The notes beneath the pieces were generated by a model, which saw nothing but the letters and a program-made list of their open reading frames with translations, was not told where the DNA came from and did not search any database. Positions 1 to 64,000 of a stretch of DNA of 64,000 nucleotides are shown here, piece by piece. Source of the DNA: Schmidtea nova (lineage: Eukaryota); contig CM097882.1 in the NCBI GenBank assembly GCA_044892505.1, positions 320,230,001-320,294,000 on the forward strand. The letters run 5' to 3'. Numbering within the stretch: the stretch's first letter is position 1; every line of letters starts with the position of its first letter. The translations under genes and the position numbers were made by a program.

Positions 1-273
1 ATTTGCTTCTTGATACAAGTCATCAATAATAATCACATCACCTTTGCTCAATCTAGATGACCAATTTTTATTGAAACCTTTTATGATTGTCATTTTTATT
101 TTACAAAATTGATCTTGAGTCAATCCATGTTCATAGTCAGCTCTCCTATGCCAATAAATTTTATTGAATTTAAATTTGAATAATTTCGATTGTAATAATT
201 TACAAACAAATAAAGTTTTTCCACTCCCACTCGGACCAACAATTTGAAACACTGCATAATTTCTTAATTCCAT
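1..273 (-). CDS. A32/FtsK-like DNA packaging ATPase of Polinton type, N-terminal 91 codons, open to the window edge
   Basis: Translated by hand from ATG at 273: MELRNYAVFQIVGPSGSGKTLFVCKLLQ...SKGDVIIIDDLYQEAN. Walker A is GPSGSGKT and Walker B is VIIIDD. No stop, so it is absent from the ORF track. Confidence 0.88.
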   Translation of the reverse strand, partial: MELRNYAVFQIVGPSGSGKTLFVCKLLQSKLFKFKFNKIYWHRRADYEHGLTQDQFCKIKMTIIKGFNKNWSSRLSKGDVIIIDDLYQEAN

Positions 274-366
274 ATTTAAAAATTATATTAAATTAGTATT
301 ATTGTTTATATTTGTTATAAATACTCGTTGTCAAAGTACTTGTTTCATTTAAAAATATTTTCAGTA

Positions 367-834
367 ATGATTAGAAACATTAATTACAAGGGTAAGACAG
401 ATGTGTCACACATGAAATTTCCAAATGAGAAACCACAGCAAATTGTAGATAGAAGTGGAAAGTATCAAATAATATACTTAGTGACAGGAAGATATAGAAT
501 AATAGGATGCAAGAAATTTATTAGTGATGAACAAGTAAAGTTTTACGATTTAACAATACAATCGATAACTGTAACTGCAGATTTAGGATTTATTTGTAAT
601 TTAAATGAATTATCTAAATTGATAGAATGTATTTACGAGCCAGAATTATTTCCAGCTTTGAGATATATCAAATATAATCCAATGTGTGTAAATATATTTG
701 GAAGTGAGAAATTAGTCATATTAGGATTAAAAAACAAAGACTATTCAAATATAGTTGATAATATTATTAACAATATAAAATCAATTATCAAAGATAAAGC
801 CTTTGTTGATTTCATACTAACATGTGACTCATGA
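367..834 (+). CDS. TATA-binding-protein (TBP)-like protein, 155 aa from ATG 367, intronless, element-encoded
   Basis: IQSITVTADLGFICNLNELSKLIECIYEPELFPALRYIKYNPMCVNIFGSEKLVILGLK matches the second TBP core repeat (IQNxVxSCDVKFPIRLEGL...YEPELFPGLIYRM..P.IVLLIFVSGKVVLTGAK). A shortened, degenerate first repeat ends IIYLVTGRYRIIGCK. Confidence 0.85.
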   Translation: MIRNINYKGKTDVSHMKFPNEKPQQIVDRSGKYQIIYLVTGRYRIIGCKKFISDEQVKFYDLTIQSITVTADLGFICNLNELSKLIECIYEPELFPALRYIKYNPMCVNIFGSEKLVILGLKNKDYSNIVDNIINNIKSIIKDKAFVDFILTCDS

Positions 835-1098
835 CTGCAATATTGATGCAATAGAAATGCTTAATTCGGATTGGTCGAGTGTGTATTTCGAGAATAAAGA
901 CATGTTGTGCATGCTTGAATTTTATTTGTTCAATGTGTATTATCTTGTACATGATGTGTGTTTATATCATATATAAACTCTGAACATTCTGTCATAATTT
1001 ATATCTACAATATGTCTCAACAAACAAATATTTTAAAAAGTGGTAATATTAAAATTACTATTTTTCAATTTTAATATATTTTATTTTGAGATAAACTC

Positions 1099-1615
1099 AT
1101 GTCCGTGGTTTACACCAAATTGACTGAAATGTTCCCCAATCTGATGCAAACGCTGACCTTTACAGCACCATAGCTGTTCCCGTACAAAATTCAAGTTTTG
1201 ACGGGAATAGATGTCAATCAGGTATTGCTGGATCATCAGGCCAATATCAACAACGAACTGCCCTATTTGGCGGAATATATATTGTGCGCCTACCAATGCG
1301 GGCACTGTGTTGATAGAATCCACAGGTTTCAAGTGTGGGTTCTCAGAAATACTCTCAATCAATTTGAGACATAGCAGATGAAGAAAATTGTCGAGGAGGA
1401 TGAGGAGATGGAAAAAAGAAACATGTCCCAATTCAACTCCGGAGCCGATAGATGAACAATCAACTATCGAATGTGATTGTTCTGTGAATGAAAAACAGTG
1501 CGACGAATCACCCGAATCTCCAGATTGTGACGAATGTCACAGAGTTGTTGAAAACAATGAACAAGAAGAAGAAGAAGAAGAAGAAGAAGAAAACGACGAA
1601 GAACAACAACAATGA
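1099..1615 (+). pseudogene. Disrupted Polinton accessory ORF with a CxxxCxxC motif and an acidic tail; function unknown
   Basis: GC-richer island. The + frame from ATG 1099 reads MSVVYTKLTEMFPNLMQTLTFTAP*LFPYKIQVLTG...YILCAYQCGHCVDRIHRFQVWVLRN... with two stops, followed by the Glu-rich ORF 1388-1615 in another frame. Confidence 0.4.
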
Positions 1616-2018
1616 ACAATATTTATGTTTAAGTTTTTTATTGTAATCAGTTTTAGTTTTTTATCGTTTTTTAGTTTAATGTTAATTTTGTATTTAGTAT
1701 TCGGTCATTTTTATTATTTAGTTTTTGTCATTTTAGGTTAATCATTTTATTTTAATAAATGTTTTGGATTTTAGTTTTAGTTTTTTTTATTAAACATGTA
1801 TTTTATTTTAATTTGAAGTAATTTTTATTTACTTTTTAGGTATATATTTTATTAAACATTTAAGTATTTTTTTAAAACTTTTTAGTAGCTTTTTTATTAT
1901 TAACTAAGTTATATATAAAAAGGAAATAATTAAAGAATGAATAGAGATTATATGAAAAAATTAAAATGAATATTAAAAAATTATAATTAAATAAATAAAA
2001 CATATAAAACATGCATGC

Positions 2019-2558
2019 ATGCATACAACAAAGATAACAAAGACATGCATATCGTGTGCAATACAAATGGATGATTATGATTGGATAAATACATACATTC
2101 AAAACTATAAATACAAAAACAATTTTAAGATATTGTCACAATCTATAAAAATGAAATCACGAAAACAAAATTTTGATATCAGCGAAGAAAAAATATTCCC
2201 GACTAAGGTAAAACCAGTCCAGATGTATTATGATAGCCGAATTTATTTTTTGGTTCAAGAAATTCCGTTTCGCTTATCTTATCCGATAAAATTAACAAAG
2301 TCGTTGTACGCTAGTCTTGCTGTAATTATTGATAAAGAAGATATTATGGCTCTAAATAAATTATTTTCAAAGATCAATGTGAATTTAACTTGTAAAGAAA
2401 CGATGTATATCAATAACAAAAATACTCGTTTCCATAATGCTTTTCAAACTATCGAATTCAAGGATCAAGAACACTGGTTCATTATGATAATTATTCAAGG
2501 ATACAAGATTGATATAAAGGAAGTGATTACTCCAATTTGGAGAGTTGATAATGCATGA
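2019..2558 (+). CDS. Conserved Polinton accessory protein, 179 aa, function unknown
   Basis: Intact ORF. A diverged homologue lies in copy B at 59923-60162 (EDIMALNKLFSKIN...IQGYKIDIKEVITPIWRVDNA vs EDVAALNKILSKIN...FQGYKIDTKDVITPIWRINNA). TATAAAA lies just upstream. Confidence 0.7.
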   Translation: MHTTKITKTCISCAIQMDDYDWINTYIQNYKYKNNFKILSQSIKMKSRKQNFDISEEKIFPTKVKPVQMYYDSRIYFLVQEIPFRLSYPIKLTKSLYASLAVIIDKEDIMALNKLFSKINVNLTCKETMYINNKNTRFHNAFQTIEFKDQEHWFIMIIIQGYKIDIKEVITPIWRVDNA

Positions 2559-2627
2559 TATGCATAATTGTGATTTAATAAATTTTAGTATAAACAATTT
2601 TTATATTATTTTTTGTTTTTATATTAA

Positions 2628-2891
2628 ATGAAATTGAATATAGTGATATTATTATTATGTGTGAACAATACAGATGGAGAACATGCTTTGTCAGCTTGCC
2701 AATCAACCCATCCGTTTAGAAGAGAAGATAGTACTTGTTCGAGTTATAATGAAATATGTGTTCACTTAAACATTGAATGCAGCCAAATATGATTACAATG
2801 TGATCAATGTCCTTCAAAAAATGTTTTGATTAATAATGAAATGTGTTGGGCAAAAACTGCAAATAATTTTAATAAAGCAGTAACCCCCTAA
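2628..2891 (+). pseudogene. N-terminal half of a putative membrane glycoprotein (signal peptide plus Cys-rich ectodomain), copy A
   Basis: MKLNIVIFIIM, a frameshift, then ALSACQSTHPFRREDSTCSSYNEIC...QCDQC. Near-identical peptide in copy B at 60303-60545. Confidence 0.6.
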
Positions 2892-5800
2892 GTAGAGAGC
2901 GCGCAAGATTCAATTTTAACCCAAACATCCATTAAAAACCGAAGCGATTAAGTGAGAAACGCCAAAAAGGTGAAGTGGACTCAAAGACATCAACTAGTAG
3001 AAAACGCGCTAGTTGGGAATCTGCAAGTCCTTACACTGAAACCTCAAGAAAAATTAAAAGTCGTCAAAGGAAGAACGTTTAAAAGTTAGAATGGACGGAA
3101 AACCCATCGAAAATGCCCATAAAGAATAGAATTTTGTCATAACACTTCAGTGCAGAGAAAAATTAACAAAATTTTAGAAGAAAATTGTGATTTTATCCAA
3201 AAATTTCACATCAAAAATAAAAAGATCTAATCCTGATCGAAATATAGTAAATTGAATCAAATTGAATAAATTTTGATTCAAAAATAAAAATTTTGGATTA
3301 AAATAAATCATTTATAGTTTAAAAAAAATTATTACGTAAAAATATTGATTTAATTTTGCGGAAAATTATTAGAATTAATTTTGAGAAATTAAAAAGAACA
3401 TTCTAGAACAATTTGTTTTATTGCATTAGTGAAGGTAACACGCAATCGATGGTATATGTACCGCCATCAAAATGGCAAGAAGCAGAATTTGTGTGGAAAT
3501 TTTCTTGTTTTTAGAACTTGTGAGAATTTTGTGAAAAATTTTGATTAAAAATATAAATTTCCACTCAAACCAGAATTTTTAGAAAAACCATTTATTTTCT
3601 CGAGAGAAAGAAAAACTGTTAGGAAAGCCACATTTGAACGTAAGGGTATCATTATTTTATTTTATGTTTTTTTATTGTTTTATCTTATTTTATTAACATT
3701 ACATCGATATAGGAGGCTCAAAAAGTCATGCCCTTTGGACACCCTATGTCGGCATTGCTCTTATTGAATTTTTTTAGCTATTTTTATTTTATTATTAAGA
3801 TATTTGTTATTTGGATATTAATAATTTTAGTGTAAATATTATATTTTATAGTTTATATGATCTTATTATCCTAAATTTTAACTTTTAATTTTGTTTTTCA
3901 TTAACATTATCACAGATTCCCATAGTTATAAAGTTTCAGTATTTTAAATATCAGTTATCAAATAAATAATTTTATTTGCTTCCATACCCCTTGAAATCTG
4001 TTCTGGCCTTGTGCCGAGCGTGTGGAAGTAGCCTGAGCGGATCGCTGGTTCGATTCGTAATCGATCAGCCCATTTTCCGACTTCAGGTGATACGCCCAAA
4101 CATCCATGATCACTTCATCCCAACTGGGGAACAGTGGCTTGGCCAAGGGCAAGGTGTTATATTAATGATCTGTAATTTATAGTAGTGTATCTTTTATCTG
4201 AATTATATTTTTAACATAATGTGCACTTAAAACCTGATACTGTATAAAAACGTTAACGTCAATTCATCCATCAATGACTTTTCCATTTTATAATTTATCT
4301 GTACAAGAATATTCAACTCGTTATTCGCCTTCACTCTCACAACAATTGCAATCTTATCCGAAAACACATGTCGAATAAAAGCCAAAATTGAAAAAAGAAT
4401 CGTTCAAAATAATACTCAAAACCGATAAAATAATTACCAAGAAACGAAATATGAAGAAAAGTATTGATTTATTCGAACTAAATCTCATTAAATGCTTAAT
4501 TATCTAAATAATTTTACTCCAGTGAACCTTGTTTTCGGGAGCCTGAAGTTCCTGAGTGAAGTGTCTCGAAAAATTCGCGCGCACTCTGTTCAGAAAATTC
4601 ATGTTTGAACGAAACCGAAATTCACCTATTTGATGTCGAAAACTATTATGAATTAGAGTTGATTTTTAATGTTAACCGAACGAAGATAGATAAACTGAAA
4701 TAAAAATTTATTGTGAAAATTACTTTAGATCAACAGGTTTGAATCCTTGTGGGAATTTCCGAATCCAGAATTTTACTTTAAAAGCATTTGCCTGAAAGTG
4801 GATAAATTTTAAGTTATTTCTTTATTTTAATATATTTAGGAAAATTTATCAATTAAAATTTTATTTATTGTGTAAAATGCAACATTTAATTATAAAACCA
4901 AAATTTGCTTCTGAGAATTATATCACGAAAAAATTTAAAGCACCAAAATTTTTATTCTTCTTAAAAATATTAAAAAATTTATAAATCGAGTCCTCATATT
5001 AGTTGGAAGAATTAAAATTTTTCTTAATATATAAAGTATAAATCGAAAATTTTATTAAAATTTTAAAAATTTAGCTAAAAAGATTATAGCTAATAAAATT
5101 ATTGCTTTATTGCAAAATTTAATTATATATTTATGTAATTTATTAATTCATAAATTAACCCCCACGATATTATAAAAAATATAATACATCCATATTTGCA
5201 AAGCAATACATCCACACCATTCATTAACACCATCCATACTAATACCACATGAAACATTTACTTAAATACAACACACACACCCTACCACATTTCAATCAAT
5301 ATGATCTTCTATACTAAATAATACGATAAACAATACATCCACTCACCAACACACACAACGCGATTTCATCTAACAGTAGCTACTAGCATCATACATCCAG
5401 ACAATTCCCACAAATATTCATACAATCCCATCCATTGTTTATCGCCCATTGCAGTAGCATCACTTTCAACATACAAACACATACATTTACAACAATAGGA
5501 TATCTATTTCAATATATTACAGCATTATTTCAATATTATATACACACAAGCCTACAATCACTACATCTCGTCTCACCAAACCACAGCAAACTACAACATC
5601 CCATATAAAGTCTCATTATAGGGTACAGTACGTCGATTCATAAACACCACCCGATTAATGGTGGCCAACAATCTGCATTTATATCAATTTCACCCCCTGA
5701 GAGTTGGATCCCCCACATATCTCTGCCGATCAGCCCACTTCACTCGCTAAACATACCTTATAGCAATGAAATACATTCAAAAAATTTTTAAATTTCAATA

Positions 5801-7295
5801 AGGTAATAGAAACAAAAACATATATTTATATTTTCAAAACCAGGAAAAAGGATAATTAATAATTTTATTTAATCGAAACAGAATCAAAAGATTTGTAAAA
5901 GAAGTTACCAAGCGATGATGATTGTTTTCTGGAGAGTTCTATTGTGTTCTCAGTTTGATGAATTCGATGGCGAATTTGTTCAATGAGAGTCCATATGGAA
6001 GCTGTGCAAATAAAACTGAACGAATGTTGTACTGGGGCATAAGAAAATGGTATAACACAGCACAACAATTATATGAGATATTTTTTTAACCGTTATACGA
6101 AGTAAATAGCACAGAAAATTATAAGATTCCAAGCGTCTGATTTGGGAATTTCGTCGGACGATTCTGCCGTATTGTGGCCGCATCTTAAATAAAAATGGAG
6201 AGTTTCAAACCCCATATTCACTGAGATTCATGGGGAAATTGCCATTTCGGATGCCGGTGATGCTTTGTTTTCGTCCTAGAAAGAAAATAGAAATAGATAA
6301 GCAGGATAAAACCTTAAGCTTTCAAATTTACCGGTTTCTGGGGAAAATCCTTATTAAAAACCAAAAATCGATATTTATAATATTGTATGTAACAAACAAC
6401 CAATCAGGTTGAATCTTATTTATATCGAAATATAAAACAAAAATAAATTTTTGTATATAATGCTCTGTAAAATTTCTTTTTTCAAATTTTTCTATTCGCT
6501 AAGAACGGGTTTCAGTGAATAACCTTTAAATTAAAAAATAAAGGAAGTTTCCGTTTAAACATAAATGGTCTTCAAATAGGTAAATTAAAGACATTAAAGT
6601 TTGTTTAAATATCCTACATTGTAGCCGTTACAGTTGTCAAGGCCACGGCAAGAATTCAAAAGCTATGAGGTTAAATTTTAAATTAAAAATTAAATCCACA
6701 ATATAAAGCAAGATAGACATTAGGTATAGGGAATAAGTAAAATTTAGTTAAATTTACCGACACAAAATATACCAATTTAAAAATTTTGGAAAATAATAAA
6801 AACCTTGTTAAAATCTACAGAAATCAAATACCCCGAATATGTGTAATGATCAAAGATTATTCGATCCCCGAGTTGAGTTTGCGATTATATGCGTAATTAT
6901 GAGCTTGCAAATAAAAATAAATGCGCGAAAACTCCTGTGCGTTTGGATAATACTATGTATAATGATTAAGTGGGAAAAAATTAATAAATTTATATTGATG
7001 GAACTATTTATGTTTTTTTTTAAATTGAAATGAATATCCGTAGTTAAATCGTTGAACAAGGGACAAAAATGGGCATTAAATCTTCTATCGGTAGCCCTTG
7101 GACCCAGGAGATATTCGGCCAATCATAGTTTCGTATTGATGACGCTCACTGATTGCGAATACCCACCCATTTGTTGCATTACCAACGTTACATTGTTACG
7201 GGCAACAAGATGTTTATTCTAATGTTTTATGTGTTGAGTTGTTGATGAGAGCCATAGCAACGTCAAGGTCATATTGACTATCACAAACCCACCAA

Positions 7296-7659
7296 ATGGA
7301 AAAAATGATTAGCAAAATCTATGAAAGAGTGAAATGTCCGAATCAAACATTTATTAAAATACAATATGAACAAATCAGATGTCAAAATCAAACTGTTGAA
7401 ATTGAAAACGAAAAAACAGCATTAGGATTACATTATATAAGTTTATTGATATTAATAGTGATCTTGATATTATCAACGTCGATAAGATTAGAGAAAATAT
7501 CGAATATTCCTAAAAATAATAATCCTACGAATAATATTCCGATTGAATAATATTCCGATGAATAATATTCCTATGAATAATATTCCTATGAATAATTTAG
7601 ATATGAATAATTTTGAATCGAAATTTTGTACACGTACACTAGAATATATTTATAAATAA
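7296..7659 (+). pseudogene. C-terminal half of the putative membrane glycoprotein (NQT sequons, TM helix, NNIPM-repeat tail), copy A
   Basis: KIYERVKCPNQTFIKIQYEQIRCQNQT...LHYISLLILIVILILSTSI, then 15-bp repeats encoding NNIPM after a 1-nt frameshift, ending NNFESKFCTR. Homologous to 60599-60895. Confidence 0.65.
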
Positions 7660-8099
7660 ATTTTATTTAGTCTTTGTATTTATTATTTTTAATGTCTTTG
7701 TTAATATTGCACATGGATTGTTTAATTATTTTGGCAATGTGTTTGTTAACTATGTGGTTGTTTAAAACTAAGTATGAAGTTATATAGCATCGTGTTCATA
7801 GAGCGGTGGCGGTTCGAATGATTCCATTGGTACTTGGATTTTTTGAAATTTTTGAAATTTTTAATTTTTGGTCCAAATTTAATTATGAAAATGATATCAT
7901 CGTGTGCGTCACTGAAAAGCAGAGGGACTGATACTACTTTTAATCTTGGTACTTTAAGTAATTTTGTTTTTGTTTCAAAATCTTATTTTTTGATGAGACA
8001 CATTCAAAAATGTGACCATCGTGTGTGTCACTGAAAGGCCTTGCGAACGATACCAAATTTGACCTTGTTATTTGTACTTGTAAAATTTTTAAAAAATTA

Positions 8100-8921
8100 T
8101 TTAAATTTAAAATGAGTTATCGATGACGTCACTTTTTTCAAATTTGAAATGAGTCATCGATGCGTCGTGGTGTGATTCATCGATGAGTCATGAGGGTGAG
8201 TCACCAATGTGATGAGTCATCAACGAGTTATCGTTTTAAAATTTTAAAATTTAAAAATTTAAAAAAATAACTTGTCAGAAAATAGCTGAGAGTGTGATGA
8301 AGGATACAAACCAAAAATAATTTCAAAATAATCAAAATTGAGAAAGTTCAAAAAAAGTTCTTATTTTTGAATGAGTCATAAAAGTTTTAGATGAGTCATC
8401 GATGAAGGATCGATTGGTCGAATAACAAAAATTTTTTAAAAAATTTGGGTGAGTTATCGGTGGTCATAAAAATAATTTTTTTTTAAAAAGTTGTTAAAAA
8501 AAAAATTTTGTTAAAAAAACAAAATATTTATCGAAAATAATAATGAATCATCGATGAGTCATCGACGCGTCATAAAAAAAAGTTTGAAAAAAAGTTTGAA
8601 AAAGAGAATATTTTTCAAAAATAATGATGAGTCATCAATGACTCATAAAAAAAAAGTTTGAAAAAAAGAGAATTTTTTTGAAAAATATTATGACTCATCG
8701 ATGCGTCATAAAAAAATTTTTAAAAAAAAATTTAAAAAAAAACAGAAAATTTTTCAAAAAAAAGTAAGAAAAAAAATTAAAAATTTTTTTGACCCCCCTC
8801 GCCAACGTAAATTTTTTTACCCTCTACCCCCTCGGTGGGGGGCTTTGGTTACTAATATGTCTTTGTTTGAATTTTTACACCCACGCATTTCTTTGTGCTT
8901 GACTCCACACATCTACCTACT
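8100..8921. repeat. Terminal inverted repeat region of Polinton copy A with tandem GATGAGTCATC-containing subrepeats
   Basis: Ten perfect TGA(G/C)TCA motifs and one TGACGTCA between 8124 and 8697, interleaved with A/T runs. The same motif occurs inverted in the left end of copy B. Confidence 0.75.
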
Positions 8922-10550
8922 AAATATTTCAAAACTAGTTAATTCTGATACTGATAAATCGAATGGCATAACTTAGATCTTTTAGAGTTCATTTATTATA
9001 AAATCTTTTGCCGAATTTCGGATTTTCTCTCAATCGACGAAAATTTGTATACCTATTACAGAGTTTCACCATGTATCTTTAGTACCAATATCCTGCAGGG
9101 TCGGTACTTTATTTGTGATCTATATTTCATTAGCAAATTCACATTTATACGTTTTGATATAAATTCTTAATAATTTCTACCTTTAAGAAATTTTATTTTA
9201 ATAAATTTTAATTCTTCAATTATTTATAATTATTTCATTTGTAATGTGATTACAAATAGCCTATAATTTTTTATAGAAGTATCCTATGTAGCATCTTCTG
9301 AGAGTTTATTATAATAAAATTTTAAAATTAGAAAAAAATAGCTAATAGGTGTGGACAGCCGACTGTATGAGATGTTTGATTTTATGAGATGTACGCTTAA
9401 TTCTGTAGGTGCTTGGAAGTTGATAACTGTTTGTTGTTACTTTATAAACTGTCTTTAATATAATTTAGACTATAGGGTGTAATAACTTGCAAATAGTTAA
9501 TTTCCACTATAGGCAAATGTAAGTTTCAAATAGAATGTTTGGTCGATAGGATATTATTAATTGCAAAGGCAATGATTTATACAATAGGATGTTATTAATT
9601 GTAAATAAAATGATTTAAGTCGTAGGGTGTTGTGAGTTGTAAGATAATTTAGGTACATGATGTTATGTACTGCAAGTAAAACAATATAGTATTATGGGAT
9701 GTTGTGAGTTGCAAGCAACTTGTTTTAGGTTATATGATGTTGTGAATTTCCAGGAATTTATGTAATTGTATGTTGTGGATTGCAAGATTATTTATTAATA
9801 CTATAGGAGGTTATGAATTGCAAGTTGGTAAATTATATATACTTTTATGGATTTAACAGTCGATTTTCAGTGTTGTTGGATGGAACGGTTCTTTTCTCTG
9901 TAAGTAGTGTGAATGATTTTATTGGGTTTTGTTGAATGAATTGTAAAATGTTTTAAGTGGTATGCTTGGTTTATGGGTGTTGGTGAAGGAATGAATTTGT
10001 TTTTGGATACATGGGATATTATTGAATGAAACGATGATTTTCTTTACAAGAAGTGTGTTAAGTTATTAGGATTTTATTGAATGAAACGTATACTTTTATG
10101 AGTAGTGTATTAGATATTATGGATGTTTATGAATTGATGAAGTTATGTGAATATATAGGTGTTAAAGAATGAAATATTAAATTTGAAAATCAAGTATTTG
10201 AATTTAGATGTGGTGAATTAAGTCATAGTATAGAGTGTTGGTGATATGTGCAGTTTTTAGTTTTAGAGGGTTGGGTTTATTTAATTTTACATTTTATTTT
10301 TATCAATAAATTCTTGTGTTTTTCATTTAGCATTTTAATTTTGTATAAAACTTTTCGTTAAACTAATTTGAGATAATTTCATAATAAGGTTTATATTTAT
10401 AAAGTAAATTATACAAAAGATTTACAATAAAGTTTATCTTCATAAAATATGTTTGCAATAAAATTTATATCTATTAAACATGACGAAAAATACTTTATAT
10501 AAATTTACAATTTGGAAATTAAAATTGGAAAATGATATGTAGTGCCATCG

Positions 10551-10598
<48 letters not shown>

Positions 10599-10689
10599 TT
10601 TAAAGTATATATATTATTAAATTAAATAGAGTTTATTTACAAATTGAGTAATAGTTGTTTTAATGTTGACAATAAAAAAATGGCAAGCA

Positions 10690-10950
10690 CAAAAATTCAA
10701 ATGCTATAGAGGACAGTTTCATTAAATAAAAAGCAGCAAACAAGTTCAAATGCAAAGATCACAGTTTCAATATATATAAAACACCAAGCAAACTCAAATG
10801 CGAAGATGAAAGATTTATTAAATAAAAAGTAGCAAGCAAACTCAAATACGAAGATGAAAGATTCATTAAATAAAACCCAGCAAGCAAACTCAAATGCAAA
10901 GATGACAGATTTATTAAATATGAAGAAGGAAGCAAATCAAAACTCAACGC
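10690..10950. repeat. Degenerate ~47-bp minisatellite, 5-6 copies, probably within a Gypsy LTR
   Basis: Unit is approximately GCAAACTCAAATGCGAAGATGAAAGATTTATTAAATAAAAAGTAGCAA. Confidence 0.7.
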
Positions 10951-11213
10951 GCCGACAATTTTGTTTAAATAAAATTTTATTATTTATAGTAATTTATTTC
11001 AGTGTTGCTAAATGATATTTATAATAAAACTTTTATTTATAAAATAAAGTAGAATGCAATTTTATCTAGAAAATAAGCCAAGGGGTAATTTTTATACTAA
11101 AATTTAAATCTATAAAATAAAATAAGTTGTTGCATAAACGCCAACTAAATTCAAATATTTATTTGCATTGACAACGAACTTATTTAAACAAGAATATTTT
11201 TAATATTATTACA

Positions 11214-12082
11214 TCTCTCCCTTATTCCCATTATTCCAACCGTATGGGTGCTCGTCTCGTTCTTTGGTCCCTTGAGGTAATTGTGGATTCCGTATATTCC
11301 GTACTTGCGGATGGTATGTCTATTGTTTTTCGAGTAACCCCTTTTATTTCGTTGTTTGATGTCGTAATCTCGTCTTCCTGGGATTGCTGAGGCTTTGTCG
11401 ATAGTTGGTTGTTACTTGAAAGTCTAATTGAGGGACCAATTTGCGAGTCAAATAATATCCATGATGTATTGTGACCCTTTGGCATAAGGTACTGGTTCGT
11501 TGCGAATGGATGAGTTGACGTTTGTTGATAACCAACGATATCGCCCTGGTCAAATTTGGATAGGATCGGTTTCCTGATGACTCTTCCAAATACTAGTTCT
11601 GCTGGGGATTTGCCGTTCTTGCCTGGAGCTATTCTGTGATAGAAAATAACTTTCTGTAGGAATGTGGTAAATTCCTGATGATATTGACTTAATTTCCAAC
11701 ATTTTATTGTTTTTTGATGGTCTGAACTGCCCTCTCTGCACGACCATTAGACACTGGAAAAGATGGTGGAGATTCCAACTTTCTAGCTCCTTGATTTTCT
11801 AACCATGTTACAAATTCACTTGAGGTGAACTCTTGAGCATTATCGGATACAATGCATTCTGGTATGCCGAAACGGGTGAATACTTCTCTTAGACAGTTTA
11901 TTAGTGTTCTGCTTAGACGATCAGGAGTAGTAAATGCTTCGATTCAACCTGAGCCTAATTCAGCTACTACTAGAATGTTGCCAACTTCATTCGAGTAGGC
12001 CCAGTCGATATGTTTACGCTGGAATGGACCAACGTTGGTCTACTTGTGTACCGCACGACTATACCTCGGTCTAAGATCCGAA
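11214..12082 (-). mobile_element. Gypsy LTR-retrotransposon integrase remnant with polypurine tract
   Basis: Minus strand reads GPFQRKHIDWA...LREVFTRFGIPECIVSDNAQEFTSSEF (integrase core D,D motif). The purine tract TGGGAATAAGGGAGAGA is followed by TGT, the LTR start at 11213. Confidence 0.8.
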
Positions 12083-13502
12083 TCAACCCCGCATGACTTC
12101 AGTTTGGCATTGACATCGTTGTACATATCCTATTAAATTCAGTTTTAAATAATTTGTATCAAATCCAACAGCAAGCAATACACCCAACAAACTTTGAAAA
12201 ATAGTATTCGCATCTTGTGCGTCAAGTTCCACAATATCTACGAACATTATTGGGGATATTTCAGAAGATTCTACTGTAGAAGATTCTACTTTGATGAAAA
12301 CTATAAGCGTTGATTTACTGGAAATGGTGGAAGCTTCATCAATAACAGTATAAATTTTTAAATTATTCTTAATAATTGATATAAACAATTCTTTTTTAGT
12401 TTCTTGCGCGATATGCTCTACAATCTTGCACTATGTCGAGAATGAAGTCCGGTTCCCATGTCCAACCCGTTTTTTACTTGAAGCTCTATTACACTTTCTA
12501 TGTCTGAAAACGGGCGGTTTCCTTTCGCTAGACTGTAAACAGTGTTGAAGATTCTTGTAGTAGAACTAATAAATTTCTCGTTCATCTTATCAATGCATGA
12601 TGTAAAAGTTTGTTTTTCAAGTATCTTGGCATGTTCAATAGCTAGTTTGTGTGATTTTGATGCAAAATGTTCACTCATTTTTTTCGTTAAAGATGCTTGT
12701 TGCACTATTTTGTCTTTCCCCGATGTCGTAACTTTACATTTTTTCCATTCCTGAGATATTAGTTTTGATTCCATTTTTAAACAATACTCACACCCCAATT
12801 TCTGATTACTGACAAATAGCCCATCATATTTAATTTTTAACTCCTTCAACTGTTTCGCATTCCAACAGCTTGGTAAATTATTATTGCCCTCATTTTGGGA
12901 ACTAGGAATCTCTAGTATTTGTTCCTGTAAAGTTATTGAAACTGCTTCTATCTCTGTTATAGTCGACCTGCTATCATTACTTACTGATGTTTCCTCTCTT
13001 ATTTTTTTCGAGAAATATGTGGTTAACATATTTTGTATCTTCATCTTCAAAAAATAAAATAGGTATTTAAAAATAAATTATTTAACTTAAAACAAGAAAA
13101 TAGTTAATTGAACTTACCTTACAAAACAAATAATAATTGACAAAATGAAATATTTAGATTAAACTTTTTCAATAGAAATTAGAAATAGATTTAATTTTTA
13201 CATATATACTTATCTATAGTAACTTGATAAAATTTAAAAATTTTTTATTTTTTTTAAAATTAACTGAAAGATTTCTATAAAGTAAAAAATTAGAATTGCA
13301 ATGAAAACTAGATAAAATTTTCAAATTGTTTATGTAAATTTGCACCAAATGATAAATAAATTTTATTTAAATAATTTTTTTTGCGTATTTTTTTTTGCCA
13401 AAGTAAATAATTTATTTTTTCCGCTTATTTTGATAGCCGGTTCCCACGAACCATCGAATTTACACCTAACGGTTCGCACGAACCGGTAGGAAAGCATCCC
13501 TG
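12083..13502 (-). mobile_element. hAT DNA transposon, 5' part (KIAA1586-like transposase), truncated
   Basis: Terminus CAGGGATGC... at 13502 with subterminal CCGGTTCG/CGAACC repeats. Protein has GCEYC...SEHFASKSH (Zn finger), FNTVYSLAK.NRPFSD...LQVKNGLDMG..LHS, and IDEASTIS (catalytic DE). Confidence 0.85.
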
Positions 13503-15229
13503 GATATGTCATAGCTCTGTAAACTGCTCACTTTTTGCAGATGCCAAACCAATATTTACAGCATCAACGTTGCTTGGCGACTAGTAACTTGTGATGTTGA
13601 AAGGTTTTTAAACAGTTACTAGAAGTATAGTGAAAATTGACGGTAAAGAACCATCTTTTTAAACCATCCACCAATTTTTTAATATTTTGATTCAAACTTG
13701 TTGTTTTTGAATGTAATCTTGGTGCGCTCTGTAATCATAGATTTCTCTGAGGTCTTGAATAGTTCATATTTTCTTCGCTAATTTTTTTATATGATAAGTT
13801 ACTTTCTACTTTTGGAAAAAGTATTGTCATAATCTTCGTTAACGCTGATATTTAATAAGTTTCGATGAAATTGTAAGTAATATCTTTTTATGTGGTCGTA
13901 TTTTCCTTTTTGACACGTGCTTGGGCTTTAAAAGAGAATATCCACAAGACTGCTGATCCTGCATTTGACAGATCCAATATTCATAGTTGTGATGCCATGT
14001 TGCCTTTTATATTTAAAAAATCATTATTTTAATAAACTTTATTATTAAAACAAAATAGTAACAGATTATACAGCAAAAACAAATAAATTAAAAGCCCACT
14101 TGTTAAACCTGCACAAAATAATATAAATTTTATATATTTTTTTATAAATAAATATTTGTTTAAATATTTGTTTCAATGACTACTATTAACTAAACTTTAT
14201 AAAATAATGTCAAATGCAAAAAATTGTGTTTCTTTTGCTTTTTATTTTATCAAGATCATAAATTAATCTTATAAAGTATAATTTCTAATAAATTTTAATT
14301 TTTCAACTTAATTTTTACTACTAAATTAATTTTTAATTATTATATAATATAAATAAACTTTTACGATATAAAATGTCTAAAACAAGCTCAGTAAGAGAAA
14401 TAAATAATCAAAGGCTTGTTTTATATAATTTCATTATTATATATTAATTATTGTTCAGATTGAAACGTCATAATTCGAATTCCAAAATGCTAGGTAAACT
14501 TATTACAACTATTTTAATATCAAAAGAATAAATTATAGTAAAATTTGATGACTTAATTTATCAAGAAATACATTAACAATGTAAATTGTTTTCTTTTCAT
14601 GAGTTCTAGACAATTTATTTTACTAATAAGTGATCAAAACTTCAATAACAATGAAACAGTTTTATTAAGAGTTTAAAAGAAAATGTAAAATATTTGATCA
14701 AAACATAAAAGTGTAATAATTTATTTTTTTCAATACAGTCTTTGATTATGATCTATTTAAAATTTACTTCTTGTCGTAATCCATAGATAATACAATAGAA
14801 ATATTTTATAAAAGAATACTCAGAGGAGATTATTAAAACAAAATATCTAAAAAGCATTAGATTTTCTTATTGTTAATGTTAGAAATACTTTTATCAGAAA
14901 TTTGATTATAAATTATGTCCATATTAGAAATAATAATTGAAGAAAATGAATTGGTGGTAATTGAATCCAATAAATAATATTTTATAATATAATTAATTTA
15001 TAATTTATTTGAAACGAGTCAAGACGATTTCTGATACCATTTTATTGCCATCAAACAATTTGTCAATCAAATAGTCAAAAGTACCATTGATAAACTTGAG
15101 ATCATCCAAAGAAGCATGGATCGACCAAATGTGTAGGCATTTCCTTTGACATTAGTACGAGTATCGAAATGATCAATTTCAGCAACAAAGTCTTGATGAA
15201 CCAATGTAGAATCTCTAAAGATAGTGAAA

Positions 15230-15645
15230 ATATGTTTCTTACACTATCTGAAGGAAGAACCAAAGTAGGAGTATTTTTAGGTCCTTATCTTAAGAAGTTA
15301 ATGAAAAATGATGCTTTTAAATTGGCACCTAATCAATAAGAAGTTAGAGCCTTAAACTTTCTCCTTCAAACAGTCGAAAACAGTTTAGAAAAGCATCTCT
15401 TAGATAACTAGACAGATATTATTGCAGAATTGTGGTTTTCAATTGCAGATATGAAGATACTTTGACTCATTGTTTTATTCAATTTAGATACTTATATATT
15501 TTAGGTTTTATTTCAGGTCAACATATCTCTCAAAGTTTATTTCCTCGAGAAAAATCTTTAATTCTTTCCTGAAAATATAGAAAATGTCTTTGATGGACAC
15601 AGTGAAAGATTTCATCAAATAATAAAGTTTCTCGAGAATGATGAG
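15230..15645 (+). pseudogene. Degraded DNA transposase fragment, probably CMC/Chapaev3-type
   Basis: LSEGRTKVGVFLGPYLKKLMKNDAF...LKVYFLEKNL*FFPENIENVFDGHSERFHQII resembles the motif GIFVGPQIRKLM...LKIHFLHSHLDFFPENLGAVSDEQGERFHQDI. The subfamily name is from memory. Confidence 0.6.
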
Positions 15646-16229
15646 TGACTTCTGTTGGTTGATAAATATTAACTTTTCTATCTAGAAACTCTTGAATGTG
15701 ATTTTTGACTATACTCACTAATGCTAGTAATTTAGTAATAATAACATTTACAATTTTGCGTAATGTAGTTATCTATGATTCCCTAAAATACATGATGACA
15801 TTCGACTGATTTTACTTCAAAATGACCTTTTTACTAATTTTCGGATATCGTTTTATAGATAAAACTTGACGTGATGGACAAATTTCGATATAATTTTTGA
15901 AATGCCAAAATACCCTTCATAAGTATATTTTCATCAAATAAAAAAATTGATGTCGGGTAGTGTTATTATATTGCTGAGTTTCAGACACAAAAAGAAAAGA
16001 AAAAAGCGTTATTTCATGTTTTATTTATTTTCATTTTTTCAGACAATAGATCAAAAATATTTATTTTTTCTTATTCAACAAAATTATCTTCATTGTTTTG
16101 AATTGGAAACAAATAATTTTGATTTCTATTGTCTGAAAAAAATAAAATGAAAGGAAATCACAGAAAAGAATAAAGATGAAGAAAGTTAACGATTTTTATG
16201 ATACTTTAACAAACATTGTAAAGTTTTAA

Positions 16230-16490
16230 TTAATGATAAACGCCACTCACAACAACGCACCCATGCTAACATCCAAACTATTTAAATACATTCAAAATGC
16301 ACGTGTCCAATTTTCGGATTCAAAGATCTTATCAACAACGCTTCACATATAATGCGTTCATAATGATTATTAGGATTTTTTGATAAGATTTAAAGCCAGA
16401 CTTACCAATCTTTCTGTTACAGTTTTACTTGCATTTGAATGTTTTTAAATAGTTTAGATATTAGCATGGTTGCGTTATTGTTTTAATTAA
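16230..16490 (-). mobile_element. Penelope-like element, 3' remnant with an inverted piece
   Basis: Minus strand reads NNHYERIICEALLIRSLNPKI...TCILNVFK* (GIY-YIG C-terminus). An inverted copy of the ORF end and 3' UTR lies at 16430-16490. Confidence 0.65.
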
Positions 16491-16652
16491 ATTGAATAAT
16501 GAAATTGGTTTTGTTAAAATTAAGTATTTTATAATTAAATTTTTTGATTAAATTTTAATAAATAAAAATTATATTTTAAAATAATATATAAAATTTAAAA
16601 CCTTGTCTAATTATATTTTATAAATTGTTTCAATAAATTGAATTTAACATAG

Positions 16653-19600
16653 TTTTTTCTGGGTTCCTGAAGGTGGCAAGGAATCTGTCAAAATATATAG
16701 TACGGATGTTATATGAGTGGAGTTTTCATTAATTATTATGATAATTTCATGTTTCATTAACTTGTACGATATCCGATTAAAATATTTCAGAAAAGCGGAA
16801 TTCCAGAACTCCATTGTTTTTAAAAACCGTTCCGGCAATTGTGGTATTAGTGAAACCAAATGGTAAACTGTATCCACTAACAAGAATCACTGGATTCTCT
16901 ATCGACGAGGTAGAAATTCTTTGTGACATTGTCACAATTAATTTGTAAGGCACTTCTTATTTTATCTAATATTTTAGATTTTGTCTAATTGTACCCAAGT
17001 TATGAAATTAACTTCTGCCGCTCGAAAATTATACTCCAATCATGGAGAGTTAATAGAATCATTCGATGAACTCAAAACGAATGATGAAATTTATGTATCT
17101 CTTGGTGAACCTTTTATTGATCCGATGAAACTTATTAAAGGTATTTTGAACAATTTTATGTTAATCTCTGTGTCATTTGAGCTAAATTTTATCACCAACT
17201 GCCACAAACTTTATTCTATTTTATAAAAACAAAAAAATTAAAGACAATCAACAACTTTGGTGCGTTATGTTATCACATGAAATGCAACTTTAACTCAACT
17301 TCTTTTCTGGTTTCCACATCATGACAATATATTTTATCTTATATAAAATGAAATACAGTGCGTAAAACTGAGATAAACATACCTATACAAAATAATAATT
17401 TCAAGTGTTTAATTATTTTTTGTTTTACCTAATCAATTTCGTAAAAGTTTTTGTTTGTGGTTATTTAACGCATTGCAGACACGGGGAAAAAGTGTGATAT
17501 TATTTCAGTCAATAAAAAATGATCAAAAATAAGTTCTTCTATAGAAGTCTTTAAGCCAAATATCGGAGATGTTTTCCTTGTCTATTGGAGCTATTATTAA
17601 TGTAATGAAGGTAATATCGTGTTATACTTTATAATATTCATTGTTTTGATGCATTAAATAAGAATGATTACTATTTCTATTGTAAGAATATAACGAGAAG
17701 GGAACTGTCAGGGGTAATAAAGGAAAATGTAAAGGCCATTCAACGCTGAATGAGCGAGACCTTCGTCGTTTGAAGTTGTCCGTTCAACGTTATTCTTTTT
17801 CTACCATTGAACAACTTAGAATATATGTGATTGTGAATGATAGTGTTCCAGTGACTCAAATGACCATAGGAAATTACTTAAGGAAGATGGACATCACATT
17901 TAGGGCGTCTAGGTGTAAACTGTTGCTGACATATTTTCAAAGATCCAGGCGAGTATTATGGGCAAAGAGTCTACTCAACAAACCTACGCAGTTCTGGACT
18001 ACCTGATTATTCTCCAATGAGTGTGTGGAAGAACTTCCGTTGGGGGGGAATCAGTGAAAAAACTGTGTGTCAGCTCCGAATTATCCCTCGTAATACGCGT
18101 TAGAATTCCGAGTGGTATATCAGTGTATTAGAAAATAAAGTGAAAGACAGTTTACTGATTCACTTTCGCTCACTTAATAAGTGTTGTTTTCAAGATGAGA
18201 GGGCGCCTTGTCCCCGTTCTAATGTAGTTGTGAAAAGGCGTAAATAGTTTGGTATTATATTATTGGAATGGCCTGGGCAGTCCCTAGACTGTAATCCAAT
18301 TGAGGATATGTTGAATTACTTAAAGATCAGAGTCAGATCGATGGATCCAAAAATTATTCCAGAGTTTAAAAAACAATATTACATGTCTAGCATAACCAGA
18401 TCTTTGAATACTGCCAGGCTCTTTGCACATAAATGCCCAGATGACTTAGGAATGTCATTAGAAACAATGGATCTACAGTTATATACTAACATAACACTTT
18501 GTTCAAGCTATAATAAGTTTAAGCTCTTTCGCATGGGTGTGCTTAATTCAGTTTTACGCACTGTAATATCTACTCATTAACAATGCAAAAAACCCAAAAG
18601 AAGTTCACAGTAATGGATTCCACTTCTGACAACATTTTTAGCGACACTGAAATAAATAACTGTAAATAATAAAATTTTATTTAACCAAAAATGTCGGAGC
18701 GTTGAGTCTTTATTTGTTTCCTTCTTCTTAATAATTAAATCTGTCGTCTTCGCATTTGAATATGAGTGGTGCTTCTTTTTTAACGAAACTCTCATCTTTT
18801 AAATTTGCATAACCTTGCTTGCCATTTTTAGTGATATTAAAACAACGATAAAACCAAATCTAGATAANNNNNNNNNNNNNNNNNNNNNNNNNNNNNNNNN
18901 NNNNNNNNNNNNNNNNNNNNNNNNNNNNNNNNNNNNNNNNNNNNNNNNNNNNNNNNNNNNNNNNNNNNNNNNNNNNNNNNNNNNNNNNNNNNNNNNNNNN
19001 NNNNNNNNNNNNNNNNNNNNNNNNNNNNNNNNNNNNNNNNNNNNNNNNNNNNNNNNNNNNNNNNNNNNNNNNNNNNNNNNNNNNNNNNNNNNNNNNNNNN
19101 NNNNNNNNNNNNNNNNNNNNATTTAATAAGAGAATGAATTTTTAAATTGCGTTTAATATTTTACTGTGCAAAAGATTTTTTATTATGAATTATATTTTTT
19201 ACTGTGCTTTTGATTTCCAGCGATATATTTTTTAATACATTACATCAGTAAAAATGATTTTTAAAATCAAGATACTGAAATTTTGGTAGATGGGATGTTT
19301 AAGATTTTTATAAAATTGTAAATCTATGTTACATATTTTTATATTATTTTTTACTGTATTTTTTATTTATTTTTAGCTTTTCTCAAATAAATCTTTTGAT
19401 AAAAGCATTTTTTGTAGAATTAGAATAATCAATATAAATAATGTTAATATTTACTGTCTATTAAAAAAGACAATGCTAAAATTTTGTGTTTTGTTACAAA
19501 TATTTTGGTCTGATATTAAAGAATGATAATAAAATAAATCTTAAATAAAAGGCCAAAGGCTAAGAAAATAATTTTTTTTAAAGATAACCTGATTGTCCCG

Positions 19601-22600
19601 AATAATCTAAATAAGTAATTATAATATCGATAATAAATATACACGCATACGCTCTACCCTGTTTTGGTGTGGTGGATAGAAACCGTATAAAAAACGCACA
19701 AAACAAAATTTCTGAAACTTCAAAAGTAACTATAAAAATATTTTTCGCCACACATTTAATTTTTTTTAAAAAAGGGTCAACTAACAATTGCAATTTAAAT
19801 AAGGGCAAGTATAAAAATTTTCATATCTACCACGAATCTCGTTTTGTATAGGTCTAATGTCACGAATTCGGGTTTTTCTAGTAAAATGGGGTACATTGGA
19901 CTCGATTTTCCAAACATTTTGTCACTTAGTCAAAATTGTTTAAAAATGTATAAATATCGTTAAAAATGTTTTTGGTTAATGTCCAGGGGTTAGTTGCCGG
20001 GTGCTGGAGAACCTTGGAGCACTTTATTTGGCAAATTTGTAAAATCTGGTATTTTGCAAAATCAACACTGATACATGCATATATAATGTGATGGTGATAT
20101 ACATTTGTACATTCAAGAAACCTTATGACAAAATAATCTTTAAATTGCTTATTACTTTTTATTCATGTTTTCAGATCCAGATTAAACGATGGTGTGGGTC
20201 AGGTTTTAATTACTTAGCTCTGAACCGAACTACGACATTTTGCTGTGTGCCTGCACTCTACAACCGTACGGATATTGCATTGCTTCCAAATTCCATTATT
20301 ATCTCTATCGTTATCTTTTCAAAGAGTAGTGATTTTTTTTCTGTCGGGACTAGTAGGGATATTATGTATTTTGATAGACATTTTTATTTCATAAACCTCA
20401 TTTAAGAAATCGCACAAGAACAGATTTGAGTGTATTTATATATAAATAATTAATATTTCATTTCGTTTATTACATTATTGTTTAAGATTGTTATAATAAA
20501 TCAAACTATCTTATATGTAATTGATCCTAAAATATTTTTTTCAGAATCTATATTAATTAAAGAAGGCAGTTTTTGGGGCCTAAATGGTCTCTATATTCCA
20601 AAATCAAAGCGTAAGGTCGCCTCTGCTGGTGTAAAGCGTACAGGGTTAGTGTTTTTATTAGAGTTAGTTAATTATCTTAATAACTTCTGTTACATTTAAA
20701 GACATTTAAAAATAGTGNNNNNNNNNNNNNNNNNNNNNNNNNNNNNNNNNNNNNNNNNNNNNNNNNNNNNNNNNNNNNNNNNNNNNNNNNNNNNNNNNNN
20801 NNNNNNNNNNNNNNNNNNNNNNNNNNNNNNNNNNNNNNNNNNNNNNNNNNNNNNNNNNNNNNNNNNNNNNNNNNNNNNNNNNNNNNNNNNNNNNNNNNNN
20901 NNNNNNNNNNNNNNNNNNNNNNNNNNNNNNNNNNNNNNNNNNNNNNNNNNNNNNNNNNNNNNNNNNNNNNNNNNNNNNNNNNNNNNNNNNNNNNNNNNNN
21001 NNNNNNNNNNNNNNNNNNNNNNNTAGATTATACTTGATAACAAAAGTCTGGTTTGTATTTGCTATTTATTTGGTATTTATTCATAATTTGTGAAAATTTT
21101 CGAAATGTCACTTATTTGTAGCATTTATTCACTTGCTGTTTTCGTAAATAAATATTCAAAAATATTCAACTTCACTAGCTTCTGCTTTTTTAGTTAATAA
21201 TTATAATTTGTTTAAATTTGATTTTATCGTGTTTTTCTTTATAGTATCAAATATATTTCTATCAGCTCCAAATGAAAGTATCATTAACATATCATATTTT
21301 ACCATTGATCTTTTCGTTTCTATTTCAGAAATTTTCATTATTTTTTAAAAAAACTTAAGATCAGTATTGTATTTTATAATGTTACACGAATTTTCGGCAC
21401 AGCCTTTGCCAAGTGTGTATTTGGAAATAGTTTTTGTCGCTTGTTTAAATATTTTATATTATTTTGAATTGACTTGATATTTGAAATTCGTTCATAATAT
21501 CTATTTAAAAATTAATATAAAAAATAAAAAACTAATATCTTAATGAAAAAATGCATTTTAAACCTTAAGGTAAATATACAAGTAAAGTCTAAGGCAGCGC
21601 TTCTCAACCTTGCTGTTATTGCGACCAGTGGCGGACTGGCTACTTATTCTCAGGGTTGCTGATGTACCTCAGGGGCCCGTAATTGCATGCAGGGTCACGA
21701 ATTCTTTCTAAACAAATTTTACCTCTATGTTAAATTTACGTGAAAATGACTTTTGTGCACCCTATGGTAGTTACACACCAACATTGTAATATCATTTGAT
21801 TACCCATTAAAAAGAAAATGATTAGATAGGCTACTTATTAAATATTACAGCTCATTTAACACCAGAAAACAACACGTACAGTATGTGGAGCAAGTAACAG
21901 GCAGAAATAAACAGGAGAAAATGTTAGTACAGTAAAGCACGTTTTAATTCGTTAGAACTTTTTGCAAGGTGGTCTATGATGACATCATGATCTATGGGGA
22001 AATTCTTCTCTTCTAAAGCAATCAACATTAGTGCTTCTAGGTGAGCCAATCGTTGAGCGCAATCGACTTTTTATTATTTTCAATTTGCTAAATGAGCGTT
22101 CACAACTGACCTGTGTACAGCTGAGTGTCATGACCATCTTATACACAATGTACAAATTTGTGTAGGAGGAAACAAATAAATTATGAAAATGGAGAGCTTT
22201 GAAAGCACATACAAGACAGTTCTGACAAGGAATGTTACTTTTCAAGCATATATCTTGAGTGTGCTCGATATCTTCATCAAAATTCAATGGACTGCTAGCC
22301 TCATTAACAGAAATTTCAGTTTGAAGGAAATTGCTGGACTGTATATCCCGGTAGCTGAGAGCAAACGAGACCAATTCATCACGCAAATCACACACATCTA
22401 CATTCGCCATGCCTGCCAATTTTAAAAGAAGTGACGGATTTTCTTTGAGATAGGATTGGATGCTGTCAAACTTGTTCGGATCCAAAAGGCTTATGTCCAT
22501 ATACAGATCCTTGTTGGCAGAAAATCTTGACTGGACTTGTGTAATTGCATTGTCAATTACACATTTAAAAGTGTCAATTTCAAATTTCCGGTTTGCAGAA

Positions 22601-23655
22601 AATGTGTATTCATTTTCGTCATCTGCTTCATAATTGAATTTCTTTGGTACACGATGTGGTCGTGTACCAAAAAATGTTCGTAAATCAGCCTGATTATTAT
22701 AATTCTATACTTGCATTGTTGATTTAAATAATTTTTTTTCATAAAGTACAAATCAATAGGTATTAACTAAAATATATATTTTTATTCTACATTGGGCCCG
22801 GATCCCTAACATTTGGAAAGGGCCCGGGTTGCTAACGCAACCCGGCAACCCGGGTCAGTCCGCCACTGATTGCGACCCAGTTTATCAACGTAAATATTCT
22901 CACGCCCCCCATTTTTTGATTTATCGAAAATTATAGTGTCATAATGAAAACGGTCCGATATTCGTACATTTAATTTTATTGTTAAAATGCGACTGTTTGC
23001 TATAAATGCACAGTAATGTATACGTTTATCCCTACCCTTTATACCAACGCCTACTAAAATACAGGCTTAACACAAGTAGTGGGAGGTTGGGGTATTGTCC
23101 CGTCTGCTAATTCCGAATGCATATGAGTTTCGGGAGGTTGTCATTGTAGGTGTGTGCAGTATGTGGGCAACAAAATACAGATCACAGCTAAATATAGAAA
23201 AAGAACTTAGGGTATCCATATCTGGTATTACTCCTTCATTTCAAAAACTTTGCAATTAGAAACAGGCTCAAGGAAGTCATTAATTAATAACAATAACATA
23301 TTTAACTGGTATTTGTTTCATACTAATAAACTTAAATAATAAATATGATAAATTATTTATTGGTAATATGTAATNNNNNNNNNNNNNNNNNNNNNNNNNN
23401 NNNNNNNNNNNNNNNNNNNNNNNNNNNNNNNNNNNNNNNNNNNNNNNNNNNNNNNNNNNNNNNNNNNNNNNNNNNNNNNNNNNNNNNNNNNNNNNNNNNN
23501 NNNNNNNNNNNNNNNNNNNNNNNNNNNNNNTTATTTGATCTTCAACAAAGTTTTAATTTTGTTTTTAAATATACTCGCGCCCCCCTTCTAGTAACGCCGC
23601 GCCCCCAAGGGGGCGCACCCCACAGGTTGAGAATCGCTGGTCTAAGGTAAAGGTA

Positions 23656-23745
<90 letters not shown>

Positions 23746-26700
23746 AATAAGAGAACACCATTTTTTAAAATATATTAATGCAATATATTTCGACAGCTTA
23801 GCTGTCATCATCAGGCTTTTCACAATCTCAATAAAATAAAAATTGATCTTAATTATACGCTTAATAGTGATTACATAATTACATGTGCATAATCCAATAA
23901 AACTTTTATTTACCCTAATAAAATTAATTAAACACTCTCAAAATGCATGTAGATATTGCATTTTGTATATTTATTTTAGGATTAAATGATTTTATCATCA
24001 AAGCCTCACAATTCACACGTTCATAATAATTTTTAAATCCCCTAGAAAGTATTTTGAAATTAGAAATATCAATGCTCTTCTTGCAAGTCTTGTTATGCTC
24101 AATAATGTTACTCTTTCCGCTCTTTCTGGCATGTTCTTGAACTCGTGTACAGAGATGACGGGCAGTCTCTCCAATGTATGTGGCATTACACCCATTACAA
24201 GTAAAACGATATACGAGATCAGAACACAGACCAAATGGCGTCACAGATTTATTACTGAACATGTCACGAACTTTGCAAGACTTAGAAATTATTTTAACAT
24301 TAGTATTTCCAATATACTTTATAATAGATTTTTTAAAATTTACAAATCCCTCAGAAAACGGTAAAACTATAACAGAACCAATGCAATCATTCAAGTTACT
24401 TTTATTTATTTCATTATTATTATTATTGCAATCAACACCATCATTCATTCCCATAACAACATCACCTGTTTCAATCAAAGGAGCACTATCAGATGTATTA
24501 AACGGATCAACACCAGGAGAAATCTTTTCATCAATCACATTCAACTTATTAATACACTTATCAACAGTTTCACTCACCATTCGTTGCAAGAAACATTTTG
24601 AATATCCATTATTCTGTAGTTTTACTACAGAATAATGGATATTCAAAATGTTTCTTGCAACGAATGGTGAGTGAAACTGTTGATAAGTGTATTAATAAGT
24701 TGAATGTGATTGATGAAAAGATTTCTCCTGGTGTTGATCCGTTTAATACATCTGATAGTGCTCCTTTGATTGAAACAGGTGATGTTGTTATGGGAATGAA
24801 TGATGGTGTTGATTGCAATAATAATAATAATAATGAAATAAATAAAAGTAACTTGAATGATTGCATTGGTTCTGTTATAGTTTTACCGTTTTCTGAGGGA
24901 TTTGTAAATTTTAAAAAATCTATTATAAAGTATATTGGAAATACTAATGTTAAAATAATTTCTAAGTCTTGCAAAGTTCGTGACATGTTCAGTAATAAAT
25001 CTGTGACGCCATTTGGTCTGTGTTCTGATCTCGTATATCGTTTTACTTGTAATGGGTGTAATGCCACATACATTGGAGAGACTGCCCGTCATCTCTGTAC
25101 ACGAGTTCAAGAACATGCCAGAAAGAGCGGAAAGAGTAACATTATTGAGCATAACAAGACTTGCAAGAAGAGCATTGATATTTCTAATTTCAAAATACTT
25201 TCTAGGGGATTTAAAAATTATTATGAACGTGTGAATTGTGAGGCTTTGATGATAAAATCATTTAATCCTAAAATAAATATACAAAATGCAATATCTACAT
25301 GCATTTTGAGAGTGTTTAATTAATTTTATTAGGGTAAATAAAAGTTTTATTGGATTATGCACATGTAATTATGTAATCACTATTAAGCGTATAATTAAGA
25401 TCAATTTTTATTTTATTGAGATTGTGAAAAGCCTGATGATGACAGCTAAGCTGTCGAAATATATTGCATTAATATATTTTAAAAAATGGTGTTCTCTTAT
25501 TTATATGAATAAATTNNNNNNNNNNNNNNNNNNNNNNNNNNNNNNNNNNNNNNNNNNNNNNNNNNNNNNNNNNNNNNNNNNNNNNNNNNNNNNNNNNNNN
25601 NNNNNNNNNNNNNNNNNNNNNNNNNNNNNNNNNNNNNNNNNNNNNNNNNNNNNNNNNNNNNNNNNNNNNNNNNNNNNNNNNNNNNNNNNNNNNNNNNNNN
25701 NNNNNNNNNNNNNNNNNNNNNNNNNNNNNNNNNNNNNNNNNNNNNNNNNNNNNNNNNNNNNNNNNNNNNNNNNNNNNNNNNNNNNNNNNNNNNNNNNNNN
25801 NNNNNNNNNNTTATTTACTAAAAAATATTTATGTCGTAAATTTGTCATCTTTTACTTTTATTATTATTTTTACTTTTATTTTTAATTATAGTTGATAAAA
25901 GTCATAACTGTAATAAATGTTTTCAATGACTTATCTTAACTTTATTTGAACTTTTTTCATAGAACCGGAAGAACTTGGAGAATATTAACATTTTCAAATG
26001 GAGATTACTTGATAAATGAAGCTGTGGAAGTTATTTCAAATTTAAAGGATGTTGAAGAAGTAATTTAATTTCAATTATATAATTAATTCATATTAATTAG
26101 GTAAAATCTATTTGTGGTAAAAGGCTTAATCTAAATGGCCAATACAAGAAATTGTATAATTCAGATGGAGTTGAAATAACAGACTTGAAATTATGTGAGA
26201 ATATTCGAAATTAATTGCTAAATATTTAGATTTTATTGCAAATTTTAGGTTGATATTATTAATTACAAAGCTTAGTGTTTACAAAATCCATTTTTAATAA
26301 AAATTAATTTTTTATAAATATTAATAAAATAAAGTTAAAATTAAAACAGTTTTACTCTTAATTACTGATTGATTATACATTTGAGCAATTTTTTCCATTT
26401 AAACCACAAAAAACTAATTTTTTCTTTAGTGATAAACGATTTTATAAGGAATTTCGATTGTTAGGACAAAATGGCACGGACAAAAATATAAGAAAAAATA
26501 ACCAGTGAAGAAATTAAATAATCTATTTATTATAATTAACATTTTGTCCGGTCACCGAATTTTGCCAATAGATACATACTGGTTGCATTAAAAAAATCAA
26601 AAAAATCTACGCATGCAATCTACAGCTAAGTAATCATAAACACTAGTGAGTTTATTACACCGTATAACGATGAATAATATAAAATTTTATAATATAAAAT

Positions 26701-29700
26701 TAATATAAAATATAATATAAAATTATAATATAAAATTAAATTATAATTGCAAACACTCCCATGTGTGTAATCGGTGTGCTAACAGTGAATAACACATTTT
26801 ATTATGTAGTAGATAAAAGGATAGTAAAATATTGTAAACCACAAAAGGCAGTACGTTGTAGAAAATTTATGCAAACTGTATGTAAATTCTATCAATCAAT
26901 AACACCAATAATAAATTTTAAACACACATCAAAGTTTGATGTGTTACTCAAATTTTTTACTCGAAATTTCGTAGTTGGTGCCTGTATTAGTCCAAAATTA
27001 TGTCCAAAAATAATATGAAGAAGGTGGTAATCATTGATTATTTATTTTTAATATCTTTTTATTTATTTATCAGTTAAATTATTTTTTAATATATAATTAA
27101 TTTAATATTTTAAGAAAAAATTGAAATTTCTTATGATAAATTTAATTAGAATGAATTTTAGTTTACGGTATGAAGTACTTTTAAAATTTATTTAAAAATA
27201 AATTCGATAACAATAATAAATATATCTAAAAAATTATATTAAAATTATAATCAAATAATTATTATTAAAATTACTTACTCTCTAGCAAATAAACTACTAA
27301 ATAATCACTGACGTACACAGCAACTAGTATTATAGAAGGCGGTATTCAGGATAATATGGTGTAGTAAGGATTTCAGCATACTATCAAAAATGCAAAATCA
27401 CATACAATTATTTTTTAATGTAAATAAAATACTTTAAAATACTCAATTCTTTCATCCTAAAGAAGAGCTCCCCAAACCTTTTTGTCTCGTGGACCACTTG
27501 ACATGCTTTTCGGTTTTGGGTAGACCTTATGCTTATCTAATATTTAATTTTTACAATTTAATTAACTACAAATGTGTTTTTGACAGCTGGTAAAGTGCTA
27601 CTCATTTTGAAAGATTTAAATATGTAACTGTACTATGAAACACAAAAAAGTACATGTTAAGTTTTATAAATTTATTAATTGAATTAGAATTAAAACAAAC
27701 CAAATTAAAATTTAATATCTATTTCAAAAAATAGTTAAACAACAATAAATATTTTTAGTGGGAGGTTTAATCCCAGATCTCCTCGGTCAGTGATGTTCAG
27801 TCTGTTTCTGGTTTTTTAGGAGATTGGTAACCACATGAAACGCCTTTCTACTAGGCATAAAGATGGAAAAACAATTAAAAACTTTCTCTAGATATTCCAT
27901 GATACAGGATAAGCAGAAGGCATGTCTTTTTGAGGCTAGAATTGTTGATATCCGTTTCTAAACTGTACCTTATGTTCTTAGTTAATGCTTATTCTGATCA
28001 GTTCCTCTTGTAATATGACATCCGTTTTTTCAATGTCACCATATGGATTGATTATCCATTGTAGTATTACCACAGGACCGAAATGAAGATGGTAAGAACA
28101 TGAAAATTACGAAGGATTAATATTTTAAAGCCCGTAACAGCTATTTTAAAGTATTTATTTAGATATATTAAAAATTGTTCATTAATAATATTTATAATTT
28201 AAAGAATGATATAACATAAGTATTTATACAGAATAGTAAAAAGTTTCCTCAGTAATCTGATAGATGCTATGATTTATTTAAATTTTTATTTGTAATTTAT
28301 CAACATTCTCAGTGTCATGAAAAAAAGGTCTTTTTGAACATTTTGTGATGTCAGCAACATCGACCTGACAAGTTTTTTTTTAAAAAGTCACTGTCAGACA
28401 AATTGAACTAACACTGACTATGCTAAAACATGCGTTGCCAGACACATTTTAAGTGTTATATCAGTCAAAAAATTGCTGCAGTTCTAGTAGCAAAGTGCTG
28501 TCAGCCATTTTTGACTGACATGGCATTGAAAGTGTCAAAATTTGTATTTTATTTTCTATCTTCTTTGGAATTATTACTATTGTCCTTTTTGCAACTTTTA
28601 ATTTAATTTAAATTTATTATTATTTTCTATTAGTAATGTGTTGAAGTTTTGTCTTAGTAAAATACTTTTTAAATATAATAATATTTTTTTTAAATTGTTA
28701 GCACTTTCTGCAATGCAATAATAATAATAATTGATCTAAATTAAAAAATTACATGAAATTTTCTAATAATCTATTAAAAACTAATTAAAAATCATTTAAT
28801 TAAAAATGGATCAAAAAATTAACGCGTTAATTCAAAAGTTAAATACATGGCTAATAATTTAAAATCGATTATAAATATAAATATAAATATAAATTAAATA
28901 ATTAAAAATTTGTTTATCTCATCAATCACCAGGAAAGAGAAAGATTAAGATGGATTATTTTCTGATATCGAGTTAGTTTCCTAAAAGAAAATCTCTCGCG
29001 ATGAAAAACTACGGTAAATAAATATTGATTATTAGTACCAAATGGCCGCATATTTGAATGCACATTACATCGAATGTAGAGAAATAACGTGAACTCTTTA
29101 TCTACCAGACAATTTTAAATAACCGAATAGTTCTTAGAGTTATATCATTGCTTCATTCAATAAAATTTTAATATTTTTCGTTCTCTGTTATTTTATTTAA
29201 TGACAATAGAAATTTGTTTAACCTTCATAAGGCCGACTTAAATTTTTTAAATGAATTTCTTACCCACTTTGGGTAAATTTGTACCCCAATACTCTTTCAC
29301 TGTGCTATTGCTAGTTTAAAGGTTTTAAATAACTTTAACGTATAAAAATAAAATATATTCTATGAAATACAAATATATTACAGAAACAAGTGTTTACAAA
29401 ATGGACATCACTTATATTCTTACATATAGTAACATATTACTTATCACAAGTTTTACATATTATAATGCTAGTGGAATGTTCTGTACATACAAATGCTGAA
29501 CATTTATTACATATTTTGAATACGCAGTTCAAAACAAACAAAGTGTAAAACAAGTTTATCGCATGTGCAAATGACGCGGCGCATATCATGGCACGAATAA
29601 CTAACTGGGGTAAATTTGTACCACAAGCAGATTCTTTACAATAAATGCAAACAGGATTTTTTTTGTGATGAAATTAATGCTTAGTGATATTAAATGATCA

Positions 29701-32700
29701 CATTTGAAATAAGTAAAGGGCGAATGCGGTAAGTTCTAGATTTAATAGAAATTTTCAAAAACATATGATGCTGGAGTACACAATTACCCCACCTGGCCTT
29801 AGGAAGGTTAAAATTTTTCTCAATCATTTTATACCGAAAATATTTTCCCTAATTATATGATTATTTCTTTTCAATGTTACACTTTTTTAATTTGCAATAT
29901 TATTTAAATTAATATTAATTTAGTACAAGATGAAGAATCTTATGTTTGGAATTCGAATTCTAATATTGAAATTCTTGGTCCTATTTGGGCGACGAAAAAA
30001 GAAAATCTCAACCAATCCGGAGTGTACTATTACTTTCAGAAAACTATTAAAGAAATCAAGCACTTTATCAAAAGTTCTAAATCCACTTTAAATGAAGTTA
30101 ATTAATTATTTTTTATAAATTAAATTTTCTTAATTTGTTTGGCAATTGAATTGTTTTATTATTTTTTTAAATCAGATTTCATATTTCCTGATCATTATTA
30201 CCTAAAGGTCTCTAATAAAAATATTTATATTGAATTATTTTTGTCATACGCACTTGATAAAGGTTGTGCCGAAATATCGTGTACTTAAAAACCAAAAAAC
30301 TTTGATCGATTGTCATACAATTATGAAAATTATTGATATTTATTATTAAACCTTTAAATATAGCAATCTGTAATAAAATTATTGTGTTAAACAATTTTCA
30401 AATTTAATTTCCTATAAGCAAATAATTTGTACTCGTTTGATATTTTTTGTGGTTTGAAAAAAAGAGGCGAACATAAAATCGTGTGCGAGTTCTAAGTTTG
30501 ATGGGAAAATACATTTTTTAACAATTTGTCAGGTGAGTGATGCGTAAATACGTTAACTTTCCTTTCCAACTACACAAGATTATCATTTTCAATGATTTGG
30601 CTGTCTTTTAACATGAGAATAATTTACGAAACTTTTTGAACTTGAAACCTACCCTAACTTATATACTATTCGAATTTCTAGTCTATCTTTTCTTATCCAA
30701 TTTCCTTATTATAATAGGTAAAAATATATTAAATTTAACAGTGCAATTTTACTAATGTCTCCGTTGTCTTCCAACAAACTTTGTTTTTCAAATCTTAATG
30801 ATAATGATGTCTTAGTGAGCCTTTTGGCGGCCTTATCGAAGTCTATATAAATCTTATATGAAATAACTTCAACTAATAGGTATATGAGATACACATCTGC
30901 AAATGATGCAGTTATTCCATTCAGCAATCTAATTCAATATATTTCTCAGCAACAGCAACACAATCAATCACAAAACACATTTTATCAGATCTCTGTAAAA
31001 TACCAATATCACCTCAAATCGATAATGGATTACATTTGAGCAATTATTCACTCTAATCCCAAATCTATAAAATCTGTTTAGCAATTAAATAAACAATAAA
31101 TAAAGTATGTAGAAGTGAGTTCACGATAACTCATCGTTTTTTGTCAAAATCTTTTCTAATTTTGAAAAAAATCACGTTTTTAGGTTAAGTTCAATAGAAC
31201 AAAGACATTTGTTATCATTTTAGACTTAAAATGCTGTCAGCTCACGATAATTCATTATTTTCAATTTTTTTCTAATTCCGAGACCTCCCTGGCGAAAATA
31301 AATAGATTAAAAATGTTGTGAACTCGCGATGACTCATCACTTTCAAAATTCTTTTTCGGTGACCCCCTCAATACAGCTCGAACTAAAAGTCGAATGACAA
31401 ATAACTTTAGTGTTTTGGAAATGGTGACCGGAAATGGCTGCTTTGTTTAGATATTGTTTCGGCGCCATAGAAATTTTTATAATTTTTAAAAGATATTTTG
31501 ATATTTTATTATTATTTTAAAAATATTATTGTGAAATATTTGTGTGTATGTGTGTGTTTGTCATGCACATGTGTTGTATTCGGATTGCACGCGTATTGAA
31601 CTTTTATTGAATTTTGTTATTATTATTATTATTATTAGAGATTGTCGATGAATATTTTTTTTGATCGAAAATCTTTTCACTTAATAAAATTGTTTTTGCA
31701 GCTAAGNNNNNNNNNNNNNNNNNNNNNNNNNNNNNNNNNNNNNNNNNNNNNNNNNNNNNNNNNNNNNNNNNNNNNNNNNNNNNNNNNNNNNNNNNNNNNN
31801 NNNNNNNNNNNNNNNNNNNNNNNNNNNNNNNNNNNNNNNNNNNNNNNNNNNNNNNNNNNNNNNNNNNNNNNNNNNNNNNNNNNNNNNNNNTAAATTAATT
31901 ATATATTATAAAAATCAGTATGAGTGTTACAGTATGTATATGTTGTGTATGAATGTTGAAATTGCTCAAAGTATTATTTCTATTAATATATATATTCTCT
32001 GAGATAATTAAAAAAGAAAAATATTTGTTTTAATAATGAAAAGTTAGGCTTAAAAGTTGAAGATGAAGTTATAAAAACAATGAAAGACAAAATATGGATA
32101 CCAAATGACAACGTAAAAAATTCTATAGAATATACGCATCGTACACTTTGTCATGCTAGAGTAAGGAAGGTAAATGATTAGATGTCACAGAAGTTTGATA
32201 TGGAAAACAAAATGGAAAATATTAAGAATGTTGTTCAAAGTTGTGAACAGTGTCAAAAAAGAAAATCTGTTACCACACGCACGAAAGAAACGATAATGAA
32301 ACATAGAATACCAGAATTATTTGAAGTTGTATTTGTAGACATTTGTGGACCATTCAAAACGACAGTTAATGGAAAGAAATACATTCTTGCAATAATTGAT
32401 CAATTTAGTCGATATATTTCTTTGAATGCTATTGCAAGACAAGATGAAAATACCACTGCAAAGGTAATTAAAGATAATTGGATTTTAAGATTTGGAGCAC
32501 CAAAATTGATATATTTTGATAAAGGAAAAGCGTTTGAATCTAACGTAATAAAAACACTTACAGGAACACATAAAATGTAGATAACATATAGTAGCCCATA
32601 TCATCATTCGGCAAACGGCGTGATTGAAAGACAATTTAGAACTATTAGAGATGCTATTCAAATATCAATAAAAGATAAAATTCATACAGTAATTGGGCCG

Positions 32701-33264
32701 ATATATTACTAGAAGTAGAGTTCATGTTAAATTCAATAATTCAAAGCACAATTGGATTCAGTCCAGCAGAAGTAGTTTATGGAAAGAAAATTTACAGAGA
32801 ATGGCCTTCGACAGTTTTTGGCGAAATGGAAGTGAGTGATTATATGAAAGAACAAAACAAAAGAAAAGAGATTCTAGATTCAAAATTACGCTTAAATGAA
32901 GAAAAATTGATATATAACAACTCAGCAAGAATAAACCGTGAGTTTTCAATTGGGGATCTAGTTTTAGTAAAAAAGGACGTAAGAACGAAAGACGACGATA
33001 GGCTTGATGGTCCATGTGAAGTAATAGAAAAGAACCATGATAGGAGTTATAAAATAAAAATGCCAAATGATAAAATCTTGATTAGAAATATCGAATGGCT
33101 TAAGTGATACCATATAAGCAAATAATTGAAAATAAAAGGAAGGGGGTGTGAGATGAAATTGATAAACTAATTATATATTATAAAAATCAGTATGAGTGTT
33201 ACAGTATGTATATGTTGTGTATGAATGTTGAAATTGCTCAAAGTATTATTTATATTAATATATA

Positions 33265-33325
<61 letters not shown>

Positions 33326-36300
33326 TCCTAGATAATTAAAAAAGAAAAATATTTGTTTAAATAATATATATTTTTGAACGAAAGCGTGTTTCCAATTTAT
33401 GTACAAGAAAATTAATAATCAACCTAATAATTTGAAAATTAAGTTGAAAAATAAGTTGAAAATTTAAAGTTATTTTCGAAACTTTAGTGAAAGTTATTGT
33501 TATGTAAATATAATTTTTAATAAAAATATGGTCAAGTGGGAAACCTTTAAGTTCAAAACTCATCGCAAACTAATTTCTGCTAGTAAGATTGTGTTAGAAA
33601 GGTTCTACTTCCTAGGTTTATATATAATAGGTCATTATTAACCAGTTATTCGGTCATTTTCAAAATACTTTTTATATTGATTTAAAAATATATTGATTTT
33701 AAAGTATTAAAACATTACCAATTTTCACTCAATAGACTTGGGAAACTCTTACTACCAAGTAAAGTTAGATAAAGAAACTCAGGAAAAATAGCAATTTTAA
33801 CAAAAGATGGACAATTTTGTTTCAACAGAATGCCTTTCTACATTGCAGCAGCAGAAGGCACATTCCAAGAACTAATGACGAAATTATTAAATGAATTATG
33901 GAAAGAAGGAATAATGGTATATTACAAACTCTTACAAACTATTACAAACTCTTAAATAATAGTTTTTATGGGAAAACGGTCGAAAATCTTAAGAAACGAC
34001 TCAATTTATGACTATGTAATTCAGCATCAAAACTGATTACACTGATTACATATACATAGTCTCTGTGCTTCTTAATAAGGACTCTGTGTGTTTAGATAGA
34101 CCGAGTTACATTGGTCAAACTGTACTGGATTTATCTAAACTTAGGATGTATCAACTCCAGTATGAAGAATTACAAAAATATCGTAATCAATTCAACTGTG
34201 AGTTTGGTATAGTCGCTAGTGATACAGATTCTTTCTTCTTGGAAGTTAAGAATTGTAAGTTGGATATTCTTTTGTCTGCTATGGTTAGGGATAGATTATT
34301 AGATACTTCGAATTGTGACCCAAATCATACCTTGTACTCGAAAAACCTAGATTCTGTCATTGGTAAATTCAAAGACGAGAATAAAGGATTCAAGTATGAT
34401 GAGTGGGTCTTTCTTAGTCCAAAGCGTTACAGTCTTTTAGGTGATGAAGAGTGCATTAAGGCTAAGGTATAACAGTGAAGGATACTAAATTGAATCATCA
34501 GTCGTATCTGGATTGTTATAATAATAATTCAATAGTTTCTGTTGATCAGTCGAGAATAGTTAGTAAGAATCATCAACTCTTTACTAATAAATATTCGAAA
34601 ATTGCCTTGACTAATCTTGATGATAAAAGACTTTGGGTAGGAAAAAATGTTAGTTTGGCTTATGGACATTATAAAGAGATTGATGCGGTTATGGGGGTGT
34701 GTGAAGATGCTGCTGAATCCGATGAAGAATTTGCTTGAAGATGAAAAGATTTATTTAAATAAAGATTTATTTTTAAAATACTTTGTGTTTTTATGACTTT
34801 TTTATTGTTGAATGTTAAATTGTGATTATATTTGATGTAAAAATTATTAAATTATGAGCATTTCTACCCAAATAAGGTTTTTTCGTGTAAAATTTATTAT
34901 TTTTCATGTTTTCATTTTTTGTTTGCCGTTTAAATCTCAGTAGATTGATATAAAAATTATTGAAATCTGAGCATTTTTGATTTTTGGAATTTCCCTGTCG
35001 ACTATTTTTACGTGTAAATTTGACCGGATGAGTTCAATTTTTCATGTTTTAACTTTTTGACCCTTTTTGTTCACCATTCAATTCTCAGTAGATTGGTATA
35101 AAAATTATTTGATTCTGAGCATTTTTGTAATTTTTCGAAAAAATGTTGAAAACTATAAATAATTTTATAATTTTCATAAAATTTATGAAAAAATAAATAT
35201 AAATTTATAAATTTCAGTATAACATCATCAGGCACGTAATTGCTATACGATTATTCAATTTTTAAGTATTACAAAAATTTACGTAATATATTAAGTATTA
35301 TGTAATGTTTAAGTTATTACTACATTACACATAAAGTATTGTTTAATAATTCCATAATTATTATGTAATGCATGACGTATTACGTATTGATTATGTAATA
35401 CATAAAGTATTACGTGACTTCGGGGGTGGGCTGTGGTTAAATTCTATAATTATTACGTAAAATATACAGCTTATGGATAAATGGCTTGTGCTAGACTACT
35501 CACTAGTCCCTACCATTGATATTTACGAGAACAATAGAAGAACATCACAATATACTGTGGATGGTATTAGAAGAAATTTCACTGACAAAATTAAGAATTA
35601 ATCCAGAAAAGTGTCAAATATTGAAAAAAGAAGTTAGGTTTCTTAATAAGCAGCAAAGTGATTCGAACAGACCAAAGTAAAATAGGAGCGATACCGTCTT
35701 TTGAAAGACAAAATGCATTAAAAACTTAAGAGGTTTTTTTAAGAATATGCAATTATTACAGATGATTTATTAAAAAAATATGCGAAGAAAGCGAGAGCGT
35801 TGAAAGTATTTGTGAAAAAGATAATGAAAAAATAATTTAGACAGACATATGTCATATAGCATTCGAAGAAAGGAAAAAGGAATTGAGGATGACACCGGTG
35901 TTAATATTCCCGGATTTTAGAAGAGAGTTAATTCTGGACACTGGCACTAGGTTTGATACAATTAGAGCGGTACTTTCTCAAAAAGATGATCTAGGTCCTA
36001 GATTCTAGGACATGAACATGGTATTACCTATGAATCCCATGCAATGAGCAACCATGAAAAAGGCTATTGTATAAAGAGCAAAGAATTACTGGTAAATAGT
36101 TTAACCACTATTTATATGAAAAAGATTTTTTTTGTGAATAGATCATAAGGCTATTACCTTTATGTTGACAACGAAGAATCCAAAAACTGCACAATTTCAA
36201 ACGTGGATCAATCATTTAAGCAGTCTGGATATAGAGATTGAATATAGGAAAACATTGATCATGTAAATGTGGATATGCTGTCAAGGAAAACGTGCGGAAC

Positions 36301-36748
36301 ATGTATACAATGCATGATGGAACACGAAGAACAGGAAAGCAGACAAGTAAAATCAAGATTATTAATAGTAACAACGGAAGACAACGTAAATAAGTGGCAA
36401 AATGATAATGTTGAGATAAAAAATAAAGAATGAAATAGAAAAGTTCCAGAACGGAAGATTCATCATAAAAGAGAATAAGATATACGAACAAGAACAAACT
36501 ATAGATGCCAAAATGTAAAATACGAGATATGATCAAGGAAACGCTTTCAATGCTATGACATGCAGGAACACCGAAAGTAATAAACTACATAGAAGATTTG
36601 GTAAAAGAAGTAAAATCAGTAATTGAAAACTGTATTGCGTGTCAGAAAACGAAGACATGTACAATAAAGACAAAAGAAGAAACTATTTTATATGATCTAT
36701 TTGAGATGATCTATATGGATATATGTGGGCCAATGAAAGAAACAATCA

Positions 36749-36787
<39 letters not shown>

Positions 36788-38620
36788 GGGTATCATTGGT
36801 CACTACAGTAAATACATTTCTCTGTCTGCTATAGCTAAACAATATGAAAAAACAATATTGAAAATTTTGCAAAACAAATGGATATTAAGATATAGAGCAC
36901 TGAAAGACTACATATAGACTGTGCGAAATATTTTGAGTCAAACTGTTTAAAAGAATTGGCAAAGTCAACAGGAATCGAAATAGCGTTTTCAAGTCGATAT
37001 CACCATAACACCAATGGATTAATAGAAAGGCAATCTCGTACAATCAGATTATATTAACGCGTCGTTAAGAGAACAAAGCGGAAAAGATTGGACAGAGAAT
37101 TGGGATAAGTACGACAGACACATTGAAAATGTGAGAAACCTTTTTTTGCTTCTTAAATTTTATTTTTGACCTTTAACTCTAAATTATCCACACACAGCAT
37201 GAAAGTTTGAGTACGGTATTTTCCAAGTCAAAATTTCATGCATGATCAAAAAACGGTGTATATATTGAATTTACTAGAACCTATCATTAAAAGTCAAAAT
37301 AAATTTGGATAATTTCATCATAGATTCATCATATTCGAATGAGTCAATGAAACAATTAAATAATTAATTATTGAAGGATTTGAATAATTTTAAAAGAATG
37401 GCGATATCGTATTTCTCAGTTGATATCAAAATTTCATCAATTATTGAAAATGATTGTCTTCTTTGTAACATTGTTTAAAATAATTAATTAATTTAAATAT
37501 ATTTAAAACAAATTTGATTTGTTTCTTTATTCATTTACGTTAATATTGTTTACAAATTACATTTATATTGCACAAATGAATCAATTTAATAACCAATTAT
37601 TTTAATGACCAGTCAATTTATCGAAAATTTCACTATTATAAGCTGTTATATTGATGATATGCAGTCAATATAGTGATGAATATGTATGGTCAAGTGAGAA
37701 GCCTTTAAGCTCAAAAACCATCGCAAAGTGAGTTTTACTACCAAAGGTTCTGTCACTATGATAAATAAAATACGACAAATATTGAATATTATCACATTAT
37801 ATGGCGGGTAAATACTCGTGAAAAATAATCATACTATAGAAAATACATATAGAAAATACATATAGAATCATACATACAAAATATCAAATATCAATAAAAA
37901 TCATCACACAAAAAATCTTAACACTATAGTGTGGGAACATCAGAAATACAAACATAAATACACAAAAGATCATTACATGCATGAAATATTAGCACACTAT
38001 AGTTCAATAACATAAAAAACACAAAGAGAAATATTATCCTACACATGAAATATTCTCCCCCTTAAGTGCTAAAAATTCCACGCAAAATGTCAAAAATATA
38101 TAAAAATTCATCAAACACGAAATATGTTACACTATAGTGCGGTAACATCAAATATATCATCACACTATAGTGCAACAACAACAGAAATACATACACAAAA
38201 TATAAAAAATACATAGTTATTTATCACACACACAACAATAATCATAAATAAAAAATTAAATTAACACATTAAATTCATATAATAATCATAATAAAATAAT
38301 AATATATAAAAAATGCAATGCAAATGCAATCCGAATGCAATCCGAATGCAATACATGTACATGACTAATATAAACATATAATCACAGTAAATTCACATAA
38401 TAATATTTCTAAAATAATAATAAATTATCAAAATGCAATACTTGTGCAATTGAATGCAATATATATGCATGACTTACACACATACACACAAAAATTGCAT
38501 GTAATAATATTTCTAAAATAATAATAAATATCGAAATGTCTTTTTTAAACTTATAAAAAAGAAGGAGTCACTGTAAAAAAATCTAAAAGAAATGAGTAAT
38601 CGTGAGCTCACAATATTTTT

Positions 38621-38707
<87 letters not shown>

Positions 38708-41700
38708 GTGTCTTTGTCTAGGAATGGGGTTTCGGACTTTGAAAAAAATTCGAAAATAATGAATCATCGTGAGTACACAACATTTTTAGTCTAAAAAAGT
38801 AACAAATGTCTTTGTTCTAATGACCTTTGATCTAAAAAACGTGACTTTTTCGAACTTAGAAAAGTTTTGACAAAAAACGATGAGTCATTGTGAGCTCACT
38901 TCTACCTACTAAATAAATATCCTATTTTTACAGATTATCTAAGACTTTGCATTTTCAAGTGATATGATATCCAGTGTACCATTATTAATTCAATTAGTTA
39001 ATTTTAGTTGGTTTTTCGCAACTTCAACAACTTCTTGTTATTAATAGAGTTTCTCCTAAAAATAAATGGTTTTTCATTTGACAGTATGAATTTTGCATTC
39101 AAAGTGTTAATCTTTCATTTATTAGTGTTTTTGGTAATTGTGATTATTTATTTATAACTATTTTTTAAATGAACTTTAAAAGAAAGTAAATGTGCTTGGT
39201 GTAAAATACTTTACTCCTTCAAACCACAGGTTGGGTGTAGTCAGTCATTCTTTTTCAAAGTATTTGATGAATGCAGGTTGGTCGGTTTGTGATGAACAAA
39301 TTGGAAGCTTGATCAAATATTTCTCTTGACAGTGATAATTGTAATGTTTCAATGTCAGAAATAATTTCAGTTTGTTGATTTTTGGTAACTAAAGTTTTCA
39401 CTTTTTTGGTCACATTGCGATGAACATGTGCCCAAAACATAATCATTTGTGTGTCACCAAATATTTCCTGAAATGCATTTCGGATTGCATTTGCTGAATC
39501 AGCAATCAGAACCTCTGCTTTGATTTTTTGTTGATTGATTTTTTGCGATCCGTCAATCAAGCTTTGAAAGACAAATTTAAAGTCTTGTTTTTCTTCATTG
39601 GTACACACTGCCATTCCAAATGGGTGAAAATGGCGATCCAAATCAGTTGTCCCAACTATCAGAACTGGAAACCCTTGCCAAACTAATTTGTAAGTTGCAT
39701 CAGCATGAATGTTAATGGAAGTTGAAGCTGTAGTGAGCAACCTTTTGGTTGATATGAAGAAGCGAAATTTTGGACCAGCCACTTCATCAACATCTTCATC
39801 ATCGCCAAATTCATCATCATAGATGATTTCGTATGATACAACAAAAGGATTATCCACGTCCAGTTCTGTTTGTTCCGTTTGACTTGACTCTAAGCACCAT
39901 TGTTCCAATTCACCGAGGCTTATTGTTGCAGTGCCAAATTTTTCTTTTTTGATTTTGTTATATAGTTTCGCAGCTGGACAATGTTTGGAACTTGAAAGTG
40001 CTTTCTCTGCAATGCTTCCATTATTGCTTTTGGCTTTAACTTGAACTCCAGAAGCTGTTTGATTTCTTGTTGGACTTCTGGGGAAATTTTGGATTTCAGT
40101 GAATCGAGTGAGTCGTGTGTGTGTTCAGCAGCACATCGGAACAATACAACATCTTCACTTGCTGCATCATAGAACAAATAAAGTCCAGCGGCACATTGCT
40201 GTCCACGCAACTTGACTTTATTGCGTCTGTAATAAATTTTTTTGCCTTAAAATATTGCGTTTGAATAATGTTGACTCCAAAGATTTTCATTTTTAACTGC
40301 ATCCCCGCTTTCCTTTTTATTCTTGAAAACACATTCCCTCTTCAGCATCTGAGAAATATTCTGGTAATTCCATGATAAAAGTCTTTGAAATGCTTTTGTT
40401 AAAATCTAAAATATTTTTTTTAAAGATTGGTATTAACTTTGAAATCAATTTTAAAACTTATCAAAATAATTAAGAATTATATCAATTTATAATTTTAACT
40501 GGTTAATTCATTAAATTACTGATGTTTTAATAATTAACTGATCATTTAATTAAAAAACTTAATATTTATTAATTAACTGATCAATACAATAAATTACTGG
40601 TAATTAAATTAATTAACTGGTCATTTAATCAATTTACTGGTGATTTATTTCTTCTACTGATCACAAAATACTGGTCATTTAAATTAAAATACTGATCGTT
40701 TAAATCGCACCCTTTTATTTTGTATTAAGATTCTTCCAAAAATATTTTTAAAAAATTATCACAGTTATCAAGAAACACTAATAAATGAAACATTAACACT
40801 ATTAATTGTAAATGATATACTCTCAAATGAGAAACCTTTAAATAAAAGAGAAAATATAAAATTTTAATTAAAAGTTATTATTTAAAATACTTAATCTTAT
40901 TTTATTTTAATACGACTTTTACTCCAAATATATTTACCATTTTTCGATGTAATTTTAATACATTGTTTTGTCAATTTATTTTATTCTGTTTTATTTGAAA
41001 TAATTTTATATCTTCATTTTAATTAGATATTTTCTTATTACAGGGTTTTTCATTAATTTTTGTGAATCATACTTTTAGATGAAAATCTCTATAATTAGAA
41101 AATACCTAGTTAAAATTGAAGATATAAAATTACATAACACTAAATGTACCAGAGCCGTCAAATGATCGCTTTGTAAACTGTCGAAATTTTTAAATTCAAT
41201 TTTTTCGCTTTTCTTCAACTTTTTTATGACTTTTCAACACATCTTTTTTGTTGTATTTGCTGATAATCTTATGCACTTTATCATTAATTACGATGATTAG
41301 ACTTTTACTATATTTAAAAAAATAACGGGAGGCTACGTGTTAAAATGAAATACAAAATAAAATAAATTTAAAAAATGTATTAAAATTACATGATTTGTTT
41401 TAAACTATTTGATCTGAAAAAAATCATAAACAATTAATTGATATATAATCAAGTTTTAAATTAATTTTATATTAATTATTAAAGGATAAAAATATTATAA
41501 TTAAATTTAAGTAAAACGCTATTAAATTAGAAATTAAAACTATTAACTGCAAAGGTCACACTAATAGATAAGAAAAGCTATAAATTAGCAAATTCTGATT
41601 TATTATATGAAATCAATTCTAAATATTTTTTTTATTTTTCTTTATAATTTAGTGAAATTTTTATTTATTCTAGATTGATGCAATCGAAAATAATGAATTC

Positions 41701-44700
41701 GATAAATATCCAGTTAGTAAAATGAAGTCATTTTCCAAACCAGAATTGAAAGTTACTAAAGAAGAAGTAGAAATTTATTGTTATATGTTTTTTTAAAAGA
41801 TTTGACGGACTCCTGGGGTTCCGCAGCCCATGTTAAGAATTATCGGTTTACAGAGCAGTTTAAAGAAATTATCACGCGACTGTTTTAACACTTATATCAA
41901 TACCCAACATATCATACATTTTAATTTAGTTTTAGGTACTTTCGTAGATATGTATGTATGGCGCAATTTCTACCAATATTTATACGTCGTGATTTTTTAA
42001 AATTAATATTTTCGAGATTTATTCAACATATCGTTTCGAAGAAAACAATACAACAATACTCTGATCTTAAAGAATCTTGATGGAAAATAACTTTTACGAA
42101 AATTTGTAATATTGAAATCATTATACTGAATCTTTGGGCATAATGAATTTGCAAAATTGGAATAATCATTTTTAAATCTTTTATTTTGTTGGGTTATTTA
42201 TAAAGTCGGTATGAAAACTCTGGCTCCACTAGTTCTCTTTGATATAACTAAGATAACACTCAGTGCAAATAATTTTTATTATTAAAATTGTATCACAATC
42301 ACAACATTTTGTCAACAATATTTCAATCTTTCTATATTTACATTTTTCTTGTTTTAGAAGTAGGTCTTTTTAAAGAAAATTATCCTTTCTGGTACGCAAC
42401 CGATTTGATTAGTTATGCACTTATGTTTTACACTAACTCAGTCTCGAAGTAAAAGTCGGTTGAAATTTCGATTCAATCTTTAACGAATTTTCCTCCGTTT
42501 TTATAGTGACTCCTGCCATTAGAATAATTTGAATCTTCGCAATAGAATTCTAACGACTAAGTAGAGTTTTTCTTTTTCTTTCGAAGTTTCTACTCAATTA
42601 ATTTAATTGTTTTTCAATTTCGGTTTTGATAAATCACGGGTTTTCAATTTACCCTAAACAAATTTAATTATTTTAGTTTTGATTCAGGCTCCCTACACAT
42701 CTCGGGTTTTCCTTTACCTCTGAGTTTTCATACAATTAATTTATTTGGGATAATTGAACATTTTATTGATAACTCGAGTTTTTCACACTGCTCGGGTATT
42801 CCATTAGTCAATTAATTTTTAATTCATTTGTTTTTTCTTAATATTTATTTCTTTGGACCCCCATTGATTTTATATTATTATATATGAATTCATCTCATCG
42901 TTTGTCAACCACTCATACCTACCCCCCGCAATATAATGATTTTAATTTTTCAAAATTTTAATTAATTTTCCATTTTATTTGGAATTTTGGTGTTTTTATT
43001 GATTTGCACTTAGTTTTTAGTGCGTTTTATTTTATTTCTTGCCTGTTCAAACAAATTCTAACAATTTGATAATTTTGCGTTTCTAACCGTTTATCTTTTA
43101 AATTGAACACTAGAACTACCAACTTGTTAAAATGGCGGATTTAGCACTTTAGGTTTAACTTTTATGCATCGTTGAAAAGATTTATGACTCGTATTATGGC
43201 ATTAAATTAATTAAAATGTATTTTTATTATTGAGTTAAATACATTCATTAATTTGCATACAGATGTGGTAAAACAAGTTTACAAAAAACATTTGGTAGTT
43301 CTAGTGTTAACATAGCAAATACAAAAACAATAATAAAATTATATATAGGTTTTATATGGATAACATTTGAGGTCACTGCAAGTATTTTTCATAAGACATA
43401 TGTAAGATGAAAAAATAAAAATAATTCAGTAAAAGTATTCGTATAATAATTATTATTGCCTTTAACAGATTAATTAATTGAAACCACATAAATGCCGGAT
43501 ATGGTTATCGTAACTCTGAATTACGCAGAAATTACAGAAAAAGTAAATTTATTTAAGGTAAGTTTTTAATATTTGCACAATCTATCAGATTACAAGAAAT
43601 GATTAATATTATTTTAAAAATTATCTATCATTCAAAGAAGAAAAGTCGATTTTCACATAAAATAAAAATCTTATTAAAATTAATTTATTGTAAAATTTTT
43701 ACATTTATTTACAATTATTTACATTTTGAATAATTACACAATAATAGCGCGACAGACATAGTGTTACAAATGTAAAAGACAAATGGAACACTTTAAATTT
43801 TATATATCCTTTTCAATAATTTTCAATAGTTATTGTTTCTGAGTTTTTTTCACATATAAAAAATTTAAATTTTTTATTTAATTATCTTTTAGATTGTGAA
43901 AAGTTTGAAAAAATATGAAAAGACTTTTGACAAATTCAATATTAAATTCAAACAATTACCAAAACCGTCTAATCAANNNNNNNNNNNNNNNNNNNNNNNN
44001 NNNNNNNNNNNNNNNNNNNNNNNNNNNNNNNNNNNNNNNNNNNNNNNNNNNNNNNNNNNNNNNNNNNNNNNNNNNNNNNNNNNNNNNNNNNNNNNNNNNN
44101 NNNNNNNNNNNNNNNNNNNNNNNNNNNNNNNNNNNNNNNNNNNNNNNNNNNNNNNNNNNNNNNNNNNNCAGAAAGTGAAACATGTACAGAAAAGGATTTA
44201 TATCAATGTGTAAAAGGATTGCGGTTGAAGGTGAGGCATAATTGAATTTTTATAATTAAAAATTTTACTGGTATAAAAATAATTAAGGTTTATCTAAATG
44301 GACAAGATTCTAATAAAAAATTTACAGTTTTTTTCAATGTATCACAAGCTAACCGAGGAATAAATGATTCGACAATTTTATTTAATCGAGTATTCTTGAT
44401 ATTTCATTTATGATATTTTACCAATTAACTTTTTTAAATTTCATAATCTTATTTTTATAAATGAATTTAGAAATTAAATTAAATTTCATTGCATAAAATT
44501 CAATATTTTTGAACATAATAGAAATAGTAAAATAAATAATAACTTTATTTAAAAACCCGTCAAATAATAATTCTTATAAAACTGTCCGGCTTTTCTGTAC
44601 TTGAGTTTTAGAGCATTGTTAATTGATGAAAACGAGTTTAGTCTTCAATTATACAAATATGAAATATTTTGTAAAGTAGTATTAAAATTATTTTTAAAAT

Positions 44701-47135
44701 TATGTTTTTAAGGAAAATATATTTAAATTATAAAAATTATATAATAAAAAAATTTTTGATAATTTAAAAATAAAATTTTATACAATATTTTGTTAAACTC
44801 AATTAAAAGCTCTGCAATACACAGTGCAAATTCCAAAATTAGAATCAGCAGTTCTATGCAGGAGACAAAAATGTGTTTATTAGTGTTTAAAGTACCATTT
44901 TATCATCCGACAATTATTTGAAGTAATTGATATAATAAAAAGCTAAAGGTAGTCAAATGTGTCTAAAAATAGTCTGTGTTTCAACTAAGCTTATTAGTGC
45001 ACAGAGGTTAATATGATTTGCAAACGCCATGTTTGTAAGTTTATAAATTATCTATAAACCTAACAATGCCCAGTGATATGATATCCAGTATACCAGGAAA
45101 AGTATTCAATAAAGTTGTTCCAACTTTGTTTCAATTTTTACCAAAATGAAGAGAAATCTGTGCGTCTCCTTTATAGCACTGATGAGAGCTAAAAGCTTGA
45201 AACTACTGCTATTAGGGTTTTGCACTGAATATCACAGAGCATTTAATAATGCTTAAAATACTATCAGTCATCCGACAATTATTTGAAGTAATTGAAACTA
45301 TATTTAGTGATATTTAAAAGTTATGAATAATTCTTTTAAATCCATTTATTTATTGGTTTATATTGAAATATTGAACTAAAAATCATTCGAATATGAGAAT
45401 GATGTTCTCGAAATATATTATATGAGATATATTGTCAAAGTNNNNNNNNNNNNNNNNNNNNNNNNNNNNNNNNNNNNNNNNNNNNNNNNNNNNNNNNNNN
45501 NNNNNNNNNNNNNNNNNNNNNNNNNNNNNNNNNNNNNNNNNNNNNNNNNNNNNNNNNNNNNNNNNNNNNNNNNNNNNNNNNNNNNNNNNNNNNNNNNNNN
45601 NNNTTTTTTATTATTAAAAACAAACACCAGTCCAAATATATATTCTGCACAATATATTTCGAGAACTTAATTCTCATCATCAGGTGCTCTTCAATATTCC
45701 ATTCGAATATAAATCAAATAAATTGATTTTCAAACAATTTAATCATAATTTTTTAATTTTATAAAATAGCCAAAAAATTTAAAACGATAAAATTATTTTT
45801 TAATTTAAATAAATTAATCTTAAAAATATAATATTTTCATATTTATAAACAACAGAATGATTGAAAACAAAATCCATAATCATCTATTGAAAATGCTCTA
45901 AAACTCGAGTACAGAAAGTATGTGACATTTCGCCCATGACATTTGAAAATTTAAATGACTTAGAACACAAATCAAAAGAAAAAAATAAAATCTTCAACAA
46001 CCACATCAGTTAATTTACTTAAATCGCAAAAATTGAGGTAAACACTCGCATCCAAAATTCTCACACTCTCATATTTACAAACGTTAATATGATTGGAAAT
46101 AACGCTAAATCCCATTAATTGACTATGCTCTGGAACTCCAATACAGAGTAGTCTTTTCCAAGGTATTTGGAATTTCAACCATGACGTTTGAAAAAATAAG
46201 CGAGAACAGAACAAAGAGCAATACAGAAAACTTCGAATAAGAAAAATAATCAGCACGAATGTAAACCTCGTCATTAAATCTAAATACTAATTTGACAATA
46301 CAAAAATAAAAAAAATCTTTTATAAAAAAGAGAATATTATATTTTTAAGATTAATGAGAATGAAGTTCTCGAAATATATTGTGCAGAAAATATATTTGGA
46401 TTGGCGTTTGTTTTTAATTATTTTAGTGCCATGTTTNNNNNNNNNNNNNNNNNNNNNNNNNNNNNNNNNNNNNNNNNNNNNNNNNNNNNNNNNNNNNNNN
46501 NNNNNNNNNNNNNNNNNNNNNNNNNNNNNNNNNNNNNNNNNNNNNNNNNNNNNNNNNNNNNNNNNNNNNNNNNNNNNNNNNNNNNNNNNNNNNNNNNNNN
46601 NNNNNNNNNNTAGTGATCATTTTAGGAAATGTGCCAGTAAAAAATAGGTATCTCTGATTTTAAAATTATTTCAAAAGGTTTAAGTAATTATTGGGAACGA
46701 GTAACTTGTGAGGCATTGTTGATTAGATATTTAAATCCAAAAATTAATGATCATGTTGCGCATTCCACGGATATTTTGAATGTGTTTAAGTAACTGGATG
46801 TTGAATGTTGCGAATTGAGTTTGTGGTATATTTTTTGTTTTGTTTTTGTGAATATTTTCATTTTTTAAAAAAGTTTTTAAATTGTATGTTGAATTTTAAA
46901 TTAATTTTATGTCTGTTTATTAATTAATTTTTAAAATTTTATGTAAAAAAATTAAATTTTATTTAAAAAAAAATTAAGTTTTGATATAGTTTGAGAATGA
47001 TTATTATTGATTAATTTGTTTAGATATTAGATATTTTCTATTTATTATTGATTATCATGATTGCTGCTTGAAGAAAATTGTTATACAATCGAAATGTATC
47101 GCGTTTATGTTGAATTTACTTAGTTTGCGTTTTTC

Positions 47136-47201
<66 letters not shown>

Positions 47202-50200
47202 CAATAATTCTCATAATGACTATAGATCAAAATTTTTTTTTATAAACAATAACATTGTTTATAAAAAAAAATTTTGATCTATAGTCATTATGAGAATTAT
47301 TGATAATAATAATAAAAAAAGATCAAAGGTNNNNNNNNNNNNNNNNNNNNNNNNNNNNNNNNNNNNNNNNNNNNNNNNNNNNNNNNNNNNNNNNNNNNNN
47401 NNNNNNNNNNNNNNNNNNNNNNNNNNNNNNNNNNNNNNNNNNNNNNNNNNNNNNNNNNNNNNNNNNNNNNNNNNNNNNNNNNNNNNNNNNNNNTTATTTC
47501 TTTCCTGAGAAATTCGGTTTTTCAATTATGATTCCATTATAGTAAATAATTTTAAGTATATTAATAAAACTATATTAATCATTCTTTATTAAAATAGTTT
47601 TTAAAATTTTAATTGTTAATATTACTATTTTTAGAACGAAATGTTGCTTATACGATTGAGTTAATTCACTTTAAATTATAACTTATATTTTAGTTTCTTG
47701 ACTGTTTATCAGAAAGCGTCCATCTTTCCAAGCTCAATGATTTCTCAAAAGGGCTGCTTGCGAGACGTGTCTTCACAGAATACGGAATCGAAATAAAAAA
47801 TGTAGCAGATTTATCATACGATCAAGTTATATGTGTATCATATGGAGAAAACTGGATTGATCCTATTTGTAAAATATTTTATTAATATTTATATATTTTA
47901 AATAGAATATACATTTATATATTGTTGTATTCACACCGCATGAAGCTATAATATATAGATGTAGTTTTTCAAATTTTAACTTTGTGATCTTATTTAACTT
48001 TTTATACTTACCTTTTAGTAGATTTCCTACATTAATTTTGAATAGTTGAAGTTTTTCTTCACATTTCTCAGATTGGCATAATTTTGACTATTTAAAATAA
48101 AATCTTTTCTAATTTCTATTGAAAAATGTTGTTTTTTCAATCTGCAATTACTAACCCTTAAAAATTTGTTTATTAATAATTTATTTATGAAAGATCATAA
48201 ACCATAAACTGACACAATCAAGTTTTGATCAAAATTTATATTAAATATTTTTTATATAATTTTAAAATTAAAATAAGATTAGCACAATTAAATTAAAGTA
48301 AAATGCTATTAAATGTAAAATGAACCTTATTCAATGTAAAAGTTGGGAAATAATTATTTTTATAACACACGAATCTTCTGTATAGTATTATTGAAGTGTA
48401 TTATATAAACAATTTTGATCTTTACATAAAAAGATACAAATTTCTGATATAATAATACAGAAATCGAAGATGAAAAAAATAAAATATGTGAATGTTAAAA
48501 CTTTTACATTTTTAAAATTTTTTTATTTAAAAAAGTATTATTATAATTATATATTATGGAAATACACACTTGATAAAGACTGTGCCGAAATATCGTGTAA
48601 CTAACAACCAAAAAAAATTTGATTTATAATCATACAATTATTAATATGAAAATTATTCATTTATTTATTTTAAATTTTTATCGTTTTCGTCTTTTATCTA
48701 TTATTTTAATTTCTTTTATTTTCATTCTTTTAAATCAGTAGTTTGTAAGCATATTATATTATGGCCCATCTAATAATCATATTTTTTGTGGCTCCTATTC
48801 CTTTATTATTTATATTTTATATACAAATCATTTTTTTTATTTAAATATTAAAATATAAATTCATAACATTAATAAACAAGTTAATCTTTTGAAATTCTAA
48901 AACTTATTTTTCTCATGAAATTTAGGTGCAGTTAACTTTGACTTTTTTTCCGAATATAAGAATTTTGTATGATTTTATATGGTTATATTTGGTATTTTCA
49001 CATAATTTATCGGTCCATCGCTAAGCCGTCTAGAGTCCCCCAAACAAGATACTCGGTTTTAGACTGTAGATCAGTATGCTTTCCATTTAACAAATATATT
49101 TTTATTCTAAAAGAATGAAAATAAACAAATATCTCAGTGTTTATTAAAATTCGATTTGGTTTCAGACATATGTGTTTGTGCGAAATTTCATTTTGTCAAC
49201 AAACATTTGGAGTATTCCATGGTGGATTTGGATTTCACTAGCAACAAGTAATTCTTTACGAATTACTCTTTCAATAATCTTTCGATCTTAGTTTAAAAGA
49301 TTTCAAAATTGCCAAAACGTTTGATGACAGAAACATTATCTATTCTCTTCCAGTGCTCGAATATCAAGTAAGTTCGATGTCTTCAATCGTGAAATTTAGT
49401 TGAATGTTTTGTTAGAAAAGTTCAAACGTCTACATGTTGTCGTCCTTGCATGTTATGGAAAAGGAAAACAGTATGAAAAATAACCTCATCAAGTCTTGGA
49501 GTTATACAGTTACTGGAAGATTAATTTTAAAAAATATTCCATCTCTTTGTTTAACTCTAATCACAAATTCAAAGAACTCCTTAAAGGTTCATAAACTTTC
49601 TCTGAAAGAATTAGATACAGAGAATGATGGAATGATTGAAATTGCGTACTACGCAGTTCAATTGAATTCGGTTAATGCCCATAACTCTACTCAGATGTGG
49701 AAGTTTAACACATCTGGACAATTGTATAACCAAGTTATATTATATTCCCATATGATTTAATTCAATTAAATTTTAGGCATTTCCTCAATTCTTTTTGACT
49801 TACTTTGAGAATAGGTCGAATGTTGATCAAGATGACTTTGCTGATGCCATTCGAAAATCAAATATTTTAGCTGTAGAACAATTACCAGACAATTTACAGA
49901 AATACCAAAGATGGGCATTTAAGCAAGAATCTTTCTCCAATCTCAGTCAATGGAAGCTTAGTGATTTACCAAACCCCGAATGGCACAAAAGTGCTTTAAC
50001 GTGGCCTTTGAAGACTAATGGAGATTTGAATGATGATTTAAAATGGCCAATTGAAGGACTTCTTATACCATGTGCTCCGCCATTGAACCGGAAGACATGC
50101 GAGTCTGAATCAAGTAAATGATAAATTGTTTCAAGAAATTTAAAAGATTAACCTTACTAATTATTTTTATATTTAATTTCAATTTTTTAGACAATAGATC

Positions 50201-52848
50201 AAAACTATTTTCAATTCAACACAAGTTTTCGCATATACTTTTTCCAAATTATAAACACTTGAAAAAGGCAGTGCCAAAGATTTAAGTTGAATTAAAAAAA
50301 TAGTTTTTGATCTATTGCTTAAAAAATGGAAATAAATTAAATCGAAAAAAAGATCAAAGCTCGCGTAAATTTAAAGATTTTATGATATTTATATTATGAT
50401 ATTTATATTTATGATATTTATATTTTTCTTCCTTGCTCTGATAGCATTTTTAGCGATTTTAACATAAATTTTCCGAATAATTTCGTTAAAAAATTTATAA
50501 GTATTTTAAATTTTATGCAGGAAATAAATCTCTTTTTTAATTCAAATCAAAAGATAACTTTTTTTCTAATTTAATTTTCTGAAAAAAAATTAAAAATTAA
50601 ATACAAATGTGTAATTTCAGTTTGTCTTCAGTCTGAAATTCTATCCAAGACATTAAGCAAATTCTTATTTTCCTTACTTTTGAAAACACTAGAGATTAAT
50701 ATTTTTTTATAAAGTTGAACTTCATCAAAAAAATATTGGTCTTTAGTCTTTTTCAAAATAATGAAAATTTCTCAAATAAAAACGAAAAGATCAATGTTGA
50801 AAATAAGAGATGCTAATAAATCATTATTTCTTTTACTGAACAGTTTTAAATAAATTGTGAAAGGTACATAAATTTAATTTGCAAAAAAGTGATCCCGGCA
50901 ATCAAACAAAAATGACACGCATCTGAGCCGACCAAACAAATTTTAATACAAAACGATAATGTCCCTCCCCATAAAATCTTCTTCAGAGGGATATTTATAG
51001 TCCTGGTAGATCTTCAGAGGGCTTTTATATCAAAATGTGCTTTCAGCCACCAAGTAGTTAGAATTTTATTGTACTAGATTTAGGACTTTTTTCTTTAAAC
51101 AATCATTACAAAATACTGAAACTCCGAGAAACATTGATACATTTATATTCCATGTGAATAACGTGTTGCAAGGATATGATTCATTTAAAATGATGTTTTT
51201 CTTATCATTACAACAGACATATATTGGGTGTCTTGAAGGTGAAGGTGCTAATGGTTATCATTTAAAACATGAAAAATGATGTTTAAAAAAAATGATGGGT
51301 TGCCTGTTTCGTAGGATGTGCATAGAATATGCATAGAAATTTAGCCATTAAAGTGAAAGATTTCAACGAATTTCGTATTTAATTACAATTTAATTTTGAT
51401 GTTTATTTTTTATTTATTTATTTTATTACTTATAACTAATATATTATTTGAGGCATGTTAATAACAGATTTAGTACAGGAGTTCTCAACTTTTTTTTAGT
51501 ATTGTACCTGTGAGTTTTAAACAAGTTGATGAAATACCGGTAGACCAAATATTTTGAAATGGGGAATAAAATACAATGAAAAAATTTGTAATAAATANNN
51601 NNNNNNNNNNNNNNNNNNNNNNNNNNNNNNNNNNNNNNNNNNNNNNNNNNNNNNNNNNNNNNNNNNNNNNNNNNNNNNNNNNNNNNNNNNNNNNNNNNNN
51701 NNNNNNNNNNNNNNNNNNNNNNNNNNNNNNNNNNNNNNNNNNNNNNNNNNNNNNNNNNNNNNNTCTTTTGAGAAAAGGTAAATCCAATAAAGTATTACAA
51801 CACAAACAATAGATAAGAAATTGCAAACTAAAATATTAAAATGTATGGGTTATTTAGTCAGCTATTTTTTTCGTAATACAGATTTTTAATAATTTTTTGT
51901 TTTAAATTGTAAAGTCATTCGTGTACCGGTAGCTGCTTGTCCACGTATTCAAAGTTGGGAATGCTTTATTTAGTATTCTCCTTAAAATGAGTCATTTACA
52001 GTAGTATTGTTAAAATCTTGTTTCACTTTTGATCTTTTTTTCAATCGAATTTTTTATTTAAAAAAGCAACCCCGAAAATATTTGTTGAAAGGGAGAGAAA
52101 TTGTGATCTATTGTCAGAAGAAATGAAAATAAATTCATGATGATGGTTTTTAAATATTATTCTAACCAATAAAATTATCTACTTTTTATGAATTTTCCCA
52201 TCATAAGTAAAACAAAGTAATTTTAATTTTTATTATTAAGCTTAACTGAAATATTGCATAATGTATCAAATTTTATTCTAGTTTGTATTTTATTTGACTT
52301 GTTTTTCGAAATTTTAATTTCAAAATATTTTTTAATGTAGGATTTCCATTAAAATTAAGAGTACTTAGGAATAATGATCATAATATGAAACAACCTGTGT
52401 TGGTAAATGGTCCAGATCTAACAAAGGTTATGAAAGAAAAAACTTGAATTCAATTTATTTTTATTTTAATTTTTAGCTTATTAAAAAGGGAAAGTACCCC
52501 CCTTATGAAACACATTGTACAAGTGAGAGGCTCCTAAAATTGGAGTGTCAAATGGTAGTTTTTTTTATATCAAAAACATTTGTTTATATATCATCCAGTT
52601 TCTAGATTCATGCACTAGTATTTTAAGACTTCCATCAGCAGCTAGGAGATTATTCACAGAAAATGGAAACGAAATTTATGATTTAGATGGTCTTCAAAAC
52701 TATGATTTAGTCTTTATTAGTGCTGGCGAGGTATGGTGTAGTCCTTTTAAGGCCTTGACTCAAATAAAGCAAAGATCTTATGCAAACAAACTGGCTGTTG
52801 ATATCGAACGGTTGAAATATTTTAATACTTTACATAGACCAGATAAAG
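16653..52848 (+). CDS. DCDC1: Doublecortin domain-containing protein 1 (multi-DCX plus QxW ricin-type repeats), multi-exon host gene; 5' and 3' limits unresolved
   Basis: Candidate GT-AG exons, with matching phases wherever neighbours could be joined: 16653-16698, 16791-16909, 16978-17140, (20545-?), 25963-26059, 26101-26194, 29924-30096, 41674-41766, 43893-gap-44230, 44288-44389, 47694-47868, 49416-49733, 49777-50113, 52341-52426, 52599-52848. Motifs include ILSNCTQVMKLTSAARKLY...YVSLGEPFIDP, AFPQFFLTY...QRWAFKQE...NPEWHK...WPIEGLLIP and FLDSCTSILRLPSAARRLF. Confidence 0.9.
16791..17140 (+). CDS. DCDC1: DCDC1 exons encoding a DCX domain (68-nt intron 16910-16977)
   Basis: VVLVKPNGKLYPLTRITGFSIDE|ILSNCTQVMKLTSAARKLYSNHGELIESFDELKTNDEIYVSLGEPFIDPM, phase-0 junction. 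Confidence 0.9.
17356..18563 (+). mobile_element. Tc1-like transposon, decayed, with both TIRs and TA target-site duplication
   Basis: TA|CAGTGCGTAAAACTGA ... TCAGTTTTACGCACTG|TA. Internal fragments include LNERDLRRL, WAK...FW...FSNE, FQDE.APCP and EWPGQSLDCNPIE. Confidence 0.9.
21595..23639 (+). mobile_element. hAT (Charlie/Buster-like) non-autonomous element
   Basis: TIRs CAGCG(C/A)TTCTCAACCT. The 8-bp TSD GTCTAAGG is on both sides. C-terminal remnant ATKYRSQLNIEKELRVSIS...KQAQGSH* at about 23170-23285. Confidence 0.85.
21626..22868 (-). mobile_element. Second hAT element nested in the first; carries a transposase C-terminal dimerisation-domain fragment
   Basis: TIRs CAGTGGCGGACTG / CAGTCCGCCACTG with 8-bp TSD ATTGCGAC. 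ORF 21985-22500 reads YTNLYIVYKMVMTLSCTQVSCERSFSKLKIIKSRLRST. Confidence 0.9.
23780..23816 (-). ncRNA. Minimal type-I hammerhead ribozyme motif (mirror copy)
   Basis: Reverse complement of 25431-25467. Confidence 0.7.
25431..25467 (+). ncRNA. Minimal type-I hammerhead ribozyme motif in a Penelope pLTR
   Basis: GC-CTGATGA-T-GACAGC-TAA-GCTGTC-GAAA-TATA-TT-GC: catalytic core, 6-bp stem II, palindromic TATA in place of stem III, and a UH cleavage site. Confidence 0.75.
25963..26194 (+). CDS. DCDC1: DCDC1 exons encoding a DCX domain (41-nt intron 26060-26100)
   Basis: TGRTWRILTFSNGDYLINEAVEVISNLKDVEE|VKSICGKRLNLNGQYKKLYNSDGVEITDL. Confidence 0.8.
27770..27900 (-). pseudogene. hAT (Buster/SCAND3-like) transposase C-terminal remnant
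   Basis: Minus strand reads LIVFPSLCLVERRFHVVTNLL / RNRLNITDRGDL across a frameshift. Confidence 0.55.
29222..29807. mobile_element. piggyBac-type MITE
   Basis: TTAA|CCTTCATAAGGCC ... GGCCTTAGGAAGG|TTAA. Internal GGGTAAATTTGTACC repeats; no coding sequence. Confidence 0.75.
31891..33365 (+). mobile_element. Gypsy remnant: integrase region flanked by two near-identical LTR segments
   Basis: H..LCH...CEQC zinc finger, FVDICGP, FGAPKLIYFDKGKAFES and GPCEV. PPT AAAAGGAAGGGGG is followed by TGTGAG at 33147. The same LTR sequence occurs at 31891-32035. Confidence 0.85.
33740..33925 (+). pseudogene. Gypsy reverse transcriptase fragment
   Basis: IDLGNSYYQVKLDKETQEK...FNRMPF...AEGTFQELMTKLLNELWKEGIMVY, frameshifted. 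Confidence 0.75.
33940..34738 (+). pseudogene. polB: Family B DNA polymerase (Polinton type), C-terminal fragment, copy C
   Basis: Motif B YKLLNNSFYGKTVENLKKR; LDRPSYIGQTVLDLSKLRMY; motif C ASDTDS; GKFKDE; LDDKR; LAYGHY. Confidence 0.9.
34855..35130. repeat. Two-copy ~140-bp degenerate direct repeat downstream of PolB
   Basis: TCTCAGTAGATTG(A/G)TATAAAAATTATT...TCTGAGCATTTTTG is seen twice. Confidence 0.6.
35470..37075 (+). pseudogene. Heavily degraded Gypsy RT-RNase H-integrase
   Basis: LIFTRTIEEH..IL..VL...LRINPEKCQILKKEVRFL; RNase H-like SNHEKGYCIKSKELL; CIACQKTK...MDICGP. Confidence 0.75.
39255..40712 (-). mobile_element. MULE/Mutator-like transposon, 5' part with disrupted transposase
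   Basis: YYRRNKVKLRGQQCAAGLYL...HTH (N-terminal domain) and INIHADATYKLVWQGFPVLIVGTTD...IADSANAI...WAHVHRN. Candidate terminus GGGTGCGATTT at 40712 with a repeated ACTG(G/A)TCA subterminal array. Confidence 0.85.
45647..45690 (-). ncRNA. Minimal hammerhead ribozyme motif, second Penelope pLTR family
   Basis: GCAC-CTGATGA-T-GAGAA-TTAAG-TTCTC-GAAA-TATA-TT-GTGC. Stems I and II differ in sequence from 25431 but keep their pairing. Degenerate sister copies lie at about 45390 and 46354. Confidence 0.75.
46611..47200 (+). mobile_element. Penelope-like element 3' end with a degenerate hammerhead and (ATT)n tail
   Basis: SDFKIISKGLSNYWERVTCEALLIRYLNPKIN...DILNVFK*; TTGAAGA...ATTG-TTATA-CAAT-CGAAA at about 47070-47095. 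Confidence 0.75.
47694..47868 (+). CDS. DCDC1: DCDC1 exon, DCX domain
   Basis: FLDCLSESVHLSKLNDFSKGLLARRVFTEYGIEIKNVADLSYDQVICVSYGENWIDPI between AG and GT. Confidence 0.85.
49416..50113 (+). CDS. DCDC1: DCDC1 exons with ricin-type QxW repeats (43-nt intron 49734-49776)
   Basis: TQMWKFNTSGQLYNQ|AFPQFFLTY...YQRWAFKQES...QWKLSDLPNPEWHKSALTWP...WPIEGLLIPCAPP. Confidence 0.9.
52341..52848 (+). CDS. DCDC1: DCDC1 exons, DCX domain
   Basis: PLKLRVLRNN...VNGPDL, then FLDSCTSILRLPSAARRLFTENGNEIYDLDGLQNYDLVFISAGEVWCSP. Confidence 0.9.
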
Positions 52849-52994
52849 GTGAATATCATTTCATTGTGTTAATGATATATTTTTCCTCAAGATGTTTTTA
52901 TTTATATTTGCAATATTCATAATTTATACTTTAAAAGCACCACCGTTTAATCAGTGAGGTATTTTGAATTTGCTATCTCATGTTGCGACCAGGT

Positions 52995-53130
52995 TCTCTC
53001 TCTCTCTCTCTCTCCCTCTCTCTCTCTCTCTGTTACAATTCTATTACAATTCTATTACAATTCTATTACAATTCTATTACAATTCTATTACAATTCTTTT
53101 ACAATTCTTTTACAATCTGTTACAATTCTT
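52995..53130. repeat. (CT)n microsatellite followed by an 11-bp tandem repeat (TTACAATTCTA)n
   Basis: Read directly from the sequence. Confidence 0.9.
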
Positions 53131-53230
53131 TATTACTAATAAAAATGCGAAGTTGCTACGTCCATGAATAATTAAGCATTCTTACATATAGTTATTGCTG
53201 ACTCTTAGGAAATATTCGAATTATAAATAA

Positions 53231-53870
53231 CTAGGCGTAAACCAGTGCTTCGCTTGTGTTATAATTTTCTAATTTATTAAAGTTTTAATAAATTACTAAG
53301 TTTCATTTTTCACATTATTTATAGTTAGCATAATATTAATAGTTACAATATTAAATATAAAAAGAGTTTGCCGTTTTTGAGGTTTAATATTGTATAGCAA
53401 TGCTATTGAAGCTCCCTGTTTGAAACAAAGTCTTGAGTAATTTAAGTTAAGGGTATACAAAAACTCAACTGGGTAGGGAATTGTATTCTCTTCCATAGAT
53501 TTCAATGATTCATATGTTGTCATTATTGAGATGCTAACTTCATTAGTAATGAATTGTTCATAATTACTGTAATGTCATTTGTAGTGGTTAGAATCTCCTT
53601 ATCATTCAACAATGACGATTCTTTAATGCTCAAGTTCTTTTTTCCGGGTCAATTCTCTCAGTTAAAATATTGAAATGTCTAACTTTCTAACATAGCTTGT
53701 TCGTTAAAATTATTTTTCCGTCCTCTTCAACTTACCAATCTCCATTCTTAAAACTTTAATATCTGCTTTAATAAATTCCTTCATTTCTTCATTACATTTA
53801 TACAAGTCGATTTCTTTTCTGTTTATAGTAAAATTGCATTGAAAGTTTACATATTTTTTGGGTATAAAAT
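53231..53870 (-). mobile_element. Helitron 3' remnant (PIF1-type helicase fragment)
   Basis: YESLKSM...YPVEFLYTLN...LCFKQGASIALLYNIKP. The 3' end GCGAAGCACTGGTTTACGC is followed by CTAG|T at 53231. Confidence 0.75.
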
Positions 53871-54181
53871 CCAATTAGATTCATTATAGATTTTTTTTTA
53901 AATTGCATCACTGATATATAATTTAAATATAAACGTTAAAATAAATGTTGTATTTTATATCGAGATATCGAAAAATCTCTTTTTAATGTGCAGCTTTGGC
54001 ATCAAAGGTACGTCCCTGTAGATTCTCAACTATCTAGCTACAGTGGTTTAGGCTTTACGAACAGCGAAAGATGGCAAACAAACCCACCCAAAAACATGTT
54101 TAGAGATTTTTATATTAGAAGATATCGCCTGTGTGCTGATTGCTACTTCAGTTATGTAATGTCAGAATATTATAACCTTAA

Positions 54182-54875
54182 CCCTTTCAGGACGGGTGTA
54201 CTATATATAGTAACTCAAATATCTTGAGAACGGATTAACATTTTTTTTATTTAGGAATCGTTTGAAAGATAATTAAAAGATGCACATTCTGATATATAGC
54301 ATGACCTTCTTGGAAAAAATTAAAAAATTTTGATATTTTTTCCTATTTTTAAATCACATCCTGTTCAAAAAATCAATAAATTGAGAAGTTTTTAAATGAG
54401 TTTCTCTGATGATTTACGCAAGACTATAAAATGGTATAAGAAGTTGGCACTTCATTTGATTGATATTGCTATTTTTAATGCATACACAATATACAAAATG
54501 AGAAATCCAGTAAATTTATCATTTATTAAATATAAACTTGATATTATTGAACAAATTTTCACCAAATACGGTTCAATGCGCAAAACAAGTGTTAGTAGAC
54601 CAAGAATATCTAATCCTCTTCGTTTATCTTCAAGACACTTTTCTTCTTACATTGAAAAGAACAATAAAAACACTACCGGCCAAAGAAAATGCATAGTTTG
54701 AACAACAGGATCAAAGAAACTTACAAATAAGTGATCAAGATTTGAATGTAATGATTGTGATGTTGGGTTGTGTGTCGTTGATTGTTTTGAAATTTATCAT
54801 ACAAAAATAAACTTTTGAATAAAAAACACTTATTTTTTTAAAAACTTTCTTTTAAAAAATCCAGTCCTTAAAAGG
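54182..54875 (+). mobile_element. piggyBac (PGBD4-like) internally deleted element
   Basis: TTAA|CCCTTTCAGGACGGG ... CCAGTCCTTAAAAGG|TTAA. Protein reads RKTIKWYKKLALHLIDIAIFNAY...RLSSRHF...KCIV...FECNDCDVGLCVVDCFEIYH. Confidence 0.9.
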
Positions 54876-55689
54876 TTAAATATTGAAAGTAAAAACATTA
54901 TTCAACATATATTTTTTGGTTTTATTTCAATATTTAATAATAAATAAAATAAAGTCTTTTGCTATCTGGTTGTTGTTGATTATGACATTATAACGAATAC
55001 AAAATATTATTTTTATCCTATAATTAAATGCTTTATTTGATTCGGCAACTTTCGGTTAGACGTGTAGCAATAACGGGTTCTAACTGAAAAATAAAGTAAA
55101 AAGTCGATATTTTCTTATAATACGGTTATTTCCTAAGAGTTATTAATAACTAGTTGTTTTTAGTAGGGACGCTAAATTAGCAATATTCGAAGGTACTACG
55201 ATTTCAATTAGTAATTACGCGTTGTAAAGGATTTCTAATATTTACTATAACGCACACACGCACACACGCATATATATATATATAGCCTCGGGTAGAAGGG
55301 GACTAAGAGGATCATATGACACGAACTCTCGCTTCTAAAAGGCCCCAATTTCAAATTAATCAGGATAAAAATTTTAATTTTTAAGCGAAGGAAAATATTT
55401 CATAAATATGCCGTAAATAGTTCATTAAGCTTCTATTAAAAATGTAAAAATTGTGAATTAATAAAAAATAATCCGAAAAAATTTAATACATGCTTATTTA
55501 TACCATTTTTTATAAATCTTAATACTTTGTGTGTATAAAATATCAAATATCAAGACCAAATTAAAGAAAATTAAACCTTTTTTAAAAAATATAATGTGTG
55601 GGCCCCGAGAAATATTTTTTCCGGGCCCCTTTGAAGCTCTGTGCGGGCCTATATATATATGTGTGTGTGAGTGTATTAAACATATGAGA

Positions 55690-56333
55690 ATGATTTAATA
55701 ATAGATAAACGCCAACTAATTATATAGTACATAAAGGCGATTATTTTTCGACCGAATAACAGTCATTTTCAGACAAGCATCAGGAATCAATAATAAATAG
55801 AAAATACTAAATATTCAAACAAATTAATCAATAATAATCATCCTCAAATTGTATCAAAATTCAATTTCTTAAATAAAATTTTTAAATAAAATTTTTATTT
55901 TTTTTAAATAATATAAAAACAAATCTTTTAAAAAAACCAAAAAAACACAAATATTTAAATTATTTTTATCAAAATTGAAAACAAAAATTTATTTTAGAAA
56001 CACAATTTAAAAATAAAAAATATTCTCAAACCCAGTTACTTAAACACATTCAAAATATCCGTGGAACGGGCAACTTGTACATTAATCTTTGGTTTTAAAT
56101 ATCTAATCAACAATGCCTCACAAGCTACACGTTCCCAATAATTACTCAAACCTTTTGCAATTATTTTAAAATCAGAGAAAGTGTCAGTAAAAAATTGATT
56201 AATTTATTGATTAATTTCTTTCAATATTTAGTATTTTATATTTATTATTGATTCCAGATGCTTATCTGAAGATGACTGTTATTCAGTCGAAATTCATCGC
56301 ATTTATGTACAATATAATTAGTTGGCGTTTATC

Positions 56334-56345
<12 letters not shown>
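55690..56345. mobile_element. Penelope-like 3' fragment (-) with an inverted pLTR (+); both arms carry hammerhead motifs
   Basis: Minus strand 56030-56180 reads FSDFKIIAKGLSNYWERVACEALLIRYLKPKINVQ...NVFK*. Inverted repeats 55690-55850 and 56190-56345. Confidence 0.8.
56262..56300 (+). ncRNA. Hammerhead ribozyme motif, third pLTR family (stem I degenerate)
   Basis: CTGAAGA-T-GACTG-TTATT-CAGTC-GAAA-TTCA-TC-GC. Confidence 0.6.
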
Positions 56346-56387
<42 letters not shown>

Positions 56388-56763
56388 CCTCTTCCCTTAC
56401 ATTTTACTGAAAACAAAGCTTCTTAATGTACTTTCAAAGCCCCGTCTATAGTTTTATAATCTATAGTTTTCATAAATCAAATTTTATATGTTTTCATAAG
56501 TAGGTAGAAGTTTGGAGCCTTGGACAAAGATATATGACTCATCGGTCATTTATAACAAAGAACACGAGTCACCCCTACTCCCGGGTAGAAAGCTTTTCTT
56601 TATTATTCATCGATGACTCATTTCAGTTTCAAATTTCCAGTTTGAATTTCCAAAAGTCAAATAAGGTCAATACAAAGAGGTTTATACAAATGTCAAACCC
56701 TCGAAGGTTTATGAAGGGTCCGAGACTTTCAAAGGGTTCAAAACCTTCACATTATTTCAAACC

Positions 56764-56852
<89 letters not shown>

Positions 56853-57104
56853 CGAAAGGTAATTGAAGAGTTTGTAGAATGGTCATAGCTTAGAAGGTGT
56901 ATGGTGGGTGCTCGACCCTCAATGAATCAAAAAACTTTAAATCTTTTTAATCCTTACAAGTTATATATCATTCGAAAGGTTTTTGAGAGTTAAGTATGAT
57001 GGTCATACCCTGAAGATTTATGGTCGGTAAAAAATACGGGTCACCTTGTTCATTCAACACATCTTCTCTCAGGACATATGCTGGATCACATATAAATATA
57101 TTGG

Positions 57105-58035
57105 TGTCACGTCCTCTATAATTGTCATATGCCAGCCTTTTATTTTTAATTTTTTAGTGTCTCTTATCATCTTTACAGCTTAAGGCCCTCTTATTATTTT
57201 TTATACTGAAAAAGGGGTGATTACTTGATGTTATTCTAAACTGGGGGACTGTGTAGATTTTATTATTTAAATAGCAATCCAGATACGACTGACGTGTTAA
57301 GTCTAGTATCTTTCATGCTAATCCTCTTAGCTTTCATACTTGTCTCATCTATCATTAAACTAAAACATTTGTGCCTTAAAAACACATACTCTTTATAAAT
57401 TAGTCCTTTATTCTCGTCTTTAAATTTTCCAATGACAGAATCGAGGTTCCTACTGTATAAATGATAATTAGGTGTCAAGAAGATTGTCCTTAATCATCGC
57501 CAGTAAAAAAATGTCAAGTGAGAGATTTTTAATTTCCAAAAAGAAGGAATCAGTATCACCAGCAACGATATTAATTTCGCAGTTGAAGTCATCACGTTAT
57601 TTTTGAAACTCTTCATACTAGAGCTGGTACATTCTAAGTTTGGATAGATCCAGTACAGTTGGACCAATGTAACTAGGTCTATCCAAATACATTGATTCCT
57701 TACTTAACAAAACAGAAATCAGGTCATCGTCTATTTTTGTTGTTTTACGGAAAGTCAGTTTAGAACATTATGTTATTAATTTTCGTGGTGAATTGCACAA
57801 ACACACATTTATGCGCTTTTTCAGATTTTTATCAGTCTTGCAGTAAAGACGGTTGTTGAGTAATTTGTAATAATTTTTATCTAATTTATTTGAGGACGTT
57901 GCCTTAAACGTCGTATTTGTGTTTATGTAATTTTGAAATATTTTATTTTGTATAAATTTTATTGCTCGATGTGTTTTCGTTATTTTAACACTTAATTCAA
58001 TAATTAGTTGCACCTCCAAGCGCGAAAACTTTACT
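57105..58035 (-). pseudogene. polB: Family B DNA polymerase (Polinton type), C-terminal fragment, copy B
   Basis: ITKTHRAIKF.Q...YYKLLNNRLYCKT..NLKKR; LDRPSYIG.TVLDLSKLRMY; AGDTDS; GKFKDE; DDKR. Several stops and frameshifts. Confidence 0.88.
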
Positions 58036-58059
58036 CGAGATTTCAATAACATGATTGAT

Positions 58060-58617
58060 ATCTATTATAACTCTTAAATCATCACTACATTGTTGTGTGA
58101 AATCAAGAAAAAGATATCCACGAGGAGCTTTTGTAGAATCTTGAAACGCATCAATCAAGAAATTCGAAGGGTAAGCTTGTCTTGCTAGAAAGTCAATAAC
58201 TTTTGCATCTCTAGGATTTTTAAAAACAACAAGTTTCAACATTTAACTTCCGGACTCAATGACTGCCACCCTGATGAAATAAATTCTGTAACTCCTTTGT
58301 GTCTGGCTATTTTTGTAAATAAGTTATTAAAATCCTTTACTTTATTTGCTTCTTGATACAAGTCATTAATAATAATCACACCACCTTGTCGTAATCTAGA
58401 TGACAAAATTTTATCGAAACCTTTCTATTGTTGTTATTTTTTATTTTACAAAATTGATGTTGAGTCATTCCATGTTCATCATCAGCTCCCCTATGCCAAT
58501 AAATTTTATTTAACTTTGATTTAAATAATTTTGATTGTAATAATTTACAAACAAATAAAGTTTTCCACTCCAACTCGGTCCAACAATTTGAAACACTGGA
58601 TCATTTCTTAATTCTAT
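58060..58617 (-). pseudogene. Polinton packaging ATPase, copy B
   Basis: Walker A mutated to GPSWSGKT, Walker B VIIINDL, C-terminal VFKNPRD...LARQAYP...DAFQDSTKAPRGYLFLDF. The start codon reads ATA; frameshifts present. Confidence 0.88.
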
Positions 58618-58758
58618 ATTTCTAATTTTATTAATTTATTATCATTGTTTATATTTGTTTTAACGGCTTAAGGCACAGTTCCGTGACATATACGGGCAAA
58701 AAGCCCTTAATAATAAAATAAATGTGCATTAAGGGGTCATATTTAAAAGTTTTCATTA

Positions 58759-59224
58759 ATGATTAGGAACATAAATTATAAGAGTGAGACTGATGTATCT
58801 CACATGAATTTTCCAAATGGGAAAGCTCAGCAAATTATTGATAGAAGTGGCAAATATCCGATAATATATTTTTAGACCGATAGATTTAGAATTGTGGGAT
58901 GCAAGGAATTTATTAGCGATGAAAAGTAAAGATTTATCATTTAAAATCCAATCTAATACTGTAACGGCAGTCTTGGGATTTAGTTGTAATTTAAATGATT
59001 TGTCTAAATTAATGGAATGTGTTTATGAGCCAATAATATTTCCAGCTTTTAGATATATAAAATATAACCCCATGTGTGTTAATATATTTGCAAGTGGTAA
59101 AGTAGTTATATTAGAGTTAAAAGCTAGGGACTTTTAAAATATAGTTGATAATATTATTAACGATATAAAATCAATTTTTGAAGAGAAAGAGTTTTTAGAT
59201 TTCATATTAACACGTGACTTATGA
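58759..59224 (+). pseudogene. TBP-like gene, copy B (stop plus frameshift)
   Basis: MIRNINYKSETDVSHMNFPNGK...*TDRFRIVGCK / IQSNTVTAVLGFSCNLNDLSKLMECVYEPIIFPAFRYIKYNPMCVNIFASGKVVIL. Collinear with 367-834. Confidence 0.85.
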
Positions 59225-59922
59225 TTGCATAAAACCTACAATAGAAATGCACGATTTTGATTGGTTCAGTGTGTATTTCGTTAATAAAGACATGTTATAC
59301 ATACTCAAATCTGATTGTTTCAGTATGTATGTATTATTTTATTGTGTGTTACTGCCTGTTAAGGGATCAAGTTAATATTTTTAATAATTTAATTTTTATT
59401 ATGTTGGGATTGTTATAATAGTTTATTGTTTATCGGTCATATGTTTGTTATTTCCGCCTCCTAGCCCCCAAATTCTTGTGTTCATTTAGTCGTTTATTCC
59501 CTATAGTAAATACCTTGGCAGTTTACTATAGTGAATTCAAAAAATTTAAAATAAAAAAAAATCGATTAAAAATTATTAGAAATAAAATTACAAACACAAA
59601 TCCAAGGGCAAAGCTCGATCCAACAATTATCCGGTTATTATAATCAGTATTATTACTCGATAGTTATTCGATGATTATCTACAAATTATTATTTGACATT
59701 AATTATTCAGCAACCTGAGAGTATTCGATTTTTAATGTTTTTGCGGTTCAGTAAATAAAATTTTATAAAATTATTGTTTATTATTTTGCTATTAATAGTG
59801 GTTAACAATTAAAGCAATAACAAACACTGGCACACAGACACTTCATTACATACTCAACAAAACATTCACCCCAGCTGTCCCAAGACAGATTTTTACTGTA
59901 GACTCTACTGGGCTCAAAAGAT

Positions 59923-60162
59923 CTAACTAAAGAAGATGTTGCTGCACTAAATAAAATTTTATCGAAAATCAATAAAGGTTTAAGTTGCAAAGAAACTGTT
60001 TGGATCAACAACTGACAAACTTGTTTCAAAAATGCTTTCTAATCTATCGAATACACGGATCAAGAACATTGCGTCGTTACTATAATCTTTCAGGGATATA
60101 AAATCGATACTAAAGATGTTATAACTCCAATTTGGAGAATTAACAATGCACGGTATGCATAA
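59923..60162 (+). pseudogene. C-terminal half of the ORF 2019-2558 homologue, copy B
   Basis: TKEDVAALNKILSKINKGLSCKETVWINN*...DQEH...FQGYKIDTKDVITPIWRINNA, two stops. Confidence 0.8.
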
Positions 60163-60302
60163 ATGTTTTTCAATAAATGCTAATTGATAAATGTTATTTA
60201 ATAAATTTTATTATTAATAATTTTAGTTTTTCTTGGTATATTTGTTTTATAAGTTTTTATTATTAAACAGATTTTTTAGTATTTGTTTTAATTTACAACA
60301 AA

Positions 60303-60311
60303 ATGAAACTT

Positions 60312-60370
<59 letters not shown>

Positions 60371-60895
60371 TATCATCATATTATTATTATTATTGTTGTT
60401 CGTGAAAACTACAGAAGAAGAAAAAGCTTTATCAGCTTGCCAATCGACGCATCCTTTCCGAAGAGAAGATAGTACTTGCTCGAGTGACAGTGAAATATGT
60501 GGTAGCTTCAACAATGAATTTAACCAAATTCAAATGCAATGTTAACAGTGTTCTCCAAAACACGATTTGTCAAAACCTGATTTGATAAAAAAATAAAATT
60601 GAAAAAAATCTATGAAATAGTTAAATGTCAAAATAAAACAATTATGAAAACACAGTATGAACAAATTAGATGTCAAAATCAAACAAACCAACTCGAAAAC
60701 GAAAATACAGTATTAATATTACATTATATCAGTATATTCATCCTAATAATGATCTTGCTAATATCAGCTTCAATATGGCTTGAGAAAATGTCTAAGGTTC
60801 CTACGAATAATATTGCTACAAATAATATACATATGAATAATATTCCTATGAATAATTTTCAATCAAAATTTTGTACACGTGATCAACGTTATTAA
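60303..60895 (+). pseudogene. Putative type-I membrane glycoprotein, copy B (signal peptide, Cys-rich ectodomain, TM helix, NNIPM-like tail)
   Basis: Two adjacent ORFs separated by a stop and a frameshift in an A run. NKT and NQT sequons; hydrophobic LHYISIFILIMILLISASIWL. Confidence 0.65.
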
Positions 60896-61569
60896 TAAAT
60901 ATATTTTTTTATTTTGTCTTAGTCTTTGTCTTTATTAATTTATAAGTCATTATTATTATCAAGATGCGCGGGCATTGCAATGTCTTTGATAACTTTCATT
61001 TGCATTGCAATATCTTTGTTTAAATAGCGGTAGCAAATTCTTTTCGAACACACACCATTAAGGGTTTGACCATGAAACTTATTATATATATATATATATA
61101 TATATATTATAAGGTTTGAAAAAATTTGAAATTTTGTTATCCTTTGAAGGTTTAGCACCCACCATTAACCTTAGAAAATATGACCATGATACTTAAATTT
61201 CAAATACCTTTCGAATGATATGTATATTATTAGGGTTTAACATTTTTGAACCTTGGACCCTCGAACTCACAAACAAAATTCATTTTGAATGATATATAAC
61301 TTGTAAGGTTCGAAATTATTTGAAGGTCTTTTACCCTTTGAGAGTCGAGCACCCACCATAGACCTTCGAAGGTATGACCATCATACTCACCCTNNNNNNN
61401 NNNNNNNNNNNNNNNNNNNNNNNNNNNNNNNNNNNNNNNNNNNNNNNNNNNNNNNNNNNNNNNNNNNNNNNNNNNNNNNNNNNNNNNNNNNNNNNNNNNN
61501 NNNNNNNNNNNNNNNNNNNNNNNNNNNNNNNNNNNNNNNNNNNNNNNNNNNNNNNNNNNNNNNTTGAAA

Positions 61570-64000
61570 GTTGTCTGGTTATTTATTTTCTTTAAATGTA
61601 CGTGTAAGTGAAGGAAAATTTGTAGAGCCCGAGAGAGTCAGCCCGATTATTGTGGGGACACTCGGGGTGTATGTTGTGTTGTGAAATTGCGGAAATTTGA
61701 AACAATAAAATAATAACAAACTAATAACAATTCAATTAATATCACAATAGATATATAGGAGTTAATTGAAAATATATATTGAAAATATTTAAGTACAAAC
61801 AGTAACCTCTTCAATTGGAGAGTTAATTGGAGGGATCTGTATTAGTTTTCGAATGTTAATTGAAGGTATTTGTATTCTTTAAAAGATTTTCTTTTCGTAA
61901 GCTTGATAATATTTGTTGCCGATATTGGAGGGATTTTAATTGGGATCTTAATTGGAAGGATCTGTATTCTTTAAAAGGTTTTCTTTTCGTAAGCTGGATA
62001 ATATTTTTCTTATTTATTTTCTCTTGGTTATTTGTTTAATTTTTTCCCGTTTTCGAATCGATTTTTCGAATTAATTATTTTAGCTTACTATAGTTTCCTA
62101 TAGTAAGCTATTTGAATTTGATAATTCAAATTTTATTTAAATTATTTTATTATTTTTAATATAATAATAAAAGTCAGCATTATAACAAAATAAAGGGGGG
62201 GTCCCTGGTGACCGCAAAGGCACCGTCCATCACAATGACGGCGCTTACAACCTCATACGCAAATAACCATATAAAAATAACTATAAAATATGACATTCCC
62301 CCTTTAAAACCGGAGGTTAACAATAGAATAAAAATTAACATTTATATTTGAACCACTTTTACAAATTACTCAAAATTTACATTTTTACACAAACGGTAAC
62401 TTAAAACTTTTTTATTCTTTTTTTGTTTTATTATGTTTTGTTTTTTTGTTTTGTTTTGTTGCTTACAACGTTTTAACTATAACATTTACATATTTACACA
62501 AAAATCAAAACTGTACATTTCACTGTGTTGTGCTTGTGTTTTGCTTGCGTATGTTTGTGTATTTTTATTTGAGGCATTCGCTATAGCGTTTTTTGTAAAG
62601 GGGTGTGATTATTGTGTCCTTGTCGAACAGTTTTATTGAGTTTTTGTAGTTGAATGTGATGTGTTTGTGTTTTGTTTGAGTTTTTGTTTGTGTCGGGGCT
62701 TTTTCTTTTGTGGGGTTGTTTGAGATGTTTTGCTTGTTGTGGTACGGTTTTGTTTTACGTAAATTTATTCTTGTTTTATTGTTGTTTTTTATTATTGTGG
62801 CCACGTTTTTGTTGATTTCGAGTATTTTGAATGGGCCTTCGTATTCGTCTTCGGGATCTTTTGAGTATGGCTTCTTTATTAGTAGGTAATCGGTTGTTAG
62901 TATGGTCTTGCCATCATTCTCTGAGTTTGGTCTCATTTTCAGTATTCCTTTTTATTTGTTTTCGATGTTCTCACTGTTTTTGGGTGTTATTTGTTTATTT
63001 GTTTCTTCGTTATTTATTTCGTTTGTTTTCTTGTCGAAACTTACTGGTGCGATAAGTTTGTCGGCTTTTCCCAGTAATGTATTTATTTCTGTATTTATTT
63101 CTGATTTGTAGTTCATTGAATCCATTTGGATAACACCAATGTCTATTTTCGGTTTTCCTCCATTGTTCGTGTTGTGCTGTGGTTCTGTAGTATTAGTATT
63201 ATTTTCTAATATTTGTTTGTTTTTACAATCAACTAAGAGGTTGTAATTTGTTAGGAAGTCTGCTCCTATTATCGCTTGTTGGACCTCAGCTATTGTGAAT
63301 GTCCAGTTGTAGTTCTTTTTGTTTATGTTTAACTTTATTTTTTGTTGCCCGAAAGTTTTTATGTTTGTGCCGTTAACTGCTGTTAATGGTTTTTCAGTTT
63401 TGTTGGCACTTTTGTACATAGGATGGGGCAGTAGTGAGATCACCAAGCCGGTGTCTATTAAAAAATCTATGTTGTTGCTGTGCACCCAAAATGTGTTGTT
63501 TTTGTCACCTGATGTGGGTGCTATCATTGGTGACCTTATTGGTTTCCCTGCTCTGTTTTATTGAATTCGCAGGGTTGTGTGCATTTAAATGCTTTTTCAC
63601 CGAATTTTTTGTGGAAATAGCAAAGGTTTTTGTTTTGGTAATTGTTTCTTGGGTCTCTTTCTGGGCTTCTGTTTCGGTAGTTGTTGTCTCGATTTGGGGA
63701 GTTTGACCGGTTTCTGTAATTGTTGTTTAGTGATTGACTGCGGCTGTAGTTTTGTCGGTTTTGACCGTCTGATGGTAGGTCTCTGTTGTAGTTATATCTG
63801 TTGTAATTGTCGTATGATTGTGTTGAGTTGGAGGTCTGTTTATTACAACGTTCTTTTATTTCGGCTAGTTCTGTTTTAATTTGTCTGTTTTCGACTATGA
63901 TTTCGTCGAATTTGCCGATTAGGGTGTTTAATAGTTTGTTCATGTTGTCGTTTGTTTCGTTGTTTTTGTTGTATGCGGGGTTATTGTAGTGCGGTTTGTT
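61570..64000 (-). mobile_element. Gypsy (CsRn1-like gag) LTR retrotransposon with gag and protease intact but RT/RNase H/integrase core deleted; 5' end outside the window
   Basis: Gag ends LCYFHKKFGEKAFKCTQPCEF; protease FLIDTG; joined directly to the integrase tail YEGPFKIL. The PPT AAAGGGGGAA is followed by TGT, the LTR start at 62295. The left LTR limit is approximate. Confidence 0.85.
63509..63548 (-). promoter_or_regulatory. -1 programmed ribosomal frameshift signal at the gag/pro junction
   Basis: Slippery heptamer G GGA AAC (63548-63542), 7-nt spacer, then hairpin GTCACC-AA-TGAT-loop-ATCA-GGTGAC. The protease ORF is in the -1 frame relative to gag. Confidence 0.75.

Follow-up and report, generated by a model that had tools for sequence, protein, structure and literature searches.

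Organization of the Polinton copies

The window, a stretch of 64,000 nucleotides from Schmidtea nova, holds three separate decayed insertions of related Polinton (Maverick) lineages, designated copies A, B, and C, which are not members of one family.

Copy A
1-8921: right-hand part of a decayed Polinton, truncated at the start of the window
1-273, minus strand: packaging ATPase, 5' 91 codons with Walker A and B motifs, open
304-310, minus strand: TATAAAC box, 37 nt before the ATPase start codon
316-323, plus strand: canonical TATA-like TATAAATA, 51 nt before the TBP-like start codon
367-834, plus strand: compact TBP-like gene, 155 aa, open (PF00352, E 8.7e-11)
972-1455, plus strand: TATAAAC box (972-978), 40 nt before a broken ORF (1012-1455)
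2022-2558, plus strand: 179-aa ORF, predicted single-strand-binding protein (SSB) of the T7 gp2.5/Enc34/ASFV CP312R type, open (domain 2208-2555)
2589-2843, plus strand: TATAAAC box (2589-2595), 39 nt before the 5' part of the membrane gene
2844-7294: 4451-base insert in the membrane gene, TG...CA ends, 4-base AATG duplication
7295-7665, plus strand: membrane gene, 3' part, with one strong hydrophobic segment and a tail of 15-nt repeats
8149-8698: nine perfect ATGA(C/G)TCAT AP-1-like palindromes within the right end
8909-8921, minus strand: right terminus

Copy C
31098-38916: whole copy including the AAATAA target duplication (31098-31103, 38911-38916)
31104-31706 and about 38234-38910: inverted ends, the left one running into an N run at 31707
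31891-33365, plus strand: Gypsy-type integrase (H2C2 and rve) between 106-base direct repeats
33922-34738, plus strand: PolB, 3' quarter, broken by frameshifts
35501-37100, plus strand: decayed Gypsy-type reverse transcriptase (RT) end, RNase H, and integrase

Copy B
56499-61393: internally deleted Polinton
56499-57033 and 61038-61393: left end and right-end repeats
57094-58001, minus strand: PolB, 3' third, broken
58057-58620, minus strand: packaging ATPase, broken
58647-58653, minus strand: TATAAAC box before the ATPase
58759-59224, plus strand: TBP-like gene, broken (PF00352, E 1e-7)
59842-60156, plus strand: SSB-like gene, broken
60305-60895, plus strand: membrane gene, broken, without the insert of A

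The Polinton A32/FtsK ATPase is represented by its 5' part in A and a broken gene in B, and none was found in C. The fragment in A matched Pox_A32 (E 0.0015) and was 70% identical to the ATPase of locus L015, one of the related Polinton loci used for comparison. The broken ORF at 1012-1455, absent from B, matched a gene of locus L028 in pairwise comparison (E 2e-5), and the profile comparison was not significant. The 5' part of the membrane gene encodes a Cys-rich putative membrane glycoprotein with one stop. The insert that follows, whose joints (2838-7294) were recovered in three of four runs, gave no Pfam match in six frames and is likely a solo LTR or another LTR-type piece. The nine AP-1-like palindromes in the right end of A compare with 0.6 expected per window, and the visible part of A contains no PolB. 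With stops in two genes and the nested insert, A is not intact. The sequence-only reading had credited A with open ATPase, TBP-like, and 179-aa frames; all three are indeed open, but only 91 codons of the ATPase lie in the window. Of 28 strongly conserved columns of its family, the TBP-like frame deviates at 3, and one of these is invariant in 87 of 87 relatives.

Profiles built from relatives found no Polinton integrase, protease, or major or minor capsid gene in the window. The integrases of C are of the Gypsy type (H2C2 and rve at 31891-33365) and not the Polinton integrase. Related loci (L005, L017, L045, L050) carry integrase, protease, or capsid-type genes not found in the window, and their rve integrase, adenoviral-type protease, and capsid-sized genes are as in the Polintons of the available literature text; the minor capsid labels in these relatives rest on size and position, and the major capsid label on one weak Pfam match (E 0.0073). 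Most genes are gone from B and C, Gypsy sequence makes up most of C, and A bears an insert and broken genes; no copy looks able to act alone. Most genomic Polinton copies are degraded, in vertebrates too, according to PMC8502044, PMC8097293, and PMC6431247. Relatives of the repeat family of copy A were found on 13,660-29,269 contigs per run (four runs of one study, a range that is not a copy number), and the presence of three copies within 60 kb is most likely due to a very abundant family in repeat-rich DNA. A cluster of degraded copies of a family so abundant in its host is thus ordinary, and the point of interest is the gene module kept in A and B.

Termini and kinship of the copies

The four termini have in common the motif AGTA(G/T)GTAGA(A/T)GT. 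Searching with AGTAGGTAGAWGT at up to one mismatch gave four matches in the window (8909-8921, minus; 31104-31116, plus, with one mismatch; 38898-38910, minus; 56499-56511, plus) against 0.06 expected from shuffles, and the shared termini first proposed from the sequence are real. Both termini are visible in C and one each in A and B, the right terminus of B being hidden in an N run (61394-61563). The proposed 6-bp duplication of C also holds, with AAATAA on both sides, for which the chance at two fixed flanks is about 0.001-0.002 at local composition. Terminal inverted repeats of the AG...CT type, a Polinton feature, occur on both ends of C, with 85% identity between the two across 120 bases and 66% across 600; the inverted repeats of B are 67% identical over 348 bases. 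B is flanked by TTCATA on the left and by TTGAAA after the N run, and AAATAT on the right flank of A is a candidate target duplication, the left end lying outside the window. The claimed alignment of the A and B ends survived in a modest form, with 69 of 125 columns (55%) matching and a z of about 3 without the first 15 bases, but nothing was alignable beyond about 200 bases. No alignment of the C ends with those of A or B was found beyond the 13-mer (z -0.3 to 2.0 over 60-120 bases). A single high 600-base value, between the left end of B and the right end of C, spans TA microsatellites in both.

Between A and B, identity was 73-80% in five aligned blocks, and between the PolB pieces of B and C it was 73% over 471 bases; no alignment of A with C was found. 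The A-B differences fall mainly on third codon positions (7/5/21 and 11/11/25 by position in the TBP-like gene), as do those of the B and C PolB pieces (20/9/37), which is indicative that the copies diverged as separate active lineages. A single transposon family is conventionally defined by 80% identity over 80% of the length; the copies were tried as such a family and rejected, with identities of 73-80% and long ends that do not align. The earlier description of them as one family is contradicted by these identities, the third-position bias, and the unalignable ends. Their description as Polinton remnants of one lineage is supported. In the PolB tree that had been suggested as a check, the B and C pieces are sister rows (support 98/96), with Polinton loci L005 and L017 nearest (51-59% identity to full PolB). 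The order ATPase (minus), TBP-like (plus), 179-aa ORF (plus), membrane gene (plus), and end was likewise found in both A and B.

The PolB pieces of the window and the PolB of L005 and L017 gave no match to PF03175, and L082 matched it at E 5e-55. In the available text of PMC8502044, the Beta-PolB class of adintoviruses (Polinton group 1) diverges from the PF03175 type and has an N-terminal OTU domain. By that definition, and judged against L005, L017, and L082, the PolB of this lineage would fall in the Beta class; the pieces in the window are 3' parts only, the N-terminus being absent. The shared AGT-type ends, long inverted ends, 6-base duplication, protein-primed PolB, and A32/FtsK ATPase are those of Polintons/Mavericks as given in PMC8502044, PMC8097293, and PMC6431247. 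The end motif AGTAGGTAGA is unlike the (AG)3 and (AGT)2 reported there for vertebrate Mavericks.

A compact TBP-like protein and a predicted SSB

The model of the TBP-like protein (pLDDT 95) predicts a two-lobed saddle fold, with 44 PDB matches at E <= 0.001; among the matches listed, all are TBP, at TM 0.57-0.71. The second lobe matches over its full length (best, an archaeal TBP, E 4e-23), and the first lobe lacks both helices in the predicted model. Identity to cellular, archaeal, and giant-virus TBP is 20-28%. In the family, three of the four intercalating phenylalanines are identifiable, one being missing from the first lobe; position 66, which is N in cellular TBP, is S in 81 of 87 relatives, and the second central Asn is Ser/Thr in 87 of 87. 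The central DNA-reading residues are changed yet nearly invariant, and the full canonical set of two complete repeats, four Phe, and two central Asn is not found. The protein is thus like cellular TBP (PF00352) and giant-virus TBP-like proteins in its saddle, and unlike cellular TBP in the first-lobe helices, the lost phenylalanine, and the DNA-reading residues. In cellular TBP, an acidic loop of the second lobe binds TFIIB, and host regulators bind at the first-lobe helices. Judged from its residues (E91 in 82 and E93 in 86 of 87 relatives), this TFIIB-binding loop (YEPELF) is kept in the second lobe of the compact protein.

The 179-aa ORF is predicted to fold like phage/ASFV single-strand-binding proteins. 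The T7 gp2.5, Enc34, DUF2815, and ASFV CP312R SSBs were the best 4 of 48,161 chains (Z 7.1, 6.7, 6.5, and 6.0, below the clear threshold of 8 of the tool; rmsd 2.7-4.3 over 96-124 residues), and the next unrelated structure scored Z 5.0. Identity was 5-9% and the Foldseek E 0.08; the OB fold with a capping helix is the feature common to the class.

The compact TBP adjoins Polinton core genes in many metagenome loci: 14 of the 18 TBP-like loci of at least 5 kb carry at least one core gene and 9 carry at least three. The non-canonical cargo noted earlier is present, but the TBP-like and 179-aa genes are a conserved module recurring in many Polintons. In the available text of PMC8502044, the label 'TBP' occurs once, in a figure legend on MELD viruses and related elements.

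A YATAAAC box before putative late genes

Counting within 100 nt of the start codon in dereplicated loci, we found a YATAAAC box before the ATPase in 17/19, the major capsid gene in 9/10, the minor capsid types in 4/7 and 5/5, the protease in 5/7, the integrase in 8/13, and the PLA2-like gene in 7/8, the box having first been spotted by eye in the same loci. Random windows carry it in 3.3% of cases, and on the opposite strand it was found in none of these sets except the protease (one). It is strand-specific and in most cases 30-45 nt upstream of the start codon. Before the TBP gene it was found in 0 of 56 cases, and a canonical TATA box in 28 of 56 (13 in shuffles). Packaging and putative capsid genes, but not the TBP gene, are thus preceded by the box at a TATA-like distance. 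It also occurs at SSB-like genes (3/18) and PolB (1/3), and is missing before the membrane gene of B (TTAAAC) and the ATPase of L005 (GATAAAC). Outside the counted sample, the box precedes the ATPase of A and B and the membrane gene of A, and L081, found by its ATPase, has a compact TBP and the box before three of four late-type genes. Two partial contigs of another PolB class with no TBP gene seen (L082, 7.9 kb; L084, 6.3 kb) had 0/4 and 0/1 boxes, and two loci with more distant TBP-like genes (L083, L076) had 0/6 and 1/6. Many loci share sample names and ancestry, and the box and TBP gene may therefore have been co-inherited without one reading the other. A literature search found no published description of a compact TBP with a matching YATAAAC late box.

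Proposed mechanism and alternative explanations

With moderate confidence, we consider that the three decayed insertions derive from related Polinton lineages whose active members probably switch on their own late genes with the compact TBP, and the protein and the YATAAAC box are likely, on the sequence patterns above, to form a one-protein early-to-late switch. Early on, host machinery would transcribe the genes for PolB, SSB, and the TBP-like protein, the last of these often from a canonical TATA box, and the AP-1-like arrays in the ends may serve as enhancers. PolB and SSB would then copy the linear DNA from its inverted ends. The compact TBP, keeping the TFIIB loop and lacking the helices used by host regulators, could bind YATAAAC through its changed DNA-reading residues and recruit host RNA polymerase II for late-gene transcription. 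Integrase would insert the copies with 6-base duplications, and those in the window would later have decayed through deletions, point changes, and the nested insertion of retrotransposons.

The same remnants could instead carry a box read by host factors, either forkhead proteins or host TBP/TRF using it as a weak TATA, with the TBP-like protein acting, e.g., as a TFIIB decoy or a damper of host transcription. ATAAACA is a forkhead consensus, YATAAAC differs from TATAAAA by one base, and the loci L083 and L076 carry a TBP nearly without boxes. The box is, however, strand-specific and most frequent at 33-45 nt upstream of the start codon, as expected of a core promoter. None of the 56 TBP genes is preceded by it, it is missing from the two contigs in which no TBP gene was seen, and the altered DNA-reading residues are nearly invariant; we hold this explanation to be unlikely. 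Far less probable is a single family in which A is near complete and possibly working, and in which the TBP-like gene and others are cargo taken from the host by this lineage. The shared 13-base ends, the common A/B order, and the three open frames in A speak for it; against it stand the divergence described above, the nested 4.45-kb insert, stops, and departed TBP columns of A, and the recurrence of TBP and SSB genes in distant Polintons (77 TBP proteins form 45 groups at 70% identity), which contradicts their reading as cargo of this lineage.

An alternative limited to C, which does not conflict with the switch proposed here, is that an empty pair of Polinton ends was filled by a Gypsy element carrying a piece of PolB, such that PolB and the ends have separate histories. 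The piece covers 817 of 7807 bases and lies amid retrotransposon-like sequences 4.2 kb from the end (RVT_1 E 2e-6, RT_RNaseH_2 E 2e-4, and Integrase_H2C2 E 0.0045 in 35501-37100). It starts at a 10-base tandem repeat right after a stretch resembling, by eye, the first half of an RT, with the second half picking up again at 35516 (RVT_1 positions 157-201 of 205), and the ends of C have only 13 bases in common with A and B. Yet neither Pfam nor PDB gave an RT match for the sequence upstream of PolB, the search for a flanking LTR pair found none (score 197, with shuffles reaching 180), and the 3' end of PolB faces an element end in B as in C, as had been pointed out from the sequence. We regard this filling of C as possible but doubtful.

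Implications for Polinton biology

In the available text of PMC7498053, the herpesvirus vTBP (KSHV ORF24, EBV BcRF1) is a viral TBP mimic paired with a TATT box before late structural genes, with early genes using canonical TATA; the compact TBP is likewise paired with a late box absent before early genes, the classes here being assigned from gene function. As described there, vTBP is large, carries a polymerase-binding domain, and depends on five additional viral factors, whereas the compact TBP has about 150 aa, keeps the TFIIB loop, and has no extra domain, and no herpesvirus-type partner activator was found among 40 neighbouring proteins scanned. Its sequence is nearer to cellular and archaeal TBP than to vTBP, and its function is a prediction.

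We lean, by a small measure, toward a broader proposal in which a widespread animal Polinton clade carries the smallest known viral late-transcription switch, a TBP of about 150 residues, stripped of the first-lobe helices and tuned to YATAAAC, that would divert host RNA polymerase II toward packaging and capsid genes, with AP-1 arrays in the ends tying the early step to stress or wounding. The box could help to recognize and classify the late genes of Polintons, as for the membrane gene. Polinton particles have not been observed according to the available text of PMC8097293, and for capsid-gene timing and particle-making the short TBP with its matching box would allow a direct test on a small scale, involving a single protein, a 7-base site, and a reporter. 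If true, this would be a natural TBP with altered DNA specificity and a second, much simpler invention of the herpesvirus-type viral-TBP strategy, and a timed virion programme would be direct evidence of a real virus life cycle for these Polinton 'transposons'.

Three Polinton families of one lineage

The four element ends proposed in the sequence-only reading were recovered as four matches to AGTAGGTAGAWGT with at most one mismatch, against 0.06 expected, the end at 31104 being the one with a mismatch. The 6-bp target site duplication proposed for copy C (31098-38916) was likewise found (AAATAA on either flank, chance about 0.001-0.002), and identity between the two ends of C is 85% across 120 bases, falling to 66% across 600. 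In Mavericks, such ends, target duplications of 6 bases and degraded copies are the norm, according to the accessible part of the published description (PMC8097293). The alignment claimed between the ends of copies A (1-8921) and B (56499-61393) survived in a weak form only (69 identical columns in 125, with z about 3 when the first 15 bases are excluded), and the ends of C have the 13-base end motif alone in common with those of A and B. In B, inverted repeats at 56692-57033 and 61038-61393 are 67% identical (76-83% in sub-repeats), and the right terminus lies inside an N run. Perfect ATGA(C/G)TCAT palindromes (AP-1-like) are common to ends that otherwise do not align, and of the 14 in the window, against 0.6 expected, 13 lie in Polinton ends:

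8149-8698, nine palindromes in the end of A
31329, palindrome in an end of C
38880, palindrome in an end of C
56534, palindrome in the end of B
56613, palindrome in the end of B

Related loci, which are mostly without ends, carry 11 such sites in 307 kb. Our guess is that the palindromes in the element ends form an AP-1-type enhancer.

A and B can be aligned in five blocks of 73-80% identity. By first, second and third codon position, their differences number 7/5/21 and 11/11/25 in the TBP-like gene, 17/10/30 in the gene predicted to encode a single-strand-binding (SSB)-like protein and 17/9/24 in the membrane gene, while PolB differs between B and C by 20/9/37. Differences mostly at third positions are indicative of divergence under selection between active lineages, and not of the decay of one family. 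In the PolB tree, which has 10 rows and one well-supported fork only (L080 omitted; L076 and L082 on long branches), B and C are sisters with support of 98/96; the nearest relatives of their PolB are the metagenome loci L017 and L005, at 51-59% identity. The copies had been read as members of one Polinton family; the third-position bias, the A-B identity and the position of the B and C polymerases near L017 and L005 point instead to one lineage with three families.

State of the copies and their surroundings

The open ATPase, TBP-like and 179-aa frames attributed to A are indeed open, and stops occur in two further genes. At 3 of 28 strongly conserved columns the TBP frame of A differs from the family, one of these three being invariant in 87/87 relatives; among these relatives, 36 of 87 have no departures at the 28 columns and 20 of 87 have three or more. 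In 3 of 4 runs, contigs jump over 2838-7294 of A. The 4451 bases missing from these contigs show what an LTR-type insertion would be expected to show, TG...CA ends and a duplicated AATG, and translation in six frames gave no match to Pfam. Planarians are known to have giant Gypsy elements, according to the part of the source available to us (PMC6431247). The broken ORF of A at 1012-1455 resembles a family nicknamed exonuclease-like in one pairwise comparison, and no likeness was found in a profile comparison. Between 13,660 and 29,269 contigs per run match A at 90% or better in four runs of one study, possibly the sequence's own source. The family is thus very abundant, which most likely accounts for the presence of three copies within 60 kb, and the cluster is ordinary.

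B has stops or frameshifts in every gene, and its PolB starts only some 800 positions into a profile of about 1140, what is left of it following directly after the ATPase. Polinton coding sequence makes up only 817 of the 7807 bases of C, and both of its integrases are Gypsy-type, alongside reverse transcriptase (RT) and RNase H pieces. Insertion into the RT is a possible origin of the PolB piece of C, but the upstream half of this RT was recognised by eye only; searches gave no confirmation of that half as RT, and there was no support for an LTR pair around the inner Gypsy piece.

The DNA of the window is eukaryotic, AT-rich and dense in repeats, and it holds pieces of hAT, Tc1, MULE, Penelope-type and Gypsy elements and a doublecortin-domain exon. 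This DCDC1-like exon (52527-52922, E 3.8e-6) belongs to a host gene that copy B may lie inside or adjoin. A palindrome at 23735-25512 (99.3% over 1781 bases), with two GIY-YIG-type ORF copies head-to-head, represents either the end of a Penelope-like element in inverted form or an artefact of assembly. An inverted pair at 10633-11012 and 18637-18867 (66-79%) consists of 48-base tandem units, and the approximately 8 kb in between hold transposase and retroelement-like pieces; the pair may be the subterminal repeats of a further large element. A MITE-like inverted repeat at 55650-56382 has a related second copy at 46651-47167 (75-92%).

A compact TBP gene and its gene neighbours

Direct search found 20 relatives of the TBP-like protein, and a profile search found 53 clusters at E <= 1e-30. 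Of 186 candidate stretches in metagenomes, 85 code for a relative, and 80 loci were kept; the 77 TBP proteins form 59 groups at 90% identity and 45 at 70%. At least one Polinton core gene is present in 40 of the 80 loci, and among the 18 loci of 5 kb or more, 14 have at least one and 9 have three or more, with labels that Pfam supports for ATPase, integrase, protease and PolB, weakly for the major capsid and not for the minor capsids. Both lobes of the predicted model (pLDDT 95) match TBP structures, the match to giant-virus TBP-like proteins being poorer. The first lobe is without helices, the YEPELF loop is retained in the family, and the second central Asn of TBP is Ser or Thr in 87/87 relatives.

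The 179-aa ORF had no match in the protein search or in Atlas; its relatives were obtained from the TBP loci, 21 of 80 of which carry the family. In structure comparison, the four top-ranking matches all belong to one type of single-strand-binding protein (Z 6.0-7.1; Foldseek E 0.08). In L004, L005 and L033, a short-intron-like CAAGTA...TTTAG stands right before the start codon of the SSB-like gene; splicing of this gene is possible in some of the relatives. The membrane gene is labelled a putative glycoprotein gene for its hydrophobic start, its 7 Cys residues, its three sequons and its single membrane segment; its 3' part had no match among longer proteins, in Atlas or among the loci. A leucine-rich-repeat gene with a signal-like start (L032, 1918-3327, and four similar loci) lies behind a TATA-like YATAAAC box in 5/5 and is a putative late surface-type gene different from the membrane gene of the window.

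The YATAAAC box before late-type genes

YATAAAC was noticed in the start-codon flanks of the 80 loci and then counted in those same loci, over the 100 nt before the start codon in a dereplicated set with kinship ignored. On this basis the box precedes the ATPase in 17/19, the major capsid gene in 9/10, the minor capsid types in 4/7 and 5/5, the protease in 5/7, the integrase in 8/13, a PLA2-like gene in 7/8 and two unnamed neighbour genes in 10/14 and 5/6, against 0.0-0.6 per set in shuffles and 3.3% of random windows. The opposite strand gave 1 match across all late-type sets together, and the distance to the start codon peaks at 33-45 nt. The TBP gene itself has YATAAAC in 0/56 and a canonical TATA in 28/56 (13 when shuffled); the box precedes the SSB-like gene in 3/18 and PolB in 1/3. 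In the window, the boxes are as follows, the membrane gene of B having only a variant:

37 nt before the ATPase gene of A, and at the corresponding place in B
39 nt before the membrane gene of A
40 nt before the broken ORF of A at 1012

Who reads the box

Searches of IMG/VR with alignments of the TBP, the ATPase and the major capsid protein gave no relatives, and the TBP-less control set therefore consists of two partial contigs from GTDB bins. Four contigs were found by ATPase alone (L081-L084), which as controls are few and partial. L081 encodes a compact TBP, and the box precedes 3 of its 4 late-type genes; in the partial contigs L082 and L084 no TBP gene was seen, and the box precedes 0/4 and 0/1. 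L083 has a distant TBP-like gene (4714-5232, on the strand opposite to the major capsid gene) and the box before 0/6 late-type genes; another box may be in use there. In L076, from the first set, a longer TBP-like gene goes with the box in 1/6; at 1302-2728 this two-repeat gene adjoins a PC4 coactivator gene in the Polinton. L081-L084 are filed under bacterial genome bins of GTDB and are likely mis-binned eukaryotic DNA. The main rival explanation, that a host forkhead factor or the host TBP reads YATAAAC, appears unlikely to us beside a reading by the compact TBP.

A comparable arrangement is known from beta- and gamma-herpesviruses, in which a TBP mimic, larger than the compact TBP of Polintons, acts at a TATT box together with five partners, according to the accessible portion of the source (PMC7498053). 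Alpha and Beta PolB are defined in PMC8502044, the available text of which, in agreement with its preprint, has a single 'TBP' label, in a figure legend; one supplementary file had no match to the searched terms. Term searches found no mention of TBP or TATA in PMC11161782, a coral polintovirus preprint or a 2026 PLV framework preprint. No description of the TBP/box module was found in the literature covered; the gene may be named in sources outside it, among them Repbase, figures, bioRxiv supplements and journals behind a subscription. We consider it probable that the compact TBP governs late-type genes: it would be made as an early product and would then read YATAAAC, and, with TFIIB as the bridge, host polymerase II would be brought to the packaging and capsid genes.

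Follow-up and report, generated by a model that had tools for sequence, protein, structure and literature searches.

A reduced TATA-binding protein-like gene in Polinton/Maverick elements of the adintovirus type and a promoter-like motif upstream of their morphogenesis genes

The TBP-like gene and its two copies

The window analyzed is a stretch of 64,000 nucleotides of the AT-rich genome of Schmidtea nova (GenBank assembly GCA_044892505.1, contig CM097882.1, positions 320,230,001 to 320,294,000), and the features discussed are collected in Table 1. An intact gene for a TATA-binding protein (TBP)-like protein lies head-to-head with a gene for a genome-packaging ATPase in one remnant of a Polinton/Maverick element (copy A), and a second, broken copy lies in a further remnant (copy B) with the same gene order, ATPase (-), TBP (+) and c1 (+), where c1 is a family of neighboring genes with no Pfam or PDB match. 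The family alignment begins at the Met encoded at 367, indicating that this ATG is the start rather than the upstream TTG at 328, and the protein aligns with its relatives without internal gaps, so the gene has no intron. Copy B joins a PolB fragment directly to a broken ATPase gene. An rve integrase is not seen in the parts of copies A and B that lie inside the window. Copy A is cut by the window edge, and inverted repeats near copy B lie outside the block shared with copy A and are partly of low complexity. The long open reading frames of the window are transposon genes, and searches of the window for Rfam families and tRNAs returned no hits. Open reading frames antisense to the TBP and ATPase genes (clusters c8 and c24) were treated as by-products of AT-rich sequence.

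Table 1. Features of the analyzed window (bounds of broken genes are outer bounds)
Position	Strand	Feature	Basis
1-273	-	Copy A, N-terminal 91 aa of the A32/FtsK-type packaging ATPase with a Walker A motif; the gene runs off the window start	Pfam Pox_A32 and RNA_helicase P-loop hits; 74% identical over 91 aa to the 207-aa ATPase of element contig L001; tblastn match at 1-273
274-366		Copy A, divergent intergenic region between the ATPase and TBP genes; morphogenesis-gene motif at 302-310 (minus strand, 37 nt before the ATPase ATG) and an ordinary TATA box, TATAAATA, at 316-323 (plus strand, 51 nt before the TBP ATG)	Sequence read directly; motif positions
367-834	+	Copy A, intact TBP-like gene of 155 aa plus a stop; repeat 1 truncated (residues 1-56), repeat 2 complete (residues 57-142); F38L, M46I and G114E at family-conserved sites	Sequence, profile, structure-model and family-alignment comparisons
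893-898	+	AATAAA polyadenylation-type signal 59 nt after the TBP stop codon	Sequence read directly
2019-2558	+	Copy A, 179-aa ORF of the c1 family, the usual neighbor of the TBP gene in the AT-rich subgroup; the motif TATAAACAA follows at 2589-2597	BLASTP against L001 9193-9651, E 6e-6; tblastn match at 2211-2555, E 3e-20; no Pfam or PDB hit
7314-7707		Copy A, last block colinear with copy B, beyond which similarity is lost; copy A holds about 4.5 kb (2829-7313) and further sequence within 941-2332 that copy B lacks	Comparison of the two copies
32260-32661		Integrase-like match accompanying the PolB fragment at 33901-34705	Similarity match
33901-34705	+	PolB fragment of a third, separate Polinton remnant	Similarity match
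57097-58013	-	Copy B, PolB fragment	tblastn with the PolB proteins of element contigs L014 and L026, E 3e-57
58057-58620	-	Copy B, packaging ATPase pseudogene with at least 3 frameshifting indels in the part comparable with copy A; the motif TATAAACAA lies upstream at 58645-58653	Comparison with copy A; tblastn
58759-59224	+	Copy B, TBP-like pseudogene with 2 frameshifting indels and 2 premature stops	82.2% nucleotide identity to copy A; ORF fragments
59839-60168	+	Copy B, remnant of the c1-family gene	Similarity match
60605-60959		Copy B, last block colinear with copy A	Comparison of the two copies

The assignment to the TBP family rests on both sequence and predicted structure. The protein scores 42 bits against Pfam TBP (PF00352) with a cut-off of 22.9 (E 8.7e-11, residues 62-137), and a search of PDB sequences matches 35 distinct TBP chains, the best being the archaeal TBP of Methanococcus jannaschii (PDB code 2z8u, E 2.5e-16). 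A profile of the family against the PDB TBPs gives an E value of 1.8e-21. The first-pass annotation had set failure to model as a TBP fold as a condition that would refute it, and the AlphaFold2 model built on 21 family sequences is confident (pLDDT 87.8, pTM 0.79), with the 44 best Foldseek matches in the PDB all being TBP (E about 1e-8, TM 0.6-0.7) and no other significant fold matches. An exact look-up of the window protein in the assembly collection found nothing on record.

The predicted structure is asymmetric. Residues 60-142 form the full S1-H1-S2-S3-S4-S5-H2 repeat, whereas residues 1-56 form four strands only, with no helices and no stirrup, so that the two complete tandem repeats making the symmetric saddle of TBP are not present. 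A profile-profile comparison of the two halves still detects repeat homology over the last strands (hhalign local, probability 87%, E 4e-6), indicating that the N-terminal half is a cut-down repeat rather than an unrelated extension. Cellular TBP has four DNA-intercalating Phe residues, two per repeat (PMC10005294). Repeat 2 keeps both of its Phe residues (Phe-95 and Phe-111) together with the acidic stirrup E91-P92-E93-L94-F95, which is 91-96% conserved in the family; these residues align with the stirrup and Phe residues of solved TBPs and are invariant or nearly so. Repeat 1 has a single family-invariant Phe, at position 38, and this is Leu in the window copy. The central Asn and Thr that cellular TBP uses in the minor groove are replaced in repeat 2 by Ser and Leu, and an Asn appears on strand S4'. 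These DNA-facing positions, Ser-66, Asn-109 and Leu-119, are conserved within the family, whereas the aligned TBPs have Asn, Leu and Thr.

The observation made in the first-pass annotation, of an intact intronless TBP-fold gene head-to-head with a Polinton packaging ATPase, asymmetric in its repeats and with a pseudogenized counterpart in copy B, is confirmed in every particular. The description of the window gene as intact does however require qualification, as the protein deviates at 3 of the 25 columns that are at least 90% conserved, ranking it 54th of 57 family members. Both window copies are endogenous relics; copy A is open but may be decaying and may no longer be fully functional, and the functional argument therefore rests on the family.

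A lineage of Polinton/Maverick elements carrying the gene

The protein has 20 close homologues of 109-162 aa in public metagenomes, and a pattern scan gave 70 further metagenome loci. About 85 related loci were recovered in all. An exhaustive profile search found 3025 proteins at an E value of 0.001 or better, and of the 168 proteins retrieved, 118 share the architecture of an N-terminal half plus one full repeat, 19 are ordinary two-repeat TBPs and 24 are mostly truncated fragments. A scan of IMG/VR with the family profile gave one locus (L009), a GC-rich 44-kb contig whose 182-aa protein matches repeat 2 only, and it is not a member of this family. Pairwise dN/dS has a median of 0.29 over 81 pairs with none above 1. 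In a neighbor-joining tree of the repeat domain, comparing family members with both repeats of 19 two-repeat TBPs, distances are saturated (1.3-1.9) and monophyly of the family has a bootstrap support of 55/100, so the tree does not resolve the family from two-repeat TBPs or its origin.

All open reading frames of the loci were clustered and annotated, and the gene lies among those of a Polinton/Maverick element. These include the packaging ATPase (27 loci; Pox_A32, 1e-7), an rve integrase (15 loci; Pfam rve, E 1e-12), a protein-primed PolB (6 loci; Pfam DNA_pol_B_2, E 3e-23 in contig L047, and present also in L014, L026, L063, L081, L083 and L085), adenain (Peptidase_C5, 1e-5), a parvovirus-type PLA2 domain (Phospholip_A2_4, 9e-13) and a pX-like protein for which the Adeno_PX match is weak (5e-3). 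A 410-420-aa neighbor is a double jelly-roll capsid protein, the model being confident (pLDDT 86.8) and matching the PBCV-1, iridovirus, Sputnik and mavirus capsid proteins in Foldseek at E about 1e-16. In places there are also Bcl-2 (in L001 and L007), KilA-N, C2H2, MATH/TRAF, RING and LRR proteins. The PLA2, pX-like and Bcl-2 genes correspond to the accessory genes described for adintoviruses, which were found restricted to animals (Starrett et al. 2021, PMC8502044). No RNA polymerase gene occurs in any locus, including the compact 13-kb contigs L085-L087. Terminal inverted repeats were not found in L085, L086 or L081.

Of 17 loci of at least 5 kb selected through the TBP-like gene, 14 carry a hallmark gene and the other three share accessory genes with those loci. 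The gene is adjacent to, or one to two genes from, the ATPase in 22 of 27 loci. To remove selection on the gene itself, long contigs were fetched through the ATPase alone; of six distinct contigs, five carry the gene (L080, L081, L083, L085/86 and L087's relatives) and the sixth (L084) ends before its expected place. The gene is thus a core gene of the lineage, spanning ATPase identity from 60 to 95%, and belongs to the elements rather than being a one-off capture, as the first-pass annotation had proposed.

A motif upstream of the morphogenesis genes

A k-mer survey of the 100 nt upstream of recurrent genes shows one dominant word, ATAAACA, preceded by T in 57% of cases and by C in 17%. The placement is sharp, with 47 of about 100 sense occurrences starting in the single 10-nt bin from -40 to -31 relative to the ATG. 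The motif is strand-specific and specific to a class of genes, being found upstream of the ATPase (19/21), the pX-like c4 (13/17), c6 (13/15), the capsid protein (9/9), c13 (7/7) and the integrase (8/13), compared with 1/63 for TBP, 3/24 for c1 and none for Bcl-2, KilA-N, C2H2 and adenain. Between -50 and -25 it occurs in 45/95 morphogenesis genes against 13/171 other genes (Fisher 2.5e-13; shuffled upstream regions average 0.9). For the ATPase it starts at -32 to -38 in 15 of 21 cases. The pattern recurs in independently fetched contigs and in the distant, GC-richer subgroup, whose TBP is only about 35% identical to the window protein.

The extended 8-mer form (T or C, then ATAAAC, then A or G) is found in none of 62 TBP upstream regions, and the 7-mer core is found in one, out of position. 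The TBP genes instead carry ordinary TATAWAW boxes at -60 to -15 in 25/62 cases. A close relative lacking the TBP-like gene was sought as a negative control for the link between gene and motif, but every long contig selected through the ATPase carried the gene or ended too early, and the link therefore has no such control. A literature search for the motif as a late promoter found nothing.

Proposed role of the TBP-like protein

The favored reading, held at a probability of about 0.5, is that the gene encodes a minimal, element-specific promoter-recognition factor of the TATA-binding type. In this view the factor would be made from an ordinary TATA-box promoter read by the host machinery and would then bind the ATAAACA motif of the morphogenesis genes, nucleating a host Pol II pre-initiation complex there through its conserved C-terminal stirrup. 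Cellular TBP kinks DNA with two Phe residues per repeat, between base pairs 1/2 and 7/8. Four of its eight TFIIB-contacting residues lie in the C-terminal stirrup (PMC10005294), and the stirrup and the repeat 2 Phe residues are the best conserved part of the protein described here. The half that cellular TBP offers to TFIIA is absent, and the remodeled first half, lacking the helices and stirrup presented to TFIIA and to regulators acting on the convex face, would lie over the 3' half of the motif, where the motif departs from the TATA consensus. The analysis establishes the fold (from sequence matches and a confident model), the conservation, the linkage to element genes, purifying selection, and the motif with its gene-class specificity, whereas binding of DNA, the identity of the motif bound, the contact with TFIIB, expression and timing are inferred. 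The first-pass interpretation, a virus-like element with its own basal transcription factor that could redirect host Pol II to element promoters or sequester TFIIB, is partly supported; the fold, asymmetry, element membership and absence of an RNA polymerase hold, while redirection and sequestration are neither shown nor refuted, with the positioned motif giving circumstantial support for redirection only.

Features of both the protein and the motif weaken this reading. The motif overlaps a fair TATA box (TATAAA plus CA) that host TBP might read unaided, and it could instead be an initiator or a leader element. Another conserved protein could be the reader, such as the Cys/His-rich c3 family, which has no Pfam or PDB match, or the KilA-N and C2H2 proteins in one subgroup. 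With the central minor-groove residues replaced and at most one Phe kept in repeat 1, the protein may not bend DNA as TBP does. An unlikely alternative is a decoy or shut-off factor that competes with host TBP for TFIIB or for TATA boxes without supporting a full complex, damping host transcription or keeping the element quiet (latency). This would be consistent with a conserved TFIIB-facing stirrup beside a missing TFIIA-facing half, needs no special motif, and finds some support in the anti-host accessory genes (Bcl-2, MATH/TRAF and RING) that neighbor the gene in some elements. However, it does not explain the family-wide conservation of DNA-facing positions that differ from cellular TBP, nor the class-specific motif, and a gene retained in the sampled relatives better fits an essential role in the element's own program.

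Less likely still is a non-transcriptional role, with the saddle binding or bending the element's DNA for packaging, protein-primed replication or integration. The proximity to the ATPase, the altered DNA-contact residues and the frequent placement of the gene near an end of the element, it being the last gene in L085 and L086, are compatible with this, although gene order varies, the stirrup residues that serve TFIIB contact in cellular TBP are the best conserved, and no repeated terminal motif was found. Chance capture of a host TBP paralogue as neutral passenger DNA is suggested only by the decayed state of both window copies and by the unresolved domain tree, and it is contradicted at the family level by the truncated architecture in 118 protein clusters, conserved synteny with element genes across about 85 loci, the dN/dS value and the presence of the gene in contigs chosen without regard to it.

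A more far-reaching possibility, which remains tentative, is that a whole lineage of animal Polinton/adintovirus elements runs a two-tier transcription program with a single self-encoded half-TBP. Regulatory genes, the TBP gene among them, would use host-type TATA promoters, and every morphogenesis gene would be switched on through a private ATAAACA box read by the half-TBP, which would plug into host TFIIB and Pol II while being blind to the host's TBP regulators. If so, it would be the smallest known virus-encoded pre-initiation-complex nucleator and the first transcription mechanism proposed for Polintons. Polintons, Mavericks and adintoviruses are widespread in animal genomes and are viewed as relatives of the ancestors of several groups of eukaryotic DNA viruses, and for the control of their genes, which is not understood, the truncated TBP and the motif confined to virion and packaging genes offer a concrete and testable hypothesis. 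The protein also provides a natural minimal TBP showing which parts of the saddle can be lost, and the gene and motif are practical markers for annotating this lineage in genomes and metagenomes.

The first-pass annotation knew of no described case, but the case is not wholly undescribed. The only prior mention found is a TBP gene label, which may or may not denote this family, in figure legends on midsize eukaryotic linear dsDNA (MELD) viruses with adintovirus-like PolB (Starrett et al. 2021, PMC8502044 Fig. 5; bioRxiv 10.1101/697771 Figs 5-6). The label stands in a section on non-animal datasets and is given without sequence analysis, a statement that the gene is a core gene or promoter analysis. 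As far as the literature searched shows, the core-gene status, the truncated architecture, the purifying selection and the motif are new.

Compared with cellular and archaeal TBPs (e.g. PDB codes 2z8u, 1mp9, 1vok, 1ytb and 1cdw), the protein is a true but incomplete family member that superposes as a whole model, has no N-terminal tail and is encoded by a mobile virus-like element. TRF2/TLF-type paralogues have two repeats with loss of the intercalating Phe residues (PMC10005294), whereas here those of repeat 2 are kept and repeat 1 is truncated, and no search returned a hit named TRF2 or TLF. The use of a TBP mimic on host Pol II by a virus without its own RNA polymerase is established for beta- and gamma-herpesviruses, where KSHV ORF24, EBV BcRF1 and HCMV UL87 read a non-canonical box in late (structural-gene) promoters (PMC4893493; bioRxiv 10.1101/2025.08.25.672222). 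The resemblance is one of functional logic only, as the herpesvirus proteins are large multidomain proteins acting with five other viral factors, there is no sequence relation or Pfam hit, and the Foldseek matches are weak (E 6e-4 to 1.4e-2, TM 0.37-0.47). The protein is thus not a member of the herpesvirus family, although it may work like one. The best viral fold matches are the TBP-like proteins of giant viruses (Nucleocytoviricota; E 3e-7 to 1e-4), which carry their own multisubunit RNA polymerase and whose proteins have two repeats, are longer and are 8-21% identical.

Conserved upstream word and the c3 family

The conserved word ATAAACA, usually in the form TATAAACA or CATAAACA, lies about 35 nt before the start codons of the ATPase, capsid, and other morphogenesis genes of the TBP-bearing elements (contigs L001-L087 and the window). 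It is absent, or in the case of the TBP genes almost absent, before the TBP, Bcl-2, KilA-N, and C2H2 genes, and it is a candidate late-type promoter. In the GC-richer subgroup (L059, L063, L064, and L070) the gene of the pX-like family c4 has two copies of the motif, placed at about -42 and at -11 from the ATG. An alternative candidate reader of the motif is the protein family termed c3, of about 160 amino acids, which is conserved across both subgroups in 13 aligned loci (L001, L085, L063, and 10 others; alignment A3) and is located next to the capsid, adenain, or TBP genes. The c3 sequences have invariant Cys/His positions and an acidic N-terminal motif. The family has no Pfam or PDB match, and it may represent a zinc-binding or nuclease-like protein.

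Coordinates of the motif sites, related loci, and further features of the window
Sequence	Position	Strand	Feature
L085	5183-5191		ATAAACA motif, example
L081	6820-6828		ATAAACA motif, example
Window	302-310	-	ATAAACA motif
Window	2589-2597	+	ATAAACA motif
Window	58645-58653	-	ATAAACA motif
L001	265-735	-	c3 family gene
L085	11590-12075	+	c3 family gene
L063	6579-7040	+	c3 family gene
L001	8091-8576		Bcl-2 family homologue
L007	2678-3163		Bcl-2 family homologue
L080	1-1642 and 9267-9437		LTR retrotransposon pol gene and reduced TBP gene
Window	2829-7313 and within 941-2332		Copy A sequence lacking in copy B (about 4.5 kb and about 0.8 kb)
Window	1388-1615		ORF with a poly-Glu run, in the shorter of these stretches
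Window	32260-32661 and 33901-34705	+	Third Polinton remnant (integrase-like match and PolB fragment)
Window	23735-25512		Perfect palindrome
Window	23375-23530 and 25516-25810		N runs bracketing the palindrome
Window	21985-22500 (-), 39255-39908 (-), 54396-54701 (+), 62952-63943 (-)		hAT dimerization-domain ORF, MULE transposase ORF, piggyBac-like ORF, LTR-retrotransposon gag (zinc knuckle) with an aspartic protease
Window	10708-10947		Tandem array of a 48-nt unit
Window	18637-18829		Partly complementary copy of the array

Related elements outside the window

Three nearly identical contigs of about 13 kb from three JGI samples (L085, L086, and L087) show the gene order PolB-ATPase-c4-integrase(+chromo)-c6-c6-c13-capsid-adenain-c3-64aa-TBP, where c6 and c13 are further ORF families of the elements. 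The arrangement may correspond to a near-complete compact genome with the TBP gene placed as its last gene, although no terminal inverted repeat was found. In the closest intact relatives of the window copies (L001, L003, L004, L006, and L007) a Bcl-2 family homologue is positioned between the ATPase and TBP genes. This gene is lacking in the window copies, and its presence in the relatives points to an animal host. In L080, a 28-kb contig, the element lies adjacent to an LTR retrotransposon pol gene and its TBP gene is reduced to a 56-aa call, making this another endogenous, decaying copy in a eukaryotic genome.

Element remnants, transposons, and repeats within the window

The two additional stretches of copy A, identified from a comparison in which the pieces were kept apart and not joined, are either nested insertions in copy A or deletions in copy B. 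The PolB fragment of the third Polinton remnant matches element PolB with an E value of 1e-66, and the integrase-like match is found 1.3 kb upstream with an identity of 29%, a level at which it could belong to another transposon. The window is dense in transposons, with no clear host gene, tRNA, or Rfam RNA seen. The palindrome has 100% complementary arms of 693 nt and, nested inside them, of 208 nt, with each arm carrying an ORF that has a weak GIY-YIG domain match, and it may represent a hairpin-forming transposon or an assembly artifact. The tandem array is composed of four overlapping 96-nt copies at 75-79% identity.
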